IMG/VR virus record: IMGVR_UViG_3300043449_001175
Coordinates: 35,139 to 99,138 of that record
Reading direction: 5' to 3' (one strand)
Length of the DNA stretch: 64,000 bases
DNA from: a virus
Part shown: piece after piece, positions 1-64,000 of the stretch
Position numbering within the stretch: the stretch's first letter is position 1
Layout: each line of letters opens with the position of its first letter
Notes under the pieces: generated by a model
Told to the model about the DNA's origin: nothing
What the model saw: the letters and a program-made list of their open reading frames with translations, nothing else
The model's database searches: none
Translations under genes and position numbers: made by a program

Positions 1-2
1 TA

Positions 3-869
3 TTAATTGAACAAAATTTTGCCGGAACTTTTGATGGTGCGATATCAAAGTTTAATATGTATGCAAAACCATTATCGGTTCCTGAAATTCAACACAATGC
101 AAGAATTTTAAGACCAATTTATAATTTTTTAAATCCATATTGTTTAGATTGTGGTGCAAATGTAACACCAACCCCAACACCAACAACAACAGTTACACCA
201 ACACCAACCTCAGTTACTCCAACTCCAACACCTACACCATCGGTAACACCAGGTCTTTCACCAACACCAACCCCAACACCGACAAGTACACCATCACCTT
301 ATTTTGCATATCTATTTATAGAACCTCAATCAGGTTCAACTCTTATTGGTGAATACATGTACAATTTGGGTTCAACATTCTATGGATTTACAAATAACTC
401 AGCGCCAGACAATGACAACACAAATCCTGACTTATTCAATGATGACATGAATAATTATGTGTCTTTCTCAGGATGGAGTAATGGTTCATTCCCTTCAGTG
501 AGAACTCAAACAGTTCCACAGTCTTCGGGTGGTGTTGATTCATTTGGTAATTCAATATCGGCATATAATTTCACAACACACGAAGTACCAATTAATACAG
601 TTAGTGGTAACTCTTGGTATACGTGGATTATCCCAAATGATGCGATAAATGATGGAATACAACAAAAAATTGCTTATAGTGTAAATGGTAATCCAAACGC
701 ATTGACAACATCAATTATGGACAGCTCAATTTATTCTAGTACGTTTACTTATACAGGTACTACAATTCCTGTTGGTACTTATAGAGTTTACACAACATTT
801 GCTGACTTGTCATTCTATATAAATAACAACTTTAATACCGTATATTTTAAAGGTGATACTGTAATTTAA
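3..869 (+). CDS. Virion structural protein, 5'-truncated by the window edge: end of a LamG/concanavalin-like domain, Pro-Thr linker, and a ~185-aa C-terminal domain paralogous to 61296-62288
   Basis: The frame is open from nt 3 (LIEQNFAGTFDGAISKFNMYAKPLSVPEI, resembling a LamG C-terminal strand motif), so the ATG at 57 is internal. TPTPTP linker. The C-terminal AYLFIEPQSGST...YFKGDTVI aligns with the 61296 ORF. Confidence 0.7.
   Translation, partial: LIEQNFAGTFDGAISKFNMYAKPLSVPEIQHNARILRPIYNFLNPYCLDCGANVTPTPTPTTTVTPTPTSVTPTPTPTPSVTPGLSPTPTPTPTSTPSPYFAYLFIEPQSGSTLIGEYMYNLGSTFYGFTNNSAPDNDNTNPDLFNDDMNNYVSFSGWSNGSFPSVRTQTVPQSSGGVDSFGNSISAYNFTTHEVPINTVSGNSWYTWIIPNDAINDGIQQKIAYSVNGNPNALTTSIMDSSIYSSTFTYTGTTIPVGTYRVYTTFADLSFYINNNFNTVYFKGDTVI
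165..300 (+). repeat. Pro-Thr low-complexity (mucin-like) coding repeat
   Basis: ACACCA-type hexamer reiterations encoding TPTPTPTTTVTPTPTSVTPTPTPTPS. Confidence 0.9.
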
Positions 870-976
870 AATTTATCCTTTACCTCATCACAAGTATTAT
901 AAAAAAAGGTTTTTAACAATTAATTTTCCTATTAACTTTTCTATTTCTTTAATTAGTTTTATGAAAAACTATTTTA

Positions 977-2224
977 ATGAAAATATTTGTTCAAATTGCC
1001 TCTTATCGTGACCCACAGTTGGTTCACACAATCAAAAACATGATTGAAAATGCGAAGAAACCAAAAAATTTACGATTTGGTATTGCAAGACAATTTCATC
1101 CCAATGATAAATTTGATGACTTGTCAGAGTACGATAAAGATAAAAGATTCAAAATCATTAACATTCCATACGAAGAATCAAAAGGTGTTTGTTGGGCAAG
1201 AAACCTAACACAACAACTTTATGATAATGAAGAATATACACTTCAAATTGATTCTCACATGAGGTTTGCTCCAAATTGGGATGATGAGATGATTAAGATG
1301 ATTAAACAACTCCAAAAGAAAGGTCATGAAAAACCATTACTTACAGGTTATGTTTCGTCATTTGACCCCGACAATGACCCTCAAGGGAGAATGCAAGAGC
1401 CATGGAGAATGGCGTTTGACAGATTTATTCCCGAAGGTGCGGTATTCTTCTTACCTGAAACAATTCCAGGTTGGCAGAACTTAACAGAACCTGTCACATC
1501 TCGTTTCTATTCGGCTCACTACTGTTTCACTTTGGGACAATTCTCAAAAGAAGTACAACACAACCCTGAATACTATTTTCACGGTGAAGAAATATCAATT
1601 GCCGCTCGTGCTTATACTTGGGGTTATGATTTGTTCCACCCACATAAAGTTTTGATTTGGCACGAATATACTCGTAAAGGTAGAACAAAACAATGGGATG
1701 ACGATAAAGCTTGGGGTGAGAAAAACAAACATTCACATTTTACAAACAGAAAGTTGTTTGGTATGGACGGTGAACAACAAGAAGGACATGATGGTCCTTA
1801 TGGTTTTGGTCCCGTTAGAACATTAAGAGATTACGAAAAGTACTCTGGTTTGTTGTTTGAAAAACGTGCGGTACAACAATATACTTTGGATAAGAACTAC
1901 CCACCGAACCCATATAATTTTGAATCTGAAGAAGAGTGGAAGAAAAACTTTGCTCAAGTTTTCAAACATTGTATTGATATTGGATTCTCTCAAGTACCTG
2001 AAAAAGATTATGATTTTTGGGTGGTTGCTTTTCACGGAGAAAATGATGAAACACTTTATAGAAAAGATGCTGACATCAATGAGATTAATAGAATGTTAAA
2101 TGACCCTGATGGATATTGTAAAGTATGGAGAGAGTTCCAAACAGAACATAAACCAAAGTATTGGGTTGTTTGGCCTCACTCAGTATCAAAAGACTGGTGT
2201 GAAAGGATTACGGGGAACCTGTAA
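977..2224 (+). CDS. Glycosyltransferase, GT60/Gnt1-like polypeptide GlcNAc-transferase family
   Basis: IFVQIASYRD start, GVCWAR, LQIDSHMRF (DSH metal motif), YFHGEE and WHEY match the Skp1/mucin alpha-GlcNAc transferase (Pfam 'GlcNAc') pattern. Confidence 0.8.
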   Translation: MKIFVQIASYRDPQLVHTIKNMIENAKKPKNLRFGIARQFHPNDKFDDLSEYDKDKRFKIINIPYEESKGVCWARNLTQQLYDNEEYTLQIDSHMRFAPNWDDEMIKMIKQLQKKGHEKPLLTGYVSSFDPDNDPQGRMQEPWRMAFDRFIPEGAVFFLPETIPGWQNLTEPVTSRFYSAHYCFTLGQFSKEVQHNPEYYFHGEEISIAARAYTWGYDLFHPHKVLIWHEYTRKGRTKQWDDDKAWGEKNKHSHFTNRKLFGMDGEQQEGHDGPYGFGPVRTLRDYEKYSGLLFEKRAVQQYTLDKNYPPNPYNFESEEEWKKNFAQVFKHCIDIGFSQVPEKDYDFWVVAFHGENDETLYRKDADINEINRMLNDPDGYCKVWREFQTEHKPKYWVVWPHSVSKDWCERITGNL

Positions 2225-2239
2225 TAATAAAATTAGTTA

Positions 2240-2974
2240 ATGAATATTACTAATATCCCTAAGTTTGTCGTTAATTTAGAAAGACGACCTGACCGATTAG
2301 AACATATCCAAAAAGAAATGGATTATATGGGTTGGGAATACGAGTTATTCAAAGCCGTTGATTTAAATAATCATGGTGGTTGTACTTTATCACACACACA
2401 AATCATTAAACTTGCCAAAGAACGAGGATATGACTCGGTTATGGTGATTGAAGATGATTGTACTTTTTTACCGTATTCGAAGGATTTGATAAATAAAATT
2501 GAAACCGAATCTGATGAGTTTGAATTTGGAATTATTAATCTTGCACCAACCTTAAACCGAGTAGTCAACCGTAGTGAAGAACAACCTTTATTTTTAGATA
2601 TTACAAATTTACCGCCAAAGAAAGAACATGAAAGAGGTATATTTGCAACTAACATGATAATTTATCATAGTTCAATTTATGATAAAGTTTTGGAAATGGA
2701 AAAAAAAGAAAACTTAGGTTATTATGCAATAGATGATTACATTTATCAATTTGTTTTACCAATCAGACAAAGTTATTGTCCAATATTACCAGTTGCCCCT
2801 CAAATGAGTAGTTGGTCTGATGTATCTCAAGGACAATACAATAATTTTTATACTCAAACTTATAATTGGAATTTATATAGTCCGTGTAAAATACCTTCAG
2901 GATATTTACATGGTACATTAACAAACGAACTTAAAACAAATAAACAACATAAAGAATTTACATATGTCAGTTAA
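2240..2974 (+). CDS. Glycosyltransferase family 25
   Basis: VVNLERRPDRL, F-x-AVD, GCTLSH and VIEDD motifs are typical of GT25. Confidence 0.8.
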   Translation: MNITNIPKFVVNLERRPDRLEHIQKEMDYMGWEYELFKAVDLNNHGGCTLSHTQIIKLAKERGYDSVMVIEDDCTFLPYSKDLINKIETESDEFEFGIINLAPTLNRVVNRSEEQPLFLDITNLPPKKEHERGIFATNMIIYHSSIYDKVLEMEKKENLGYYAIDDYIYQFVLPIRQSYCPILPVAPQMSSWSDVSQGQYNNFYTQTYNWNLYSPCKIPSGYLHGTLTNELKTNKQHKEFTYVS

Positions 2975-3845
2975 ATTTATTACATCAATATATAGCGATT
3001 TGTATGGTACTGAATACGGTGGTCGAATTGGTAGAGGAGGTCATTATCGATATAGTTTATTATCGCTTTTAAAAATGACTAATGCTGATTTTTTATGTTA
3101 TACATCAGATAGAGAGTTACCTTCATTACTCACATTTTTTTATGAAACACATGGTATATCATCAGATAAACTAAAATTTCAAGTGTTTGATATTGCAAAT
3201 ACAAAATTCAAAGATTTAATTAATCAATATAAAGATGTTGAAGTAACTAAAAAATCAGATAGATGTATTGAAGTACAATATAGTAAATTCCATTGGTGGT
3301 GGAACGAAGATAAGTCTTATGATTATTATTATTGGATTGACGCTGGATTGTCACATTGCGGATTAATCCCAGTTAAATACTTGGTTGGTACTCACCCCGA
3401 ACAAAGATATTATGAATCAACTTTATTCAATAATGATTTTTTGAAGAATCTAATTGAAGATACTGGCGATAAATTCTTAATTCTTGGAAAAGAAAATGAC
3501 CGAAATTATTGGTCAGGCACATTGGACCCTAAATGGTATACTAATTGGGAAAGAGGTGTTCATATTATTGGAGGACTATTTGGTGGTCATAGAGATAATT
3601 GGGATAAAATTGTTACACTATTTGAAGATTATACTAAAAATGTTATTACTGAGGATAAAGGTTTACCCCATGAAGAAAATATAATGACATTAATGTACTA
3701 TAATCATAAAGAATTATTTGAACGTAAACATTTTGATATTTGGTGGTGTAGGGATAATGCACCTGCAGGTGTTTCAGATGAAATGTTTGAACAAAATAAA
3801 AGTTTTTTTAAAATTTTAGAAGAATTTAATAGAATATATGAGTAA
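2964..3845 (+). CDS. HtrL/YibB (WlaTC)-like putative glycosyltransferase
   Basis: SKF...YYWIDAG, IIGGLFGG and HEENI motifs. Paralogous to the N-terminal half of the next ORF. Confidence 0.65.
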   Translation: MSVKFITSIYSDLYGTEYGGRIGRGGHYRYSLLSLLKMTNADFLCYTSDRELPSLLTFFYETHGISSDKLKFQVFDIANTKFKDLINQYKDVEVTKKSDRCIEVQYSKFHWWWNEDKSYDYYYWIDAGLSHCGLIPVKYLVGTHPEQRYYESTLFNNDFLKNLIEDTGDKFLILGKENDRNYWSGTLDPKWYTNWERGVHIIGGLFGGHRDNWDKIVTLFEDYTKNVITEDKGLPHEENIMTLMYYNHKELFERKHFDIWWCRDNAPAGVSDEMFEQNKSFFKILEEFNRIYE

Positions 3846-5511
3846 TATAACTTTAGTAACAGGTCTTTGGAATATTAAGAGAGATGAACTTGGTGAAGGT
3901 TGGTCTCGTTCATTCCAACATTATTTGGATAAATTTGAACAACTACTTAAGGTTGAAAATCCAATGATTATATTTGGTGATTCTGACTTGGAATCATTTG
4001 TTTTTGAAAGACGAAACAAAGATAATACAATGTTTATCTCTCGTAGTCAAGAATGGTTCAAAAACGAATTTTATGACAAAATACAAACAATCAGAACAAA
4101 TCCTGATTGGTATAATCAAGCAGGTTGGTTACCACAATCAACACAAGCAAGATTAGAAATGTACAATCCTTTGGTAATGTCAAAGGTTTTCTTATTAAAT
4201 GATGCCAAAATTATGGACCCATTTAATTCTGATATGATGTTTTGGATTGATGCTGGTTTAACAAATACTGTTCATCCAGGTTATTTTACACACGATAAAG
4301 TTTTGGAGAAATTACCTAACTATGTTAATAAATTTTCATTTGTTTGTTTCCCATATCAAGCCGAAAACGAGATTCACGGATTTAACTTTAATCAAATTAA
4401 TGGAATTGTTGGTGAAAAGGTAGAAATGGTTGCACGTGGTGGGTTCTTTGGTGGTCCAAAACACACAATAGGAGACATTAACGGGATTTATTACAATTTG
4501 TTATCATCCACATTATCTCGTGGACTTATGGGAACTGAGGAGTCAATATTCTCAATCATGTGTTACAAACACTCCGATTTAATTGATTACTTTGAAATAG
4601 AATCTAATGGTTTATTTGGTAAGTTCTTTGAAGATTTGAAAAATGAAACATTAGAAAGAAAAAACAAACAAGGTTTTACACCAATTAATGACGATTTGAA
4701 TCCTGATAACGCTGCTTTGTATGTAATTACATTTAATAGTCCAAAACAATTTGAAACATTGATTGATTCAATGACTCAATATGACAAAGATTTTTTAGAT
4801 AAACCAAAAAAGTTTTTATTGAATAACTCATCTGATTTATCAACTACCGAAAGATACTCGGAACTTTGTGAAATATATGGTTTTGAACATATCAAGAAAG
4901 ATAATTTAGGTATTTGTGGTGGTAGACAATGGGTTGCAGAACATTCTGAAGAAAATGGGTTTGATTTTCATTTTTTCTTCGAGGATGACATGTTCTTTTA
5001 CCCCCAAAAAGGAGATGTGTGTAGAAACGGATTTAATAGATACGTTTCAAATTTATATAAGAACACATTAGAAATAACAAAAAAGAATCATTTTGATTTT
5101 TTAAAGTTTAATTACAGTGAGTTTTATGGTGATAATGGTACCCAATGGTCGTGGTACAATGTTCCACAGAACTTTAGAATAGAACATTGGCCTGAAAAAC
5201 CAAATTTACCTGTTCACGGTCAAGACCCAAATGCTCCAAGAACAAAATTCAAACATGTAAGAACACACAATGGTATTCCATTCGTATCAGGTGAAATTTA
5301 TTATTGTAACTGGCCACAAGTTGTTACTCGTCATGGTAACAAGAAAATGTTTTTAGAAACAACTTGGGCACACCCGTTCGAGCAGACATGGATGAGTTTT
5401 ATTTTTCAAGAAACAATTAAGGGAAAAATCAATCCCGGACTATTACTTATGACCCCAACTGAACATGATAGGTTTGAATTTTATGATGGTTCATTAAGAA
5501 AAGAATCTTAA
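3838..5511 (+). CDS. Two-domain glycosyltransferase: HtrL/YibB-like N-terminal domain plus GT-A/GT2-like C-terminal domain
   Basis: ITLVTGLW, YNPLVMSK, FWIDAG, RGGFFGG and GTEESI in the N-terminal half. LYVITFN, NLGICGGR and FFFEDD in the C-terminal half. Confidence 0.7.
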   Translation: MSNITLVTGLWNIKRDELGEGWSRSFQHYLDKFEQLLKVENPMIIFGDSDLESFVFERRNKDNTMFISRSQEWFKNEFYDKIQTIRTNPDWYNQAGWLPQSTQARLEMYNPLVMSKVFLLNDAKIMDPFNSDMMFWIDAGLTNTVHPGYFTHDKVLEKLPNYVNKFSFVCFPYQAENEIHGFNFNQINGIVGEKVEMVARGGFFGGPKHTIGDINGIYYNLLSSTLSRGLMGTEESIFSIMCYKHSDLIDYFEIESNGLFGKFFEDLKNETLERKNKQGFTPINDDLNPDNAALYVITFNSPKQFETLIDSMTQYDKDFLDKPKKFLLNNSSDLSTTERYSELCEIYGFEHIKKDNLGICGGRQWVAEHSEENGFDFHFFFEDDMFFYPQKGDVCRNGFNRYVSNLYKNTLEITKKNHFDFLKFNYSEFYGDNGTQWSWYNVPQNFRIEHWPEKPNLPVHGQDPNAPRTKFKHVRTHNGIPFVSGEIYYCNWPQVVTRHGNKKMFLETTWAHPFEQTWMSFIFQETIKGKINPGLLLMTPTEHDRFEFYDGSLRKES

Positions 5512-5515
5512 TGAG

Positions 5516-5523
5516 TATTTATA
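5516..5523 (+). promoter_or_regulatory. TATTTATA putative phage late promoter motif (ATG 12 nt after the first T)
   Basis: Recurs in gene orientation upstream of many late genes (see findings). Confidence 0.6.
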
Positions 5524-5527
5524 ATAC

Positions 5528-6016
5528 ATGGGAAGGTTTATTATATCAGAAAATGAAAAAAAGAGGATATTGGGTTTATATCTTGTTGAATCTGAAGAAG
5601 AAATCACTTTAGTTGATGGTATTGAAAAAAGAATAGACAAAAATCCTAATCCAAAAGTACAGAGTATACTTCCTCCAGGTTTGTTTAAAAGTTATACAGT
5701 TTTATTAAACGGAGAAGAAATAATGGGTGGAAGTCCACAAACCTCAAAAAAATATACCTATGTTGGTTCTAAAGAGGGTGGTTTATTAAACGTAGTTATA
5801 CCTGACGATTCTGACAAGGCTTATGTAATGAATATTAATATTCCTGAAAACCTAAGAGGAAAGGGTATTGGTGCTAAAATATACCAAGCTGTTGCTAATA
5901 AAATTAATCGAACAGTAATTAGCTCAGGAGATAATGAAGCGTTAGGGATGATTGCGTCACAAACACCATCATCACAATCGTTTTGGAGAAAACATAAAAA
6001 TTTTGAACCCAATTGA
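5528..6016 (+). CDS. GNAT-family acetyltransferase with an N-terminal leader
   Basis: Acetyl-CoA motif A, INIPENLRGKGIGAKIY, and C-terminal SQSFWRK. Confidence 0.7.
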   Translation: MGRFIISENEKKRILGLYLVESEEEITLVDGIEKRIDKNPNPKVQSILPPGLFKSYTVLLNGEEIMGGSPQTSKKYTYVGSKEGGLLNVVIPDDSDKAYVMNINIPENLRGKGIGAKIYQAVANKINRTVISSGDNEALGMIASQTPSSQSFWRKHKNFEPN

Positions 6017-6100
6017 TATATTCATATCACAAATCTAATATTTTTTTTCCAAATTGCAAACTCTAATTTGGTTCCAACATAATAATTTAATTTATTTTGG

Positions 6101-6108
6101 TATTTATA
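6101..6108 (+). promoter_or_regulatory. TATTTATA putative late promoter
   Basis: ATG at 6113, same 12-nt spacing as at 5516. Confidence 0.6.
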
Positions 6109-6112
6109 TGTA

Positions 6113-6514
6113 ATGGATTTTAATATTAAAAAAAATGCGACATTACCACTTTTAAAAATGCAAGTGGTTAGAGATGGTAGAAGTGAATACCAATCTTTTA
6201 TGGATTCTTTGGGTAATGCCTCAATTTTCTTTTCTATGATAAATGAAACATCTGGTATACCAAAGATTGTTTCAAAACCCGCATATATTACTGAAGTAAT
6301 TGGTGATGACCCAAACGCATTACCCGAATATTACGTATATTTTAAATTCACCGCTCGTGATACAAATACTATTGGTCGTTATGTTGGACAATTTTTGATT
6401 AAATATAATAACGGTCTTTTGGGTGGTATTGAAGGAAATCTTATTTTACCTCTAAGAGATGAGTTATACATCAATGTCCAAGAAAGTTTCATTATAGATA
6501 GTCCTTGTTGTTGA
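6113..6514 (+). CDS. Probable virion protein, BppU-N/Ig-like fold
   Basis: F-x-IKKNATLP-L start and Y-x-F-x(3)-DT-x(3)-G-x-Y-x-GQF pattern. Preceded by the late motif. Confidence 0.45.
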   Translation: MDFNIKKNATLPLLKMQVVRDGRSEYQSFMDSLGNASIFFSMINETSGIPKIVSKPAYITEVIGDDPNALPEYYVYFKFTARDTNTIGRYVGQFLIKYNNGLLGGIEGNLILPLRDELYINVQESFIIDSPCC

Positions 6515-6539
6515 CGAGGTTAAATTCAATACCTATACT
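6511..6539 (+). promoter_or_regulatory. sigma70-like promoter of the DNA polymerase gene
   Basis: TTGACG (6511-6516), 17-nt spacer, TATACT (6534-6539). Confidence 0.7.
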
Positions 6540-6599
6540 TTAACCAATGAGTAAGACAAACTCCGTATTTTACGGAAGATAATAGGTCACTCGGTTAAA
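6539..6599 (+). promoter_or_regulatory. Structured 5' UTR element upstream of polB
   Basis: Nested complementary segments TTTAACC/GGTTAAA, GAGT/ACTC, GAC/GTC and TCCGTA/TACGGA. Confidence 0.55.
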
Positions 6600-6609
6600 A
6601 TTTATAGAA

Positions 6610-9345
6610 ATGATATCAAACGAAGAAATTAAAGCGTTCTTGGAAGGTGGCGACCCCGAACAATTCATTGTGTCCATAGAATTTGATTATGTGACAGACG
6701 CAATCTACAAAATTAAAGAAGTTCCTGGTCAAGGAAAATCAATTCAAAAAGACCATTTTATACCTTTTGCTTGGGTCGGTGACCTAAAAGGTTTGAATTT
6801 TTATCAAGGTTCCAAAGGCTTACAAAAAGAAGCCATGTCAAAACATAAGATTGTTATTGATAAGTTAGAAACCCACGACAATGAAAGATTAGAGAATGGT
6901 TTAACCTATATGGTTAAATGTCTTGGTGGATACCGTTCGTTGGTTCAATTTTTCCGTGATGGTGGTATAGACCCTTGGGGTGATAGAGCAAAAGACAAGT
7001 TTCTTATGTTACCTCCTGTAGAACAATATCTTATTCAGAAAGAAAAAAGACTATTCAAAGGATACGAAGAATACAATGACATAACCCGATTTGTATTTGA
7101 CTTAGAAACGACTTCACTTGAACCAAAGGATGGTCGTATATTCATGATTGGAATGAAAACAAACAAAGGGTTCCACGAGGTAATTGAATGTGCCACAGAG
7201 GAAACCGAAAAGTTAGGTTTGGTTAGATTCTTTGATGCAATTAACGAACTTAAACCATCTATCATTGGTGGATACAACTCATTTAACTTTGACTGGTTGT
7301 GGATTTTTGAACGAGCTAAAGCACTTGGATTGGACATTAAGAAGATAGCTAAGTCACTTAACCCACAACGCACCATATCACAGAAAGAACAAATGTTGAA
7401 GCTCGCCAATGAGGTAGAAAAATACCCACAGACATCAATGTGGGGATACAACATCATTGATATCTTACACTCAGTTCGTAGAGCCCAAGCGATTAACTCA
7501 AACATCAAGTCGGCGGGTTTGAAATACATAACCCAATACTTAGAAATTCAAGATGAAGACCGTGTATACATTGACCACACAGAAATTGGTCCTATGTATG
7601 CTAAAAAGGAAGATTATTGGTTAAATGTTAAAAACGGAAAATACAAAAAGGCTGATAATCCACAATTTGATGACTTAGATACTCGTTTTCCTGGTACATA
7701 TACCAAGACTACAGGTGATAAAATTGTAGAGCAGTACCTTGACGATGACTTAGATGAAACCCTACGTGTGGATGACGAGTTCAACCAAGGTTCGTTCCTT
7801 TTGGCATCGTTGGTTCCCACAACTTATGAGCGTGTAAGTACGATGGGTACGGCAACTTTGTGGAAGATGATTATGTTGGCTTGGTCTTATAAGTACAACT
7901 TGGCTATCCCAGCTAAACAAGATAAGACTGACTTTGTTGGTGGATTGTCTCGTTTGATTAAAGTTGGTTATTCTACATCTGTATTGAAATTGGACTTTAG
8001 TTCACTTTATCCATCTATTCAGTTGGTTCACAATGTATTCCCCGAGTGTGATGTAACAGGTGCGATGAAAGGATTGTTGGGTTACTTTAGAAGTTCTCGT
8101 ATTATGTATAAACAATTGGCTGAAGAGTTTGAAAAGAGTGACCCTAAGAAGTCAAAGTCATATGACCGTAAACAGTTACCGATTAAAATCTTTATTAACT
8201 CAATGTTTGGAGCGTTGTCAGCACCACAAGTATTTCATTGGGGTGATATGTACATGGGGGAACAAATTACTTGTACGGGTAGACAATACTTGCGTCAGAT
8301 GATTGGTTTCTTTATGAAACGTGGATACGAACCATTGGTAATGGATACGGATGGTGTGAACTTTTCATCACCATCAGATGTTCACGAACGTAAATACATT
8401 GGTCGTGGTTTAAATTGGAAGGTAGTGGAAGGTAAAGAATACGTTGGAGCGGCTGCGGATATTGCCGAATACAATGACATATTCATGAGAGGTGAAATGG
8501 CTTTGGATAATGATGGTGTATGGCCGGCATGTATTAACTTGGCTCGTAAGAACTATGCTTTGATGACTGACAAAGGTAAAATCAAATTGGTTGGTAATAC
8601 AATTAAGTCAAAGAAACTACCAGGTTATATTGAAGAGTTCTTGGATAAAGGAATTAAGATGTTACTTCAAGGTAAGGGTAAAGATTTCATTGAATATTAT
8701 TACGAATACCTACAGAAGATTTATGATATGAAAGTTCCTTTGGCTAAAATTGCCCAAAGAGCAAGAATTAAACATTCTTTGAGTGATTATAAATTCCGTT
8801 GTACTCAAAAAACAAAAGCGGGTTCATTGATGTCACGTCAAGCACATATGGAACTTGCAATTCACCATAACTTAAGTGTGAACTTGGGTGATGTGATTAC
8901 ATACGTAAATAATGGTCAAAGAGCATCTCACGGTGATGTGGTAAAAAAAGGTGATAGTTTGGTTTTGAATTGTTATTTGTTGGACCCTGCGGAATTGGAG
9001 GCAAATCCTGATTTAACAGGAAACTATAATGTGGCAAGAGCGATTGCTACTTTTAACAAACGTATCGACCCATTATTAGTAGTATTCAAAGATGAAGTTC
9101 GTGAAGCGTTAATTGTAAATGACCCTGAAAAACGTGGAATATTTACAACCGCCCAATGTGAACTAATTAATGGACATCCATTAGGTGAAGGTGACCAAGA
9201 TGATTTGAATGATGTATTAACAATTTCTGAACAAGAAATGTCTTATTGGGGAAAACGTGGATTGGAACCTTTTTATATCTACGAAAAAGCGGAAGAAGGT
9301 TGGGAAAATCAAATAATTGGGTTACCAAATCTTCAAACCATCTGA
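6610..9345 (+). CDS. polB: DNA polymerase, family B, with 3'-5' exonuclease domain
   Basis: ExoI FDLETT, ExoII YNSFNFD, polymerase motifs DFSSLYPSI, KIFINSMFG and MDTDG, and RKNY. Confidence 0.95.
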   Translation: MISNEEIKAFLEGGDPEQFIVSIEFDYVTDAIYKIKEVPGQGKSIQKDHFIPFAWVGDLKGLNFYQGSKGLQKEAMSKHKIVIDKLETHDNERLENGLTYMVKCLGGYRSLVQFFRDGGIDPWGDRAKDKFLMLPPVEQYLIQKEKRLFKGYEEYNDITRFVFDLETTSLEPKDGRIFMIGMKTNKGFHEVIECATEETEKLGLVRFFDAINELKPSIIGGYNSFNFDWLWIFERAKALGLDIKKIAKSLNPQRTISQKEQMLKLANEVEKYPQTSMWGYNIIDILHSVRRAQAINSNIKSAGLKYITQYLEIQDEDRVYIDHTEIGPMYAKKEDYWLNVKNGKYKKADNPQFDDLDTRFPGTYTKTTGDKIVEQYLDDDLDETLRVDDEFNQGSFLLASLVPTTYERVSTMGTATLWKMIMLAWSYKYNLAIPAKQDKTDFVGGLSRLIKVGYSTSVLKLDFSSLYPSIQLVHNVFPECDVTGAMKGLLGYFRSSRIMYKQLAEEFEKSDPKKSKSYDRKQLPIKIFINSMFGALSAPQVFHWGDMYMGEQITCTGRQYLRQMIGFFMKRGYEPLVMDTDGVNFSSPSDVHERKYIGRGLNWKVVEGKEYVGAAADIAEYNDIFMRGEMALDNDGVWPACINLARKNYALMTDKGKIKLVGNTIKSKKLPGYIEEFLDKGIKMLLQGKGKDFIEYYYEYLQKIYDMKVPLAKIAQRARIKHSLSDYKFRCTQKTKAGSLMSRQAHMELAIHHNLSVNLGDVITYVNNGQRASHGDVVKKGDSLVLNCYLLDPAELEANPDLTGNYNVARAIATFNKRIDPLLVVFKDEVREALIVNDPEKRGIFTTAQCELINGHPLGEGDQDDLNDVLTISEQEMSYWGKRGLEPFYIYEKAEEGWENQIIGLPNLQTI

Positions 9346-9657
9346 AGATAAGATATACCAATATTGGTTAATAAAAACAAATTCGACACACGCACCTTTT
9401 TCAATTGTGATTTCATCCCACTCTTCATCAATAGAATTAATGTCGGGTATAATTAATACGTTTGTCATTGCTTTTATTTTAACTCTATCCGTTGTTAACG
9501 AATTTAATTTTAATATACAATTATCAATACCACGAATAACGATTGAATATTCTCCATTCGTGGTATATTGTGGTTCAGAAACAATGGCTAATTCAGAAGT
9601 TCTAATCTGAACACCATTTATGATTTTAATTGCGGGTATAGATTTAATTATTGGCAT
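9322..9657 (-). CDS. Hypothetical beta-rich protein, probably a virion component
   Basis: ORF immediately downstream of the neck gene (TAA-T-ATG coupling). Overlaps the polB 3' end convergently. Confidence 0.6.
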   Translation of the reverse strand: MPIIKSIPAIKIINGVQIRTSELAIVSEPQYTTNGEYSIVIRGIDNCILKLNSLTTDRVKIKAMTNVLIIPDINSIDEEWDEITIEKGACVEFVFINQYWYILSSDGLKIW

Positions 9658-9658
9658 A

Positions 9659-10774
9659 TTATACAACAGTAATTGGTATTGGCATTGCTCTGTATTTTAA
9701 TTGTTTGTTTAAATTTTCAGCAATTGAGGCTTCTTTTTCCATTTGTTTTTCAGGACGAAGTCTTTCTAATCTTTCTTTTAATTCTGTGACTAACATTGTT
9801 TTTTCATCTTTTGACTCGGTAGCCAAAGATGTGTAGTCCATTTGTAGTTCACTGTCTGGTGTTTTTAAATTACCACTGAATTTACCCCTAACACGAGCTA
9901 AGGTCTCTTTACAGTATGCTGTGAACCATCTTCTAACCCATTGTTTTGCGGGGTCATTTAAATCAATCCAGTTCAATTCATCTAATGGAATATCTGAAGG
10001 TAATTTTACAATATCAGGGTTATCTTTAAGACATTGGTCTCTATCAGCATCAGTAGTATCATAATACCAATACCAAACACGACCTCTCATCAATTCACTA
10101 TCACCAAAGTCAAATCTTCCACCAGGTGTGTTATACAACATAACCGCTCTTTTTCCATCAGGAAGTGCCGTTACACGATAACTAACATCAGGTTGGATAA
10201 TTCTTCTTTTAAGGTTTAAATCTTGTTGTCTTGCTAATACGTCATAAGATGAGAACATGAAATATCCTCCACCGGCACCACCTTGAGCAAATCCACCAGG
10301 TCCACCAAGTCCACCATAACCACCAAGACTTTGCATTGACCAAGGGTCAAAGAATAAGTTGTTTTGTTCTGCTGGTGAATACCATAAAAGTTCGTTAATT
10401 TCACGACCTGCGGGTATTTCATATATTTGTACGTTTTGTTGTAGTTCAAAATAATCCTTTTTAAGAACCCAAGGACCTGAATTTTGAAGACCAACAATTT
10501 TAGAATAAGCGTAAGTGTATTGTGTTTCCCAATCAAGACTTCTTCTAATTAAAGCGTTCGCTACTGATTGGGTATCCAAATTCATACCATACAATGTTGT
10601 CCATTGTGATTCAATCAACCAATCATAAAGATATTGTGTATAGTCACCGATGGATAATTCAAGTAACGAATCCATCATTTCAAATTCCAATTCAACAGCC
10701 CTCAATGGAGCACCAAGTTGATTTAAAATTCTGTTATACAGTTTGGTTCTTTCTGGTTCAGCAATAACTACCAT
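9659..10774 (-). CDS. Neck/head-tail adaptor protein (T4 gp13-like)
   Basis: N-terminal ILNQLGAPLRAVEL and C-terminal WVRRWFTAYCKETLARVRGKFSG pattern typical of gp13-like neck proteins. Confidence 0.7.
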   Translation of the reverse strand: MVVIAEPERTKLYNRILNQLGAPLRAVELEFEMMDSLLELSIGDYTQYLYDWLIESQWTTLYGMNLDTQSVANALIRRSLDWETQYTYAYSKIVGLQNSGPWVLKKDYFELQQNVQIYEIPAGREINELLWYSPAEQNNLFFDPWSMQSLGGYGGLGGPGGFAQGGAGGGYFMFSSYDVLARQQDLNLKRRIIQPDVSYRVTALPDGKRAVMLYNTPGGRFDFGDSELMRGRVWYWYYDTTDADRDQCLKDNPDIVKLPSDIPLDELNWIDLNDPAKQWVRRWFTAYCKETLARVRGKFSGNLKTPDSELQMDYTSLATESKDEKTMLVTELKERLERLRPEKQMEKEASIAENLNKQLKYRAMPIPITVV

Positions 10775-10785
10775 AGTCTTTTATA

Positions 10786-10793
10786 TATAAATA
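10786..10793 (-). promoter_or_regulatory. TATTTATA putative late promoter (minus strand)
   Basis: Plus-strand TATAAATA reads TATTTATA on the coding strand, with 11 nt between it and the neck gene ATG. Confidence 0.55.
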
Positions 10794-10801
10794 TCAAGTT
10801 A

Positions 10802-12346
10802 TTACAATTGATACAACTTGGCATCAATTGGAAAATAATAAACTCCGTCAATAATTTTTGTATTTGAGTTATCAAAGATTATCATATCATCCAAACGTTT
10901 CATAAAAATCATCCAATTTGTTTGATATTTTTTAACATTTGCGGTACCATCAACTTTATACATGTCATCACTTCTTGTTATATAACTGAATGGTTTTACT
11001 TGTGCAGTTTTTTCAACACCATCAACCATAATCTTAACATCCACACCCGTCATCATGTCTTCTTTGTTTCCAAGTTCACCAATACGAGTTACATTTTCAT
11101 CACCAAATTGTTTCTTAAGTTTTTCAACAACAGCATCTTCAGTTTTATTACCTTTGTCTGAAGTTACCCCCATCACACTCATAATTGTTTTAAATGTTTC
11201 TGACTCTAATGAAAAAACTCTAAACTTAACTTTGTTTAATGTTTTTAACATTCTTGCCATTTCATTGACTTGTTCTCTTTGTGTTTTATCTGAAAATATA
11301 ATTGGTTCTTCACCTATTTTTGTAAGATATTTGTTTAAATCTTTTTTCAAGACACAAAACGCACTGTAATTTGTATTCAAATAATTGATAACCGACCTAC
11401 CTTCACCTTCCAAATCATACACACCCGACATTTGTCCTTTAGCATATTCATCTTTGTTGTAAAATCTGTCAGCAAATGTTTCTTTTAAAATTTGCATTAT
11501 TGCATTTTTGTATAGATTAAGGACATCACGGTTTGTATTGAATAATAATTTTGATGCCATTTTGTCTTGAGTAGAACAAGGTTCACTCTTAACTCCTTCA
11601 GTTAAAAATTCTTTTGCGGTTGTAGATTCTTTTACCGTTTTGTCTAACTTTCTTGAAAGTTCAGATTCTACATAATCCCAATTCACAACTTTCCAAAAGT
11701 TTTTAATATATTCATCTCTTCTATTTCTATATCTTAGATAATATGCGTGTTCCCAAACATCTAACCCTAAAATTGGAAATCCGCCTTGGTCAACAACATC
11801 CATAAGTGGATTGTCTTGGTTGGCGGTTGTCATAATCTTTAATGTTCCTCTTTTTGTGAGAACTAACCAACACCAACCTGAACCAAATCTGTCTTTTGCT
11901 TGACCATCAAATTTCTTTTTAAAGTCAGATAAAGATGAAAAACTTTGATTGATTTTTTTGAGTGTTATTGGACCCGGTTTTGTTGTTTTTGGTGTTAACA
12001 TTTTCCAAAACAATTGGTGGTTGTAAGCACCACCCGCATTATTTCTGATGAACTTGTTGAAACTGTCAATTGTTTTAACAATTTCTTCTAAAGTCATATC
12101 CTCATCATCTTTTAATGCTCCATTTAATTTATCAACATAACCTTTGTAGTGTTTGTTGTAATGAACACTCATGGTTTCGGGGTCAATAAATTGTTTTAGT
12201 GCTGAATAAGAATAGGGTAATCTTTCTATCTTAATATTTTTGGCTTCTGTGACAACTTTTTGTACTTTTTGTTCTTGTTGTCTTTTAATTTCTTTTTTTT
12301 GTAAATCTTCTTCAATTACTTCAATCCTATTTTTAAGATTCTTCAT
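10802..12346 (-). CDS. sodA: Mn/Fe superoxide dismutase (Mn-type signatures) fused to a C-terminal PD-(D/E)XK-like domain
   Basis: LPYSYSAL, HYNKHYKGY, NNAGGAYNH, FGSGW, NQD and DVWEHAYY (all metal ligands present). An extra ~270-aa C-terminus contains E...GVD...AQVK. Confidence 0.85.
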   Translation of the reverse strand: MKNLKNRIEVIEEDLQKKEIKRQQEQKVQKVVTEAKNIKIERLPYSYSALKQFIDPETMSVHYNKHYKGYVDKLNGALKDDEDMTLEEIVKTIDSFNKFIRNNAGGAYNHQLFWKMLTPKTTKPGPITLKKINQSFSSLSDFKKKFDGQAKDRFGSGWCWLVLTKRGTLKIMTTANQDNPLMDVVDQGGFPILGLDVWEHAYYLRYRNRRDEYIKNFWKVVNWDYVESELSRKLDKTVKESTTAKEFLTEGVKSEPCSTQDKMASKLLFNTNRDVLNLYKNAIMQILKETFADRFYNKDEYAKGQMSGVYDLEGEGRSVINYLNTNYSAFCVLKKDLNKYLTKIGEEPIIFSDKTQREQVNEMARMLKTLNKVKFRVFSLESETFKTIMSVMGVTSDKGNKTEDAVVEKLKKQFGDENVTRIGELGNKEDMMTGVDVKIMVDGVEKTAQVKPFSYITRSDDMYKVDGTANVKKYQTNWMIFMKRLDDMIIFDNSNTKIIDGVYYFPIDAKLYQL

Positions 12347-12375
12347 AAGGTCGGCTTTTATTAATGTTTATTGAT

Positions 12376-12383
12376 TATAAATA
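12376..12383 (-). promoter_or_regulatory. TATTTATA putative late promoter of the SOD fusion gene, within a TCGGCTT/AAGCCGA inverted repeat
   Basis: Motif on the coding strand 29 nt before the ATG. Inverted-repeat arms at 12351-12357 and 12383-12389. Confidence 0.5.
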
Positions 12384-12396
12384 AGCCGAAGTTTGA

Positions 12397-14166
12397 TTAT
12401 CGCCTCCAATTATTTATAAGTTCCAAAATTTCTTGAACATAATCACCATTGTCCACCTTATCACCCATCACGGTTTCAAAGATGTCTTTCTTCTTTTTGA
12501 GTATGTCATAGATGATTCCTTCAACAGTATTGTCAAAAATTGGATAATAAACTAACACATTATTTTTTTGTCCATAACGGTAACTTCTATCCTCAGCTTG
12601 TGAGTGGTCGGATGGTAAAAATGATAAATCATTCATAACAACAGCTTCACCCGCAGTCAATGTGATACCAACACCCGCGGCTTTTATGTTTCCGACAAAC
12701 ACCATAACATCTTCTTCGTTTTGAAAACGGTCAACAGACATTTGTCTTTCTTTTTGTGACATTTGTCCATCAAGTCTAACTGCCTTTTTTCCAAAATGTT
12801 CCAATATCATCTCCAAAGTTTTGGTGAAGTTAGTAAAGACAATCACTTTCTTACCTTGTTCCACAATGTTCTCACAGATTTCAATTGTTGACGCAACTTT
12901 TTCTTCAGCAATCACCTGTCTTACTTTTGTAAGTTTGGTGAATTGAAGGGTTAAAGAGTCTGACTCTCCATTTTTATCGTACCAATCATAATATTCACCC
13001 ATTAAGGCTTCGTATTCTTTTGATTTAAGTCTTAAGTAAACGGGTGTGATAATTTTATCAGGTAAATCTAACACATTTTCCTTTAATCTTCTTAAAACTA
13101 AAGGTGAGGTTCGGTCTCTTAACTCTTCCAAGTTGGATGCTCCACTAACATTCCAAATTTTTCTTCTTCCTGCTTGGAATTGGAAACCATTACAATACCT
13201 TTTAACGTACGCCATCCAATTCTTGGCTACAGGACATTCAATCAAATTTAACAAATTGAAATAATTGATTGGTCTTGAAGTGATTGGTGTACCTGTTAAC
13301 AACCAAAGTCTATCGACATTGGATACAAAGTCGTTAATCAATTTAGTTCTTTGGGCTTGTTTGTTTTGAATGTAGTGTGCTTCATCAATAATCACCAAAT
13401 CAAACTTTGTTTTTAATAAAACAGAATCTGATTTCTTTTTTTCATCGTGAAAGTTTTTAATAATGTCATAGTTAATGATGATAAAATCACCATCTTCCCA
13501 TTTTTTACCCTCAATAATTGATGTTGGTCTATCTGAATAGTTTTCAATCTCACGTTGCCAGTTAATCTTCAAAGATGCTGGACAAATAATCAATACTTTC
13601 TTTGCTCCCGTTTCCAAAGCGGCAATAATAGTTGAAGTTGTTTTACCCAAACCCATGTCATCGGCAAGAATAAACTTTTTATTTTCAACCAACGATTTTA
13701 TGGCTTCTTTTTGATGTTCAAGTGGTGGACGGTGAGAATACTTTTCATAGTCAATCACCACATCCTTAACTTTATTGTCTTTTATCAAAGCAACCTTTGG
13801 AATCCAAAAGTCATACACTTGTTCTGATTCAAAGTATTTTCCCCAAATATGGTAGGCAGTATCTTTCTCAACCAAAAGTTTTTCAACATATACTTTTGTT
13901 GGAACAGATGAAAGTAATTTATCATTGGCAATTTTTTGTGCAAAGTATGAATCAAGTTCAACCCACTTTTTAGCAACTTTTGGTGCCGTTTCGTGATAAT
14001 TTATAATGTATTCTGCTTGAGCTCGGGTTGGATAAAACTTTTTATTATCAATTTGTTTTTGTCTTAAACGTATGATGTAATTATTGGCACCCTGATACCT
14101 CTCTAACAAATCAAGAGCTTTTCTTTCTAACACAGAGACATTATATGTGTTTTCAGTATTTTCCAA
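12397..14166 (-). CDS. SNF2/SWI2-family (HARP/SMARCAL1-like) helicase/translocase
   Basis: ADDMGLGKT, DEAH, LTGTP, LRRLK, AAGVGITLT and QAEDRSYRYGQ motifs. TTG start. Confidence 0.9.
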   Translation of the reverse strand: MENTENTYNVSVLERKALDLLERYQGANNYIIRLRQKQIDNKKFYPTRAQAEYIINYHETAPKVAKKWVELDSYFAQKIANDKLLSSVPTKVYVEKLLVEKDTAYHIWGKYFESEQVYDFWIPKVALIKDNKVKDVVIDYEKYSHRPPLEHQKEAIKSLVENKKFILADDMGLGKTTSTIIAALETGAKKVLIICPASLKINWQREIENYSDRPTSIIEGKKWEDGDFIIINYDIIKNFHDEKKKSDSVLLKTKFDLVIIDEAHYIQNKQAQRTKLINDFVSNVDRLWLLTGTPITSRPINYFNLLNLIECPVAKNWMAYVKRYCNGFQFQAGRRKIWNVSGASNLEELRDRTSPLVLRRLKENVLDLPDKIITPVYLRLKSKEYEALMGEYYDWYDKNGESDSLTLQFTKLTKVRQVIAEEKVASTIEICENIVEQGKKVIVFTNFTKTLEMILEHFGKKAVRLDGQMSQKERQMSVDRFQNEEDVMVFVGNIKAAGVGITLTAGEAVVMNDLSFLPSDHSQAEDRSYRYGQKNNVLVYYPIFDNTVEGIIYDILKKKKDIFETVMGDKVDNGDYVQEILELINNWRR

Positions 14167-14174
14167 TCTAACAA

Positions 14175-14203
14175 AAGATAATCAATTTCAGTATATTTAT
14201 CAA
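14175..14203 (-). promoter_or_regulatory. sigma70-like promoter for the SNF2 helicase
   Basis: Minus strand TTGATA (14203-14198), 17-nt spacer, TATCTT (14180-14175). Confidence 0.45.
14194..14200 (+). promoter_or_regulatory. TATTTAT putative late promoter
   Basis: ATG at 14206, 12-nt spacing. Confidence 0.6.
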
Positions 14204-14205
14204 GT

Positions 14206-14721
14206 ATGGCACAACAACTCGTTCCAATTACAAGATTAGGTAAATTTTTTGGTGGGGAAGATTTCTCATTAGACATTTCTATGGGTCGTGAATGGCTTGG
14301 TGGGGATATGAATTTTACCATTGTACTTTACAAGGTTGATAGAACAAAAACCCTTAATGATGATGTTTATGGTGAGGTACAACAAGACGGAATACAATTT
14401 TTAGCTCCCGTATCAATTAATGCTTATGTCAGGATTGAAGAAGCTGGAGCTCAATTTTTGGGTAGTAGTAAAATTATTCAAAATGAACCTGGTTTGTTAA
14501 AGTTTTCCGTTTATAAACAAGAACTCGCTGATTTACAAGTTGATATTGAATTGGGTGATTATGTAGGGTATTGGATTACTGAATCACAAGTTAGATATTA
14601 TTCAATAATGGATGCGGGTATTCCTGATTATGACAATAAACACACTTATGGTGGGTATAAAGGATTTTATTATTCATATACTGCAACACCTGTTAGTGAA
14701 AACGAATTTAGGGGTATATAA
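14206..14721 (+). CDS. Head completion/neck protein (T4 gp14-like)
   Basis: DDVYGE motif, size, and position before the gp15-like gene and the sheath. Confidence 0.55.
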   Translation: MAQQLVPITRLGKFFGGEDFSLDISMGREWLGGDMNFTIVLYKVDRTKTLNDDVYGEVQQDGIQFLAPVSINAYVRIEEAGAQFLGSSKIIQNEPGLLKFSVYKQELADLQVDIELGDYVGYWITESQVRYYSIMDAGIPDYDNKHTYGGYKGFYYSYTATPVSENEFRGI

Positions 14722-15845
14722 TGGCATTACCAAGAAAACGAAAGGAAATTATTCCGACAATCAATCTTAAGCCCGAAAAAATTCTTTTGGCTCGTAGAGA
14801 ACAATTGCTTGAAGATATTAAGTATGATGGAACTTATTTGCCAAAGTCGTTAATGCACCCCGAGTTAGATAGGGGATTTTTAGATTTTGTTAAAGAAGAT
14901 TTACAAACAACGGTTGCTGGTAGTATAATACCAATGATTGATTTAATTATTACCACACAAAACTGGGCTCAATTTACAGAAACTTGGGACATTCAAGATT
15001 TGAATGGTAACCCAACACTGCCGTTTATTACTGTTGTTCGTCAACCTGAAGTTAAATACGGAAGCAATCCCGCCATTATTTACAACATTCCAAATAGAAA
15101 GGAATATTTTTACGCAGCCGTTCCATCTTGGAATGGAAACATCAAAGGTTTGGATATCTATAAAATTCCACAACCAGTTCCTGTTGATATTACCTACAAT
15201 GTTAAAATTGTTTGTAATAGAATGAGAGAGTTAAATGAGTTTAACAAAAATGTAATTCAAACTTTTGCATCAAGACAAGCCTACAGACAAATCAATGGTC
15301 ATTACATTCCAATTATTATGGGGAGTATTTCAGATGAGTCAGTTGTTGAAGTACAAAAAAGAAGATTTTATATTCAGAACTATGAATTCACAATGTTAGG
15401 GTTTTTATTGGATGAAGATGAGTTTGAAGTTGCCCCTGCGGTTTCTCGTGTGTTTAATACTTTTGAGGTGTCAGCACAAACATCAAGACCAAGAAGAAAA
15501 AAATATCCTGAAAATATTGATGAATATAATTTGGGTGTTTCCGTACCTAGTGGTTCAACACAAACTGATTTAATGGTTGATTATACTGGTGATTTTAATT
15601 TATTAACAAAAATAAATGTTACAAGTTTTGATGTCTACATAAGACCACAAGGACAATTAACATTTGATTATTATGGTAGTGACGTTTCATTAATACAAGT
15701 CAACACCAACGATACTTTAAGACTTGAGGTGACAAGTCGACCTAACGCCACATTACCTTCTACATTCAATTATGCAATTAAATTGTTTGGTGTAAATAGT
15801 GATGTTCCACCACCACCAAATTCAAACGCAAATCCACATTCATGA
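14721..15845 (+). CDS. Tail terminator/sheath stabiliser (T4 gp15-like) with a C-terminal extension
   Basis: LPFITVVR and PVPVDITYNVKI pattern. Synteny with the neck and sheath genes. Confidence 0.6.
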   Translation: MALPRKRKEIIPTINLKPEKILLARREQLLEDIKYDGTYLPKSLMHPELDRGFLDFVKEDLQTTVAGSIIPMIDLIITTQNWAQFTETWDIQDLNGNPTLPFITVVRQPEVKYGSNPAIIYNIPNRKEYFYAAVPSWNGNIKGLDIYKIPQPVPVDITYNVKIVCNRMRELNEFNKNVIQTFASRQAYRQINGHYIPIIMGSISDESVVEVQKRRFYIQNYEFTMLGFLLDEDEFEVAPAVSRVFNTFEVSAQTSRPRRKKYPENIDEYNLGVSVPSGSTQTDLMVDYTGDFNLLTKINVTSFDVYIRPQGQLTFDYYGSDVSLIQVNTNDTLRLEVTSRPNATLPSTFNYAIKLFGVNSDVPPPPNSNANPHS

Positions 15846-15995
15846 TTCACCATAAATGTCTTTTTTAATTTGACATTTTTCTTTAATCAAATTTTCTAAA
15901 AACCTATACATCTTAATACCGTGTTTATCACAGTATTTCTTTAAAATATCGTGTGACTCCACTGATATCTTCAAATTCTTTATTTTCTTTTCCAT
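15840..15995 (-). CDS. Small ribbon-helix-helix (CopG/Arc-like) DNA-binding protein
   Basis: MEKKIKNLKISVESHDILKKYCDKHGIKMYRFLENLI shows an alternating beta strand, helix, G-turn and helix. Alternative ATG at 16028. Confidence 0.6.
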   Translation of the reverse strand: MEKKIKNLKISVESHDILKKYCDKHGIKMYRFLENLIKEKCQIKKDIYGES

Positions 15996-16007
15996 AGGTA
16001 GAATAAA

Positions 16008-16025
16008 GGCAGAAAATAATCTGCC
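16008..16025. promoter_or_regulatory. Inverted repeat GGCAGA-N6-TCTGCC, candidate RHH operator
   Basis: Perfect 6-bp arms between the RHH gene start and its TATTTATA motif (16031-16038, minus strand). Confidence 0.45.
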
Positions 16026-16074
16026 CATATTATAAATAGATATGATAAAGTAAAGTTTTTCTTAATTCTGTGAA

Positions 16075-16081
16075 TATTTAT
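16075..16081 (+). promoter_or_regulatory. TATTTAT putative late promoter of the tail sheath gene
   Basis: Followed by an A-rich leader. ATG at 16117. Confidence 0.55.
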
Positions 16082-16116
16082 CTATAAAATAAATAAAACT
16101 GAATAACTAAAACAAA

Positions 16117-19100
16117 ATGGCAGTATCAAATAAAGTATTCGTATCTCCTGGTGTTTATACATCAGAGAGAGACCTTAGCTTCGTAGCTCAAAGTGTGGGG
16201 GTAACCACTCTTGGTCTTGTTGGGGAGACATTAACAGGTCCGGCTTTCGAACCAATTTTTATCACAAACTATGATGATTTTGAATCATACTTTGGCGGAA
16301 CGATTCCCGAAAAATTCGTTAACACTCAAATTCCAAAATATGAGTTGGCATACATTGCAAAATCATATCTTCAACAATCTAACCAATTATTTGTAACAAG
16401 AGTGTTAGGTTTATCAGGTTATGATGCGGGTCCGTCTTGGTCAATCACGACAATTGCCAATGTTGACGGTAGTACTGTTGGTTTAAATCCATCAACAGGT
16501 TCAACATATAGTATTAACTTTACCGGTACTACTGGTGGAACTGAAATTACATACTCGACAACTTTCCCAAGTATTATTCAAACAGGTAATACTTACACAC
16601 AATATAATGGTGGTGTATCAACAATTAATACACAATTATATAATCAAATCCAAACAATCATTAATAACTCAGGAACTACTTCGGGAGATTCAGCTTACAT
16701 TTTTGGAACTGTAGCAGCGTCTGATTATGATTCGTTATTGTCAGGATATACTGCTCAGACAAACGTTTATAATGTATCAGGACTTTCTGAGTCTGATGCG
16801 GACTTTACATCACCAAGTGATGATACTTGGTATTATGCAAACTTTGATATTACAACAGGAGATGCTTACACAGGTTATTCTTTCTATAACGTAGTTTCAT
16901 CAATCACTACCGCAGGTTCAGGTGTTTATACTGGTACAATAACAGGTAAGACTTACTCATATTCAGGTACTGCATATGAAGGTTGGAATGACGTAGTTGT
17001 TGCAACTTTACGTTCAAGAGGTATTTCATTGTTTACAACTGACCTTCACGGTCCACAATATCAAATAACAGGAACAACTGATGTTATATTAGATAATTCA
17101 GGTTCTTACTCAGGAATTTCACAAAACCCATTTGCTCAATTTGCAATATCAGGTTATACTGACAATGCTGAAACACCAGCTTCATTCTCATTTGTTACTT
17201 CAATGAATAGTAATGACGCTAACTATATTACTAAGGTATTTGGTATATCTAACTTTGGTAAGAATAGAGTTGAGACTCCATTGTTTGTTGAAGAACAATT
17301 CCAAACAATGTTAACATACGGTTATAATAAAGGTTACGTTAGAGGTATTAATTCATCTTTGATTAGTTTACCAGGTTTAAGAAACCCTGTTACAACAAAT
17401 ACTATCGCTAACTACTTAGAACAATATAAATCACCTGAATCACCTTGGGTTGTATCACAACTTTATGGTTCAACAGTTGAGAGATTGTTTAAATTCTACT
17501 CAATTGCTGATGGTAACAGTGCAAACACTCAAATCAAAATTTCAATTCAAAACATTTCATTTAACAATTTAAGTTTTGATGTGGCGGTTCGTGATTTCTT
17601 CGATACTGATGCTAATCCAGTTATTTTGGAAAAATATACTAATTGTACTATGGACCCAACAACAAATAACTACATTGCGGTTAAGATTGGTACTAGTGAT
17701 GGTGAATACGCTTTGAATTCTAAATACATTATGTTGGAAATGGATGTTGATGCAAATCCTGAATCAGTACCTTGTGGTTTTGAAGGATATGTAATAAGAA
17801 ATTATGGTTCAGCAACTCCTCCATTCCCAGTTTATAAAGTGGCTTACAACTTCCCTGGTGAAGTAATTTATAACCCACCATTTGGTGTTGTTACTAACCC
17901 ACCATTCTCTTACACAGGTTTTGATAATAAAACTGTATCAGGTGGTGACAGAGTAAGAAGTACATATTTGGGTATTTCATCACAAATTGGTTATGACCCA
18001 TTATTCTTTGAATATAAAGGTAAACAAAAACCACTTGATTTATGTGTTGAAAGTGATGCACCATCTTGGAACTACGTAACTAAAGGTTTCCACATGGATT
18101 CAGGAGCAACTGTTGTAAGTATTGTAACAGGTCCAACATCTGGTTCACCAGCATTTGATTGTGGTGTTGCTTCATTCCAAAGAGACCCCGAAACTTCAGC
18201 AAACCCTTACTACCAAATTCAAGCAAGAAAATTCTCTTTCTTATTACAAGGTGGTTTTGACGGTTGGGATATCTACAACGAAAGTAGAACAAATACTGAT
18301 AGATTTATTTTAGGTGGTACTGGTTATCAAGCGGGAGCTTGTCCAACTACAAGATATCCTAACGCAACTGGTTGGGGAGCGTTTAAACCAATTGCAATCA
18401 GCAACTTCACTGACTTCGCAAATACTGATTACTACGCTTACTTGTTAGGTATTAACACATTCTCAAATCCTGAAGCGGTAAATATAAACGTATTTGCAAC
18501 ACCTGGTATTGACTATGTTAACAACTCAAACTTGGTTGAGGATTCTATTTCTATGGTAACATTTGATAGAGCGGATTCAATTTACATTTGTACAACACCT
18601 GATACTGCGATGTTTGCACCTGTAACAAATCCAGCTGATTTCATCTACCCAACTGAAGCGGTTGACAATTTAGATAACACAGGAATTGACTCTAACTACA
18701 CAGCAACTTACTACCCATGGATTTTGGTTAGAGATACTGTAAACAATACACAGATTTACATACCACCAACAAATGAAGTTTGTAGAAACTTGGCGTTGAC
18801 TGATAATATTTCATTCCCTTGGTTCGCAACTGCGGGTTACACAAGAGGTTTGGTAAATGCGGTTAAAGCACGTAAGAAACTTACACAAGAAGATAGAGAT
18901 ACTTTGTATCAAGGTAGAATTAACCCAATTGCAACTTTCTCTGATGTTGGAACTGTAATTTGGGGTAATAAAACATTACAAATTGCTGACACAGCACTTA
19001 ACAGAATTAACGTAAGAAGATTGTTATTACAAGCTCGTAAGTTAATTTCAGCGGTGGCGGTTAGATTGTTGTTTGAACAAAACGATGCTAAAGTAAGACA

Positions 19101-19311
19101 AGATTTCTTGGATTCTGTAAACCCAATCTTGGACGCAATCAGAAGAGACAGAGGTTTATATGACTTTAGAGTTACAGTTAGTAATTCACCTGAAGACTTA
19201 GATAGAAATACTATGACAGGTAAAATTTACTTGAAACCAACTAAAGCATTGGAATTTATCGACATTGAGTTCTTGATAACTCCAACAGGAGCGTCATTTG
19301 AAAATATTTAA
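16117..19311 (+). CDS. Contractile tail sheath protein with large Ser/Thr/Gly-rich insertion domains
   Basis: SPGVYTSERD N-terminus. C-terminal YYPW, PWFATAGYTRG, LYQGRINPI, IWGNKTL, RINVRRLL and LFEQND. Confidence 0.95.
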   Translation: MAVSNKVFVSPGVYTSERDLSFVAQSVGVTTLGLVGETLTGPAFEPIFITNYDDFESYFGGTIPEKFVNTQIPKYELAYIAKSYLQQSNQLFVTRVLGLSGYDAGPSWSITTIANVDGSTVGLNPSTGSTYSINFTGTTGGTEITYSTTFPSIIQTGNTYTQYNGGVSTINTQLYNQIQTIINNSGTTSGDSAYIFGTVAASDYDSLLSGYTAQTNVYNVSGLSESDADFTSPSDDTWYYANFDITTGDAYTGYSFYNVVSSITTAGSGVYTGTITGKTYSYSGTAYEGWNDVVVATLRSRGISLFTTDLHGPQYQITGTTDVILDNSGSYSGISQNPFAQFAISGYTDNAETPASFSFVTSMNSNDANYITKVFGISNFGKNRVETPLFVEEQFQTMLTYGYNKGYVRGINSSLISLPGLRNPVTTNTIANYLEQYKSPESPWVVSQLYGSTVERLFKFYSIADGNSANTQIKISIQNISFNNLSFDVAVRDFFDTDANPVILEKYTNCTMDPTTNNYIAVKIGTSDGEYALNSKYIMLEMDVDANPESVPCGFEGYVIRNYGSATPPFPVYKVAYNFPGEVIYNPPFGVVTNPPFSYTGFDNKTVSGGDRVRSTYLGISSQIGYDPLFFEYKGKQKPLDLCVESDAPSWNYVTKGFHMDSGATVVSIVTGPTSGSPAFDCGVASFQRDPETSANPYYQIQARKFSFLLQGGFDGWDIYNESRTNTDRFILGGTGYQAGACPTTRYPNATGWGAFKPIAISNFTDFANTDYYAYLLGINTFSNPEAVNINVFATPGIDYVNNSNLVEDSISMVTFDRADSIYICTTPDTAMFAPVTNPADFIYPTEAVDNLDNTGIDSNYTATYYPWILVRDTVNNTQIYIPPTNEVCRNLALTDNISFPWFATAGYTRGLVNAVKARKKLTQEDRDTLYQGRINPIATFSDVGTVIWGNKTLQIADTALNRINVRRLLLQARKLISAVAVRLLFEQNDAKVRQDFLDSVNPILDAIRRDRGLYDFRVTVSNSPEDLDRNTMTGKIYLKPTKALEFIDIEFLITPTGASFENI

Positions 19312-19318
19312 TATTTGA

Positions 19319-20155
19319 ATGATTAGAAAAAAAACATTAAACACCACATCGTCATTACTTGAAGGTTTTGACGATGTTGGTACGCCTGACATGAAATATT
19401 ATGCCTTTGATTGGGATGATAATATCATGATGATGCCAACTAAAATTATCCTTAAAGATGAAAATGATAATGAGGTTGGTATGTCAACAGAAGATTTTGC
19501 GGAATATAGAAGTGAAATTGGTGTAAAACCATTTAATTACAAAGGTAGTACAATTGTTGGATATGCTGACGAACCTTTTCGTAATTTCAGAACTGGTGGT
19601 GATAAACAATTTAAAATTGATGCCATGAAAGGTAAACCAGGTCCCGCTTGGTCTGATTTTGTGGAAGCAATCAACAACGGGTCAATTTTTTCAATAATCA
19701 CCGCACGTGGACACAATCCTGAAACAATTAAAGATGCTATTTATAACTTAATAGTTTCCGACCATATGGGTATTAATAAAGATTTATTAATTAAGAATCT
19801 TAGAAAATTCCGTGACTTTACAAACATGGAAGACAAATCGGATATGGAATTAATAAAAGACTATATGGATATGAACAAATATTATCCTGTTAGTTTTGGT
19901 ACAGACGCGGGAGCTGCCAACCCCGAGGAATTAAAAGTCCAAGCAATGAAAGAATTTATTTCATATGTAAAAGGACAGGCAAAAGAATTAGGTAAAAAAT
20001 TATATGTCAAAGATGATGTAAGAAATAACTTTATTCCTAATATTGGCTTTTCAGATGATGATTTAAAGAATGTAGAAGTAATGAAGAAGCATTTTGAAGA
20101 TGAACCAGTTTTAAAGACTTATTCTACTGCTGGAGGAACTAAAACTAGATACTAA
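19319..20155 (+). CDS. HAD-superfamily phosphatase
   Basis: Motif I AFDWDDNI, motif II ITARG, a conserved K, and motif IV FSDDD. Confidence 0.7.
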   Translation: MIRKKTLNTTSSLLEGFDDVGTPDMKYYAFDWDDNIMMMPTKIILKDENDNEVGMSTEDFAEYRSEIGVKPFNYKGSTIVGYADEPFRNFRTGGDKQFKIDAMKGKPGPAWSDFVEAINNGSIFSIITARGHNPETIKDAIYNLIVSDHMGINKDLLIKNLRKFRDFTNMEDKSDMELIKDYMDMNKYYPVSFGTDAGAANPEELKVQAMKEFISYVKGQAKELGKKLYVKDDVRNNFIPNIGFSDDDLKNVEVMKKHFEDEPVLKTYSTAGGTKTRY

Positions 20156-20209
20156 ACGATGATAATTTTTAAAAAATTAAAGTAAATACAAAAATTTTCA
20201 AACAACGTG

Positions 20210-20217
20210 TATTTATA
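20210..20217 (+). promoter_or_regulatory. TATTTATA putative late promoter of the tail tube gene
   Basis: Followed by an A-rich leader resembling that of the sheath gene. Confidence 0.55.
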
Positions 20218-20256
20218 GATAAATAAACTAAAACAAAAAACTAAAAAGAATATACC

Positions 20257-20745
20257 ATGGCTGATTTATTAATGAAAATGCCGGTTCCTTACGAACCAAA
20301 AAGAGCGAACCGATTTATACTAAGGTTTGACACAAGTTTAGGTATTAATGAATGGTTCGTAGAATCATCAGGAAGACCAAGTATTGATATTAACCCTGTT
20401 GAGATACAATTTTTGAACACTTCTACATATGTAGCGGGTAGATTCAAATGGAATCCAATCTCAGTTAAATTCCGTGACCCAATTGGTCCATCAGCAACAC
20501 AAGCTCTTATGGAGTGGGTTCGTTTACACGCTGAATCAGTTACAGGTCGTATGGGATATGCTGCGGGTTATAAAAAGAATGTTGACCTTGAAATGTTGGA
20601 CCCAACAGGTGTTGTTGTGGAAAAATGGATTCTTGAGCAATGTATGATTACAAAATCCACTTGGGATAACGTATCATATAGTGATGACAAATTAGCAGGA
20701 TTAGACGTTACATTACAGATGGACCGTTGTATTTTGGTTTACTAA
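20257..20745 (+). CDS. Tail tube protein (T4 gp19-like)
   Basis: EPKRANRF, YVAGRFKWNPI, GYAAGYKK and LDPTGVVVEKW. 162 aa, downstream of the sheath. Confidence 0.9.
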   Translation: MADLLMKMPVPYEPKRANRFILRFDTSLGINEWFVESSGRPSIDINPVEIQFLNTSTYVAGRFKWNPISVKFRDPIGPSATQALMEWVRLHAESVTGRMGYAAGYKKNVDLEMLDPTGVVVEKWILEQCMITKSTWDNVSYSDDKLAGLDVTLQMDRCILVY

Positions 20746-20793
20746 TTTTGTATTTATTTTTATATTGATAAATTAATTTAATACGGTATATTT

Positions 20794-20824
20794 AACACAG
20801 GGTCTAATCCCTGTGTTTTTTTTT
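20794..20824 (+). terminator. Intrinsic terminator after the tail tube gene
   Basis: AACACAGGG-TCTAAT-CCCTGTGTT hairpin followed by a T-run that ends at the next ATG (20825). Confidence 0.75.
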
Positions 20825-21574
20825 ATGGACGAAAATTTATTACAATACGCACAACAAGAATTTAATTTACCACATGATGTCGTAAAATTACCATCTGAAG
20901 GTAAATTCTACAAATCAAAGAAAAAATCTGTTAAGGTTGGTTACTTAACCGCCGCTGATGAGAATATTATTATGGCTTCAAACCCTGATGATATGATTAT
21001 GACATTGGTTCGTTCAAAGTTATATGAACCTGATTTAAAACCTGATGAAATGTTAAATGGTGATATTGAAGCTATTTTAATATTTTTGAGAAATACATCG
21101 TTTGGTCCTGAATATAAAATCAGTGTTAATGACCCCGAGACAGGAAAAAGATTTGCAACTGAAGTATTGTTGGATGAATTGGATTTTAGAAAACCTTCAA
21201 TTGAACCAAATGAAGATGGTACTTTCAATGTTGTACTTCCAAAATCACAAGCAACTGTCAAATTAAAACCTTTATTGTATAAAGAGATTCAAGAAATCAA
21301 CAAAGCGGCGGATGCGTATCCTGCAGGAAGAGTTGCTCCAAGAGTCACAATGAAACTTCAAAAACAAATTTTGTCTGTTAATGGTGATACAACACTATCG
21401 ACAATTATCAAATTTATTGAAGGATTACCAATTATGGATTCAAAATTCATTAGAAAATTTATTGATGAAAATGAACCAAAATTAGACCTAACCAAAACAG
21501 TTATAGCCCCGTCAGGAAACAAGGTAGATGTTGAAATCGCCTTTGGGGTTGAGTTTTTTCGGGTTTTCTTCTGA
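20825..21574 (+). CDS. Baseplate hub assembly/tail assembly chaperone (T4 gp26-like)
   Basis: VKLPSEGKFY, LTAADENII, GDIEAILIFLRNTSFGPEY and C-terminal FGVEFF. Lies between tube and tape measure. Confidence 0.7.
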   Translation: MDENLLQYAQQEFNLPHDVVKLPSEGKFYKSKKKSVKVGYLTAADENIIMASNPDDMIMTLVRSKLYEPDLKPDEMLNGDIEAILIFLRNTSFGPEYKISVNDPETGKRFATEVLLDELDFRKPSIEPNEDGTFNVVLPKSQATVKLKPLLYKEIQEINKAADAYPAGRVAPRVTMKLQKQILSVNGDTTLSTIIKFIEGLPIMDSKFIRKFIDENEPKLDLTKTVIAPSGNKVDVEIAFGVEFFRVFF

Positions 21575-21710
21575 TTATAGAAAATACCAACTAGACGAGT
21601 TTTTTATCATGAGCCGAGATTTACATATATCTTGGACTGATTTTCAAAAAATGCCGACATACGCTCGTAGGTATCTTTTAGACAAATTGATAGAATCGTA
21701 TCAAAAATAA
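21552..21710 (+). CDS. gp51/lambda-T-like C-terminal chaperone segment, possibly expressed by +1 frameshift from the upstream gene
   Basis: Overlaps the upstream gene in the +1 frame. SWTDFQKMPTYARRYLL resembles gp51-type M-P-x-x-x-R motifs. Confidence 0.55.
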   Translation, partial: SFFGFSSDYRKYQLDEFFIMSRDLHISWTDFQKMPTYARRYLLDKLIESYQK

Positions 21711-21732
21711 AAGTTATTCTATTTATTAGAAT

Positions 21733-23544
21733 ATGCAGGCAGCTACAGGAAATACGGTCTCAAGTACACAGGCGGTAATCAACGATTTAACCAGTACAAT
21801 TAATAAAGGTTATGAAAATTGGTTATCAAGAACAAAAGTATTAGAATTAGAGTTTTCAAATTTTAATGCAAAACTTGCTGGTACTTTTGGTCAAACACAA
21901 ATGGCCATTAGGGGTTTAAGTACTGAGTTGGCGGTTGCAACACCAAGAGTTACAGGGTTAGGAGGTTCATTAACTGATGTAACAAATATACAACAGGGTA
22001 TTGCTGAGAGTTTAAAGACTAATGTTATTACTCTTGGGGAAACTGTTGGTGAATTATATGCTGCGGGTACTGCTGTAGGTATTAGTTCTTCTGAAATTGG
22101 TGACATGGTAAAAGGATTCCAAGATGCGGGAATTCAAACTGGAAATATTAGAGACAACATTCAACAATCAGTTGACATTGCAAGAAAAGTTGGTGTTAAC
22201 ACAAGTGCGGTATTTGGACTTGTTAGAGACAATTTAAGTAACATTAATAAATATGGTTTCGAAAATGGTGTTGCTGGATTAGCTAAAATGTCTGCACAAG
22301 CTGCGGGACTACGTATCAACATGAATGAAATTTTTGGATTTGCTGAAAGGGTGTTTAACCCCGAAGGTGCTGTAGATATGGTATCTACATTCCAAAAGTT
22401 AGGTGTAGCTGCTGGTGATTTGGCAGACCCATTTAGATTAATGTATTTGGCCTCTGAAGATACTGCCGAATTACAGAATCAGGTTGTAAAAATGACCGAA
22501 AAGTTTACATACTTTGATGAAAAAACAAAAGAGTTTAAAGTTTTTCCAAATGCCAAACGTGATTTAAGAGAAATTTCAAACGCTACGGGAATTGCGTATG
22601 AAGACTTAATCAAAATGTCTGAGGGTCAACAAAAGTTAAATAAGATTAGAGGTGAATTTAAAACAACTGGTATTGATGAAGAATCAAAACAATTTATTGC
22701 TAACGTAGCCCAATACAACAAAGATAAGGGTGCCTTTACAGTTAAAATTGGTGACCAAGAAAAGACAATTTCTGAAATTAATACAAAAGACCTTGAAGAA
22801 TTGAAAAAAGCTAACGAACCTGTGACTTTGGAACAATTAGCAAAAGAACAATTAAATCAAGACCAATTAGGAAACGCACTTTTAAAACAATTAGTTGATA
22901 GTGTTGCGGCACCAATTGCTGGTTCAAGAGCCCCAAGAGAATTGAGAGAATTTGGTCGTGGAGCGACCCAAGTAGCATCAACCGCTGCAACTCAAACACT
23001 TGGTAATCAAAGAGGTGCTATAGCATCTATTGATAAATTTTATGACCAAGCAGGACAAAGTATTTTGGATTTATTTAAAGGTGAGGGGAGTCCAACTAAA
23101 ATTGCTGAAATATTTAAAACTGCGGGTATGGATGTACAATCTGGTTTTGCCAATATAAAACAATCAATAAGTGGTATTGATTTTAAATCGGCGATTCAAC
23201 CGTATGTAAGTTCGGGAAACAAAATTGCTGAGGCGGCTGACTTGGCAGTACAAGGACTTACAAAGTTAGCGACAAAAGCCACGGCTTCAGGAACAATTCC
23301 TAATAGAATCGAAGCAAATCAACCACAATCATTTATTAATCAAACAATAAAAGTTGATGATATTAATTACAAGGGTTCAATAGATGTAAAAGTAACAAAT
23401 ACAAATGGAACCACCAGTAATTTAACAGATACTCAAGTGTATGATTTATTTAAAAACGAAACATTTATTAAACAAATTAATAAAATGATTAGTGATGGTA
23501 AGATTAGTGGTAATTATGGTTATACACCAAACAATTCAAAATAA
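21733..23544 (+). CDS. Tape measure protein (probable)
   Basis: Helical, Ala/Gly/Gln-rich, 603 aa, directly after the chaperone pair. TATTTAT at 21720. Confidence 0.65.
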   Translation: MQAATGNTVSSTQAVINDLTSTINKGYENWLSRTKVLELEFSNFNAKLAGTFGQTQMAIRGLSTELAVATPRVTGLGGSLTDVTNIQQGIAESLKTNVITLGETVGELYAAGTAVGISSSEIGDMVKGFQDAGIQTGNIRDNIQQSVDIARKVGVNTSAVFGLVRDNLSNINKYGFENGVAGLAKMSAQAAGLRINMNEIFGFAERVFNPEGAVDMVSTFQKLGVAAGDLADPFRLMYLASEDTAELQNQVVKMTEKFTYFDEKTKEFKVFPNAKRDLREISNATGIAYEDLIKMSEGQQKLNKIRGEFKTTGIDEESKQFIANVAQYNKDKGAFTVKIGDQEKTISEINTKDLEELKKANEPVTLEQLAKEQLNQDQLGNALLKQLVDSVAAPIAGSRAPRELREFGRGATQVASTAATQTLGNQRGAIASIDKFYDQAGQSILDLFKGEGSPTKIAEIFKTAGMDVQSGFANIKQSISGIDFKSAIQPYVSSGNKIAEAADLAVQGLTKLATKATASGTIPNRIEANQPQSFINQTIKVDDINYKGSIDVKVTNTNGTTSNLTDTQVYDLFKNETFIKQINKMISDGKISGNYGYTPNNSK

Positions 23545-23599
23545 AAGAAATTATCAAATAAAAAATAGGGGTGCTTCTATTTATAGATGATACATCAAC

Positions 23600-26500
23600 A
23601 TGCCAAGTCGTTTAAGTTTTAGTGCTACGAAATTAAAAAGGGATGAGTTACTTTTAAGGAACTTAAAACCTTACAATAAACCAGGTGTTTATACACCTGT
23701 AGGTAGTCCTGGAGTTAATGAATATATCAGAAGTGATTATTCAGTTATAGATTCCCCTGACGCATTAATTGATGCTGACCCATATGCAGACACACTATAT
23801 ACTAATAATGTCTTCGGACCTTTGGGTGGATACAACAAAGATATTAGTGGTTTAATTAATACACAACAAACATTATCAAATCAAGGTCCTTATACTCAAA
23901 CACCACCATATACCGAAGCGTTACAATTATATTCAGTATCGTTTCAAAAAAGACAATACATTAAGAATGTTTATTCGCCAGGAAACCAGTACACCTATTA
24001 TGATATGGGTGATGTTATTAAAGTACAAAAAAATGCTACTTATTGGGACCCACCAAGTTTTAGACCCTCATCATATTCACCATTTTCAGTTTTATTACAA
24101 GCCGACCCCGTAGGTGATAATGGTCTTGCTAGTGATGATTCAGAATTGGCTAGATTAGGTGTTAAAGGTGCAAAACAATCTTTTCAATATAGAGTTGACC
24201 AAAATGTTAGAACTCAAACATTAGGAAGAGCAAATATATTAAATGGTGTTAAAGACCCCGTTAACTTATCTTTAATTTTAGCAGGAAAACAACCTTTAAT
24301 TTACAGAGATTGGAAAATTACGTCAGGTGGGGGTAATATTATATCACAAGGACAGGACATTGTTCAAAGAATTGCTGGTTTTACATTACCATTTTCACCA
24401 ATACCAGGAAGTTATTACGAACAAAGAGATATTAATTCAACACAATCAGCCATCCGAGCGGCTGGTAACGGAAAACGTGGTGGATTATTTGGGTTGTTTG
24501 GTTCAAGACCAACATCACCATCACAAGTATTTTTAGATTATACAGGTTCAGGTCAAAGAGCTCAATTGACACAGAATTTGGATATGAACAGATTCCGACC
24601 ACAATACAATACAGGTGGTACAGGAATTTTATCTGCTCTTGGAAATGCCATTACAGGAGCTGTTGCTAACAATGCCAGTCAAGGAACATATTATGTTGGT
24701 AGTCCTGAAAGGGAACCAGGTTATTTAACATCACCTCCTGGTGAGGTACCAATTGACCCATTTGGAGCTCAAGTATTAGCACCCGTTTACGGTCCTGATG
24801 TTTTAGGTAAAGAATACGAAGGTGTTGATAAAGACTTTAAATTTGGTTTGGCAGGAAAACCATTTGTTGACGATGGTAGTATTGTCGGTGGATTTAGTTG
24901 GGTAAGTCAAAAGTGGGCACCAAACGCAGGAAGATATCAAAAACCTGGTGGTGATTATGGTGAACAAGACCCAGCATACCCATCAATATCAAATCAATTT
25001 ACTGAAACACAATCAATAAAATATGAATACAAACCAGGTTCAATTTTAGATGATACCCAAAGATTAATTGATTCACAACCAAACTCAGGTGCAAGATTTG
25101 GACACGTAGGTAATGCGATTGACCAAACATCAAAAGTGTTCTTTGATGGTTATAAAGAAATCACAAAAGGTTCACAGATTATTAAGTATTCTGACGGACA
25201 AGCCAATGTTGGTATAGAATATTGTCGTGTTTTTACAAAAGATACACCATATTATACATTTAACAATTTACAGAAAAGAGATGGAAATATTCGTAAGTTT
25301 TCATACTCTGTAATGGATTCAACCTTTAATATTAACATTGCACCTGAAAAAGGTGGTGATAGTATTGTTAATGGTAAAGTAAAAAAATACATGTTCTCAA
25401 TTGAGAATTTGGCTTGGAGAACAGGATACAGAGCGGGTTATAGAGTGGATGATTTACCTGCTTGTGAAAAAGGACCTAACGGTGGTAGAGTAATGTGGTT
25501 TCCACCATATGATTTGTCATTTACTGAGGATACAAGACCTTCATTTAATGAAACAACATTCTTGGGTAGACCCGAGCCAATATATACCTATAAAAACACC
25601 TCACGTAGTGGTACATTGAAATGGAAGATGATTGTTGACCACCCGTCAATTTTGAACCTTATAGTTAATAAGGTGTTGGCAAATGAAGGTGATAGACAAA
25701 AAGTTGATTCTATTGTTGATTCATTCTTTGCTGGTTGTAAAAAATATGATTTATATGAACTTGCAAAGATTTATAATACAGTACCATTAACTGATTTACA
25801 AGCTTGGCAGGAAATTATTACAAATCCTAACGCAACTAATGAAAACATTGTTGCCGCTTCTAAAGCTACCAATACTTCAGCAACAAACTCATTACAAGAT
25901 GGGGGTACAACAGATGATGCCACAGGAAACCCAACTCTAAATGAATATAATGGTTTTGGTTTCTATTTTGATAATGATATACCAAGTCCAACTGCCGTTG
26001 CATACCAAACAACATATTCAAATTACACATCAACGTCAAATAAACAATTGTATAAAAATAATTCAGGTGATGCACAAGTTACAACACAATTTTTTGATGG
26101 TGTGATTGAAGACAACTATAGTCAAATAAAAGAAATGGCTCAAAAAATGTATAATATTTTGAGTCAAAAACAGGCTAGTAGTATTGTTGTGACACTTGAG
26201 GCTAGTGCATCACCATCTGCACCAAAAGAATATAATGAAAAATTGGCGGCAAGAAGAGGTGAATCAGTTATTGAATTTTTTAAAACATATAGTTTTGGTG
26301 CAAATAATAATTCGTTAGGACAATTCATTGGTTCCACACTATCATTTAATACTATTGCGAGGGGTGAAGCAACAAGTGTTACACCAAGAGGTAGACAAAG
26401 TTATAGTACTTATAATTGTTTAGATGATGCACTTAATGATGAGAAGTATACTACAAGAGCTATGGCTTGTAGAACAGTCTTATTAAAAAATGTTGAGGTT

Positions 26501-28459
26501 AAACCAATTGAAAAAAATTCTGAACCAACTTCAACTGCAACTGAAAATAGTGCTGCAAACAACGCAGCTGGAAAACCAAACACAGGACAAAAACCAGGTC
26601 AAACTAATACTGTTGTAAATCAACAACCGCAAAAAGATTTATATAAAGGTGCGTCTAAAAAACTATTAAGATACTTGTTAAATGAGTGTGATTATTTTGA
26701 AGTTTTAAAAGCTGAAAATCCATTTATTTATGACTCAATTAAAGAAAAAATAAAATATTTCCAACCAGCATTTCACTCAACAACACCTGAAGGATTAAAC
26801 TCACGTTTAACTTTCTTACAACAATGTATGAGACCTGGTGAAACGATTCCAACTATAGGAACCAATGGTGAAAAACTTTATAATGATGCTTTAAACACAT
26901 CATTTGGTGCACCACCAATTATGGTTTTACGTATTGGTGATTTTTACAATACTAAAGTTGTTCCAACATCTTTAAGTTTTTCATATGACAAAACTTTTGA
27001 TATGAATCCTGAAGGTATTGGATTCCAACCAATGATTGTTGATGTTAACTTATCTTTTAACTTTGTTGGTGGTTCAGGATTAGCAACACCGATTGACACA
27101 TTACAAAACGCATTGTCATTTAATTACTATGCTAATACAGAAATGTATGATGAAAGAGCTGAAGCTACGGAGGATACATCTAAGTTAGATAAAGAAATTG
27201 TTCAAGCATTAATAAATAATCCACCTGTTGTTGGTGTTGCAAATGTTCAAAATGATAAAACAAATGATGGTGGAAACACAATAGGTGTTTCATCAATTAC
27301 AGGATTAACCGACAGTGGACAAACAGGAACAATTGAATACGCAACATTTACTAATAGATTTGTAGACAAAACTAAAGCATATTACAATGGTGTTATGAAC
27401 ACAATGGATAATATGTTGTTAAATTACAATTATGGTGTTCTTTCAATTTTGAATTATGGTGGTGATAATCAAGGTTATAATACGGGTTCTTTTAATTCTT
27501 CCGTATCAACCACAACATTAATTTATGGTAAGCCAGTTAACACTCAGAAATATGTTGACCAATCTTTTAAAGAATTGTTAAAGGACATTGATGATGATAG
27601 ATTACCAATATTTACATCTGGTGATTTTACAAAATCTATTATTACATCAGCACAAAAAAGATTATTCAAGAAAAACTACTCAAACTATGTTAAAACATAT
27701 AGTAGTAGTTTTTTAAATACGGTAACTTTTGATGTAAATACGTTAACCCAATTACAACAAGATTATGTTTACAATGTTGATAGAATGAATTTTGTCGCCA
27801 GTGGAACTACTATTGGTCATGATGGTAAGTTAAATGAAAAAGGTATTGCGATTATTTATACTACTACAGGTCAAACAGAAACCGTTAATGGTAGTCCTAT
27901 AGACACTTTAACATCTCTTAGAAATGATTATACTTCTATAGCAACCAATAATAATCAGTTCTTGACCGACTTAACCGCGGCACAACTTTATGTGACTAAT
28001 TCATACAAACCTGAAACACCCGGTGTCTTTACTCCACCAACAGGGTATGATTTCTTATCAACACCTGAAAAAACAAGAGAATATCTATTGATGTCAAGAG
28101 CGTTAACAATTGAATCGTTGAGAGATACTTTCTTAAATGCTTTACAAGAAGGTTTAGATGTTTACACTAAACAAGCAGTTGAATCATATTACCGTACAAG
28201 TGCAAATTCTTTACTTATTGAGTGGGGTAAGTTAAATAAATTAGGACTTGATTTAATGGTAACATTTAAAAGTAGTGCTACGGGTAAAAACTATGTTGAT
28301 TATACACCCGCATTTGGTACAACACAAAAAAGAATTGTTGATTTTAGTGAAGACCCAACAGCTTCAAATGACCTTAAAAAACAATTACAAGATATTTACG
28401 CAAATAAGAACAATAGTTCAAATATAAACCCATATAATTTTAAGAGAAAATTTAAATAA
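23600..28459 (+). CDS. Large baseplate/tail-tube-initiator protein with an inserted OmpA-C-like domain
   Basis: FLGRPEPIYTYKNTSRSG and PPIMVLRIGDFYNTKVV tube-initiator-like segments flank FYFDND...YNEKLAARRGESV...ARGE...AMACR. Confidence 0.6.
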   Translation: MPSRLSFSATKLKRDELLLRNLKPYNKPGVYTPVGSPGVNEYIRSDYSVIDSPDALIDADPYADTLYTNNVFGPLGGYNKDISGLINTQQTLSNQGPYTQTPPYTEALQLYSVSFQKRQYIKNVYSPGNQYTYYDMGDVIKVQKNATYWDPPSFRPSSYSPFSVLLQADPVGDNGLASDDSELARLGVKGAKQSFQYRVDQNVRTQTLGRANILNGVKDPVNLSLILAGKQPLIYRDWKITSGGGNIISQGQDIVQRIAGFTLPFSPIPGSYYEQRDINSTQSAIRAAGNGKRGGLFGLFGSRPTSPSQVFLDYTGSGQRAQLTQNLDMNRFRPQYNTGGTGILSALGNAITGAVANNASQGTYYVGSPEREPGYLTSPPGEVPIDPFGAQVLAPVYGPDVLGKEYEGVDKDFKFGLAGKPFVDDGSIVGGFSWVSQKWAPNAGRYQKPGGDYGEQDPAYPSISNQFTETQSIKYEYKPGSILDDTQRLIDSQPNSGARFGHVGNAIDQTSKVFFDGYKEITKGSQIIKYSDGQANVGIEYCRVFTKDTPYYTFNNLQKRDGNIRKFSYSVMDSTFNINIAPEKGGDSIVNGKVKKYMFSIENLAWRTGYRAGYRVDDLPACEKGPNGGRVMWFPPYDLSFTEDTRPSFNETTFLGRPEPIYTYKNTSRSGTLKWKMIVDHPSILNLIVNKVLANEGDRQKVDSIVDSFFAGCKKYDLYELAKIYNTVPLTDLQAWQEIITNPNATNENIVAASKATNTSATNSLQDGGTTDDATGNPTLNEYNGFGFYFDNDIPSPTAVAYQTTYSNYTSTSNKQLYKNNSGDAQVTTQFFDGVIEDNYSQIKEMAQKMYNILSQKQASSIVVTLEASASPSAPKEYNEKLAARRGESVIEFFKTYSFGANNNSLGQFIGSTLSFNTIARGEATSVTPRGRQSYSTYNCLDDALNDEKYTTRAMACRTVLLKNVEVKPIEKNSEPTSTATENSAANNAAGKPNTGQKPGQTNTVVNQQPQKDLYKGASKKLLRYLLNECDYFEVLKAENPFIYDSIKEKIKYFQPAFHSTTPEGLNSRLTFLQQCMRPGETIPTIGTNGEKLYNDALNTSFGAPPIMVLRIGDFYNTKVVPTSLSFSYDKTFDMNPEGIGFQPMIVDVNLSFNFVGGSGLATPIDTLQNALSFNYYANTEMYDERAEATEDTSKLDKEIVQALINNPPVVGVANVQNDKTNDGGNTIGVSSITGLTDSGQTGTIEYATFTNRFVDKTKAYYNGVMNTMDNMLLNYNYGVLSILNYGGDNQGYNTGSFNSSVSTTTLIYGKPVNTQKYVDQSFKELLKDIDDDRLPIFTSGDFTKSIITSAQKRLFKKNYSNYVKTYSSSFLNTVTFDVNTLTQLQQDYVYNVDRMNFVASGTTIGHDGKLNEKGIAIIYTTTGQTETVNGSPIDTLTSLRNDYTSIATNNNQFLTDLTAAQLYVTNSYKPETPGVFTPPTGYDFLSTPEKTREYLLMSRALTIESLRDTFLNALQEGLDVYTKQAVESYYRTSANSLLIEWGKLNKLGLDLMVTFKSSATGKNYVDYTPAFGTTQKRIVDFSEDPTASNDLKKQLQDIYANKNNSSNINPYNFKRKFK

Positions 28460-28779
28460 TGGATGCTTACTATAACCGATATCAACAATTTTTGATAAAT
28501 GGTGAACAAACTGTAGTTCCGTTTATACCCCTACAGTCAAAATCATCAGACCAAAGATATATCTACAGAACTGGATTTAGTAGGTTAGATAAAGTGTCTC
28601 AACAATATTATGGAACACCGTTTTTTGGTTGGTTAATATTACAAGGTAATCCTGAATATGGTGGGTTAGAGTGGAATATACCAAACAATGCAATATTGAC
28701 AATTCCTTATCCACTTATATCTTCATTACAAGACTATAAAAATGGTTTAGATAACTATTTCTTCTATTATGGCAGATAA
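28459..28779 (+). CDS. LysM-like baseplate wedge protein (T4 gp53/P2 gpX-like)
   Basis: RLDKVSQQYYGTPFFGWLILQGNP...LTIP. Confidence 0.7.
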   Translation: MDAYYNRYQQFLINGEQTVVPFIPLQSKSSDQRYIYRTGFSRLDKVSQQYYGTPFFGWLILQGNPEYGGLEWNIPNNAILTIPYPLISSLQDYKNGLDNYFFYYGR

Positions 28780-31700
28780 TTTTGGAACTACGGACAATAT
28801 CTATATTGACTCCGATTATGATAATATCTTTTTAATTGACCCAAATAAGGTTGAAAACGACCTTGGCCAACCTATAGATAGACCTATTCATCACGAAAAT
28901 CTTGTCATGTATGCTAACTTGGAAGCAAAGATGTTACCAAGAACAAAGTTGGCTGTAGGTTCAGCTCTTACAGATGCAATACAAACAACACCAATAGCCT
29001 CTATTAATTTCTTAAGACCTGGAGGTAAAACAACACTTAATAACAATTATTTAAATGAAATAACAGGTTTAAATACTGTGGATGGTAAAGGAACAAATCA
29101 ACCAAGTAAAACTAGTGTACAACAACAAAATAAGGACAATTCTTTTTATATAAAACAAAACACAATCAATAGTGAGGATACTGGTTTATTAGGTATTGAA
29201 TCAATACGTGTTAAAAACACAAGAAGTTTAACACCAACTGTTGAAATGGTTTTAATTGATACTCAAGGAAGAGCTTTATTTGAAAAGGGTGAAAACTCAG
29301 AATACGCCTGTTTTTTTAATTTACCATACCCAACTTTTTATTTAACATTAAAAGGTTTTTATGGTAAAGCAATAAAATACCAACTTATATTAACTAATTT
29401 TTCAGCGGCTTTTGAAGGAAATACTGGAAACTATAGAATTAATTTAACCTTTTATTCTTACAAATATACTATTTTAGCTGAAACTCAAGTAGGAGCTTTG
29501 TTCGCGGTTCCATTTATGTATACTTCAGACTATAAAGTTAATAGTACCGCGCCTAATTCACCTGGAGTAAACGCAGCTCAAACTTCTAATGGAAATCCTG
29601 ATGTTACAACAAAATCTATCAGGGTAACAAAAGGTGGACAAACAATTAGAGATGTATATAAAAGATATAAAGCTTTAGGTTTAATATCGCCAAATCTTCC
29701 AGAACTTTCATTCCCTGAATTAAGAGCAAGATTAGATTCCTTAGAACAAAATTTACAAAGAAGTTTTGGTCAAACAGATTTTACACCATTGTCTGATTGT
29801 GATACGTATTTTAAATTGTTAACAAATCTTAGAGATAGTGTATTATCGAATGATGATACAAGTTGGTTTAAGAGATATGTTGACCAAGATAAATTTTTCG
29901 CGTTAAATCCAAATGTTGTTGGTGGTAAAACAAATGTTCTAACATACATTTATAATACTAATACAAGAAGTAGTACTCAATTGCAAATTGATGCGTATTC
30001 ACAATTAAAACAATTGGTGGATAGTTTTAAAGCTGATTTGGCTAAAAATAAAACATTAGGTCCTGACACAGGAACATTTACAATTGATGGTAAAAAACAA
30101 ACATCACAAGTTACAAAAATTAATAATTTAAAAATTGATGCTAATACTACAGATACAAACATAACATTAAGTTCAGATTCTGTTAGAAAAAGATTAAATT
30201 CTAGTGATATTAATTGGGCGGAAACATTTAAAATTAGAAGAAAAAGAGAGGCACAAAATCAAAAAGAAATTGATGATTTAGAAAAAGAAGAAAGTATTTT
30301 TTTCCAACCCTTTGAAATACAAACAACTCCAACAGTATTACCAACATACAATTTTGTGTTTGATGGTCCTGGTAACTTTTCAGAGATTATTGATAAAACA
30401 TTTGAAGATTTATCAGGACAAAAAGAAAAAATTGTTCTTGCTTTAAATGAGTTTTTATCTAAAAAAATTGAGGGTAATGATGGTTTAGGATTTAAACCAA
30501 CGATGAGAAATATTATGGCTATGATATTTGCATCGGTTGAAGCTTTTTATAGGTTAATGGATGATGTTCATACTCAGGCTTGGAGTCAAAGATTAAATCC
30601 AATTAGAAAAAACGCTGTTTACGATAATACTAAATCATCGGTTAGTAGTGATAGTAAAAATTTAGTACAACAAACGGCACAAAATAGTTTAAAAGATATC
30701 CCTGTATATCCATGGCCACAATATTTTGTAGAAACAAATGATTCTGAGGGAGAACGATTTGAATTGAGATATCCTGGTGACCCTTCAGAAGTTTCAAAAA
30801 CAAGAGCCAATAATTATGAAGTTTGGCCTGAGGTTGAGTTTGTAGAAGAATATATCAAAGGATTAGCGCAAAGAGCTAGTATTGATATGGGTCCAAATGG
30901 TAGTAATAATGAGGGTAGTGTTATTAGTAGAATTACGGTAAACGCTGTTGAATTTCCAACAACAAATATACCATATAGTGATTACGACACTGTTAAATTT
31001 ATTTATGAAATTTATGAAAGAATTCTATTAGCTACTTATTGGGATAGGTTATCCACATCAGGTGCAAAACAACTATCAGTTTATAACACTTTATCAGATT
31101 TGGAAGTATCTAATATTAGAACAGCATTAGAGTCAACAAGTCCAAGCCTTACAAAGATATTAAAAAATTATGCGTTAACACCACAAAATTTCCCAATTAT
31201 TCTTAGAAACATTTCAAATAATGGTACTGGTACTAGTTGGCAACAGTTTATCAGAGGTGAGTTTACTTCTGAATATTTAAGGACAATAACTAATAATGAT
31301 TTTGCGATTTTAAATAATTCATTTATTAAGTCTAAACCGACTACTAATAAGAATATTCAAACACTAAATAATTTATCTAACTATATTAAATCATCAACTT
31401 CGACACAAACAAACATAATGGATGTTTACCCATTTGTTAATGTTGATTGGCAAAATAAAAATTTGGCAAATGTTAAAGTATCAAAAGGAAATGTTTTTGA
31501 TACGACAAAAAGTTTGTTTTTAAATGATACTCAAAGATATATTACAAACTATCAAAATCCTGATTCTCTTAATGAAAATAGACCATTTGTTAATAATTGT
31601 TTCATTCAACCACTAACAACACCACAACCAACATTAACGATTGGTGGTTCGGGAAATCTTACAGGTACGGCACCGGTAGGAGCGTTAGCGGCTTTTAATC

Positions 31701-34700
31701 AGTTTTATAGTGAAAGACGATTAAATAATAGTCTTTTAGTTACTGAAGGTCCCATAAATTACCAAAACAAAACAGGAAATGTTGATGTATTACAAACAAC
31801 ATCAATGTTAAACACACCTTTCTTTATCAATGCGTTACAAGATGGTGTTGAAAAAGACCGAGCAAATACAAATACAACACCTTACGTTTTACCAGCCTAT
31901 TTGTTTTTAAATTCTTTACCATTGGCAACTTTGAGTGAAAAATATAAAAATATTACAACAACTAATGTTACAGATTTAGATTATATCTTTACGACATTAA
32001 CAAAATATGGTGGTGTCCACAAATTACCATATGCTTGGATTATAAAATATGGTTCTATATGGCATCGTTATAAAAAATATATTGAAACTAATGTTGATAT
32101 ATTAGATACGGTTTGGAAAGATGTTAATATTGCAAATCTTTATGACCCAGTTTCTTCGTCATTACAAAAACAATATACGTTTACATCTTTGACTGAGAAT
32201 TACAATATTGTTGGTCAGGATACAATATCACAACCACCTTTAACATTATCACAAGTACAAATGAATCTTGGGTTTTATCCTAAAATTATTAACGATACTT
32301 ATTTTTTAGTTACAGGTCAAGATTTATTAACAGGATATACTAACACAGATATACAAACAGCTATTAATGAAGGATTGGTTGTTGGGGCAATACCACTAAC
32401 ACAAATTGCAACACAAAATGGTTATAGTTCAACCCCAAATCAAACATTAAAGTTTAACAACTTTTTTACATCATTTGAAACTCAAAATTCACCAAAGTTT
32501 AAATCAAACCAACAATATAAAACTTTGTTGATGCCAAGTTTTGGTACAATTTATAATCAAGTAGTTGCGGAATGTTTTGGAGATACTATAACAGGTTTAA
32601 CCCAAACACAAGAGGTACAAAATAACAAGGCGGTCTTTAATGGTTCTGTTAGACCATTTTGGGCAGCACCAAATTTCGGATACTTTGAATTATCAAGTAT
32701 TAAAAAACCTATGTATAATGAATACATGAAGGAAATTAATCCCGAAACATCAATTCAAGATGTTGTCAAATTTGGACAAACATATTCAAAAATTGATGAT
32801 GTTTTTGGTACATTCAAGGCAGAGATTTTAGATTCTTTTGAATTAGAGTTTTTAAATTTTTCAAAATCATTTACAGATTTAACGTCTGAAGATTTGTCGG
32901 ATTCAAATTATGCGAATAGAAACTTTCAAGGATTAATGTCACAAATGTTATTGGTTCCAACAATTACATTAACAAGTAGTTTAGACCAATATGTAACAGA
33001 TTGTGGAAACGCTCAATTAAAACAAGCCAATACTGTTGTACAATCTTTTGTAAACTATGACGTTGTGTTTAAATATGGAAACCCAAGTAATTTTAATAGA
33101 CGTGTTTTTGGTACTTTTACAACATTAGACACAATAAGTTTTAATAAAGTTGTTGACCCATATCCATATAATGCTTATGTACAAAACAGTTTACCGGTTA
33201 CCAACGGTCCTGTGACACAGATAACATTAGTACAATCTAAATTGGCTTATCCCGAAGCTTGGAAAGCTATGGAAACTTATGTTGGATTTGCAACAACAAC
33301 AGGGTTAACCTATTCAAATTCAGGTAGTTATTATACAGACTTCTTTCCAACATTAAATGTTGAATTTACTGAAGGTAATGTTAAAAACTTTTCATCCCTT
33401 ATAAAAATATTTGGAACACAAAAATCATTAAATAATGGTGTTTATACTAATACAGATTTTATAACGGCAATTAACAATTATTATGTAAATAATGATGAAT
33501 ATTTAAATTATGTTTTAGGTCAGTTAATGTTTACGTTACAAAAAGAATTACCTGATGTAACACAAACAACTGAAAAACCAATATTATCTGCGGTTGATGG
33601 TTTACAACCAAAAATTGAACTTTATGATGCGTTTAAAGCATTTAACGATAAATGGATTGCAGGTAGTGAATTTAAAGATAGAACTTTATATCAAGACGTT
33701 ATGTTTTTAGATAGAGCTAACAGAGACATTGGTGATAAGGTGTTAGTTGATGTTTATAAATTAAAAGATTTCTTTTCAGGTACAACATCACTTAATACAA
33801 GAATTATTGATTTTGTTAGTAGAATTATTGCTGACAACCAATTTCAAATGATGCCACTACCGGCATATATGAATTTTTGGGGTGCTGGTGAAGTTACACA
33901 AGGTGCTCCACCAAGAACTGAAACTTCTAATAATTTAGCAAATTCACTATTTGGTACGTTTTTAGATGTTGATTATAGAGAATCACAACCAAAGTTTGTT
34001 TGTTACTACGCAGGAAAACCAAGTGAACATTTGGATATGAGGGAAAATGCCGATTATAGATGGAGAAGTGATGCTTTTGATTTATCAAGGTCATCTGACA
34101 ACCCATTGGCTACAGGTCAAAAAAGTACAAAAACAGATTGGGCCCAATCAAATAAGGTTGTTGGTTTTAATGTTGATTTTGGAATTAGAAATCAAAGTGT
34201 ATTTTATAGTATACAACTTGACCAAAACAATGCCGCTGCGACAACTGAAGCTAATAGAGTTATAACGGACATGGGTAACCAAGCTGGTGGTAGGAGAACG
34301 AATACACAAAACGTTAGTTTGTATAATTTATATAAAAACAGAAGTTATGAATGTAGAGTAGAATCAATGGGTAACGCCATGATTCAACCAACAATGTATT
34401 TTAACTTAAGAAACGTACCAATGTTTAGAGGTCCGTATATGATTCAATCGGTTGAACATACAATTAGTGCTGGTGAGTTTAAAACATTCTTTAGTGGTGT
34501 TAGAATGCCAATATATTCATTACCTTTAATTACAAAACAATTAGTTTCAATTAACGCCAATTTATTAGGACAATTAGTACAAATCTTAAAAAGACAAAAA
34601 GAAACTGAAGTTGCTGCGACACAACCAACAATAAATGTTATTACTATTGGTAATAGTGTCCAAGATAATGTTAAATATTCATCTGGTTTCATATCACAAT

Positions 34701-35377
34701 GTCAAGCAGATATGTTAACAACAAATCCAAGATATCGAAATTATGTTGGTATTGATGAAAATACCCAACAATCAATATCATTTGCCGACTTGTCGAAAAT
34801 AATAAGAGACAATGTCACATCTGGTCCTGCAAGAGCAATGGTATTATTTACTGCGTATGTTAATGGTCATGATGATAATTCTGTGTATACATTTAATTTT
34901 GATTTAGGTAATACACCATTAGGTGGTTCAACATTCCCAAAACAAATTAACTATGGTGGTAGAGAAAAATATTTTCAAAAACAATTTGGTTGTAAGATTA
35001 ACCAAAATGGATATGGTGAACCAAGTGCAGTATTTACAACTGGTACATCTGGTGAGTCATTTACAAATTCTGTTAAATTTATAAATGATTATTATCTTAA
35101 TGAACAAGTATTATCAAAAAGTTTACTGTTTGCACCATTGTTAATAGTAAATGACCAAAATCAACAAGTTTTATCACCACCAAAATGGGTAACAAAAAAA
35201 GATTATATTGATAATATGTATCAAATTTGGATTAGATATTGGCCACAAAACAGATTTCAAACAAACGAAGATTATGAAAAATGGGAAAAGGCCAATGCAA
35301 ATATGGGAAAAACGTTTATAACTGCAGCTGAAAATGTGGCTGAATTATTATCCAAATACAAACTTGTTAACTTTTAA
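28769..35377 (+). CDS. Very large baseplate hub protein (gp27/late control D/VgrG-like fold elements)
   Basis: N-terminal LGIESIRV...PYPTFYLTLKGFYGK. C-terminal YECRVESMGNAMIQP...GPYMIQSVEHTISAGEFKTFFSGVR. Confidence 0.6.
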   Translation: MADNFGTTDNIYIDSDYDNIFLIDPNKVENDLGQPIDRPIHHENLVMYANLEAKMLPRTKLAVGSALTDAIQTTPIASINFLRPGGKTTLNNNYLNEITGLNTVDGKGTNQPSKTSVQQQNKDNSFYIKQNTINSEDTGLLGIESIRVKNTRSLTPTVEMVLIDTQGRALFEKGENSEYACFFNLPYPTFYLTLKGFYGKAIKYQLILTNFSAAFEGNTGNYRINLTFYSYKYTILAETQVGALFAVPFMYTSDYKVNSTAPNSPGVNAAQTSNGNPDVTTKSIRVTKGGQTIRDVYKRYKALGLISPNLPELSFPELRARLDSLEQNLQRSFGQTDFTPLSDCDTYFKLLTNLRDSVLSNDDTSWFKRYVDQDKFFALNPNVVGGKTNVLTYIYNTNTRSSTQLQIDAYSQLKQLVDSFKADLAKNKTLGPDTGTFTIDGKKQTSQVTKINNLKIDANTTDTNITLSSDSVRKRLNSSDINWAETFKIRRKREAQNQKEIDDLEKEESIFFQPFEIQTTPTVLPTYNFVFDGPGNFSEIIDKTFEDLSGQKEKIVLALNEFLSKKIEGNDGLGFKPTMRNIMAMIFASVEAFYRLMDDVHTQAWSQRLNPIRKNAVYDNTKSSVSSDSKNLVQQTAQNSLKDIPVYPWPQYFVETNDSEGERFELRYPGDPSEVSKTRANNYEVWPEVEFVEEYIKGLAQRASIDMGPNGSNNEGSVISRITVNAVEFPTTNIPYSDYDTVKFIYEIYERILLATYWDRLSTSGAKQLSVYNTLSDLEVSNIRTALESTSPSLTKILKNYALTPQNFPIILRNISNNGTGTSWQQFIRGEFTSEYLRTITNNDFAILNNSFIKSKPTTNKNIQTLNNLSNYIKSSTSTQTNIMDVYPFVNVDWQNKNLANVKVSKGNVFDTTKSLFLNDTQRYITNYQNPDSLNENRPFVNNCFIQPLTTPQPTLTIGGSGNLTGTAPVGALAAFNQFYSERRLNNSLLVTEGPINYQNKTGNVDVLQTTSMLNTPFFINALQDGVEKDRANTNTTPYVLPAYLFLNSLPLATLSEKYKNITTTNVTDLDYIFTTLTKYGGVHKLPYAWIIKYGSIWHRYKKYIETNVDILDTVWKDVNIANLYDPVSSSLQKQYTFTSLTENYNIVGQDTISQPPLTLSQVQMNLGFYPKIINDTYFLVTGQDLLTGYTNTDIQTAINEGLVVGAIPLTQIATQNGYSSTPNQTLKFNNFFTSFETQNSPKFKSNQQYKTLLMPSFGTIYNQVVAECFGDTITGLTQTQEVQNNKAVFNGSVRPFWAAPNFGYFELSSIKKPMYNEYMKEINPETSIQDVVKFGQTYSKIDDVFGTFKAEILDSFELEFLNFSKSFTDLTSEDLSDSNYANRNFQGLMSQMLLVPTITLTSSLDQYVTDCGNAQLKQANTVVQSFVNYDVVFKYGNPSNFNRRVFGTFTTLDTISFNKVVDPYPYNAYVQNSLPVTNGPVTQITLVQSKLAYPEAWKAMETYVGFATTTGLTYSNSGSYYTDFFPTLNVEFTEGNVKNFSSLIKIFGTQKSLNNGVYTNTDFITAINNYYVNNDEYLNYVLGQLMFTLQKELPDVTQTTEKPILSAVDGLQPKIELYDAFKAFNDKWIAGSEFKDRTLYQDVMFLDRANRDIGDKVLVDVYKLKDFFSGTTSLNTRIIDFVSRIIADNQFQMMPLPAYMNFWGAGEVTQGAPPRTETSNNLANSLFGTFLDVDYRESQPKFVCYYAGKPSEHLDMRENADYRWRSDAFDLSRSSDNPLATGQKSTKTDWAQSNKVVGFNVDFGIRNQSVFYSIQLDQNNAAATTEANRVITDMGNQAGGRRTNTQNVSLYNLYKNRSYECRVESMGNAMIQPTMYFNLRNVPMFRGPYMIQSVEHTISAGEFKTFFSGVRMPIYSLPLITKQLVSINANLLGQLVQILKRQKETEVAATQPTINVITIGNSVQDNVKYSSGFISQCQADMLTTNPRYRNYVGIDENTQQSISFADLSKIIRDNVTSGPARAMVLFTAYVNGHDDNSVYTFNFDLGNTPLGGSTFPKQINYGGREKYFQKQFGCKINQNGYGEPSAVFTTGTSGESFTNSVKFINDYYLNEQVLSKSLLFAPLLIVNDQNQQVLSPPKWVTKKDYIDNMYQIWIRYWPQNRFQTNEDYEKWEKANANMGKTFITAAENVAELLSKYKLVNF

Positions 35378-35402
35378 TGATATTTATTGAGAAACTATAG
35401 TT

Positions 35403-35627
35403 ATGAATATTAAACAACATTTAGACAATTATCTTGGTAAGAACACAAGATATACAGAAAAAAATGCCGGAAATGGATTTACTGAAGTATGTGATTTAGA
35501 CACTGGTAATTGTTATACAGTTAGAGACAGAGACGGTCTTATTGAAAGAGTTGATAACACAATGAGAACAAATAAAAGAGTTCAAGTAGAAACACCACAA
35601 GGTGTTAAACAATTATTAAACGGTTAA
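35403..35627 (+). CDS. Hypothetical protein
   Basis: 74-aa ORF preceded by TATTTAT (35381). Confidence 0.6.
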   Translation: MNIKQHLDNYLGKNTRYTEKNAGNGFTEVCDLDTGNCYTVRDRDGLIERVDNTMRTNKRVQVETPQGVKQLLNG

Positions 35628-35630
35628 AAA

Positions 35631-36287
35631 ATGGCTATTGATAAAAAAATTATTGAAGAAATAAAAAGACACAATTCTATTAATAGATATATTGTAGAAC
35701 AAGATGCTTTAGGTGATTTACCAACACCACCTGCAGACCCGGCAGCACCTGCAGACCCGGCAGCACCTGCAGACCCAACATTAACAACACCACCAACAAC
35801 ACCTGAAGTTATTGATACAGAAACAGATACTGAAGTTGAAAAAATTGATAGTAACGGAAATAGTGAAGACGGTGAAAGTAGTTCTGAAGAATTGGATATT
35901 ACTGATTTAGTAAATTCACAAAAAAATATTGAAAACAAACAACAAGAATATTTTGACATGATGTTTAAACAAATTGAGGACATGCAGAGTAAATTAAATT
36001 CTATGGACCAAGTATTTGAAAAACTAAACTCAATGGAAGAAAAAATTGAACAAAGCAGACCAAAAACACCACAAGAAAAATTGGAATTGAGAAGTTTGGA
36101 CAGTGGTCCATTCCATCAAAAATTATCTGATTTTTTCCAAGACAAACAAGAAGATTTAACAAAGTCAGGAAAAAACGAATACGTATTAACTTCGGACGAA
36201 GTTGAAAATATAGTTCCTTCAGATATCAAAAAATCTTTTGACAATTATGGTGATGAACCAACAGGAACATCTTTCAAAATGAATTGA
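35631..36287 (+). CDS. Acidic coiled-coil protein, possible head-internal/scaffold-like protein
   Basis: KIIEEIKR...YIVEQ leader, PADPAA repeats, acidic linker and heptad-rich central region. Confidence 0.5.
   Translation: MAIDKKIIEEIKRHNSINRYIVEQDALGDLPTPPADPAAPADPAAPADPTLTTPPTTPEVIDTETDTEVEKIDSNGNSEDGESSSEELDITDLVNSQKNIENKQQEYFDMMFKQIEDMQSKLNSMDQVFEKLNSMEEKIEQSRPKTPQEKLELRSLDSGPFHQKLSDFFQDKQEDLTKSGKNEYVLTSDEVENIVPSDIKKSFDNYGDEPTGTSFKMN
35728..35776 (+). repeat. 18-nt tandem repeat, about 2.7 copies (CACCTGCAGACCCGGCAG; encodes PADPAA)
   Basis: Directly visible identical units. Confidence 0.95.
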
Positions 36288-36311
36288 TTTTTAACAACTT
36301 TTTACTATATT

Positions 36312-36340
36312 AAAGGGGTCACGTTGTGGCCCTTTTTTAT
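36312..36340 (+). terminator. Intrinsic terminator ending the structural operon before the SSB promoter
   Basis: AAAGGGGTCAC-GTT-GTGGCCCTTT hairpin (two G-U pairs) plus a T-run. Confidence 0.7.
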
Positions 36341-36353
36341 TTGGCGAAATAAT

Positions 36354-36382
36354 TTGACGAACAGAAAAATAACAACTATAAT
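36354..36382 (+). promoter_or_regulatory. sigma70-like promoter of the replication/recombination operon
   Basis: TTGACG (36354-36359), 17-nt spacer, TATAAT (36377-36382). Confidence 0.75.
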
Positions 36383-36414
36383 TTATAAACTAACAATCTA
36401 ATTAAACAAAAAAC

Positions 36415-37263
36415 ATGATGAGTTCACTTGACGCAGTACTTTCACAGTACGAAAAAAACACACAGTCTTTCGGAGACTCTAACCGAATGTCCCAAGAGGA
36501 AAGAATGAAAAAGTATTTTGCTTGTATTCTTCCACAAGGGCAATCTCAAGGACAACGTAGAGTACGTATCCTTCCTACACCCGATGGTTCTTCACCTTTT
36601 AAAGAAGTTTGGTACCATGAACTACAAGTGGGTGGTAAATGGCAAAAATTCTATGACCCAGGTAAAAATGACAATGAACGTTCACCTTTGAATGAGGTTT
36701 ACGATGAGTTGATGGCAACTGGCAAAGAGTCAGATAAAGAATTGGCTAAACAATACAAATCCCGTAAATTTTACATCGTAAAGGTTGTTGACCGTGATGC
36801 TGAAGAAGAAGGTGTAAAGTTTTGGCGTTTTAAACACAATTACAAGAATGATGGTATTCTTGACAAAATTATTCCAATTTGGAGACAAAAGGGTGATGTA
36901 ACTGACCCCCAAAAAGGTAGAGACCTTATTGTACAGTTGGTTAAATCTAAAACTCCTGGTGGAAAAGATTACACAACAATCCAAACTATTATGCACGATG
37001 ACCCAGCACCTCTTCACGAGACCGCTAATGTTATGGAAGAGTGGTTGAAAGATGAGTTGACATGGAATGATGTTTACTCTAAGAAACCTGTAGAATATTT
37101 GGAAGCAATCTCTCGTGGTGAAGAACCTCGTTGGGATAGTGAAACAGGTAAATACTTGTACGGTGATTCAGGAGATATGATGATGGGTGGTTCTAAACCA
37201 AAAACATCGGTTCCTACTGACCCACAATTATTTGACGAACCTGCTGAGGACTTACCGTTCTAA
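36415..37263 (+). CDS. Single-stranded DNA-binding protein (T4 gp32-like)
   Basis: RVRILP, WYH, DVTDPQKGRDL and acidic C-terminal tail DEPAEDLPF. Precedes recA. Confidence 0.8.
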   Translation: MMSSLDAVLSQYEKNTQSFGDSNRMSQEERMKKYFACILPQGQSQGQRRVRILPTPDGSSPFKEVWYHELQVGGKWQKFYDPGKNDNERSPLNEVYDELMATGKESDKELAKQYKSRKFYIVKVVDRDAEEEGVKFWRFKHNYKNDGILDKIIPIWRQKGDVTDPQKGRDLIVQLVKSKTPGGKDYTTIQTIMHDDPAPLHETANVMEEWLKDELTWNDVYSKKPVEYLEAISRGEEPRWDSETGKYLYGDSGDMMMGGSKPKTSVPTDPQLFDEPAEDLPF

Positions 37264-37274
37264 TAAAACAAAAC

Positions 37275-37310
37275 ATCGTGTATGGTATCTTGTTTGGTAC
37301 CATACACGAT
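37275..37310 (+). other. Long intergenic hairpin (13-bp perfect stem, 15 bp counting G-U) between ssb and recA
   Basis: ATCGTGTATGGTA...TACCATACACGAT. Confidence 0.8.
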
Positions 37311-37325
37311 TAATTTATAACACAC

Positions 37326-38336
37326 ATGGCAATCAAGAAAAACGATTTTAATTCAGTAAAGAAGAAATTCTCAACTTCGGCGAAGTATAAACCACAAAGA
37401 TACTTTGACTTGGGTAAAGATTTCTTGGATGCTGTAGGACTACCAGGACCCGCCATAGGACACTTAAACATGTTCTTGGGTCACTCTGATACAGGTAAGA
37501 CAACGGGTCTTGTAAAAGCGGCCGTATCAGCTCAGAAACAAAATATTCTTCCCGTGTTCATAATCACCGAACAGAAGTGGAGTTTTGAACACGCAAGACT
37601 TATGGGTTTTGATTGTGAAGAAGTAGTTGACCCCGAAACAGGGGAGTTGGATTGGGATGGATTTTTCATCTTCAACAACAACTTCTCTTACATTGAACAA
37701 ATTACAGATTATATTAATAGTTTGTTGGACGCTCAAGAAAAAGGTGAATTGGAATATGATTTATTGTTCCTTTGGGATTCAGTAGGTTCGGTTCCTTGTA
37801 AGATGACTTACGAGGGTAAAGGTGGTAAACAACACAACGCTGCGGTTCTTGCCGACAAGATTGGAATGGGTATTAACCAACGTATTTCAGGTTCTCGTAA
37901 ATCTGATTCAAAATATGAAAACACATTGGTTATTGTTAATCAGCCTTGGGTTGAACTTCCTGACAATCCATTTGGACAACCAAAGATTAAAGCAAAAGGT
38001 GGTGAAGCAATTTGGTTAAACTCATCTTTGGTATTCTTATTCGGTAATCAGAAAGGTGCGGGAACAAACAAAATTTCAGCAACCAAAGACAAACGAACTG
38101 TTAAGTTTGCAATTCGTACAAAAGTTTCTGTTATGAAAAACCACATCAATGGTTTGGGATATGAGGATGGAAAAATCATCGTAACACCACACGGATTCTT
38201 GGCAGGAAAAGACGCGGCTGAAGAAAAAATATCTATTGAACAATACAAGAAAGAAAACGCTGAGTATTGGAAAGAGATTATTGGGGCTGATGGAGATTTC
38301 AGCTTGTTTGAGGAAAAAGAAAGTGAAACAGTATAA
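37326..38336 (+). CDS. recA: RecA/UvsX-like recombinase
   Basis: Walker A GHSDTGKT, Walker B LFLWDSVG, IVNQ, KGGEA and KNH. Confidence 0.85.
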   Translation: MAIKKNDFNSVKKKFSTSAKYKPQRYFDLGKDFLDAVGLPGPAIGHLNMFLGHSDTGKTTGLVKAAVSAQKQNILPVFIITEQKWSFEHARLMGFDCEEVVDPETGELDWDGFFIFNNNFSYIEQITDYINSLLDAQEKGELEYDLLFLWDSVGSVPCKMTYEGKGGKQHNAAVLADKIGMGINQRISGSRKSDSKYENTLVIVNQPWVELPDNPFGQPKIKAKGGEAIWLNSSLVFLFGNQKGAGTNKISATKDKRTVKFAIRTKVSVMKNHINGLGYEDGKIIVTPHGFLAGKDAAEEKISIEQYKKENAEYWKEIIGADGDFSLFEEKESETV

Positions 38337-38346
38337 ACAATAAATT

Positions 38347-39357
38347 GTGAAGACACTCTTAGTAGATGGTGATAACCTATTCAAAATCGGATTTCACGGG
38401 GTCAGAGACCTCTTCGTGGAAGGAAACCATATCGGGGGTGTCTTTCATTTTATTAATACCCTCAGAAAACAAATTGATGAACACAACTACGACAAAATTA
38501 TTGTCTTTTGGGACGGTGACGACAACTCTGCCGTTAGACGTAAATTATATCCTAACTACAAGTTAAACCGTAGACAGAGTATGAACGAGTTTAAACTTGA
38601 GTCATACCATATCCAAAAAGAAAGAGTAAAAGAATACCTTGAAGAATGTTTCGTTCGTCAGGTAAGAGCAACTGAATGTGAGGCTGATGATTTAATAGCC
38701 TACTATTGTCAGATTGCTAATGAAGAATCAAAAACAATATTATCGGCAGATAAAGATTACTTTCAATTGATTGATGGACACACATCAATTTATTCACCAA
38801 TTTCCAAAGTAACGTTTAAAAATGGTGATAAAGTTAAATTTGGTGATACAGAATTTCCACACTATAACGTATTAACCCTTAAGATATTAACTGGTGATAA
38901 ATCAGATAACATCAGTGGTATATTAAGGTTGGGTGAAAAGACCATTGTAAAATACTTTCCTGAGATACTTGATTCTATGGTAACTTTTGACCATATTTTA
39001 ACAAAGGCTGAAGAACTTTTAGAACAAGATAAGAAAAACACAACTTTAAAAAATATTGTAAGTGGAAAAACAAAAGACGGAGAATTCGGAGAATCATTCT
39101 ACCAAACAAACAAAAAAATCGTGGATTTACAAAATCCGCTTATTTCTGATGAAGGTAGGTTACTTGTTGAACAATATTATGCCGACACTTTAGACCCTGA
39201 AGGTAGGGGTTACAAAAATCTAATTCGTATGATGACAGAAGATGGATTCTTCAAATATCTCGGTAAGAGTGATGATGAATTCATAAAATTTATACGACCT
39301 TTGATGAAATTGACAAGAAAAGAAAAAAGACAACACAAACAACAAATAGAAAAATAA
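38347..39357 (+). CDS. 5'-3' exonuclease/flap endonuclease (T4 RNase H/PolI 5' nuclease-like)
   Basis: LLVDGDN, YKLNR, EADDLIAY, SADKDYFQL and GDKSDNISGI. GTG start. Confidence 0.9.
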   Translation: MKTLLVDGDNLFKIGFHGVRDLFVEGNHIGGVFHFINTLRKQIDEHNYDKIIVFWDGDDNSAVRRKLYPNYKLNRRQSMNEFKLESYHIQKERVKEYLEECFVRQVRATECEADDLIAYYCQIANEESKTILSADKDYFQLIDGHTSIYSPISKVTFKNGDKVKFGDTEFPHYNVLTLKILTGDKSDNISGILRLGEKTIVKYFPEILDSMVTFDHILTKAEELLEQDKKNTTLKNIVSGKTKDGEFGESFYQTNKKIVDLQNPLISDEGRLLVEQYYADTLDPEGRGYKNLIRMMTEDGFFKYLGKSDDEFIKFIRPLMKLTRKEKRQHKQQIEK

Positions 39358-39365
39358 AAAAAATT

Positions 39366-39815
39366 ATGAAAGAAACAGATGTAATTAAAATGGAGTTCTT
39401 GATTACCTTGAACAACAACATCGTAATCCAACGTTACTTTAACGTAAGAGATTACAATCCACAAGCTCGCAGTTCTATGGAATTGTATCAGTATTTAAAG
39501 AACTTTGTTGACGGGTTTGAATACGGACAAAAGATGCGTTCGGTTGTTTACCTTTTAGAAAACAAAGATGAAATTTTGGAGAATCCAAGTATCTTGCAAA
39601 CGTCAAATACAGAGGGTTCAGAAACATTTAACTTTTTAATAAAGGTAGGAGAACAGACAATTTGTCATAGAATTTTGGACGCTAAATTGTTCCCACCTAA
39701 AATAAGATACACCGTAGACATACGCCAGCAAGTAAAAAGTGTATTGAAGGACTTAACTGACATTTTTTCAGACGAAAAATTTGTTACTAGTTACATGACT
39801 TATAGCTTAATCTAA
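39366..39815 (+). CDS. Hypothetical protein in the replication operon
   Basis: 149-aa ORF tightly packed between the exonuclease and the helicase. Confidence 0.7.
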   Translation: MKETDVIKMEFLITLNNNIVIQRYFNVRDYNPQARSSMELYQYLKNFVDGFEYGQKMRSVVYLLENKDEILENPSILQTSNTEGSETFNFLIKVGEQTICHRILDAKLFPPKIRYTVDIRQQVKSVLKDLTDIFSDEKFVTSYMTYSLI

Positions 39816-39850
39816 TAGTATTTATCAAAACTAACAAGGAAATTTTAATT

Positions 39851-41236
39851 ATGTCAAACAAGAATTTTGAGTATCTAGGTAACACGTTTCAACTACAATT
39901 ATTAAATCAGATTATCTTAGATAAGGACTTCTCACATTCTATCATTGATGTAATTGAACCCTCACACTTTGAAAACAAATATTTCAAAACACTTCTCCAA
40001 TTGGTGAAAGAGTACTATGTAAAATACGATTGTACTCCATCATACGAAACACTTTCACAAATGGTGAAAAGTGAGTTTCCACAAGAGTTGATGTTGAAAA
40101 TTCTAAACGACACTATCAAACAGATACAAACTGCTTCTACAGAGGGGGCAACATTTGTACAAGAAAAATCATTGAAGTTTTGTAAACAACAAGAACTTCA
40201 AAAGGCTATCACCAAATCACAGAAAATACTTGATAGTGGAGAATTTGAAAACTATGACAAACTTGAAGAACTCGTAAGAAGTGCTCTTCAAGTAGGAGAA
40301 AATGGAAACAAGATTGAAGATGTTTTCCAAAACTTGGAAGATGTTTTGAACGAAGATTTCCGTCATCCAATTCCAATGGGAATTACAGGTATTGACAAGT
40401 TATTAAAAGGTGGATTGGCAAAGGGTGAATTGGGTGTAATCTTGGCACCAACTGGTGTGGGAAAAACTACAGTCCTTTCAAAAATTGCTAACTCAGCATT
40501 TAATAATGGTTACAATGTTCTTCAGTTATTCTTTGAGGACAATCCAAAAGTAATCCAACGTAAACACTTCACAATGTGGACAGGTATACCACCTGATGAA
40601 CTCCCATTACACCGTGAAGAAGTTCTTGAAAAAGCACGTCAGGTTAAAGAAGAAATGACCAACAAATTGTTCTTGAAAAAATTACCTTCAGACCAATTTA
40701 CTATGACACAAATTAAGAACATGATTAGAAAGATGGTTGCTGATGGACACAAGATTGATATGATTGTTTTAGATTATATTGATTGTATTGTACCTGACAG
40801 AAATATGGGTGATGAGTGGAAAAGTGAGGGTTCCGTTATGAGAGGTTACGAAGCTATGTGTCATGAACTTGGCGTAGTGGGATGGACCGCAACACAGGGT
40901 AACAGAAGCTCTATATCTTCTGAGGTTGTTACTACCGACCAAATGGGTGGTTCTATTAAAAAGGCACAAGTTGGACACGTTATCATTTCCGTGGCTAAAA
41001 CTTTACAACAAAAAGAAATGAATTTGGCAACCATCGCAATTACCAAGTCTCGTGTGGGTAAAGATGGGGTTATCTTTGAAAACTGTAAGTTCAACAACGA
41101 ATTGTTGGAGATTGATACTGAAAGTTCTGTTACCTTCTTAGGATTTGAAGAAAAGAAAGAAGAAAAGAACAGAGATAGAATCAAAGAACTTATGGAGAAA
41201 AGAAAAGAACGAGCACAACCAAATAACTTTAATTAA
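39851..41236 (+). CDS. dnaB: Replicative DnaB-like helicase (T4 gp41-like)
   Basis: APTGVGKT, IVLDYID, WTATQGNR and KSR motifs. Confidence 0.9.
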   Translation: MSNKNFEYLGNTFQLQLLNQIILDKDFSHSIIDVIEPSHFENKYFKTLLQLVKEYYVKYDCTPSYETLSQMVKSEFPQELMLKILNDTIKQIQTASTEGATFVQEKSLKFCKQQELQKAITKSQKILDSGEFENYDKLEELVRSALQVGENGNKIEDVFQNLEDVLNEDFRHPIPMGITGIDKLLKGGLAKGELGVILAPTGVGKTTVLSKIANSAFNNGYNVLQLFFEDNPKVIQRKHFTMWTGIPPDELPLHREEVLEKARQVKEEMTNKLFLKKLPSDQFTMTQIKNMIRKMVADGHKIDMIVLDYIDCIVPDRNMGDEWKSEGSVMRGYEAMCHELGVVGWTATQGNRSSISSEVVTTDQMGGSIKKAQVGHVIISVAKTLQQKEMNLATIAITKSRVGKDGVIFENCKFNNELLEIDTESSVTFLGFEEKKEEKNRDRIKELMEKRKERAQPNNFN

Positions 41237-41262
41237 TAAAAAAAAATAGTATTTTAAATAAA

Positions 41263-43122
41263 ATGGACGCATCACAAAAGATTTTGTCGGACCTAACGGT
41301 TCACATGAAGTATTCAAAATTTATTCCTGAGTTGGAAAGAAGAGAGACTTGGGAAGAGCTTGTAACAAGAAACATGAATATGCACATTAAGAAATACCCA
41401 CAAATCGCTGGTGAAATTGTGGATGTATATCAATATGTGTATGATAAAAAAGTATTACCTTCAATGAGGTCAATGCAATTTGGTGGTAAACCAATTGAGA
41501 TTTCTCCAAACAGAATCTACAATTGTGCTTACCTTCCTATTGACCACTTGGACGCATTTTCAGAAACAATGTTCTTGTTGTTAGGTGGAACTGGAGTAGG
41601 TTACTCAGTTCAAAAACATCACGTAGAAAAATTACCTGAGATTAGAAAACCAAACCCAAATAGAACAAGAAGATTCTTGGTTGGTGATTCTATTGAAGGT
41701 TGGGCTGACGCAATTAAAGTATTGATGAAATCTTACTTTGGTGAACATTTGTCAACACCGGATTTTGATTTTTCTGACGTTAGACCAAAAGGTGCACAAC
41801 TTGTAACATCAGGTGGTAAAGCACCAGGTCCTCAACCTTTGAAAGATTGTATTCACAAATTAAAAGGTATGTTGGACGCTAAAGAAGATGGTCAAAAATT
41901 ATCTTCAATAGAAGTTCACGATATGATATGTCACATTGCAGACGCAGTTCTTGCTGGTGGTATTCGCAGAGCAGCTTTGATTTCTTTATTCAGTGCTGAT
42001 GACAACGAGATGATTGCTTGTAAGTCAGGTGCTTGGTGGGAAACAAATCCACAAAGAGGTAGGGCTAATAATTCAGCGGCTTTGGTTAGACACAAAATCA
42101 CAAAAGAATTCTTTATGGATTTGTGGAAACGTGTTGAAGCATCAGGAGCAGGTGAACCTGGTATCTACTTTACAAACGACAAAGATTGGGGAACTAATCC
42201 ATGTTGTGAAATCGCTTTGAGACCAAACCAATTCTGTAACTTGTGTGAGGTAAATGTTTCTGACATTGAATCACAAGAAGATTTGAACAACCGTGTTAAA
42301 GCGGCCGCTTTTATCGGAACACTTCAAGCGGGTTACACTGATTTCCATTATTTGAGAGATGTATGGAAACGTACAACCGAAAAAGAAGCGTTGATTGGTG
42401 TGTCTATGACAGGTATCGGTTCAGGTGTTGTATTAGGTTACAATATGAAAGAAGCTGCTAAACTTGTAAAAGAAGAAAATGCAAGAGTTGCTGAGTTGAT
42501 TGGTGTTAACAAGTCTGCTCGTACAACTACTGTAAAACCTGCAGGGACTACATCTTTGACATTGGGAACATCTTCAGGTATCCACGCATGGCACAACGAT
42601 TATTACATCCGTAGAGTCCGTGTAGGTAAGAACGAAGCAATCTACCAATACTTGGCAATGTATCACCCTGAGTTGGTTGAAGATGAGTTCTTCCGTCCAC
42701 ACGACACAGCGGTTATTTCTGTTCCGCAAAAAGCACCTATTGGAGCAATCTTAAGAACAGAATCACCATTCCAATTGTTGGACCGTGTTAAGAAAATCAC
42801 ACAAGAGTGGGTTAGACCTGGACACAGAACAGGTTCAAATACTCACAACGTATCTGCAACAATCAGTTTAAAACCTGAAGATTGGGAATTGGCTGGTGAG
42901 TGGATGTGGGAAAACAGAGACTTTTACAATGGTCTATCAGTATTACCTTATGATGGTGGAAGTTATATTCAAGCACCATTTGAGGATTGTACTGAAGAAG
43001 AATATGAAAGATTATTCTCTAAATTACAGTCAATTGACCTATCAAGAGTTGTTGAATTACAAGACAACACAGATTTGAGTGGTGAGTTGGCATGTGCTGG
43101 TGGAGCTTGTGAAATTAAATAA
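41263..43122 (+). CDS. nrdJ: Class II (adenosylcobalamin-dependent) ribonucleotide reductase, monomeric RTPR type
   Basis: RRETWEE, PSMR, YNC, GGIRRAA, TNPCCEI, TVKPAGT and C-terminal CAGGACEI redox cysteine pair. No beta subunit nearby. Confidence 0.9.
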   Translation: MDASQKILSDLTVHMKYSKFIPELERRETWEELVTRNMNMHIKKYPQIAGEIVDVYQYVYDKKVLPSMRSMQFGGKPIEISPNRIYNCAYLPIDHLDAFSETMFLLLGGTGVGYSVQKHHVEKLPEIRKPNPNRTRRFLVGDSIEGWADAIKVLMKSYFGEHLSTPDFDFSDVRPKGAQLVTSGGKAPGPQPLKDCIHKLKGMLDAKEDGQKLSSIEVHDMICHIADAVLAGGIRRAALISLFSADDNEMIACKSGAWWETNPQRGRANNSAALVRHKITKEFFMDLWKRVEASGAGEPGIYFTNDKDWGTNPCCEIALRPNQFCNLCEVNVSDIESQEDLNNRVKAAAFIGTLQAGYTDFHYLRDVWKRTTEKEALIGVSMTGIGSGVVLGYNMKEAAKLVKEENARVAELIGVNKSARTTTVKPAGTTSLTLGTSSGIHAWHNDYYIRRVRVGKNEAIYQYLAMYHPELVEDEFFRPHDTAVISVPQKAPIGAILRTESPFQLLDRVKKITQEWVRPGHRTGSNTHNVSATISLKPEDWELAGEWMWENRDFYNGLSVLPYDGGSYIQAPFEDCTEEEYERLFSKLQSIDLSRVVELQDNTDLSGELACAGGACEIK

Positions 43123-43321
43123 GAAAGATATAAAAACATCTAATGAGGGGGAAAGTGAACAACTTTCCCCTTCTTCTTTTTATATTGAAAATGGAAAATA
43201 TGTCTTCACAAAAGAATTTCATTTAAGTCGTGGTTACTGTTGTGGAAATGGTTGTCGTCATTGTCCATATTTTCCTGCTCACAAAAAAGGGAATACAACT
43301 ATATTTATTGACAATGGCTGA
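43109..43321 (+). CDS. Small Cys-rich protein (DUF5522-like)
   Basis: FYIENGKYVFT...HLSRGYCCGNGCRHCPY. Start uncertain (GTG 43109). Confidence 0.65.
   Translation: MKLNKKDIKTSNEGESEQLSPSSFYIENGKYVFTKEFHLSRGYCCGNGCRHCPYFPAHKKGNTTIFIDNG
43145..43180 (+). terminator. Hairpin with T-rich tail downstream of nrdJ (inside the DUF5522-like ORF)
   Basis: GAGGGGGAAAGT-GAACA-ACTTTCCCCTTC followed by TTCTTTTT. Confidence 0.6.
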
Positions 43322-43775
43322 TGGTAAAACATATGGATTAACGTTTCCCTTTGTAGAATCGTATAATGGTAAGTATTTGGACCTTTCAGATTACCCTGCT
43401 GAAGAAATCAGGAGTAATTTGATTCACTTGTTATTAACAAGAAAAGGTACTAGATATTTTTTACCTGATTTTGGAACCGCATTATTGGAATACATTTTTG
43501 AACCATTAGATGGTCCAACATTTAAAAATATTGAATCTGAGATTAGAGATTCTGTTGAAAAATTCATGCCTCAGTTACAATTAACAAATATATCTATTAC
43601 GGCACCAACTGGTGAAGCGGCTGGAGCGACAGTAACAACTGCGGGGAATGTTGTTAATCCTGAATTACAAATGACGAATCAAGATGTAACGGAGTATACA
43701 GCCACGGTAAGAGTTGATTATTCTATAACTAATGATGTCTTTAATACAAAAGATTTTATAATACTAAATATTTAA
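43314..43775 (+). CDS. Baseplate wedge protein gp25-like (sheath initiator)
   Basis: GLTFPF and IRSNLIHLLLTRKGTRYFLPDFGT. Start reassigned to ATG 43314 (TATTTAT at 43302, 12-nt spacing). Confidence 0.85.
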   Translation: MADGKTYGLTFPFVESYNGKYLDLSDYPAEEIRSNLIHLLLTRKGTRYFLPDFGTALLEYIFEPLDGPTFKNIESEIRDSVEKFMPQLQLTNISITAPTGEAAGATVTTAGNVVNPELQMTNQDVTEYTATVRVDYSITNDVFNTKDFIILNI

Positions 43776-43780
43776 CATAA

Positions 43781-45622
43781 ATGGCTCAAAGAAGAATATC
43801 ATATACTGTAAGGGATTTCCAAGCAATTCGTCAGGAACTTATTAATTATACAAGAACTTATTATCCTGAATTAATTGATAACTTCAATGATGCATCAGTT
43901 TTTTCTGTATTTTTAGATTTAAACGCAGCCGTAGCCGACAACTTACATTATCATATTGATAGAAGTATTCAAGAAACAGTTCTTCAATATGCACAACAAC
44001 GTTCATCAATTTATAATATAGCAAGAACTTACGGATTAAAAATTCCTGGTCAAAGACCATCTGTAGCCTTGGTTGATTTTTCAATTACCGTACCTGCTTT
44101 TGGTGATAAAGAAGATGAAAGATATTTGGGTACACTAAGAAGAGGTAGTCAAGTTCAAGGTTCAGGTCAGGTATTTGAAACAATTTATGATATAAATTTT
44201 GCATCACCATTTAATGAAGATGGTTTTCCAAATAGATTGAAAATACCAAATTTTGATGCAAACAATAACTTATTAAATTATACTATTACAAAAAGAGAAA
44301 CTGTTGTTAATGGTATTACAAAAGTATTCAAAAGAGTTATAACTCCAAATGATGTTAGACCATTCTTTGAATTTTTCTTACCTGAAAAAAACGTATTAGG
44401 TGTTACATCAATAATTCAAAGAGATGGAACAGCATATTCAAACGTACCTACGGCACAAGAATTTTTAGGTGCTCAAGGTAGATGGTATGAAGTATCGGCT
44501 CTTGCTGAAGATAGAGTTTTTATTGAAGACCCAACAAAACCATCTGATGACCCTGGAATTAAAGTTGGAAGGTATATTCAAACTCAAGATAGATTTATTA
44601 CCGAGTACACACCCGAAGGTTTTATTAAATTAACTTTTGGTGGTGGTACCAATACTGCTGAAGACCAACTTAGAGAGTTTACAGCACTTAACGTACCATT
44701 GAAGATTCAGAGATATCAAAACAACTCAATGTCTTTGGGTAACGCACCACAAGCAAACACAACAATGTTTATTCAATACAGAATTGGTGGTGGTCAAGGT
44801 ACCAACTTGGGGGTTAATGTTATTAATCAAATTGGTTCAGTGGATTTCTTTGTTAATGGTCCATCAGATATTTTAAACAATTCAGTAATTAATTCTTTGG
44901 CGTGTAATAACGTAACGGCAGCCATTGGTGGTGCGGGATATCCTTCAACAGAAGAAGTTAGAAATTATGTAACATTTAACTTTGCAGCTCAAAACAGAGC
45001 GGTAACAATAAATGATTATGAAGCCATAATTAGAAACATGCCAGGTCAGTTTGGTGCTCCTGCTAAAGTTTCAATAACTGAAAATAATAATAAAATCAAT
45101 ATTAATGTTTTGTCTTATGATGCTACAGGTAATTTAACATCTGAAGTTTCACAAACCATGAAGAAAAATTTGGCAGAATATTTGTCAAATTATAGAATGA
45201 TTAATGACTATGTTGCTATTGGAAGTGCTGAAGTTATTGATTTAGGTTTAGACATATCAATAGTGTTGGATGCGGCACAAAATCAGGGTGTTGTTATATC
45301 AAATGTTATTGATAGGGTGACAACATTCTTTAGTCCGACTGTAAGAGGTTTGGGTGAGAACATTGTATTATCTGAATTAAACAGAATTTTACAAGCTGAA
45401 AATGGTGTGTTAAGTGTTACTGATATTTCAGTATTTAATAAAGTTGGTGGTCAATACAGTTCAGCACAAACATCAATGCCATATGAAAACGCCGCAACAA
45501 AGAAAATTTCTTTAGTTGACAATACAATCTTTGCGGAACCAAATCAAATTTACCAAGTTCGTTTTCCTGCAAAAGATATTACGGTAAGAGTTAAAAATTA
45601 CCAAACAACAAACTTCTCTTGA
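43781..45622 (+). CDS. Baseplate wedge protein (T4 gp6/baseplate J-like)
   Basis: RDFQAIRQELI, IARTYG, LTFGGG, YRIGGG and AQNRAVTINDY. Confidence 0.85.
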   Translation: MAQRRISYTVRDFQAIRQELINYTRTYYPELIDNFNDASVFSVFLDLNAAVADNLHYHIDRSIQETVLQYAQQRSSIYNIARTYGLKIPGQRPSVALVDFSITVPAFGDKEDERYLGTLRRGSQVQGSGQVFETIYDINFASPFNEDGFPNRLKIPNFDANNNLLNYTITKRETVVNGITKVFKRVITPNDVRPFFEFFLPEKNVLGVTSIIQRDGTAYSNVPTAQEFLGAQGRWYEVSALAEDRVFIEDPTKPSDDPGIKVGRYIQTQDRFITEYTPEGFIKLTFGGGTNTAEDQLREFTALNVPLKIQRYQNNSMSLGNAPQANTTMFIQYRIGGGQGTNLGVNVINQIGSVDFFVNGPSDILNNSVINSLACNNVTAAIGGAGYPSTEEVRNYVTFNFAAQNRAVTINDYEAIIRNMPGQFGAPAKVSITENNNKININVLSYDATGNLTSEVSQTMKKNLAEYLSNYRMINDYVAIGSAEVIDLGLDISIVLDAAQNQGVVISNVIDRVTTFFSPTVRGLGENIVLSELNRILQAENGVLSVTDISVFNKVGGQYSSAQTSMPYENAATKKISLVDNTIFAEPNQIYQVRFPAKDITVRVKNYQTTNFS

Positions 45623-45696
45623 TAATTTATTTTATTCATTCTTTAACTACTATTATAAAATAGTGTATAAACTATTTATGAAAGAAAGTAAAAGGA

Positions 45697-48600
45697 ATGT
45701 CCAAAACTTATAGAATACGTACTGAGGTCGGTGTTGATAGACAAGTTAACATACAATTAGAACAAGACTTTGACCAATTAGAGATTTTATCTTTAAAAGT
45801 TAGGGGTGAAGATGTCTACACAAGAATGTGTGCGGACTATGGTGTAATTGTTGGTCGTGTTCTTGCTAATGGTGGATACGGTGTTCCAAATGTAAAAGTT
45901 TCAGTTTTTATTCCGATAACTGAAGAGGACCTTACTAATGAAATCATTTATGATTTATATCCTTATCAAAGTATTAACGATGTAAATGTTGATGGTTATA
46001 GATATAATCTTTTACCTTACGAACAACAACATACTGGACACGTACCAACAGGAACTTTTCCAAGTAAAAATGATATTTTAACAAACCCAGCCTTAATTGA
46101 AGTTTATGACAAGTATTATAAATTCACGGTTAAAACGAACGGTAGTGGTGATTACATGATAATGGGTGTTCCAATTGGAACATATACTGTTGTTATGGAT
46201 ATGGATTTGTCTGACATTGGACCATTTTCATTATCTCCACAAGATTTAATTAGAATGGGAAGGGCAACAGCCGACCAATTTGATGGTGTAAACTTTAAAA
46301 GTTCAACCAACCTATTTGAATTACCACAAATTTTAACTTTAAATCAAAGTGTAAACGTACAACCATTTTGGGGTCAACCCGAAATTTGTCAAATTGATAT
46401 TACAAGAACTGATTTTGATTTAAGACAATCAGGTATTAATATATTGCCAACAGCAATGTTCATGGGTTCTTTAGTAACCAACAGTAAAGATAATGCATTA
46501 CCAAAGAACTGTAAACCACCACAAGATTTAGGTAGTCTTTGTTCTTTAGAGACAGGACCTGGTGAGATTATTGGTGTAAGACAAACTATTTTTCAAGATA
46601 CTGAAGGTAGACCAATATTAGAACAAGCCCAATTTCCACAAGGTGTAAAAACAATTGACAACGATGGAACATGGTTATTAGAAGTCCCAATGAATTTGGA
46701 CTATGTAACTACGAATGAATTTGGTGAGCAAGTTTTAAGTCCTGACCCAAAAATTGGTATTCCGACTAAAGGAAAATATAGATTTAAAATTAAGTATTCA
46801 CAACCAGCCAACTTTGCAAAAGACGAAGTTAGACGAGCGTATTATTTAGTACCGAATATTAAAGAGTATGGTTGGGATACTGCTGACCCATATAATGACC
46901 CTATTTATAGACCAGATAATAATAGTGGATATCAAGAACTATTAGGTTCGTATTACTTTGGATTAGATTGGAGTGGATATACCAATCAACAAGACGCGAT
47001 TGAATGTAAAGATACATTTTATGAATTTCAATATAATAAAGTATACACGGTATCTCAATTAATAGATGAGTATAAAAAAGGTACTAATAGAAAAAAGTTT
47101 ATTGGTATTAAAGAAATTACTAATACTGAATGTGAAAGTGAGAACAATAGATTTCCCGCAACAGATGGACTTAGACAAAATTTTAGTATAATACCAACCT
47201 TAGTAACATATTTGTTATATGTTTCTTCATTAACAACTTTAGTATTATTACCTGTTGTACATATATTGGCGTTTATATGGCCGGCTATTAGATTATTAAT
47301 AACGATTGTTTATGGTACAGTGTTATCACTTATTGCTACTATTTGTAGAGCGATTAATTTGGTGAGTAAAAAAAGTAACCAAATTGAATGTCCTAAACCG
47401 GCAAATTTTCAAAACATTTTCAAATCGTTAACCAATCCATTTACTAAGATTACATTACCAAATTTAACGTATCCTGAATGTCAGTTTTGTGAATGTAAAC
47501 AAGAACCTGTACCACAAGACAATGATGAGTTAAGTGCGCTTCAAGAAGCTAGTGCACAAAATTCATTATCATTGAATGCCGATTTTTTTGTGTATGACAA
47601 TTGGAATCCAAGCCAATCTGATGTAAACGAACACAGAGAAGTTTTTGCTGGGTCAGGATTTAATGCTGAAAGTATTAGGGTTCCAATAAGACAAGTAGAT
47701 GGTAAAGATTTTGATTTCATAGATAAATTACCTACATGGGAAATCATTAACAAGTTCAATTTAAAATCAAAGTATTTTGATACAGACCCATACGCTGGTT
47801 CAAACAGAATTAAAGTTCAAATTGAACCAAAATATAATTCAAATACATTTCACTTTGATAATATTATGGCGGTATTTGTTGACCCAGATACCCAAACTTT
47901 TTTTGAATCAGGACAGTTAATTTCATTTCAAGAATTAACAAAATCAACCGACCCAAATACAAGTGGTGCAACAGATACTATAGATACAGGTATTACAGGA
48001 ACAACAAATGTTGGAAAAAGTGTTACTATGACATTTGCAAATCCAACATCACCAAGTTCATCAAATAGTGTAATATACAATTTCCCTACAGTACCTAATG
48101 AAGTTAAATCTTACAAGTTTCCAACTGACATTGAATATTTTCAAGTTATTACTGGTGTAACTTATACTGATTTTGTTAATCAAAATGCTGCTTACGCTCC
48201 TGGACCATCAGTTTGTAATTATATTTTTTATACAGTAACAAATAATACAAAAAACCCAATTATCATAAATTATACTGATAATAATGGTAATTCACAATCA
48301 ATTACTGTAGGTGTTTACATAGATAATGACACTAACACTACGTATGGCGCACAAACATCTTTTTGTGCTTGTGAAAACAGTCTAACATCATCTAGTAGTT
48401 TTACAATTGATAATCAAGAATCATGTTCTATTCCACCACAAGCTGGTTCGGTTTTACCAGGAAATTTATTAAGTCAATTAACTCAACAAATTGAATTGTT
48501 TAGGAATGATGGAAAGGACGGACATGACTTTTATAACTCATATATTGGACAATGGATTGGTGGTGAAATTAGTTTAATCTTTATGGTTAGAGGTGTTGAC

Positions 48601-50751
48601 CCACACAGTGGACGTAAATCAATCAAATATGATTTATCAAGAATTTTTGGTTACAGTAGTTACGGTAAAAAAGTTATTAGTGGTGATTTTTACATGAACG
48701 TACCAGTTCAAGCAGGATTAAAAACTGTTAGAAATAGTGAATTAACAAATAATTTACAAATTAATTCAAATGGTTATTTGTATTTTGAGTCCTTCCAATA
48801 TACTGCGGGAACTCAATACAAAGCGTATTCGACAATACTACAAACATATTATTCGGCATTAGATTTAACTCAAGTTGACAAATATGAAATTAAAAAATCA
48901 AACCCTGATAGTTTGTTAACAAGTGCAATGGTTTATAATGGTGGTAGCGGAGAGTTAGTTGCCAACAGTAGTACCGAAGGGTATGTTCAGGGTGAATATA
49001 TTGAAGGTGGTTCATTTATATGGGCAGAAAAAGCTAAGGGCTTAAGTAAAATTAAAAAAGATAAAAACGGTAATGATAATAATAATACAAGACCGTGGCT
49101 TTATTTTGCACCATCTTGGGCTAGATACGCACCAGGAAAAATGGTTGTTTATAGTCAAAAAATGGTCATGAGGTCTGATAGATTACCTGTTGGAACAATC
49201 TTTGATGGTAGTGAAAATAATTATTTTGCTTGGCAGGCATCAAACGCTTTACCATATATTTTTGTTGATGATGATGGTACGTCAAACACTCAAACTGTTG
49301 TTCCATCATTTGATTTTACTGACCCCACGTCAAATCCTGATATAACTACAGGGGCTACATTTAATGCAATTGCTAATTCATTCACTTGTGGTGGTATGGT
49401 TGATTTATCTTGTTATCAAGGTGACGGTGTTAATTTTACGGCTTTACCAGCGACTAATGAGTGTAATAAAAATTTTGGTGGTGAAGTAGTTGTTAAAGGT
49501 TGTTATACGTTGGTAAATAAACCATTTGTAACTTTATTACCAATTGGTCAACCTAATAATGATTATGCTTTAATCCTTGAGTGGATTTCAAGACTTAGAT
49601 TAATGATTGCTGTGTGTCAAGGAACTTTCTCACATACATTTGTCAATTCTTGGGTTAATGGAACTTTATTTGCGTTCCCATTTCAAAACGCTGTAAGATT
49701 TAATGCTAAAAATGAACCAATTGAAAGAACTGTTGTTTTAAATAAGGCTTTTTATAATTTTTGTGCCGATACAATTGTGTATGAACCACAATCTAATAAT
49801 TTCTATTATCGTTCAAGTCCGTGGGATGGTCAAAATTTTATTGGACAATATCCACCATCAGGTCTATTCAACTCACCGGTGAATGATAGAAACTTGTTGT
49901 ACCCAACTACTATAATGGACTTAGGTCCAAAGTTTATTTGGAGTAAAGATGTTAATAAGAGTCCTGAATATTTTGGATATCAAATGGACAGGTTCAATGC
50001 AACTTCTTGGAACAATGTATCTGACTTATTACAATTATTTATAATTTCAAGATTGTCAAACTCTATTTATTTAAAATCTATTGTTGGTAGTGGTGATGCA
50101 TCTATTCGTGGTTTCTTTAGTAGACCACAATTAAGAGTGGATGGTGATTATGCACAAATGTTACAGATTAACTCACAGTATGGTATTGTACCTTATACCG
50201 CTGATAATTACTTTGATGACCCCGCAACAACAACTGATAATGTTGTTTATGTGTCTGTTGATAATCAAAATAATTCTGTATTTGGTATTTTTTATAGTGG
50301 ATACACAGAAGACCGAGATTTGATTTCACCACGAAGAATTGATAGAACTTTTACGGGTAATACGTTAATTGCTGATTATTTGGGAACCAAATCACAAGAA
50401 GTACCATTTTATAGATGGTCAAATACCGCTTACGATTCAGTTAGTGCTCAACCATCAATATTTGGTAGTGATGAAAACAATTGGTATACTGACGGTAATG
50501 CTTACAAAGCAAAATATCAAAGTATTGACAGAATGGTCAACCCAATGTTTATTGGTGAGAACAATCAAATACAAAATAGAAGAGGTTACGTATACCAAAC
50601 AAATTCAAAAGGACAATACGCACCAACACCACCAAGAGGTAATAACAGATTAACCTTAACTAGTGCACCATGGTACTTCTATTTTGGTTTAAAGAAAGGT
50701 TCATCTGCAATGGATAAATTCACACAGTTATATATTCAATCAACAGAATAA
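45697..50751 (+). CDS. Large tail/baseplate-associated protein with an N-terminal transthyretin/carboxypeptidase-regulatory-like domain and an internal hydrophobic segment
   Basis: GVIVGRV...VPNVKVSVF...KTNGSGDYMIMGVPIG. Position after the wedge genes. TATTTAT at 45673. Confidence 0.55.
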   Translation: MSKTYRIRTEVGVDRQVNIQLEQDFDQLEILSLKVRGEDVYTRMCADYGVIVGRVLANGGYGVPNVKVSVFIPITEEDLTNEIIYDLYPYQSINDVNVDGYRYNLLPYEQQHTGHVPTGTFPSKNDILTNPALIEVYDKYYKFTVKTNGSGDYMIMGVPIGTYTVVMDMDLSDIGPFSLSPQDLIRMGRATADQFDGVNFKSSTNLFELPQILTLNQSVNVQPFWGQPEICQIDITRTDFDLRQSGINILPTAMFMGSLVTNSKDNALPKNCKPPQDLGSLCSLETGPGEIIGVRQTIFQDTEGRPILEQAQFPQGVKTIDNDGTWLLEVPMNLDYVTTNEFGEQVLSPDPKIGIPTKGKYRFKIKYSQPANFAKDEVRRAYYLVPNIKEYGWDTADPYNDPIYRPDNNSGYQELLGSYYFGLDWSGYTNQQDAIECKDTFYEFQYNKVYTVSQLIDEYKKGTNRKKFIGIKEITNTECESENNRFPATDGLRQNFSIIPTLVTYLLYVSSLTTLVLLPVVHILAFIWPAIRLLITIVYGTVLSLIATICRAINLVSKKSNQIECPKPANFQNIFKSLTNPFTKITLPNLTYPECQFCECKQEPVPQDNDELSALQEASAQNSLSLNADFFVYDNWNPSQSDVNEHREVFAGSGFNAESIRVPIRQVDGKDFDFIDKLPTWEIINKFNLKSKYFDTDPYAGSNRIKVQIEPKYNSNTFHFDNIMAVFVDPDTQTFFESGQLISFQELTKSTDPNTSGATDTIDTGITGTTNVGKSVTMTFANPTSPSSSNSVIYNFPTVPNEVKSYKFPTDIEYFQVITGVTYTDFVNQNAAYAPGPSVCNYIFYTVTNNTKNPIIINYTDNNGNSQSITVGVYIDNDTNTTYGAQTSFCACENSLTSSSSFTIDNQESCSIPPQAGSVLPGNLLSQLTQQIELFRNDGKDGHDFYNSYIGQWIGGEISLIFMVRGVDPHSGRKSIKYDLSRIFGYSSYGKKVISGDFYMNVPVQAGLKTVRNSELTNNLQINSNGYLYFESFQYTAGTQYKAYSTILQTYYSALDLTQVDKYEIKKSNPDSLLTSAMVYNGGSGELVANSSTEGYVQGEYIEGGSFIWAEKAKGLSKIKKDKNGNDNNNTRPWLYFAPSWARYAPGKMVVYSQKMVMRSDRLPVGTIFDGSENNYFAWQASNALPYIFVDDDGTSNTQTVVPSFDFTDPTSNPDITTGATFNAIANSFTCGGMVDLSCYQGDGVNFTALPATNECNKNFGGEVVVKGCYTLVNKPFVTLLPIGQPNNDYALILEWISRLRLMIAVCQGTFSHTFVNSWVNGTLFAFPFQNAVRFNAKNEPIERTVVLNKAFYNFCADTIVYEPQSNNFYYRSSPWDGQNFIGQYPPSGLFNSPVNDRNLLYPTTIMDLGPKFIWSKDVNKSPEYFGYQMDRFNATSWNNVSDLLQLFIISRLSNSIYLKSIVGSGDASIRGFFSRPQLRVDGDYAQMLQINSQYGIVPYTADNYFDDPATTTDNVVYVSVDNQNNSVFGIFYSGYTEDRDLISPRRIDRTFTGNTLIADYLGTKSQEVPFYRWSNTAYDSVSAQPSIFGSDENNWYTDGNAYKAKYQSIDRMVNPMFIGENNQIQNRRGYVYQTNSKGQYAPTPPRGNNRLTLTSAPWYFYFGLKKGSSAMDKFTQLYIQSTE

Positions 50752-52442
50752 TGAGCGAAAGTAATTATTTAATAGTAAAACCTGACTTAAGATTTAAATC
50801 GGCTCCCGATTCGGACATAACTTTTGTCACAGAACTTAATCAAACGCAATCTGAGGTTGTTGATTATGATAGAACGGTTAACATTAACTTGGCAACTTTG
50901 TTTAATGTTGAAAGACAAAAATCTGTTATATTTAGACCAACAGTTAAATTATCTTACATTTATGAAAATGGTTTGGTTGGATATAGTAATTATAGACCAT
51001 TTAGAGATAATCTATATTATGTTAACCCTGAGCAATCGGTTATTAATGGTGTTTGGAGTGGATTACCAACATATGAAGAATTTGAATTTATTAGAACAGA
51101 TGTTGATTCAACACAATTAAATTTTGTTACAAAAAGTGCATCATCGTACAATTGGAATGTTGTTTTATCGTATCCATATGAAAATGATTATTCGGTACCA
51201 ATGCAATATTATTTTTCAAATGGTTTATCATTAACACCTTGGGTGTCAGGTGATGGAATACCATTTCAAATTTCACAAGGTACTGAGAACGGAACACCAT
51301 TAATCCAATTTACTTGTCCTGTTCCACACGGATTATCGGTTAATGAATATGTTGAATTATCTTTTGATTATAGTGGTGTTAATACATTTCAAGTTTCTTT
51401 CTTAGGTAATAACACACTTGGCTCTGATGAATACATTTTTAATATATATAATGTAGGATTTACAGGAACAACATTTAATAGTGGAAATCAAGGTGTCTTC
51501 AAAAGAATTATTGATATTAATAACTCAGGAGAAACAAAATCAAAGTACTACGTTAGATTACACAAAATTATTAGTAATCCACACGATTCAATTATTACAA
51601 GAAACGGATTTGAATTAAATCCATTTAATGATGGTGCTGCGTATCAATTTTCCTCTTTAACACCAAACAACGTTGGAAGGGTTGTTAATTATCAAAGTTC
51701 AAACACTTACAATATTACAATGGCTCGTGATTTGGAGATAACCAATCAGGTTGATAATAATAAAAAACCTGTAACACAAGTGTTCGCAACATTTCAAAAT
51801 GTTGGATACTTTGGTTGGTTTAACCAATTAAGAAAAGGTTGGGCGTTTAATATGACATCGAAAGAAACAAACCCATGGTGGTCAACAACAAATCCTACAT
51901 CTTTGGAGAACAATATAACATCAGGTTATACCAAAGTTCAAAGTGGTGATACGTATAATTTTACGGTTAACTTACCAAGATATAGTGGTGACACAATGTA
52001 TGGTGATTGGTGTGAATGGAACGAAAGTGACCAATCGGAGAGAGTTGTTTCAAACTATATGAACAAAATGACTTACTACCAAAAAGCGTTTGATATTGCA
52101 CCAACGGCATCCACAAATCCAAATGGTTTTTATTATCAAGTTCATTACCCAATTACTTTAAAAGTTTTTTCTGATTATCTTGAAACTGCTGAACAAAGTG
52201 GAACAATAGGAATTCCTTATTGGGCATACTTTAGTAATAATAACAAGTTATGGTTTTGGAGAGATATTTACGAATATGGTTATATAGATAATTTAGGTAG
52301 GGGTGTTGATTATCCGTATTTAAATAGTTCTCATTATCCTTTCCAAGATATTGTTTTTAGGTTGTATCCTGAAGGCGCGTCATTTGACATAACAGAATTG
52401 TACCAAATTGTACCAGACCCGATAATAGATGGATGCGAATAA
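50751..52442 (+). CDS. Putative virion structural protein
   Basis: TAATG-coupled in the tail operon. Asn/Thr/Tyr-rich with several [ST]GxT motifs. Confidence 0.55.
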   Translation: MSESNYLIVKPDLRFKSAPDSDITFVTELNQTQSEVVDYDRTVNINLATLFNVERQKSVIFRPTVKLSYIYENGLVGYSNYRPFRDNLYYVNPEQSVINGVWSGLPTYEEFEFIRTDVDSTQLNFVTKSASSYNWNVVLSYPYENDYSVPMQYYFSNGLSLTPWVSGDGIPFQISQGTENGTPLIQFTCPVPHGLSVNEYVELSFDYSGVNTFQVSFLGNNTLGSDEYIFNIYNVGFTGTTFNSGNQGVFKRIIDINNSGETKSKYYVRLHKIISNPHDSIITRNGFELNPFNDGAAYQFSSLTPNNVGRVVNYQSSNTYNITMARDLEITNQVDNNKKPVTQVFATFQNVGYFGWFNQLRKGWAFNMTSKETNPWWSTTNPTSLENNITSGYTKVQSGDTYNFTVNLPRYSGDTMYGDWCEWNESDQSERVVSNYMNKMTYYQKAFDIAPTASTNPNGFYYQVHYPITLKVFSDYLETAEQSGTIGIPYWAYFSNNNKLWFWRDIYEYGYIDNLGRGVDYPYLNSSHYPFQDIVFRLYPEGASFDITELYQIVPDPIIDGCE

Positions 52443-53202
52443 GATAAGAGTGTTGTTTAACAACCAACCAAAAGATTTGGTTATTCCTCTTCAACAAGAG
52501 TGGGACTTCTATGGTCAACAACAAGCCATTGAACAATATGAATCAACTATAATTGAAAAAATATTGAATCAAGGTGATGACTATGAGGTGACAAGGTTTG
52601 ACCATCAGTTGTATGATAATACAAAAAGTTCACTTAATTATGATTTCTACTTAAGAAACCCAACCAATAGGTTGTGGCAAAATTCTTATTTATCAAAATT
52701 TACAACAAACCAAATCTATTATTTTCAACAAGCGTTTACAAAATCTTTTTGGAAACTTGATTTTTATGATACTCCAACCACAAGAACACAAAAGTCTTAT
52801 TTTACTGTAATACTACCAGTACAACAAGGTAAATTCCAATCAGCCGTATTGAATAATACAACAAACGTTACAATCAAACGACCAAGTTATCAGTTAGACT
52901 ATATTGGTGATAAAGAAGGGTTTTTTCTTTATTGGTTAAAATCAAGACAATTCTTAAACATCAATACTTTTTATATGACGGCAAAATTCTTCAATGGTGC
53001 AACAGGTCAATTTATTAAGATGATGAAAGCACCGCAAAGTACTTTACCAAATTTCTTTGATTTCCCTGCTGAAGAATATTTTTATTATAAAGTTGATTTA
53101 GATTATATAACACAAACTTACCAAGTGTTTGATTATCCACTAGGTACAAGAGCCGGAACAACATCAAATCCGATAAAATGGTATGAATACGTAAACCCAT
53201 AA
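52429..53202 (+). CDS. Putative virion structural protein
   Basis: Overlap-coupled ORF in the tail operon. Confidence 0.55.
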   Translation: MDANKIRVLFNNQPKDLVIPLQQEWDFYGQQQAIEQYESTIIEKILNQGDDYEVTRFDHQLYDNTKSSLNYDFYLRNPTNRLWQNSYLSKFTTNQIYYFQQAFTKSFWKLDFYDTPTTRTQKSYFTVILPVQQGKFQSAVLNNTTNVTIKRPSYQLDYIGDKEGFFLYWLKSRQFLNINTFYMTAKFFNGATGQFIKMMKAPQSTLPNFFDFPAEEYFYYKVDLDYITQTYQVFDYPLGTRAGTTSNPIKWYEYVNP

Positions 53203-54281
53203 TGGATACACAAGTAATGAATATAAGGGTATCACCCGAAGTCTTGAATACAATCATTCACGATGTTACTTACTCAGGTGAAACATTTGGGGTGTATTCT
53301 TCTATGACCCAAACATTAACCAGTGGTATCAATAACACATCAAGTTTAACAGGTCTTACGGTCCCAATTCTATTAACACAAAATACAATTGATTTAGGAT
53401 ACTATTCTGTTTTTGATGGTGCTGTTTCACAAATAAATGTGGTAAACAATTTTATATTTTCATCCACAACTGGTAATCCGTTTACTTGGTATGTTTATAA
53501 TACTGCTGATGTTGAGTTTAATGCTTACCTTCAGTTGTCAACATATTTTTTGGATTGGGGGGATGGAACACCATTACAACCAATAAACACATACGCACCA
53601 AATTCTATTGTACACACTTATAATACAAACCCAAGTAAATATACAATAACTTTATTTCAAAATAATCCTTGGGGCAACACAACAGTTTCTAAAAATATTC
53701 AGACACCATATGTTGATGTGCCTGATTTTAATCCACAAGGAACAGCATACTTTACACCAAACGTTGGTTCTTGGAGTGCAACACCAATATCGTACAATTA
53801 TATTTTTACTGGTGATAGTGTTAATTTAGTTGAAGACCAAGTTTCATCGGCATATGTTTCAGTACCATTTACTGTTAGTGGATATACGGATTCAAGAATT
53901 AATGACTTGGCATTTTACGGAACACCAAAATTTAAATTATTAGTACCTGTTCAAAAAAATAATGTTGATTATGGTATTATAACCGATATTAATTTAGTTT
54001 ATACTGCATACACAATACAAAACATTGACTATGTTGATTTTGCAGACGGAACAACAATTTTCTTCCTTCAATCGTCAGGTTTAACTGAAAATTGGATGGT
54101 ACAAGAACCTTTAGTAAAAGATGAATTATTATTAGGAATAATTTCTCAAGCAGAAGTGCAATCCAATGTATTTATAGAAAGAGGTAAAAACTCGGCCTAT
54201 GAAAGAATACAAAGAATAGGTGAAGTAGATAACCTTGGAGATTTAATAAAATATGGATATTACTTTTTTAACGTAACATAA
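53202..54281 (+). CDS. Putative virion protein with a PKD-like domain
   Basis: YFLDWGDGT...HTY...YTITL PKD signature. Confidence 0.6.
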   Translation: MDTQVMNIRVSPEVLNTIIHDVTYSGETFGVYSSMTQTLTSGINNTSSLTGLTVPILLTQNTIDLGYYSVFDGAVSQINVVNNFIFSSTTGNPFTWYVYNTADVEFNAYLQLSTYFLDWGDGTPLQPINTYAPNSIVHTYNTNPSKYTITLFQNNPWGNTTVSKNIQTPYVDVPDFNPQGTAYFTPNVGSWSATPISYNYIFTGDSVNLVEDQVSSAYVSVPFTVSGYTDSRINDLAFYGTPKFKLLVPVQKNNVDYGIITDINLVYTAYTIQNIDYVDFADGTTIFFLQSSGLTENWMVQEPLVKDELLLGIISQAEVQSNVFIERGKNSAYERIQRIGEVDNLGDLIKYGYYFFNVT

Positions 54282-54282
54282 T

Positions 54283-55191
54283 ATGGCAACTGGAACATAT
54301 GGAACTATAAGACCCGCTGATGTATCACCTGAAGATGTGAGTATCGTCATGAATTACACACCGTCAAGAGATGTAACGGACAATTTTGTCCTTACAACCT
54401 TGGACGCTACATCAATATTGAGACCTTATTTTAATAACGCAGCGACTGGCGGAAATTCAAATGAAATATTGGGTGGTTTGTATAATCTTAGATTACCTGC
54501 CGAAACGTTTACACAGTTGGGTATTTACACTCTTTATATAAGACCTGCAGAAATCAGAACAAGTATTACTGACTGTGGTGTTTTATCGGCATTACCAAAC
54601 GTAAAAGGTATTGTTATTGATTTGAGTAATGTACCTAGTCAATTTGTAAATAAATTTGTTGCTCAAGGTTTAGTTGGATTTAGAGTTGAATATTTAAATG
54701 CTGATGGTAGTAAAATACCAAATTTCTTTAGAATAGTTACTTCAAATTTTTATTGTGAACCTGTAATTCAAAATTTAACAAATACATTACAGAAAGCTGT
54801 AAGATACAGATATACGGAAGGTCAAACTAATTTAGTGTTTTGTACATTATCACCAAGTTCGTCACCAACAAACAAACCAAACGCCACTCCATATATTGGA
54901 CAACCAGCTCAAAATATTGTATTGTCAAATACGTTCTTCAACCCATTAATGTTAGAAGTACAAGTTTCTCAATACGACATTGATACATTGGGTATTGCTT
55001 TATATGGTAATCAAACTAAATCTATGGAGGATGGTATCTACACAATCTATGATGCTCAAAACAACATCTATCAACAGTTTAACTTGTATGAAATTAAAGA
55101 TGACTTTAATAACTTGTTGTATGAGGTTAAAGATAATAGAGGTACTAACATTGACTTCAGTAAAAGTTATCAAAATATTACAGCTCAATAA
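54283..55191 (+). CDS. Putative virion structural protein
   Basis: 302-aa ORF within the coupled tail operon. Confidence 0.55.
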   Translation: MATGTYGTIRPADVSPEDVSIVMNYTPSRDVTDNFVLTTLDATSILRPYFNNAATGGNSNEILGGLYNLRLPAETFTQLGIYTLYIRPAEIRTSITDCGVLSALPNVKGIVIDLSNVPSQFVNKFVAQGLVGFRVEYLNADGSKIPNFFRIVTSNFYCEPVIQNLTNTLQKAVRYRYTEGQTNLVFCTLSPSSSPTNKPNATPYIGQPAQNIVLSNTFFNPLMLEVQVSQYDIDTLGIALYGNQTKSMEDGIYTIYDAQNNIYQQFNLYEIKDDFNNLLYEVKDNRGTNIDFSKSYQNITAQ

Positions 55192-58148
55192 TGGCTAAAA
55201 CTTTCATACCAAACACAGCGGCTTCAGGTGCCGGAACACCCTTTGATAATATCGTAGGGTTACAAACTGTGCAAGGTGGTGGACTAACACAAGGTAATTT
55301 TGAATTTGATTTAGGAATATCGGAAAAAACAAATAGAACTTTTAATATTGGAACATTTCAAAATCCAGTGTCATTAGAAAATTTAGATTTAGATTCTATA
55401 AATGCCTCGAGAGAATTATTGGCAAAAGAATATAGGGTCTATCCAAATTATGATTTATCTGTTGTTACAAATTTCACAATATTTGGTTCTTTACAAAAAC
55501 GATTTGAGGTATCAATTCAAAAAATATTAAACTTTTTTCCTGCGGCGATTGAGGTTGATGCGATTTATTATGATTTTACATCAGGATTAACTGCTGAGAA
55601 TATTGTATACAGTCCAGTTCCAAATGAAACAGAATTTACAATTGATGTTGCTAGAATTAAGAATCCATTTAATATTGATTATTCTGTTAATTCGGTAATT
55701 AATCTTCAAAACAGAGAACAATTATTTTCACCGATTAGAGATTTAACAAATAGGTATAGAGATTATAGTTTATTTGTTAATGGTGTTGAATATCCAATTA
55801 TTGACTTAGACCCAACAACAACTTTAAATTCAGGAACTCTAAAAGTTATTGTTACGGGACAACCATTTGTTGGTGTTACTTCAACAGTTGATTCAATTTA
55901 TATTAAACCAAACACATATTACACTGAAAAAGGTTTTGCTGAAGATTTTGATGAGGTTGAAAAGTTTTTATTAAATAGATTGGCAACACCACCATACACG
56001 GCAACATTTAATGTTCCTGTTGAAACCGATTCGGGTGTTGTTGCAATACAAACATCAACAGTAACTTGGCCTAAAGATGGTCTTTGGAATTTAGATATAA
56101 GAACACCATTATTCACAACGTATCTTGAAAAGTTAAATGAAATTGCCGTTAATTTTGATTTGTTTAAAACAAACTTAATTACTCGTTTTTTAACAACAGA
56201 ATCGTTTTTAGAATTTGACACACCAGACCATAGAGTTGCTAAGGTTTTACAAATATATGGTAGAAGTTTTGACCAAGTAAAACAATTTATTGACGCTTTG
56301 GCGTATATGAATTCTGTTAACTACACACCTGGTAATGACATACCATCCATGTTATTAAAAAATCTTGCTCAAACTTTGGGTTGGAGTACAAACATATCAC
56401 CAATTACAAATGAAAACTTTTTAGATTCGGTTTATTCATCAACTGGTGTGACACAATATGCTGGATTTTCAAGAGAACTTACACCATCAGAATTAAATTA
56501 TCAATTTTATAGAAATTTAATATTAAACTCGGCATATCTTTTCAAATCTAAAGGAACAAGACGTTCAGTTGAATTTACATTAAGATTGGTTGGAGCTCCT
56601 GAAGCACTTGTTGAGTTTAATGAACACGTTTATGTTGCTGACCAAAGAATCAACATGAGACAATTTGGTGAACAATACGCTCAAATTACTGGTGGAACAT
56701 ATATTGAAAATGTAACTCAATTATCTGCGGGTGACACATATAGAATATATGGTCAAACATACACAGCCTTTACTTCATCAACAAACACTTTTTTTGTAGA
56801 CCAAATAATTGAAGATTATCCCGTTGATGAATTTGGATTTCCAAGAGCACCAATTGAAACTTCGGATTATTATTTTGAAAAAGGTGCTGGATGGTTTGAA
56901 TCAACACCACAACATAGAAGTCCACAAATTGTAAATCAAACAACTTCTGTTTTTACAGGTAATAGTCCAAATGTTCAAACAACTTTACAACCTTTTACTT
57001 ACGGACAAGAATATTTTAATAGGTTTAGAAATTTCCCATACATGAATTTGGGTTTTAATTTAAAACTTGTACCTGATAATAAAAAAAGTTGGCAACCACC
57101 TGTATATAGGGTTAGTGTTGAGTCAGGATACAATGCCTATTATGTAGTATCTGATGAAAGACTAGTACTTAATGCGAAAAATGTTGATTTGTTCATGAAC
57201 CCTGGACAAGGTATTCTTTATAATGTTTGGTCAATGTCCAAGAATTATAATTATCCAATTCCTAATTCAGGGATGACATCACCATACCCAAGTTTGGGAA
57301 CTTATGATTGGACATATATTAATCCTGAAGCAAACAAAAAAACATTCTTTGAATTTGCACAAACATTTGTTAACAATACAATTAATATTAGAGATAGGTG
57401 GTACTCAACAGATGGTAAAACAGGTGGATATCCAACACTATTAAATATTTTTTACAATTACCTTCTTTCTGAAGAAAATGTTGGAATTCCAAATGATAAT
57501 TTTACATATCAAAAATTAATTGAATATGTTGATGGTCTTGGTCCATATTGGATTAGATTAACTCAACAAATGATACCAGCCTCCACAATATGGAACACTG
57601 GTACTCGTTTAGAAAATTCAGCATTACAAAGACAAAAGTATGTCTACAGAAGACAACGAGGTTGTCAGTTAGTACAAATTGAAAATGACCCATGTTTGGC
57701 GACAAGTCAATTATTTACATTTGATTGTACTAGACAAAGTGCTACGTGTTCGATATATCCTTGGATTGGACCAAACCCTGGTGATGTTACATCATTCTCA
57801 CAAATACTATATAATGTCCTATACAATTATTTAGATACACAAGGTTATCTTCTATCAGATTGTAATGCGAATTCATTATACTCCCAATGGTATGTGGATG
57901 TTAAAATTGATGGTGTTACTGTTATTCAAAATAAATTCTTTGATGGTTATGGTACAGGACAAGTTCCAACAAATAACCAATGGAAAACAGCACTTATTTT
58001 GAATCTACAACAATTAATTGACGATGGTTATTTCTTTTATGTGAACGGTAATTCGGTTACAATTTATAACTTGAATTGTGTGTCAAGTTCAGAACCAATT
58101 ACGTTACAAATAAACGTTGGTATTAATATAGACATTAGTTGTCAGTAA
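55191..58148 (+). CDS. Baseplate/tail-fibre attachment protein with a P2 gpI/T4 gp7-like segment
   Basis: LKNLAQTLGW...YLFKSKGTRRSVEFTLRLVG motif. Confidence 0.6.
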   Translation: MAKTFIPNTAASGAGTPFDNIVGLQTVQGGGLTQGNFEFDLGISEKTNRTFNIGTFQNPVSLENLDLDSINASRELLAKEYRVYPNYDLSVVTNFTIFGSLQKRFEVSIQKILNFFPAAIEVDAIYYDFTSGLTAENIVYSPVPNETEFTIDVARIKNPFNIDYSVNSVINLQNREQLFSPIRDLTNRYRDYSLFVNGVEYPIIDLDPTTTLNSGTLKVIVTGQPFVGVTSTVDSIYIKPNTYYTEKGFAEDFDEVEKFLLNRLATPPYTATFNVPVETDSGVVAIQTSTVTWPKDGLWNLDIRTPLFTTYLEKLNEIAVNFDLFKTNLITRFLTTESFLEFDTPDHRVAKVLQIYGRSFDQVKQFIDALAYMNSVNYTPGNDIPSMLLKNLAQTLGWSTNISPITNENFLDSVYSSTGVTQYAGFSRELTPSELNYQFYRNLILNSAYLFKSKGTRRSVEFTLRLVGAPEALVEFNEHVYVADQRINMRQFGEQYAQITGGTYIENVTQLSAGDTYRIYGQTYTAFTSSTNTFFVDQIIEDYPVDEFGFPRAPIETSDYYFEKGAGWFESTPQHRSPQIVNQTTSVFTGNSPNVQTTLQPFTYGQEYFNRFRNFPYMNLGFNLKLVPDNKKSWQPPVYRVSVESGYNAYYVVSDERLVLNAKNVDLFMNPGQGILYNVWSMSKNYNYPIPNSGMTSPYPSLGTYDWTYINPEANKKTFFEFAQTFVNNTINIRDRWYSTDGKTGGYPTLLNIFYNYLLSEENVGIPNDNFTYQKLIEYVDGLGPYWIRLTQQMIPASTIWNTGTRLENSALQRQKYVYRRQRGCQLVQIENDPCLATSQLFTFDCTRQSATCSIYPWIGPNPGDVTSFSQILYNVLYNYLDTQGYLLSDCNANSLYSQWYVDVKIDGVTVIQNKFFDGYGTGQVPTNNQWKTALILNLQQLIDDGYFFYVNGNSVTIYNLNCVSSSEPITLQINVGINIDISCQ

Positions 58149-58175
58149 ACTACTTTATAATCATATTTAATAGTT

Positions 58176-60914
58176 ATGGCGTTAGTAAATAAATTATTTC
58201 AAAATTGTTTCAATTATACAGGAGATACAATTTATAAAACATTTACAATTGATGATGCTAGTGGATGGACAACAACACAAAGTTACGTTATTTATAGTGG
58301 TGATGGAGCTTGTTATGTTTACTTGGGTACTACTTTGGGTAGTCCAGTATCAACATATCTATCACCTACTGGAACAAATGTTAGTGGTGCTTGTAATTCA
58401 TCAACAGGATGTCCGTCAGTTAACACCAACATGTACCCAAACAATTTGTTTTACACGTTTTCGGCGTGTTGTGATGGGTCAACATTTAGTTTTAGACGTG
58501 GTGACATTGAATTGGGTTCCGATTATGTTAATGGTACGACAATGGCTCTTAGTTATGTTGGGACTGGTGGTACTTTTAATGGTTGTGCAACTGTAATCAC
58601 AGGATATACCGGTTCAACAATATATACCGACAATAATTGTACTTTTAGTTATTTATCAACATTCTCGGATTGTTCTGATTGTGAAATATATTCTCCTTGC
58701 CCAACACCAACTACAACACCAACACCAACTACAACACCAACACCAACTATAACTCCAACACCAACTATAACTCCAACACAAATACCGCCAAGTCCAACAC
58801 CAACCTCAACACCATTTAATAATGGTAATACTTTTGCATATACGATAACAGTAACGGGCGCTTGTGAGACTGGAATTGGTGCGGCATTACTCACCGCAAG
58901 TGGTGGTACTCCACCATATACGTTTGATTGGTACAATCCTAATTTAGGTACTGGACCGTATAAATCAAACTTATCTGCCGGTACATATTTTGTTAGAGCT
59001 AATGATTCAACAGCACCAACAAATAATGAATTTTTTATTAATGTTGTTATTGGTTCTGGTTTGACAATAGGATTTCAAAGTGAAATTGCAACAACATGTG
59101 GATTAAATAATGGTTCATTAACAGTAACTGCAGAATCAAGTTGTAATGTAATTAATTATTATTTATATTCGGCTTATGGATTTGTTGATTCTCAAACAAA
59201 CTCAACAAATATTGCGACATTTGATAATTTATCTGCGGGTACTTATTCAGTAACTGCGATTGATTGTGGTGGTTGTTCAGGAACTTCAGAAACATGTATT
59301 ATATATTCATCAAACACTCTTGATTATGGATTTTATATTGTAAATGATACTGAATGTGCTAGTCCGACAGGAAAGGTATACGTTACTGGTGTTACAGGTA
59401 ACTCACCATTTACTTATGAGTGGTCTAATGGTGTAACAGGTGATACTATTACAGGATTAACAGCTGGTGGTTATGGAGTTACAGTAACATCATCGGATGG
59501 TTGTGTTTTATCTAAAGTTGCCACGGTTGATTTTGTTCCAAGTATTGGGTTAGGTTCATGGACTGCGGTTACACCATCTTGTTTTGTTGCTGATGGTTCA
59601 TTAACATTAACAATAACGGGAGGAACAGGTCCTTATTATTATTCAGGTTCAAATGGTACCGTAGCAATAACATATGCGACTTCATATGTATTTTCAGGTT
59701 TATCTTCAGGACCATTCTCTGTTGATATTACCGATGCTGCTTTATGTAAAGCAACATTCTCAACCGTATTACAAACGCCAAACACATTTAATAGTTTAGA
59801 TGTAACAACAACAAATTCTAATTGTAGTAGTAATGATGGAAAGATATCAATCACTTTGGATGGTGGACAAATACCGTACACATATACTTTAGTTTATCCT
59901 GATTCATCTGTTGTTAATGCGGTTTCAAATTCAACCGCATATGATTTTGTTAATCTTGAAAGTGGAACTTACACTGTATATGTTTCTGATAATACAAGTT
60001 GTGTTTACCAAGAAGAAACAACAATTATCGCTGAAAATTTATATACTGTAACAACAACAAGTACGGGTTCAACATGTAATTTGTCTAATGGTAGTGTTAC
60101 ATTGGTATTATCAACAGGTGGAACCGCACCATATACATATCAATTAAGTACCGGACAATCATTAAATACTAGTTTTAGTGCTGCTACATTTGGGGGATTA
60201 TCAACAGGAACTTATGTTTATAGTGTAACGGATGCTACAGGATGTGTCCAAACAGGAAGTGTTAGTGTGTCATTTGGTACACCATTACAATACTCTTTAT
60301 ACCCAACAGGATGTGGTACGGGTTCAGGTGGAACAATTACTGCTTTAATTAGTTCAGGTACACCACCATTTACGTTTACTTGGTCTGATAATATTAGTGG
60401 TAATCCTCAAAACATTGTCGTAACTGGTCTTACGGGTGGAACATATAGTTTAACAATTGTGGATGCTTCAGGATGTACTCAAACAAGAAATACGGTTATT
60501 AGTTGTACGGCAATTGAATCTACATATCAAATTTATACGATGTGTGAGAGAGAATTTGAATATACGTCAGGTACTGAAAGAGGAATTCTTCAAATGTTAA
60601 ATGAAGGTTATAATGATATTATTTCTGGTCACACAAATTGTTTATTAAGTGCTGCGACATTTGTTGCTCAAGTTGAGGTTAGTGGTACGACATATACCGA
60701 TTCATTTTACACTGGTACCACACTATTAGACATCCCAACAAATCAACAATGGTATGATGCTGTTGAAACATTATTATTATCAATACCCGGTGTTAGTAGT
60801 GTTACAATTGATACTACATCAAGTGTTGTAACAATAGCAACAGAAGGTGAATTAGCAAACCAACAAATAATAATTGACCTGATAATTCAATATGACATTA
60901 ATTGTGTGAGTTAA
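58176..60914 (+). CDS. Fibre/adhesin-like virion protein with a Pro-Thr linker and tandem SprB-like repeats
   Basis: Repeated SGGTPPYTFDW / TGNSPFTYEWSNG / GGTAPYTYQL ... L-x-x-G-x-Y-x-V-x-x-x-D-x-x-GC units. TATTTAA at 58164. Confidence 0.7.
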   Translation: MALVNKLFQNCFNYTGDTIYKTFTIDDASGWTTTQSYVIYSGDGACYVYLGTTLGSPVSTYLSPTGTNVSGACNSSTGCPSVNTNMYPNNLFYTFSACCDGSTFSFRRGDIELGSDYVNGTTMALSYVGTGGTFNGCATVITGYTGSTIYTDNNCTFSYLSTFSDCSDCEIYSPCPTPTTTPTPTTTPTPTITPTPTITPTQIPPSPTPTSTPFNNGNTFAYTITVTGACETGIGAALLTASGGTPPYTFDWYNPNLGTGPYKSNLSAGTYFVRANDSTAPTNNEFFINVVIGSGLTIGFQSEIATTCGLNNGSLTVTAESSCNVINYYLYSAYGFVDSQTNSTNIATFDNLSAGTYSVTAIDCGGCSGTSETCIIYSSNTLDYGFYIVNDTECASPTGKVYVTGVTGNSPFTYEWSNGVTGDTITGLTAGGYGVTVTSSDGCVLSKVATVDFVPSIGLGSWTAVTPSCFVADGSLTLTITGGTGPYYYSGSNGTVAITYATSYVFSGLSSGPFSVDITDAALCKATFSTVLQTPNTFNSLDVTTTNSNCSSNDGKISITLDGGQIPYTYTLVYPDSSVVNAVSNSTAYDFVNLESGTYTVYVSDNTSCVYQEETTIIAENLYTVTTTSTGSTCNLSNGSVTLVLSTGGTAPYTYQLSTGQSLNTSFSAATFGGLSTGTYVYSVTDATGCVQTGSVSVSFGTPLQYSLYPTGCGTGSGGTITALISSGTPPFTFTWSDNISGNPQNIVVTGLTGGTYSLTIVDASGCTQTRNTVISCTAIESTYQIYTMCEREFEYTSGTERGILQMLNEGYNDIISGHTNCLLSAATFVAQVEVSGTTYTDSFYTGTTLLDIPTNQQWYDAVETLLLSIPGVSSVTIDTTSSVVTIATEGELANQQIIIDLIIQYDINCVS
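58701..58779 (+). repeat. 18-nt tandem repeat, about 4 copies, encoding PTPTTT/PTPTIT
   Basis: CCAACACCAACTACAACA x2 followed by CCAACACCAACTATAACT x2. Confidence 0.9.
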
Positions 60915-60915
60915 T

Positions 60916-61218
60916 ATGGCAATGATTGAAATAATATCGATTACAGGTACTTCACCATATCAGGTGTATGTGTCAGATGTATATGGTAATAATCAAACTT
61001 TTGTTGGAACAATTTCAGGGTCAGTACCACCTGTTGAAAATTTTTATTTACCAACAATATTTGATAACGCACCAGCAATCATGTTAACAATAACTGATTC
61101 CGATGGATGTTCTAAATTCAAAATACTTGAATGTATTTATGGTTGTGGATTCGCAATTCAAATTGTTGCAAGTGATTGTATTTTTACAATTGCATTTGAA
61201 CCACCAAACAATCCTTAA
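60916..61218 (+). CDS. Small virion-associated beta protein
   Basis: ITGTSPYQVYV...ITDSDGC resembles a single degenerate SprB-like unit. Confidence 0.5.
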   Translation: MAMIEIISITGTSPYQVYVSDVYGNNQTFVGTISGSVPPVENFYLPTIFDNAPAIMLTITDSDGCSKFKILECIYGCGFAIQIVASDCIFTIAFEPPNNP

Positions 61219-61295
61219 ATAAGTTAGTGTAATTTTAGGACTAATATTCTAAAAAGTACAAACTCATTGTATTTATTAAGAAATTAATTCTATAG

Positions 61296-62288
61296 ATGGC
61301 AGAAATTTATGATATTATTGTGGTTAATGAAGCGAGCGGTTGTCAAAACGCTGTAACCAATCAATATACCATTACAGGTTGTAATCAAACAGTCCTTGTT
61401 AAATTTGACGGGACAAACAATGCTGTTGGACCATTTGACATCTATACGGGTAGTACTGGAACAACGGCTGTATATACAGGTGTTACAAGAACTGAAATGA
61501 TATATGGTGTTGTATTAACACTTACAGACCCATCAGCATTTTGTGGTACACCAACACCTACACCTACTCCAACAATAACACCATCTTCGGTAACACCAAC
61601 ACCTACACCAACATCAACAGTTACACCCACACCATCGGTTACTATTGGTATTACACCAACACCTACATCTACAACAACACCAACACCGACACCTTCAATC
61701 ACACCATCAAGCACACCGTCAGTTGGAACTGCTTATCTATTTATTGAACCTCAATCTGGTTCAACCAACATTGGTCAATATATGTTTGATGGTGGATATA
61801 ATTTCTATGGGTTTACAAACTTATCGGGACCTGATACCTCGTCACAAGTCCTCTTTAGTAATGATATGAATGGATACGTATCATTTACAGGTTGGACTGG
61901 TGGTGTTTTCCCAACAGTTAGGACACAATCGGTCCCACAAGTAAGTGGTGGTGTTGATGCTTACGGTAATAGTATTGTTGCTTACAATTTTACAACACAT
62001 GAGGTACCAGTGAATACAGTTTCAAATCAAGCTTGGTACACTTGGATTATTCCAACAGGTGCAACTAATAACTTAATACAATATCAAATTGATGTTGATT
62101 CTTTTGGTAATCCAAATTCTATGACAACATTAACTATGGATTCAACAATATACACAAAAACATTTAATTACACTGGTTCAACAATTCCTACAGGCGTTTA
62201 TAGAGTTTATACAACATTTGCAGATTTATCGTTTTATTTAGATAATGGTGGAAACACAATTTATTTCAGAGGTAATTCAGTAATATAA
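61296..62288 (+). CDS. Virion protein: small N-terminal domain, Pro-Thr linker, and C-terminal domain paralogous to ORF 3-869
   Basis: ~55-aa TPTP linker and AYLFIEPQSGST...YFRGNSVI domain. TATTTAT at 61270. Confidence 0.7.
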   Translation: MAEIYDIIVVNEASGCQNAVTNQYTITGCNQTVLVKFDGTNNAVGPFDIYTGSTGTTAVYTGVTRTEMIYGVVLTLTDPSAFCGTPTPTPTPTITPSSVTPTPTPTSTVTPTPSVTIGITPTPTSTTTPTPTPSITPSSTPSVGTAYLFIEPQSGSTNIGQYMFDGGYNFYGFTNLSGPDTSSQVLFSNDMNGYVSFTGWTGGVFPTVRTQSVPQVSGGVDAYGNSIVAYNFTTHEVPVNTVSNQAWYTWIIPTGATNNLIQYQIDVDSFGNPNSMTTLTMDSTIYTKTFNYTGSTIPTGVYRVYTTFADLSFYLDNGGNTIYFRGNSVI

Positions 62289-62311
62289 AGATTAAATGAT
62301 ATTTAATAATA

Positions 62312-64000
62312 ATGAGCAATTTAGACTATACTAATCCAATAACATCTAATCAATTATCTTCACAACAATCGGTTGTAAAAAATTCGGTTTTTGGTGTTAC
62401 TTTTTCAGTTTTAAATTCAGGTGGGTACATGGAAGTGTACAATTTGTCTGATTTACAATTTGTGTACACTGGTGGTACAGGTCTAATTACAGGGTCAACA
62501 ATTCCAATTCAATTTAACAAAGGTATTAATAATACGTTTAGTCCTGATGTATTAACTTTAAGTAATGATTTAATTACTTCAGGAAGAAGAAGATTGGGAA
62601 TGCTTGCTTATGTTCAAGAAACAGGTTTAATATACCAATTTACAGTACCAAACTACGATTATTTATGGTCTGCAGTTACTGCACAAACAGGAACATCAGC
62701 CGTTACTTATACCGATTACTCAACATTAGTTAATAATCGTTCACAAGCAGGTCAAGATTTTATTAATGTTTGGACAGCATCAACAATTGATGGTTATAAC
62801 GCTCCTTGGAGTGGTGCAACATGGAGAGTTTTACCAGGTTCATATCCAGCCATTACAGGAGGAACATATAACTCAGGAACAACTACATTAGAATTATTTA
62901 ATTCAACAGGTGGAACAATATCTATAAGTGGATTTACATCAGGAGGTGGGGGTAGTCCTTTAACTGTTGACGGCATTTCGAATGTCACTAACATTACATT
63001 TAGCGGTGCTTCAGTTGTTGATGATGGTGGTGGTGCAATTACGGTGGTTATTAGTGGTGGTACGGGAACTTCAGGTACTAGTGGTACATCAGGAACATCA
63101 GGTTCAAGTGGTACATCAGGTGAATCAGGAACTAGCGGTACTTCAGGAACATCAGGTGAATCAGGAACTAGCGGTACTTCAGGTGAGTCAGGAACTAGCG
63201 GTACATCAGGTGAGTCAGGAACTAGTGGTACATCAGGTGAGTCAGGAACAAGTGGAACATCAGGAACTTCAGGTGAGTCAGGAACTAGTGGTACTTCAGG
63301 AACTTCAGGTGAATCAGGAACTAGCGGTACTTCAGGAACATCAGGTGAGTCAGGAACTAGTGGTACTTCAGGTACATCAGGTGAATCAGGAACTAGCGGT
63401 ACTTCAGGAACCAACGGTACTTCAGGAACATCAGGTGAATCAGGAACTAGTGGTACATCAGGTGAATCAGGAACTAGCGGTACATCAGGAACTAGTGGTA
63501 CATCAGGTGAATCAGGAACTAGCGGTACATCAGGAACTAGTGGTACATCAGGTGAATCAGGAACTAGCGGTACTTCAGGAACATCAGGTGAATCAGGAAC
63601 TAGCGGTACATCAGGAACTAGCGGTACTTCAGGAACATCAGGTGAATCAGGAACTAGCGGTACATCAGGAACATCAGGTGAATCAGGAACTAGCGGTACA
63701 TCAGGAACTAGCGGTACTTCAGGAACATCAGGTGAATCAGGAACTAGTGGTACATCAGGTGAATCAGGAACTAGCGGTACATCAGGAACTAGTGGTACAT
63801 CAGGTGAATCAGGAACTAGCGGTACTTCAGGAACTAGTGGTACATCAGGTGAATCAGGAACTAGCGGTACTTCAGGAACTAGCGGTACATCAGGAACATC
63901 AGGTTCAAGTGGTTCTTCAGGATTGAGTGGTGTAGATGGAACATCAGGTTCAAGTGGCACATCAGGTGAATCAGGAACTAGCGGTACTTCAGGAACATCA
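62312..64000 (+). CDS. Fibre/decoration protein with a long Gly-Thr-Ser/Gly-Glu-Ser triplet repeat, 3'-truncated by the window edge (missing from the ORF track)
   Basis: ATG 62312 (TATTTAA at 62300, 12-nt spacing). The frame reads [12 protein letters not shown]...[10 protein letters not shown]...[14 protein letters not shown] and is open to the window end. Confidence 0.85.
63065..64000 (+). repeat. 9-nt-unit coding tandem repeat (about 100 Gly-X-Ser triplets)
   Basis: Units GGAACTAGC/GGAACTAGT/GGTACATCA/GGTACTTCA/GGAACATCA/GGTGAATCA arranged in higher-order blocks. Confidence 0.95.

Follow-up and report, generated by a model that had tools for sequence, protein, structure and literature searches.

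The window analysed here (64,000 nucleotides of a viral contig) contains, at positions 977-5511, a cluster of four glycosyltransferase (GT) genes, all on the + strand and closely packed or overlapping: the first two are 15 nt apart, the second and third overlap by 11 nt and the last two by 8 nt. The genes, designated here 1 to 4 (Table 1), encode proteins of 415, 244, 293 and 557 aa. Since genes 1, 2 and 3 and both halves of gene 4 could be assigned, the cluster comprises five GT-like domains. The sequence-only reading, which had described four tightly coupled GT-like genes with five catalytic domains, was correct in this respect: the ORF coordinates are exact, and the family and fold assignments agree. 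Hydrophobic segments are absent from all four proteins (maximum 19-residue hydropathy 0.89), which are predicted to be soluble.

Table 1. Features of the glycosyltransferase cluster, its neighbours and candidate acceptor genes in the window.
Feature	Position	Strand	Evidence or remark
3' part of the 942-aa ORF with Pro-Thr linker; candidate acceptor	3..869	+	start upstream, contig C1:33179-36007
Pro-Thr linker coding DNA of the 942-aa protein	156..311	+	computed coordinates; tandem ACACC-type repeat at 164-284
Gene 1: GT60-type (PF11397) GT-A glycosyltransferase, C-terminal beta-rich domain	977..2224	+	Pfam, PHROG, alignment, model, hydropathy
Gene 2: GT25-family glycosyltransferase, variable cassette	2240..2974	+	PF01755 match; some alleles only
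Gene 3: HtrL-like single-domain putative glycosyltransferase, variable cassette	2964..3845	+	hhalign to gene 4 N-domain; some alleles only
Gene 4: two-domain glycosyltransferase (HtrL_YibB + GT-A), conserved 3' flank of island	3838..5511	+	Pfam, PHROG, model, conservation
162-aa ORF, allele-specific	5528..6016	+	faint GNAT-like signal, E 0.04, under cut-offs
133-aa conserved ORF	6113..6514	+	43-98% identity; always between gene 4 and PolB
Family B DNA polymerase (PolB)	6610..9345	+	conserved neighbour; outside glycan system
912-aa protein, 46-residue PT region, candidate acceptor	58176..60914	+	weak Hoc-like head-decoration signal
330-aa protein, 65-residue PT region, candidate acceptor	61296..62288	+	PT scan
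Collagen-like (Gly-X-Y: GTS/GES) tail-fibre protein, open at window end	62312..64000	+	tail-fibre and collagen-like PHROGs, E down to 1.6e-35

Gene 1 is a firm member of Pfam PF11397 'GlcNAc' (E 1.1e-67, 229 bits versus a cut-off of 21) and matches PHROG 24687 from end to end (E 5.5e-164). The GT60 motifs that had been cited for it are present: in an alignment of 43 homologous sequences, Y10-R11-D12, D92-S93-H94 and G203-E204-E205, as well as H229, are invariant or at least 90% conserved. We also compared its structural model (pLDDT 95.6) with known folds. By Foldseek, polypeptide GalNAc-transferases make up almost all of the top matches among the matches listed. In a second, independent search (all-against-representatives) the first match is mouse GalNAc-T1 (Z 21.1, 268 residues aligned) and the second Toxoplasma GalNAc-T3 (Z 19.6, 267 residues), followed by a tier of generic GT-A enzymes with Z of at most 17.0 and, except for TarS, 187-247 residues aligned. 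The polypeptide GalNAc-transferase fold is thus the nearest one, and the protein possesses in addition a C-terminal beta-rich domain of ~90 residues (about aa 325-415). Judging from its family and this model, gene 1 looks like a starter enzyme of protein O-glycosylation, and we propose that it is an initiating polypeptide HexNAc-transferase.

Gene 2 belongs to the GT25 family (PF01755, E 2.2e-13, 51 bits versus a cut-off of 24) and has a GC content of 0.30, versus 0.36-0.37 in its flanks. Gene 3 gave no Pfam or PHROG match, but profile-profile comparison with hhalign showed homology with the gene 4 N-domain (probability 94.9%, E 4.7e-8, 221 columns), of which it is a paralogue sharing the motifs WIDAGL, GG-FGG and EE. 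Genes 2 and 3 are each found in only some alleles of the lineage. The N-half of gene 4 (about aa 1-255) matches HtrL_YibB (PF09612, E 7.1e-18). Its C-half, with a GT-A domain at about aa 290-540, resembles TAGT below threshold (22.4 bits versus 27.5) and faintly matches phrog_842, a beta-glucosyl-HMC alpha-glucosyltransferase (E 2.7e-5). An AlphaFold model covering all of gene 4 best matches enzymes with two GT-A domains. Its matches are protein and polysaccharide GT-A enzymes and include Mimivirus R699 and two collagen GTs from human, LH3 and ColGalT1.

The GT60 gene (75-97% identical across the lineage) and gene 4 (54-99%) form the conserved 5' and 3' flanks of an island in 71 related viral contigs. 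Between them, the 71 loci display at least 25 architectures, with cassettes of up to 13 genes encoding fucosyl-, methyl-, sulfo- and carbamoyl-transferases and UDP-galactopyranose mutase. The four genes are one allele of a hypervariable cassette and no fixed pathway. Such diversity would fit an exposed, diversifying glycan. The island is itself flanked by the 133-aa ORF together with PolB. A second, larger glycan locus is located upstream of the window and comprises WbqC, a DegT fragment, GT11, several GT2s, a CmcI-type methyltransferase and a PhyH-type 2OG dioxygenase.

We then considered the candidate acceptors. The cluster had been described as lying downstream of a virion gene with a Pro-Thr (PT) linker; the linker, of 52 residues (aa 706-757 of the 942-aa protein), is confirmed, and on sequence grounds the protein is probably a virion component. 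It has no PHROG or Pfam match, contains 13 [ST]GxT motifs versus 2.0 expected, and its homologues, 45-95% identical, are found upstream of GT60 in related contigs. PT regions, between 46 and about 300 residues long, are present in four proteins of the contig; one of these proteins, of 466 aa, is encoded directly after the major head protein gene. Seven such proteins are present in the near-complete relative G001 and about 15 in XacN1, a cultured Xanthomonas jumbo phage that has the GT60-gene 4 module. The sequence-only reading had also named the 'GTS/GES' Gly-X-Y repeat of the tail-fibre gene and the [ST]GxT motifs as abundant acceptors. Both are real, the former spanning positions 63068-64000 and the latter occurring 95 times across the contig, where shuffling within proteins gives an expectation of about 30, and mainly in the large structural proteins. 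Neither showed a link to the enzymes; the PT regions alone gained support as putative acceptors.

Upstream of the 942-aa ORF, as of other structural genes, the motif TATTTAT is found 12 nt before the start; it also lies 12 nt before the 162-aa ORF, for which no homologue was detected in any related locus. The motif TATTTA[TA] is absent from the cluster and from the upstream glycan genes. The lack of this late-promoter-like motif counts against a role in virion-protein modification; both sets of glycan genes stand among replication genes (PolB, dUTPase) and may therefore be expressed earlier.

The occurrence of PT repeats tracks that of GT60 in several phage lineages. A TPTxTPTP-coding pattern was detected in 9/11 GT60-positive large phage genomes or fragments versus 0/10 GT60-negative large phages (one-sided Fisher p = 1.9e-4, on few, phylogenetically non-independent counts and with relatedness ignored). 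The two positives without the pattern are fragments, 54% and 74% complete, and a reversed control pattern gave one match, in a GT60-positive genome. Of 80 loci from bacteria or MAGs that have a GT60-like gene, 21 contain the pattern (186 matches versus 0 for the reversed control). Twelve of these GT60-like loci adjoin the T6SS gene TssF; in the three examined with Pfam and an ORF scan, the neighbouring VgrG spikes have (TP)n linkers that are 45-136 residues long. Homologues of gene 4 also adjoin GT60-like genes in bacteria and in other phage lineages, so that the pairing is a recurrent one. G001 and XacN1 have 18 proteins in common, by far the best conserved being GT60 (47%, 394 bits) and gene 4 (40%, 426 bits), versus 79 bits for the tail sheath. 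By these comparisons the GT60-gene 4 module appears to travel as a unit. XacN1 virions display at least two Schiff-positive protein bands (PMC5852040), although co-purifying glycans could be the source of this staining.

The best reading of these data, and one that we consider rather probable, is that enzymes of a jumbo phage O-glycosylate Thr-Pro regions of virion proteins in the cytoplasm. Gene 1 would encode a GT60/PF11397 enzyme, soluble, Mn-dependent and of the GT-A type, which, in the cytoplasm of the infected cell, would transfer the first sugar, probably a HexNAc and most likely GlcNAc, from a UDP-sugar onto Thr (or Ser) of mucin-like (T-P-T-x)n regions, probably in head-decoration, fibre and baseplate-associated proteins. 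The glycan would be extended by the cassette enzymes (here GT25 and HtrL-like) and by the two-domain gene 4, probably with a contribution from enzymes of the upstream locus. Since the cassette differs between otherwise close phages, the glycan would also differ between them, giving 'glycotypes'. If so, likely benefits are protease resistance, stiffening of linkers and a variable surface coat. In this scheme the donor sugar and the acceptor residue, the order in which the enzymes act and the benefit to the phage are inferred. Priming of virion hydroxy-amino acids by GT60 and extension by the other GTs had been suggested from the sequence; family, fold, solubility, co-occurrence and XacN1 staining are indirectly in favour of it, whereas the fixed four-gene pathway had to be abandoned. 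Part of the idea goes back to 2018, when phage-encoded glycosylation was proposed for the XacN1 homologue by those who described that phage (PMC5852040).

Some of the evidence could also be read otherwise. During infection the enzymes might alter a glycan of the host envelope (the LPS core or O-antigen, the capsule or a polymer resembling teichoic acid) or build a free or lipid-linked oligosaccharide, for instance against superinfection, leaving phage proteins unmodified. The GT25 and HtrL_YibB families are known from bacterial LPS loci, which counts against the virion-protein reading; the upstream locus looks like a pathway for O-antigen sugars, conserved flanks around a variable cassette are typical of O-antigen and capsule loci, and the missing late-like motif points the same way. 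However, a membrane-protein scan of G001 (98% complete) revealed no Wzx-, Wzy- or ligase-like protein (at most 4 hydrophobic segments, in a protein of 249 aa), and this genome has no candidate for a polytopic flippase, polymerase, ligase or initiating phosphoglycosyltransferase. Moreover, GT60 and gene 4 are kept at 40-47% between phages of Xanthomonas/Stenotrophomonas and that of a 32%-GC environmental host, and conservation across unrelated hosts would hardly be expected if the acceptors were host-specific lipids. With a fold nearest to a polypeptide transferase and the link of GT60 to PT-repeat proteins, we regard action on host glycans as unlikely. Action on proteins outside the virion, of the host or non-structural ones of the phage, or on hydroxyproline instead of Thr as in the Dictyostelium Skp1 pathway, seems improbable to us. 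Its precedent is the characterised GT60 member Gnt1, which acts on hydroxyproline of a cytoplasmic protein; the position of the cluster outside late-like motif control, the PhyH-type dioxygenase of the upstream locus and two PF13640 2OG oxygenases in G001 would also suit it. Yet XacN1, Xoo-sp13 and the relative G002 have no PF13640 or PhyH match while keeping GT60 and PT proteins, so hydroxylation is no conserved partner. In addition, PT proteins with a guessable role lie in or beside the head and fibre modules of this contig or carry a head-decoration-like signal, and it is virion proteins of XacN1 that stain as glycoproteins.

Glycosylation of hydroxymethylated phage DNA bases, in the style of T-even or TET-associated GTs and as an evasion of restriction, is in our opinion very improbable. 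The cluster adjoins the DNA polymerase in this lineage (a few kb apart in XacN1), anti-restriction modifications would also be expected under diversifying selection, and the faint similarity of the gene 4 C-domain to the DNA-modifying GTs TAGT and phrog_842 is again a point against the virion-protein reading. But the TAGT match is under the Pfam cut-off, and the structure matches of gene 4 are protein/polysaccharide enzymes. No known DNA sugar modification comes near to cassettes that reach 13 genes and include sulfo-, carbamoyl- and methyl-transferases. G001, whose GT60 is 93% identical, has no thymidylate-synthase-family gene, which leaves it without a TS-type hydroxymethylase for dCMP or dUMP; in XacN1 one ThyA-like gene scores high (264 bits). 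A Tet_JBP search of G001 gave no match, and has little weight since the control was also without a match anywhere. Finally, XacN1 DNA is cut by BssHII, NaeI and SpeI (PMC5852040).

Compared with known systems, the putative protein O-glycosylation enzyme encoded by gene 1 resembles Dictyostelium Gnt1 (the Skp1 hydroxyproline GlcNAc-transferase) and the Trypanosoma cruzi mucin OGNT (CAZy GT60/PF11397) in its 229-bit profile match, DxH, EE and distal His; like Gnt1 it is predicted to be soluble, and like trypanosome mucins its candidate acceptors are Thr/Pro-rich. Unlike both, it is phage-encoded, has the ~90-residue beta-rich domain, is followed by a variable GT cassette and has no conserved prolyl hydroxylase partner. 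With the animal and Toxoplasma GalNAc-transferases (GT27), the initiators of mucin-type O-glycosylation, the modelled protein shares the fold and the DxH metal motif, at 12-16% sequence identity; it has no membrane anchor and no recognised ricin-type lectin domain, and would be cytoplasmic, not Golgi-located. Known polypeptide GalNAc-transferases prefer Thr next to Pro, a preference that fits the phage (TPTx)n repeats. As in bacterial O-antigen and capsule loci, a lower-GC variable cassette of GT and tailoring genes (FucT, methyl-, sulfo- and carbamoyl-transferases, Glf) lies between conserved flanks, but neither an initiating phosphoglycosyltransferase nor a flippase, polymerase, ligase or ABC exporter was found in the 98%-complete relative.

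Phage-encoded virion glycosylation has a precedent in mycobacteriophages, whose GTs are reported (Freeman et al. 2023, Cell Host Microbe; cited in PMC12582341) to add O-linked glycans to capsid and tail proteins, in regions rich in Ser/Thr. These are siphoviruses of Actinobacteria, and their acceptors are short C-terminal tails, versus long internal PT repeats here. To our knowledge their systems rely on other GT families without GT60, and no hypervariable cassette has been described for them. Giant viruses (chlorovirus PBCV-1; Mimivirus, with R699/L230 collagen glycosylation) infect eukaryotes and use other linkages, N-linked in PBCV-1 and to hydroxylysine in Mimivirus; their machinery is virus-encoded, cytoplasmic and independent of the host secretory pathway, as we propose here. 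The model of gene 4 resembles Mimivirus R699 and LH3/ColGalT1, and a collagen-like fibre is likewise encoded in the window. A close counterpart is the ORF334-ORF330 cluster of XacN1 (also in Xoo-sp13, Stenotrophomonas CM1 and RAS14), in which GT60 (47% identical) and gene 4 (41%) are accompanied by a gene 3 homologue (30%). Its authors identified neither the GT family nor the acceptors or the variability of the cassette (PMC5852040). XacN1 is otherwise almost unrelated to the present phage, and its cassette has a carbamoyltransferase and no detectable GT25, but both phages encode many (TPTx)n proteins, and for XacN1 glycoprotein staining of the virion is on record.

The first gene of the cluster encodes a 415-aa protein that falls in Pfam family PF11397 (GlcNAc), corresponding to CAZy family GT60 (229.4 bits for a cut-off of 21, E = 1.1e-67), and that matches PHROG 24687 end to end. 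In an alignment of 43 sequences (35-86% identity), the DxH metal motif D92-S93-H94 is at least 90% conserved and residues E204, E205 and H229 are invariant. A sequence search of the PDB gave no match for GT60 or for gene 4, and fold searches were therefore needed. The AlphaFold model of gene 1 (pLDDT 95.6) adopts a GT-A fold, and almost all the top Foldseek matches listed are polypeptide GalNAc-transferases. By a search independent of Foldseek, mouse GalNAc-T1 came first (Z = 21.1, rmsd 3.4, 268 residues) and Toxoplasma GalNAc-T3 second (Z = 19.6, 267 residues), generic GT-A enzymes ranking below the GalNAc-Ts (Z ≤ 17.0). GT27 enzymes initiate mucin-type O-glycosylation, while the characterised GT60 enzymes transfer GlcNAc onto the hydroxyproline of Skp1 or onto Thr of trypanosome mucins. 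Fold and family together argue indirectly, without being proof, that gene 1 would act on a polypeptide hydroxyl (Thr or hydroxyproline). We also considered gene 1 as a member of GT27. However, GT27 polypeptide GalNAc-transferases have a type II membrane anchor and a C-terminal ricin-type lectin domain, whereas gene 1 shows neither a hydrophobic segment nor a ricin Pfam match; it is a structural analogue or a distant relative of these enzymes, not a member.

The sequence-only reading had described four genes with five catalytic domains, a description borne out by the ORF layout, the Pfam and PHROG profiles, a profile-profile alignment and the model of gene 4. Of the HMM and structure searches that it had proposed, profile searches were run on the four ORFs and structure searches on genes 1 and 4; Pfam confirmed the GT60, GT25 and HtrL families and the models contain GT-A folds. 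Genes 1 and 2 are 15 nt apart, genes 2 and 3 overlap by 11 nt and genes 3 and 4 by 8 nt, and by hydropathy none of their products has a membrane-like segment or a signal-like N-terminus. Gene 2 (244 aa) matches GT25 (PF01755, 51 bits for a cut-off of 24) in two stretches, the best one covering only residues 6-44. Gene 3 (293 aa) has no library match; its profile aligns with the N-terminal domain of gene 4 (94.9% probability, 221 columns), with the common motifs WIDAGL, GG-FGG and EE. The N-terminal half of gene 4 (557 aa) belongs to HtrL_YibB (PF09612, 65.6 bits for a cut-off of 24.1). This assignment holds at the family level only, equivalence to E. coli YibB (TIGR02192) being rejected with 76.6 bits against an NCBIfam cut-off of 264.9, and the NCBIfam search of the cluster found nothing further than HtrL. 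The gene 4 model (pLDDT 79.5) is closest to enzymes with two GT-A domains, with matches to human LH3, ColGalT1, LARGE1, Mimivirus R699 and K4 chondroitin polymerase.

Positions of the features discussed (window positions unless another sequence is named; C1 is the whole contig)
Feature	Location	Strand	Remarks
Gene 1, GT60	977-2224	+	
Gene 2	2240-2974	+	
Gene 3	2964-3845	+	
Gene 4	3838-5511	+	
162-aa ORF	5528-6016		faint GNAT-like signal only
514-aa protein	10802-12346	minus	Fe/Mn superoxide dismutase (Sod_Fe_N + Sod_Fe_C); ~280 residues besides, no assigned function
Tail sheath protein	16117-19311		unusually long, 1,064 aa; sheath domains in the last ~300 residues only
Second, larger glycan locus (L005, L006)	C1:14800-30500, upstream of the window	minus	
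466-aa protein	C1:5264-6664, upstream of the window		~300 residues of TETPTNTPT-like repeats; directly after the major head protein gene
942-aa Pro-Thr protein	just upstream of GT60		
912-aa Pro-Thr protein			weak Hoc-like match
330-aa Pro-Thr protein			adjoins collagen-like tail fibre
T6SS locus with a GT60-like gene (L259)	Ralstonia sp. 25C chromosome NZ_CP196737, 1086153-1099475		
Two PF13640 genes (prolyl-4-hydroxylase-type 2OG oxygenase)	G001:C1:288908-289207 and 291415-291681		

The viral contig (99,138 bp, the window being its final 64 kb) is rated 34% complete, so that the whole genome would be that of a jumbo phage, near 290 kb, and the presence of sheath, tube, baseplate hub and baseplate wedge genes makes it a myovirus; its GC content is about 33%. 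A megablast search with the cluster in 50,697 phage records gave no match. The phage cannot be placed next to XacN1, a cultured jumbo phage with the same module, since its PolB is not close to that of any cultured phage (the only matches, in Salinibacter phages, are 22% identical). Throughout the window, the motif TATTTA[TA] lies 10-30 nt before many structural genes (among other places, at a distance of 12 nt from the starts at 5528, 6113, 14206, 43781 and 58176), but is missing before GT60, the cassette genes (those between GT60 and gene 4), PolB and the glycan genes of the upstream locus. Such a distribution is consistent with a candidate late promoter. The 162-aa ORF that follows the cluster has this late-promoter-like motif before its start and no homologue in any of 80 related loci, and is thus specific to this allele.

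We compared the island across 80 IMG/VR loci, 71 of which hold both GT60 and gene 4; metagenomic GT60 homologues number more than 7,000, the best 120 being 80-93% identical. The flanks are conserved, GT60 being 73-97% identical in the 80 loci and gene 4 54-99% identical in the 71, and a 133-aa ORF and PolB are kept beside them in most of the 71. Between these flanks lie 1.6-9.3 kb of DNA, with all genes on the plus strand, in at least 25 architectures drawn from about 60 gene families; in G001, a near-complete relative of 295 kb, the gap reaches 17.5 kb. The commonest allele is the pair found in the window, GT25 plus gene 3 (14 loci). Other alleles encode GT10 fucosyltransferases and GT2, GT1/4-like and PLOD-type glycosyltransferases, together with tailoring enzymes: CmcI- and FkbM-type methyltransferases, a sulfotransferase, a carbamoyltransferase and UDP-galactopyranose mutase. 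Cassette genes have a GC content of 0.29-0.32 versus 0.36-0.37 in GT60 and PolB. The window's cluster represents a single allele of this variable island. In addition, the second glycan locus on the same contig contains at least five GT2 domains, GT11, two GT1/4-like genes, a UDP-glucose dehydrogenase-like gene, a CmcI-type and another methyltransferase, a PhyH dioxygenase, WbqC and a short DegT fragment, interspersed with a dUTPase and a PolB-type exonuclease.

Only four jumbo phages among the 50,697 cultured-phage records carry the GT60 gene, namely XacN1, Xoo-sp13 and the Stenotrophomonas phages CM1 and RAS14 (44-47% identity), and in each a gene 4 homologue (41-42%) lies a few kb away. G001 and XacN1 have only 18 detectable proteins in common; of these, GT60 and gene 4 each reach about 400 bits, whereas the tail sheath reaches 79. 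It follows that the module either moves between genomes or is constrained unusually strongly. In other viral lineages a GT60 58-73% identical to that of the window stands in another genomic context, and most of them keep a gene 4 homologue within a few kb, usually 1-6.5 kb downstream. Counting one bacterial genome per species, GT60-like proteins are encoded at 559 or more places. A gene 4 homologue is found nearby in about 36 of the best 80 loci, where the GC content spans 0.29-0.71 and matches that of the contig. The closest "bacterial" homologues (loci L208-L213; GT60 69-72%, gene 4 59-64%) come from MAG contigs assigned to Saprospiraceae, Bacteroidia and Melainabacteria, of which five have a GC content of 0.33-0.39 and one is 230 kb long; they may be mis-binned jumbo-phage contigs, or hint at a Saprospiraceae-like Bacteroidota host.

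Four proteins of the contig have Thr-Pro-rich regions and are candidate acceptors; from its repeats and position, the 466-aa protein is a candidate mucin-like head decoration. Thr-Pro proteins number seven in G001 and about 15 in XacN1 (50% GC), where one, ORF325 (3,313 aa), lies beside the cluster. The co-occurrence check called for by the sequence-only reading was carried out by counting a DNA pattern coding TPTxTPTP, with the reversed pattern as control. We observed 2-16 matches in each of 9 of 11 GT60-positive genomes or fragments, the other two being fragments 54% and 74% complete, and none in ten GT60-negative genomes (RaK2, GAP32, Atu_ph07, 121Q, phiKZ, Bellamy, B23, T4, G and RSL1), which gives a one-sided Fisher p of 1.9e-4; because genomes in the sample are related, its effective size is smaller, about five lineages. 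The control matched once, in one GT60-positive genome. A blastn search with a 781-nt Pro-Thr-coding stretch of XacN1, supportive but of low sensitivity, matched only XacN1 and Xoo-sp13. The same reading had also named a GTS repeat and [ST]GxT motifs as possible acceptors: [ST]GxT is genuinely enriched in the large structural proteins of the contig and the GTS/GES repeat is a collagen-like fibre, but only the Pro-Thr regions have a genomic link to GT60, and nothing ties the other two to the enzymes. The N-terminal 770 residues of the tail sheath protein, without family match, hold most of its 11 [ST]GxT motifs.

The bacterial loci give independent support for this co-occurrence: the pattern is present in 21 of the best 80 (of at least 559), with 186 matches versus none for the reversed control in 887 kb. 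On a marine contig the order is Pro-Thr protein, 144-aa ORF, GT60, GT32-like glycosyltransferase, Pro-Thr protein. Twelve of the 80 adjoin the T6SS gene TssF, all in Burkholderiales or Neisseriaceae (L259, L252, L232, L248, L249, L251, L254, L258, L262, L273, L285 and L287); their GT60-like genes are 37-48% identical to gene 1 and have TssE, TssF, PAAR and Rhs as neighbours. Pfam and an ORF scan were applied beside three of the twelve (L259, L252 and L232), which come from Ralstonia sp. 25C, from an Achromobacter MAG and from Paraherbaspirillum soli: in each, the neighbouring VgrG, a spike with Phage_GPD, Phage_base_V and Gp5_trimer_C domains, bears a (TP)n linker, 45-136 residues long. This gene arrangement suggests a possible undescribed modification of T6SS spikes; a full-text literature search found no paper linking GT60-type enzymes to VgrG.

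The reading that we favour, with some confidence, is a variable glycan island in which the conserved initiator most likely attaches O-glycans to mucin-like Thr-Pro stretches of virion proteins. The proposal of a phage O-glycosylation pathway made from the sequence is thereby partly supported by the GT60 family, the GalNAc-T-like fold and the link to Pro-Thr proteins, and extended, the cluster being one allele among many. Several facts count against the favoured reading: the island has no TATTTA[TA] motif and is located among replication genes, and the GT25 and HtrL families are known from LPS loci. The enzymes could instead remodel the host envelope glycan, or make a free or lipid-linked oligosaccharide. 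However, the GT60-gene 4 module is conserved across phages of unrelated hosts, and a crude hydropathy scan of all ORFs detected in G001 no polytopic protein resembling a flippase, a polymerase, a ligase or an initiating transferase, nor, in G001 and this contig, any polytopic protein of a size suitable for a Wzx/Wzy or ABC pathway; we regard this alternative as unlikely.

Glycosylation of hydroxymethylated bases of the phage DNA appears very improbable. G001 (98% complete) has no thymidylate-synthase-family gene in a PF00303 search, XacN1 has a single ThyA with a canonical score, the match of gene 4 to the TET-associated glycosyltransferase family (PF20691, 22.4 bits) is below the Pfam gathering score of 27.5, and no known sugar modification of DNA comes near the cassettes in complexity. 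Tet_JBP (PF12851) had no match in G001, a result that weighs little on the TET route because the control genomes were likewise silent. A hydroxyproline-linked sugar was demoted to a rival, since 2OG oxygenases of the PF13640 and PhyH families are not conserved partners across GT60-positive phages; XacN1, Xoo-sp13 and G002, another GT60-positive genome, have no PF13640 gene.

Beyond O-glycosylation of virion proteins by the island, we propose more tentatively that GT60 and the HtrL plus GT-A protein could form a widespread, mobile, cytoplasmic "mucin-type" O-glycosylation module for the (Thr-Pro)n linkers of contractile machines, with phage glycotypes made by the cassette. It would act on virions in several lineages of jumbo phages and on VgrG spikes in the T6SS of betaproteobacteria, and the hypervariable phage cassette between the two genes would give strain-specific virion glycotypes, like bacterial serotypes. 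If this is true, an abundant environmental group of jumbo phages would combine virion proteins that have long mucin-like Thr-Pro domains, a conserved initiating enzyme similar in structure to those that start animal mucin glycosylation and a swappable glycan cassette by which similar phages would differ on their surface. The consequences would concern the stability and adhesion of the phages, their recognition of hosts and the way they are typed, and the module would offer a compact cytoplasmic O-glycosylation toolkit for Pro-Thr linkers. With XacN1 and its relatives in culture, the idea can be tested directly.

XacN1 virions show at least two Schiff-positive bands, and ORF328 and ORF334, the GT60 homologue, were suggested as their makers by analogy with PBCV-1 (Yoshikawa et al. 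2018, PMC5852040). Our full-text literature search found no other paper linking these genes to virion glycoproteins. To our knowledge, phage-encoded virion glycosylation has been demonstrated in mycobacteriophages only and suggested once, for XacN1. Virion glycosylation by phage glycosyltransferases is described as established in mycobacteriophages (Freeman et al. 2023, as cited in PMC12582341); for phages with the present module, the published sign of virion glycans is the Schiff staining of the relative XacN1. Phage-encoded virion glycosylation is already known; in the most likely reading, the new features would be the GT60-type initiator, the long Pro-Thr-repeat acceptors and the serotype-like cassette, and the link of GT60-type genes to T6SS spikes is unexpected.

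Follow-up and report, generated by a model that had tools for sequence, protein, structure and literature searches.

An over-represented Ser/Thr-Gly-x-Thr motif on the outer virion proteins of a freshwater jumbo phage lineage, possibly a sugar-attachment tag

Mycobacteriophages O-glycosylate their virions by means of phage-encoded glycosyltransferases (GTs), the glycans being reported on capsid and tail-tube subunits, at their C-termini (Freeman et al. 2023, summarised in PMC12619734). The capsid of chlorovirus PBCV-1 is glycosylated by virus-encoded enzymes, and in the glycan shields of enveloped viruses the N-glycan sequons shift (PMC9614988). Here we consider an uncultured freshwater jumbo phage, of which a 64,000-nt stretch (the window; genes are named by their start position in it) and relatives were scanned for the tetrapeptide [ST]-G-x-T. 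A first-pass annotation had proposed this motif as a modification sequon on exposed virion proteins, read by the GT cluster of the window. The motif is a real, specific, protein-level signal limited to peripheral virion proteins; the proposal thus holds for a specific signal on outer proteins, but its link to the GT cluster is weakened by a phage, XacN1, that has the cassette without a motif excess.

Over 13 virion proteins the motif occurs 96 times, against 22 copies expected from 25-aa local shuffles. With blocks of 15, 25 or 50 aa, 77 copies were observed where 18-19 were expected, and no shuffle reached 77. The tendency of Thr to follow [ST]G at this spacing thus exceeds that in composition-matched local shuffles, a check that the annotation had suggested, and is not explained by Ser/Thr/Gly composition. 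Among 8,000 patterns of the form A-B-x-C, TGxT ranked first (P 3e-19) and SGxT third (P 4e-12). Thr is required at position 4, where it follows [ST]G-x in 77 of 203 cases (21 expected), and Ser shows no excess there (18 of 203, 17 expected). Asp/Asn are not in excess at position 1 in the pattern ranking, nor Ser/Asn at position 2, where Ala is found 2.15-fold over expectation. In 59% of copies a hydrophobic residue precedes the motif, and including it raises the excess to 7.3-fold; Asp precedes the motif in only 3 of 77 copies, which sets it apart, as had been proposed, from the Bacteroidota O-glycosylation sequon D-[ST]-[AILVMT]. The positions x and +4 exclude Pro. Codon usage within the motif equals background, so that the signal acts at the protein level. 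Overall, hydrophobic-Ser/Thr-Gly-x-Thr is 3 to 7 times more frequent than by chance in proteins of the outer tail, the sheath and the fibres, both in this phage and in its relatives.

Composition, low complexity, repeats or the post-hoc choice of a motif could produce such a pattern artificially: Ser, Thr and Gly are abundant in the carriers, the motif had been chosen by eye, and related S/T patterns are somewhat elevated in the sheath family. This explanation is refuted by the shuffles, by the pattern ranking, by the recurrence of the excess in five other contigs and in the orthologs there, and by the collagen-like and Pro/Thr low-complexity regions, which are without the motif; we consider it scarcely credible.

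Table 1. Features of the window, with motif copies observed and expected (whole-protein shuffle)
Feature	Coordinates	Strand	Observed	Expected
Virion protein, C-terminal 288 aa of 942 aa (genome 33179-36007), Pro/Thr linker; counts for all 942 aa	3..869	+	13	1.8
GT60-type glycosyltransferase, PF11397 (E 1e-67), first cassette gene	977..2224	+	0	
GT25-family glycosyltransferase	2240..2974	+	0	
Cassette gene without Pfam family, homolog of XacN1 ORF332	2964..3845	+	0	
Two domains, HtrL_YibB and weak TAGT-like transferase	3838..5511	+	0	
Tail sheath, 1064 aa	16117..19311	+	11	1.8
Sheath insertion region, aa 127-349	16495..17163	+	9 of the 11	
Tail tube (gp19-like)	20257..20745	+	0	
gp25-like and baseplate-J-like core baseplate proteins	43230..45622	+	0	
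Virion protein, 1684 aa	45697..50751	+	8	1.4
Virion protein, 563 aa	50751..52442	+	5	0.5
Virion protein, 359 aa	53202..54281	+	4	0.5
Virion protein, 985 aa	55191..58148	+	4	0.9
Virion protein, 912 aa, five SprB repeats (PF13573) and Pro/Thr linker	58176..60914	+	20	4.8
Virion protein, 330 aa: small N-domain, Pro/Thr linker, 182-aa beta-sandwich tip domain	61296..62288	+	7	1.7
Motif-rich N-terminal 250 aa, then collagen-like repeats, not enriched; counts for first 250 aa	62312..64000	+	7	1.2

Hand counts in the first-pass annotation were reproduced almost exactly, both for the sheath, whose nine clustered copies lie at aa 127-348 and whose Pfam core (aa 776-1052) has none, and for the high counts of 58176, 45697, 50751, 53202, 55191 and 61296 (Table 1). 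Two further outer proteins placed among those with 3-8 copies, 23600 and 28769, do have 5 and 4, but neither is clearly enriched (1.9 expected for each; p about 0.05 and p = 0.14). The part of 62312 outside its repeats is rich, as described, but the protein as a whole is not enriched by whole-protein shuffle, because the collagen-like part inflates the expectation. Beyond the stretch seen by the annotation lie two more enriched proteins, the 942-aa one of Table 1 and a 494-aa one (genome 8515-9999) with 6 copies against 0.7 expected; 14721 has one copy, and the motif is also found in a capsid insertion. The tip domain of the 942-aa protein is paralogous to that of 61296, where 36-37 of 41 homologs keep the sites; sheath sites 139, 318 and 345 are conserved across the close clade. 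All relatives have an enriched ortholog of 53202 (8-9 copies, with 0.5-1.1 expected), and the 50751 ortholog of the related contig G002 has 7 (0.3 expected); distant-clade orthologs of 45697 are not enriched.

Core virion proteins are at chance level, whereas the outer proteins show a fourfold excess. Together, 19319, 20257, 20813, 21733, 43230, 43781, 52429 and 54283 hold one copy against 1.9 expected. The earlier zero counts for polB (6610), nrdJ-like 41263, DnaB (39851), SNF2 (12397), the four GT genes and the tube were obtained again, as were the single copies in RecA-like 37326, exonuclease 38347 and 21733, the putative tape measure. Phage enzymes do not avoid the motif: the per-protein values sum to about 5 copies, where about 5.5 would be expected.

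The excess is lineage-wide and lineage-specific. The observed/expected ratio is 3.25 in this phage and 2.69, 2.49, 2.93, 2.49 and 1.46 in five related contigs, against 0.99-1.35 in the controls Mel-JY01, LR756508, XacN1 and Cellulophaga phi14:2 and phi17:2; in the virion genes of T4, 17 copies were counted where 12 are expected. The motif is not, then, equally common in unrelated phages, as judged from six controls of which two are Bacteroidota phages. Orthologs of 47-88% identity share 38 sites, and a further 54 are lineage-specific where at most 25 would be expected, a modest turnover excess (2.15-fold, against about 1.6-fold for control patterns), and between sublineages the excess shifts from protein to protein. 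Distant sheath orthologs retain the flanks of the sites and replace ITGTTD by VSNLNN or VTNINN, and MDSGATVV by MDKNASSI or MDKDASVI; one has no copies at all. Since these sheaths swap the motif for other turns, the fold does not require it. In the sheath family alignment the control patterns [ST]G.S, [ST]GT and [ST]A.T are also 2.4-2.9-fold over expectation, and conservation at the motif sites does not clearly exceed theirs (0.52 against 0.27-0.55).

The motif is placed at beta-strand exits or turns and within SprB and fibre repeats. In the AlphaFold model of the 61296 tip domain, strand 98-105 is followed by TGAT, and strand 141-144 by TGST, a loop and strand 152-158, so that both confidently modelled sites start exactly at a strand end. 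The two most conserved tip sites are in loops with pLDDT below 50, compatible with exposed flexible loops. Roughly 6-8 of the 20 copies in 58176 (contexts judged by reading) are the SprB repeat's own [ST]GGT.PY consensus, as are 9-10 of 13 in a bacterial (Saprospiraceae) SprB protein, where they form the consensus core. In fibres the motif is the core of periodic repeats with spacings of 5, 7, 11, 16 and 22 residues, 38 copies being carried by one 855-aa fibre, and at orthologous positions its Gly exchanges with Asn/Asp.

The placement at strand ends, the membership in SprB and fibre repeats and the Gly exchanges would be expected of a purely structural turn, in which Ser/Thr caps, Gly is flexible, Thr starts the next strand and nothing reads the motif. 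The hydrophobic preceding residue, the exclusion of Pro, the 38 positionally shared sites and a mild excess in T4 gp37, gp36, gp24 and one phi17:2 ORF fit as well. The motif would belong to beta-sandwich, SprB-type and fibre-repeat modules multiplied in outer proteins, with module ancestry too old for BLAST and convergent use of a good turn accounting for the excess. However, a good turn should be used elsewhere too, yet the six controls are at chance, as is the non-consensus part of the composition-matched bacterial SprB adhesin; the annotation's own caveat about structural beta-turns thus applies to where the sites lie but not to how widespread they are. Asp and Asn usually stand in for Ser/Thr as turn caps, but they are not enriched at position 1, and Ser is not accepted at position 4. 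The same sites tolerate other sequences in the fold, and only one homology among the 13 carriers is detectable by BLAST, leaving their contexts unrelated. In addition, a generic fibre repeat appears to have been retuned to the motif at two positions in the lineage: an outgroup of only three proteins, from unrelated phages, reads AGGTITGPL, NGDTLSGGL and LGDTVTGLS, and the fibres of related contig G009 read [ST]GGTV[ST]G[DN]T, where 7 of 9 copies begin with S/T and 8 of 9 end in Thr. A turn that nothing reads is a serious possibility, though well short of an even chance.

Arrays of Thr hydroxyls on turns might instead bind host polysaccharide, mucus or other ligands, or serve as a tag for another modification or for an assembly chaperone. 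The limitation to receptor-facing and decorative proteins would suit such a function, and the most conserved tip sites, being in loops, may form an interface or pocket. The tip domain weakly resembles carbohydrate-binding modules (beta-sandwich matches, Z up to 4.5), but these matches fall below the tool's quoted noise level, and the sheath and capsid insertions, which are not receptor binders, carry the motif also. We regard this explanation as unlikely.

The annotation had the GT cluster in mind as reader; 977 and its neighbors 2240, 2964 and 3838 would then start and extend a glycan attached to the motif's Ser/Thr. The cluster is directly downstream of a motif-rich virion gene, and the GT60 gene is retained in 10 of 10 related contigs tested. 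The GT60 enzymes that have been characterised transfer GlcNAc to Ser, Thr or Hyp of polypeptides, with Thr/Pro-rich runs or hydroxyproline as acceptors. However, 977, 2964 and 3838 correspond, in the same order, to XacN1 ORF334, ORF332 and ORF330 (41% identity to 3838 over the full length), and are syntenic at 30-47% identity in XacN1, Xoo-sp13, CM1 and RAS14, jumbo phages of Xanthomonas/Stenotrophomonas; 2240 was not found in XacN1. In XacN1, 83 motif copies stand against an expectation of 80, and none of its ORFs is enriched. What it shares instead is Pro/Thr linkers, present in 15 of its ORFs, in 4-8 ORFs of each of six lineage contigs and in every cassette-bearing genome tested, and absent from T4, Mel-JY01, LR756508, phi14:2 and phi17:2. 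At least four virion proteins of the present phage have long, mucin-type Thr/Pro repeat linkers. Because XacN1 combines cassette and linkers with no motif excess, the cassette (977-5511) probably glycosylates the Pro/Thr linkers of the same virion proteins and not the motif, and we give little credence to it as reader of [ST]GxT.

The reading we favour, tentatively and at slightly less than even confidence, is that another phage enzyme or lineage-specific factor recognises the motif as a tag; the motif may possibly be a sugar-attachment tag at turns of the particle surface. The lineage would repeatedly write hydrophobic-[Ser/Thr]-[Gly, less often Ala]-x-Thr onto strand exits and turns of peripheral virion domains (sheath insertion, fibre repeats, SprB-type repeats, tip domains, capsid insertion). 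The leading candidate reader would be a phage-encoded O-glycosyltransferase, probably not of the GT60 cassette, that modifies virion proteins in the cytoplasm during or after folding and so gives the virion a glycan coat. This view rests on the motif's specificity, protein-level action, lineage restriction and unrelated contexts, on a fold that does not require it, on sites gained and retuned, on the low-pLDDT loops of the two most conserved tip sites, and on the sugar-enzyme repertoire: the contig encodes GT60, GT25, GT11, several GT2 and HtrL-like enzymes, roughly ten GTs in all, plus a UDP-sugar dehydrogenase, WbqC, a DegT aminotransferase and a sugar O-methyltransferase. Against it we count the retention of both GTs and motif by all lineage members, the lack of co-distribution of motif and GT60 cassette (the only GT genes profiled against an unrelated lineage), the turn-like features described above, the elevated control patterns in the sheath family, the small outgroup for the fibre repeat, and the lack of motif avoidance in phage enzymes.

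To our knowledge, mycobacteriophage glycosylation involves no internal tetrapeptide tag. The proposed tag would resemble that system in that a tailed phage has its own GT genes, with exposed virion proteins as putative targets and a glycan coat as putative outcome; the candidate sites here, however, are internal turns in a dozen proteins, and the tube has no copies. Gene 977 shares PF11397 with GT60 enzymes that transfer GlcNAc to polypeptides in Dictyostelium and Trypanosoma. Those characterised come from eukaryotes, and their acceptor class fits the mucin-type phage linkers, not [ST]GxT. Bacteroidota O-glycosylation matches in likely host phylum and in having Ser/Thr as would-be acceptor; it acts outside the cytoplasm, and phage particles assemble inside. 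The SprB repeat of Bacteroidota gliding-motility adhesins (Saprospiraceae consensus [ST]GGT.PY.Y.W) explains only part of one protein's count, and the phage proteins exceed expectation beyond this consensus, whereas the bacterial SprB protein does not. The generic fibre repeat, x-G-[GD]-T-x-[ST]-G-x-L, occurs in P2 gpH, T4 gp37 and the Ochrobactrum ORM_20 fibre, and G009 fibres share its frame (LPL.GGT.TG..). With A/N/L as first residue and L/S as last, those three repeats do not match [ST]GxT, and P2 gpH and the ORM_20 fibre have no copies, whereas both halves match in this lineage. The glycan-shield and PBCV-1 cases are N-linked and experimentally shown. The present motif shares with glycan-shield sequons the over-representation of a short motif on exposed viral proteins, at sites gained and lost between relatives.

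The outer virion proteins of this phage carry the tetrapeptide [ST]-G-x-T far more often than their composition predicts, and the observation now stands on firmer ground than reading of the sequence could give it. All motif counts in the first-pass annotation were reproduced to within one copy. When residues were shuffled within blocks of 15, 25 or 50, which preserves local composition, the outer proteins of the window held 77 copies against 18-19 expected, and no shuffle reached 77. With three carriers outside the window added, the 13 motif-bearing virion proteins, among them the sheath, with its insertion at window 16495-17163, and the fibre, SprB-repeat and tip-domain proteins, held 96 copies against 22. 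Enrichment was confirmed for most of the outer proteins originally listed, the exceptions being those starting at window positions 23600 and 28769, where it was not convincing. Confinement to exposed virion proteins also holds beyond composition: core tail and baseplate proteins together contained 1 copy (1.9 expected; about 7.5 if a fourfold excess applied), and the enzymes about 5 against about 5.5, as summed per-protein values. Among 8,000 patterns of the form A-B-x-C, TGxT ranked first (51 against 10.5, P 3e-19) and SGxT third (34 against 7.8), with only Pro/Thr low-complexity patterns between them. These ranks and the local shuffles rule out a composition artefact. The codon usage of the motif equals background, which places the cause at the protein level and excludes a DNA-level origin. 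That the excess is an artefact of any kind is scarcely credible.

The pattern is narrowly defined. After [ST]G.x, Thr occurs 77 times against 21 expected, and Ser 18 times against 17. The residue two places beyond the G is Thr in 43% of cases when T precedes the G and in 31% when S does, but in only 8-15% when D, N or G does. At the second position Gly is partly replaceable by Ala (2.15x) and not by Ser or Asn, and Pro is excluded at x and at +4. The preceding residue is hydrophobic in 59% of copies against a background of 35%, and the full pattern with a hydrophobic residue in front reaches 60 copies against 8.3. The motif was rightly held to differ from the Bacteroidota O-glycosylation sequon D-[ST]-[AILVMT], as Asp precedes it in just 3 of the 77 copies.

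The motif excess is specific to the lineage. It recurs in related contigs (here G001, G002, G006, G007 and G009), and five genomes used as controls for it (Mel-JY01, LR756508, XacN1, phi14:2 and phi17:2) lay at 0.99-1.35, none of them having more than a single ORF with mild enrichment. The pooled virion genes of T4 hold 17 copies against 12 expected, and the T4 sheath has none. Cellulophaga phages phi14:2 and phi17:2, whose hosts are Bacteroidota and whose genomes are just as AT-rich, rule out an effect of host phylum or of base composition; T4, XacN1, Mel-JY01 and LR756508 rule out a general trait of myovirus or jumbo-phage structural proteins. The phi17:2 genome is at chance overall, and one ORF of 647 aa in it has 6 copies against 0.8 expected (P 2e-4); the motif may be in occasional structural use in fibres elsewhere.

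Genome-wide excess of [ST]-G-x-T and number of ORFs with Pro/Thr linkers (4-8 is the range over the five related contigs; controls had 71-210 ORFs each)
Genome	Relation	Observed/expected	Linker ORFs
This contig		3.25	4
G001	sheath identity 92%	2.69	4-8
G002	sheath identity 70%	2.49	4-8
G009	61-66% clade	2.93	4-8
G007	61-66% clade	2.49	4-8
G006	61-66% clade	1.46	4-8
Xanthomonas phage XacN1	carries the cassette	1.04	15
Microcystis phage Mel-JY01	control	0.99	none
LR756508 (229 kb thereof)	control	1.35	none
T4 regions	control	1.05 and 1.77	none
Cellulophaga phi14:2	control	1.04	none
Cellulophaga phi17:2	control	1.24	none

The window is the final 64 kb of a single viral contig of 99,138 bp, which CheckV rates about 34% complete, so that a genome of roughly 300 kb, that of a jumbo phage, is probable. 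The phage belongs to the T4-like myoviruses as a distant member. Pfam searches recovered sheath, tube, gp25-like and baseplate-J-like proteins, with gp32, RecA-like, DnaB, RNR and PolB-region genes, a SNF2 helicase and a superoxide dismutase. Genes for a prohead protease and the major head protein lie beyond the window, in the left arm of the contig. No close cultured phage was found, the top sheath matches reaching only 30-36% identity, and IMG/VR lists over 500 relatives, with 513-593 hits. The contig may belong to the freshwater 'moraphages', a group described in 2025 that has Bacteroidota as hosts and shares four core glycosyltransferase (GT) orthogroups (PMC12619734).

Locations of the features discussed
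Feature	Location	Strand	Observation
GT60 gene	window 977-2224		PF11397 catalytic domain, E 1.1e-67, 229 bits (cut-off 21)
Cassette genes 2 and 3	window, from 2964 and 3838		
Superoxide dismutase protein	window 10802-12346	-	514 aa; Fe/Mn superoxide dismutase domain at aa 40-228; other ~280 aa without Pfam match
Sheath	window, from 16117		
Tube	window, from 20257		
gp25-like protein	window, from 43230		
Baseplate-J-like protein	window, from 43781		
SprB-repeat protein	window, from 58176		
330-aa tip-domain protein	window, from 61296		
Last ORF	window 62312-64000		motif-rich N-terminal domain, then collagen-like G-T-S repeat tract (PF01391, E 2e-45) within which it leaves the contig end
467-aa protein	contig 5261-6664 (outside window)	+	next to major head gene; 33% Thr; ~300 aa of T-E/N-T-P-T repeats, then Gly-rich C-terminal domain; [ST]GxT 0 against 3 expected
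Cassette region of XacN1	XacN1 216153-229496		
Enriched ORF of phi17:2	phi17:2 63475-65418		
Sheath of G006	G006:C1:36696-40037		Pro/Thr-linker test positive; no [ST]GxT; Cys-rich stretch in the insertion where the phage has TGST
Sheath of G009	G009:C1:49820-53185		Cys-rich stretch in the insertion where the phage has TGST
G009	IMGVR_UViG_3300031857_024884		203 kb; IMG/VR class 'provirus' (other relatives 'linear')

One account of the motif is that it reflects a structural turn preference and nothing else. An AlphaFold model of the full-length sheath was poor (pLDDT 44), and a usable one (pLDDT 70, pTM 0.71) was obtained from 41 sequences for a 182-aa tip domain, encoded at window 61740-62285 in the 330-aa protein and common to it and a 942-aa virion protein. 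The fold is modelled as a beta-sandwich, for which searches returned generic beta-sandwich entries only (Foldseek E >0.06; VIA Z <=4.5) and no convincing solved relative. At tip sites 106 and 145 (pLDDT 81-87) the motif starts precisely where a beta-strand ends and makes up the turn that follows, as judged from secondary structure and not coordinates; the two remaining sites lie in loops of pLDDT <50 and are the most conserved, in 36-37 of 41 homologs. Several fibre proteins of G009 consist of short periodic repeats with the motif as conserved core, such as LPL-SGGT-V-TGDT or NLxV-TGNT, and one of 855 aa has 38 copies against 6.4 expected. The strand-end sites and the periodic repeats together mark the motif as a turn element, and at orthologous sites its G exchanges with N or D. 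The first-pass annotation had set against its own proposal the case of beta-turns equally common in unrelated phages: the turns are indeed there, in the tip domain and the fibre repeats, but a comparable excess in unrelated phages was not seen. Turn preference as the whole explanation is a real possibility.

Comparison of orthologs suggests that something beyond turn preference is at work. In sheaths of 61-66% identity the flanks are kept where VSNLNN or VTNINN replaces ITGTTD and where MDKNASSI or MDKDASVI replaces MDSGATVV, and one such sheath has no copies; distant sheaths keep the flanks without the motif, so the motif is dispensable for the fold. The excess persists as its sites turn over: in nine ortholog pairs (47-88% identity) 38 sites are shared and 54 are lineage-specific where at most 25 are expected by chance, motif sites being not clearly better conserved than those of control patterns, and the proteins that bear the excess differ between sublineages. 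A generic fibre repeat seems to have been retuned to the motif: three unrelated phages, a tiny outgroup sample, have AGGTITGPL, NGDTLSGGL or LGDTVTGLS at this repeat, none of which fits the pattern, and each half of the G009 version does fit it. That the common fibre repeat, taken as 'SGGTMTG', carries the motif was considered and rejected: P2 gpH and the ORM_20 fibre have zero copies, and other residues occupy the key positions of the generic repeat. These points are tempered by related control patterns, also raised 1.6-2.9x in Ser/Thr-rich regions, and by a mild excess in T4 gp37 and one phi17:2 ORF.

Inheritance through shared domains does not explain the distribution, as just one homology among the carriers is detectable by BLAST and SprB repeats account for part of a single protein. 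That protein, 58176, matches the SprB repeat PF13573 above the curated cut-off (90 bits overall, five stretches, three of them >28 bits), and the assignment holds for it alone. Its nearest bacterial relative, and the sole one found, is a 2,178-aa SprB-repeat protein of the Saprospiraceae MAG JAYTNA010000268.1 (31% identity over aa 230-788). With a similar Ser/Thr/Gly content, the relative contains 13 copies where 7.3 are expected; 9-10 of the 13 belong to the repeat consensus [ST]GGT.PY.Y.W, with no excess in the remainder. Its occurrence in a Saprospiraceae genome fits a Bacteroidota host, and may point to the host group or to the source of the phage repeat module. Pfam and PHROGs gave no match for the G009 fibre repeats or most carriers, PDB sequence searches gave none for four carriers, and nothing relevant on the tetrapeptide or on the strings of the fibre repeats came up in literature searches.

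Should an enzyme read the motif, the GT cluster at the start of the window, which had been proposed for this role, is probably not the reader. Homologs of gene 977 in cultured phages occur only in XacN1, Xoo-sp13, CM1 and RAS14 (44-47% identity); these four also have full-length matches to 3838 (41%), and 2964 matches both Xanthomonas phages. In XacN1, ORF334, ORF332 and ORF330 are grouped in the order of 977, 2964 and 3838, which defines a conserved cassette; this order is kept in all four Xanthomonas/Stenotrophomonas jumbo phages. XacN1 thus carries the cassette, yet its motif count is at chance and no ORF shows an excess. That the motif is the sequon of this cassette is accordingly very improbable. 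The other GTs of the genome matched generic GT2 fragments or nothing in cultured phages, and gave no informative unrelated genome. No relative was found in which loss of the motif went with loss of a GT; some sheaths carry just 0-3 copies, in genomes that retain GT60 and the excess in other proteins.

What XacN1 does share with the lineage is long (V/I/S)-T-P-T-P-T linkers, which in both sit in proteins of virion size. Seven cassette-bearing genomes have 4, 4, 8, 5, 5, 4 and 15 linker ORFs, a co-occurrence that represents two independent lineages only, and none was found in the five genomes without the cassette. In this contig they are the 942-aa protein, 58176, 61296 and the 467-aa protein beside the capsid gene, which looks like a mucin-like capsid fibre. 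Characterised GT60 enzymes transfer GlcNAc onto Thr in Thr/Pro-rich mucin-like sequences, or onto hydroxyproline; the cassette is therefore matched by the linkers and not by the tetrapeptide. The pairing is testable because XacN1, Xoo-sp13, CM1 and RAS14 can be grown, and virion mass spectrometry is feasible now.

A role of the cluster in DNA hypermodification found no support on the contig. TET-associated systems for glycosylation of DNA bases combine TET/5mYOX, a methyltransferase and GTs (10.1101/2023.12.21.572611). The contig, about one third of the genome, has no TET/JBP or DNA C5-methyltransferase and only PhyH-type dioxygenase and sugar or small-molecule methyltransferase families, and the match of the C-terminal half of 3838 to TAGT, the TET-associated DNA glycosyltransferase family, is sub-threshold (22 against 27.5 bits).

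Taken together, the first-pass interpretation is right in part: the motif looks selected and restricted to the surface, and distinct from the host type of sequon. The adjacent cassette was wrongly suspected, and the turn position keeps the structural reading alive; a surface function of some other kind is improbable. We tentatively favour the reading of the motif as a tag for another lineage-specific factor, which would most plausibly be one of the remaining transferases. The genome co-encodes with the motif GT60, GT25, GT11, at least three GT2, HtrL-like, UDP-sugar dehydrogenase, WbqC, DegT and sugar O-methyltransferase genes, and the glycan-synthesis block of its left arm comprises GT11, several GT2, UDP-sugar dehydrogenase, WbqC, a DegT aminotransferase, a CmcI-like sugar O-methyltransferase and a PhyH dioxygenase. 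Were the motif purely structural, it would be a cautionary case, in which a sharp, lineage-specific peptide signal on the surface need not be a modification site. If instead an enzyme reads it, virion glycosylation would become accessible through sequence: sites would be predictable from metagenomes, and the glycan coats of hundreds of uncultured aquatic phages could be mapped. The enzyme-tag pair could also be tested, and then put to use in site-specific glycosylation in the bacterial cytoplasm.

A wider and more doubtful proposal is that in this freshwater lineage two separate virus-encoded cytoplasmic O-glycosylation routes coat the particle: the GT60 cassette, shared with Xanthomonas jumbo phages, would act on Pro/Thr linkers, and a lineage-specific enzyme would read hydrophobic-[ST]-[G/A]-x-T on surface turns. 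If true, bacteriophages would have their first defined O-glycosylation sequon, and its sites would shift between relatives as do the sequons of a viral glycan shield.
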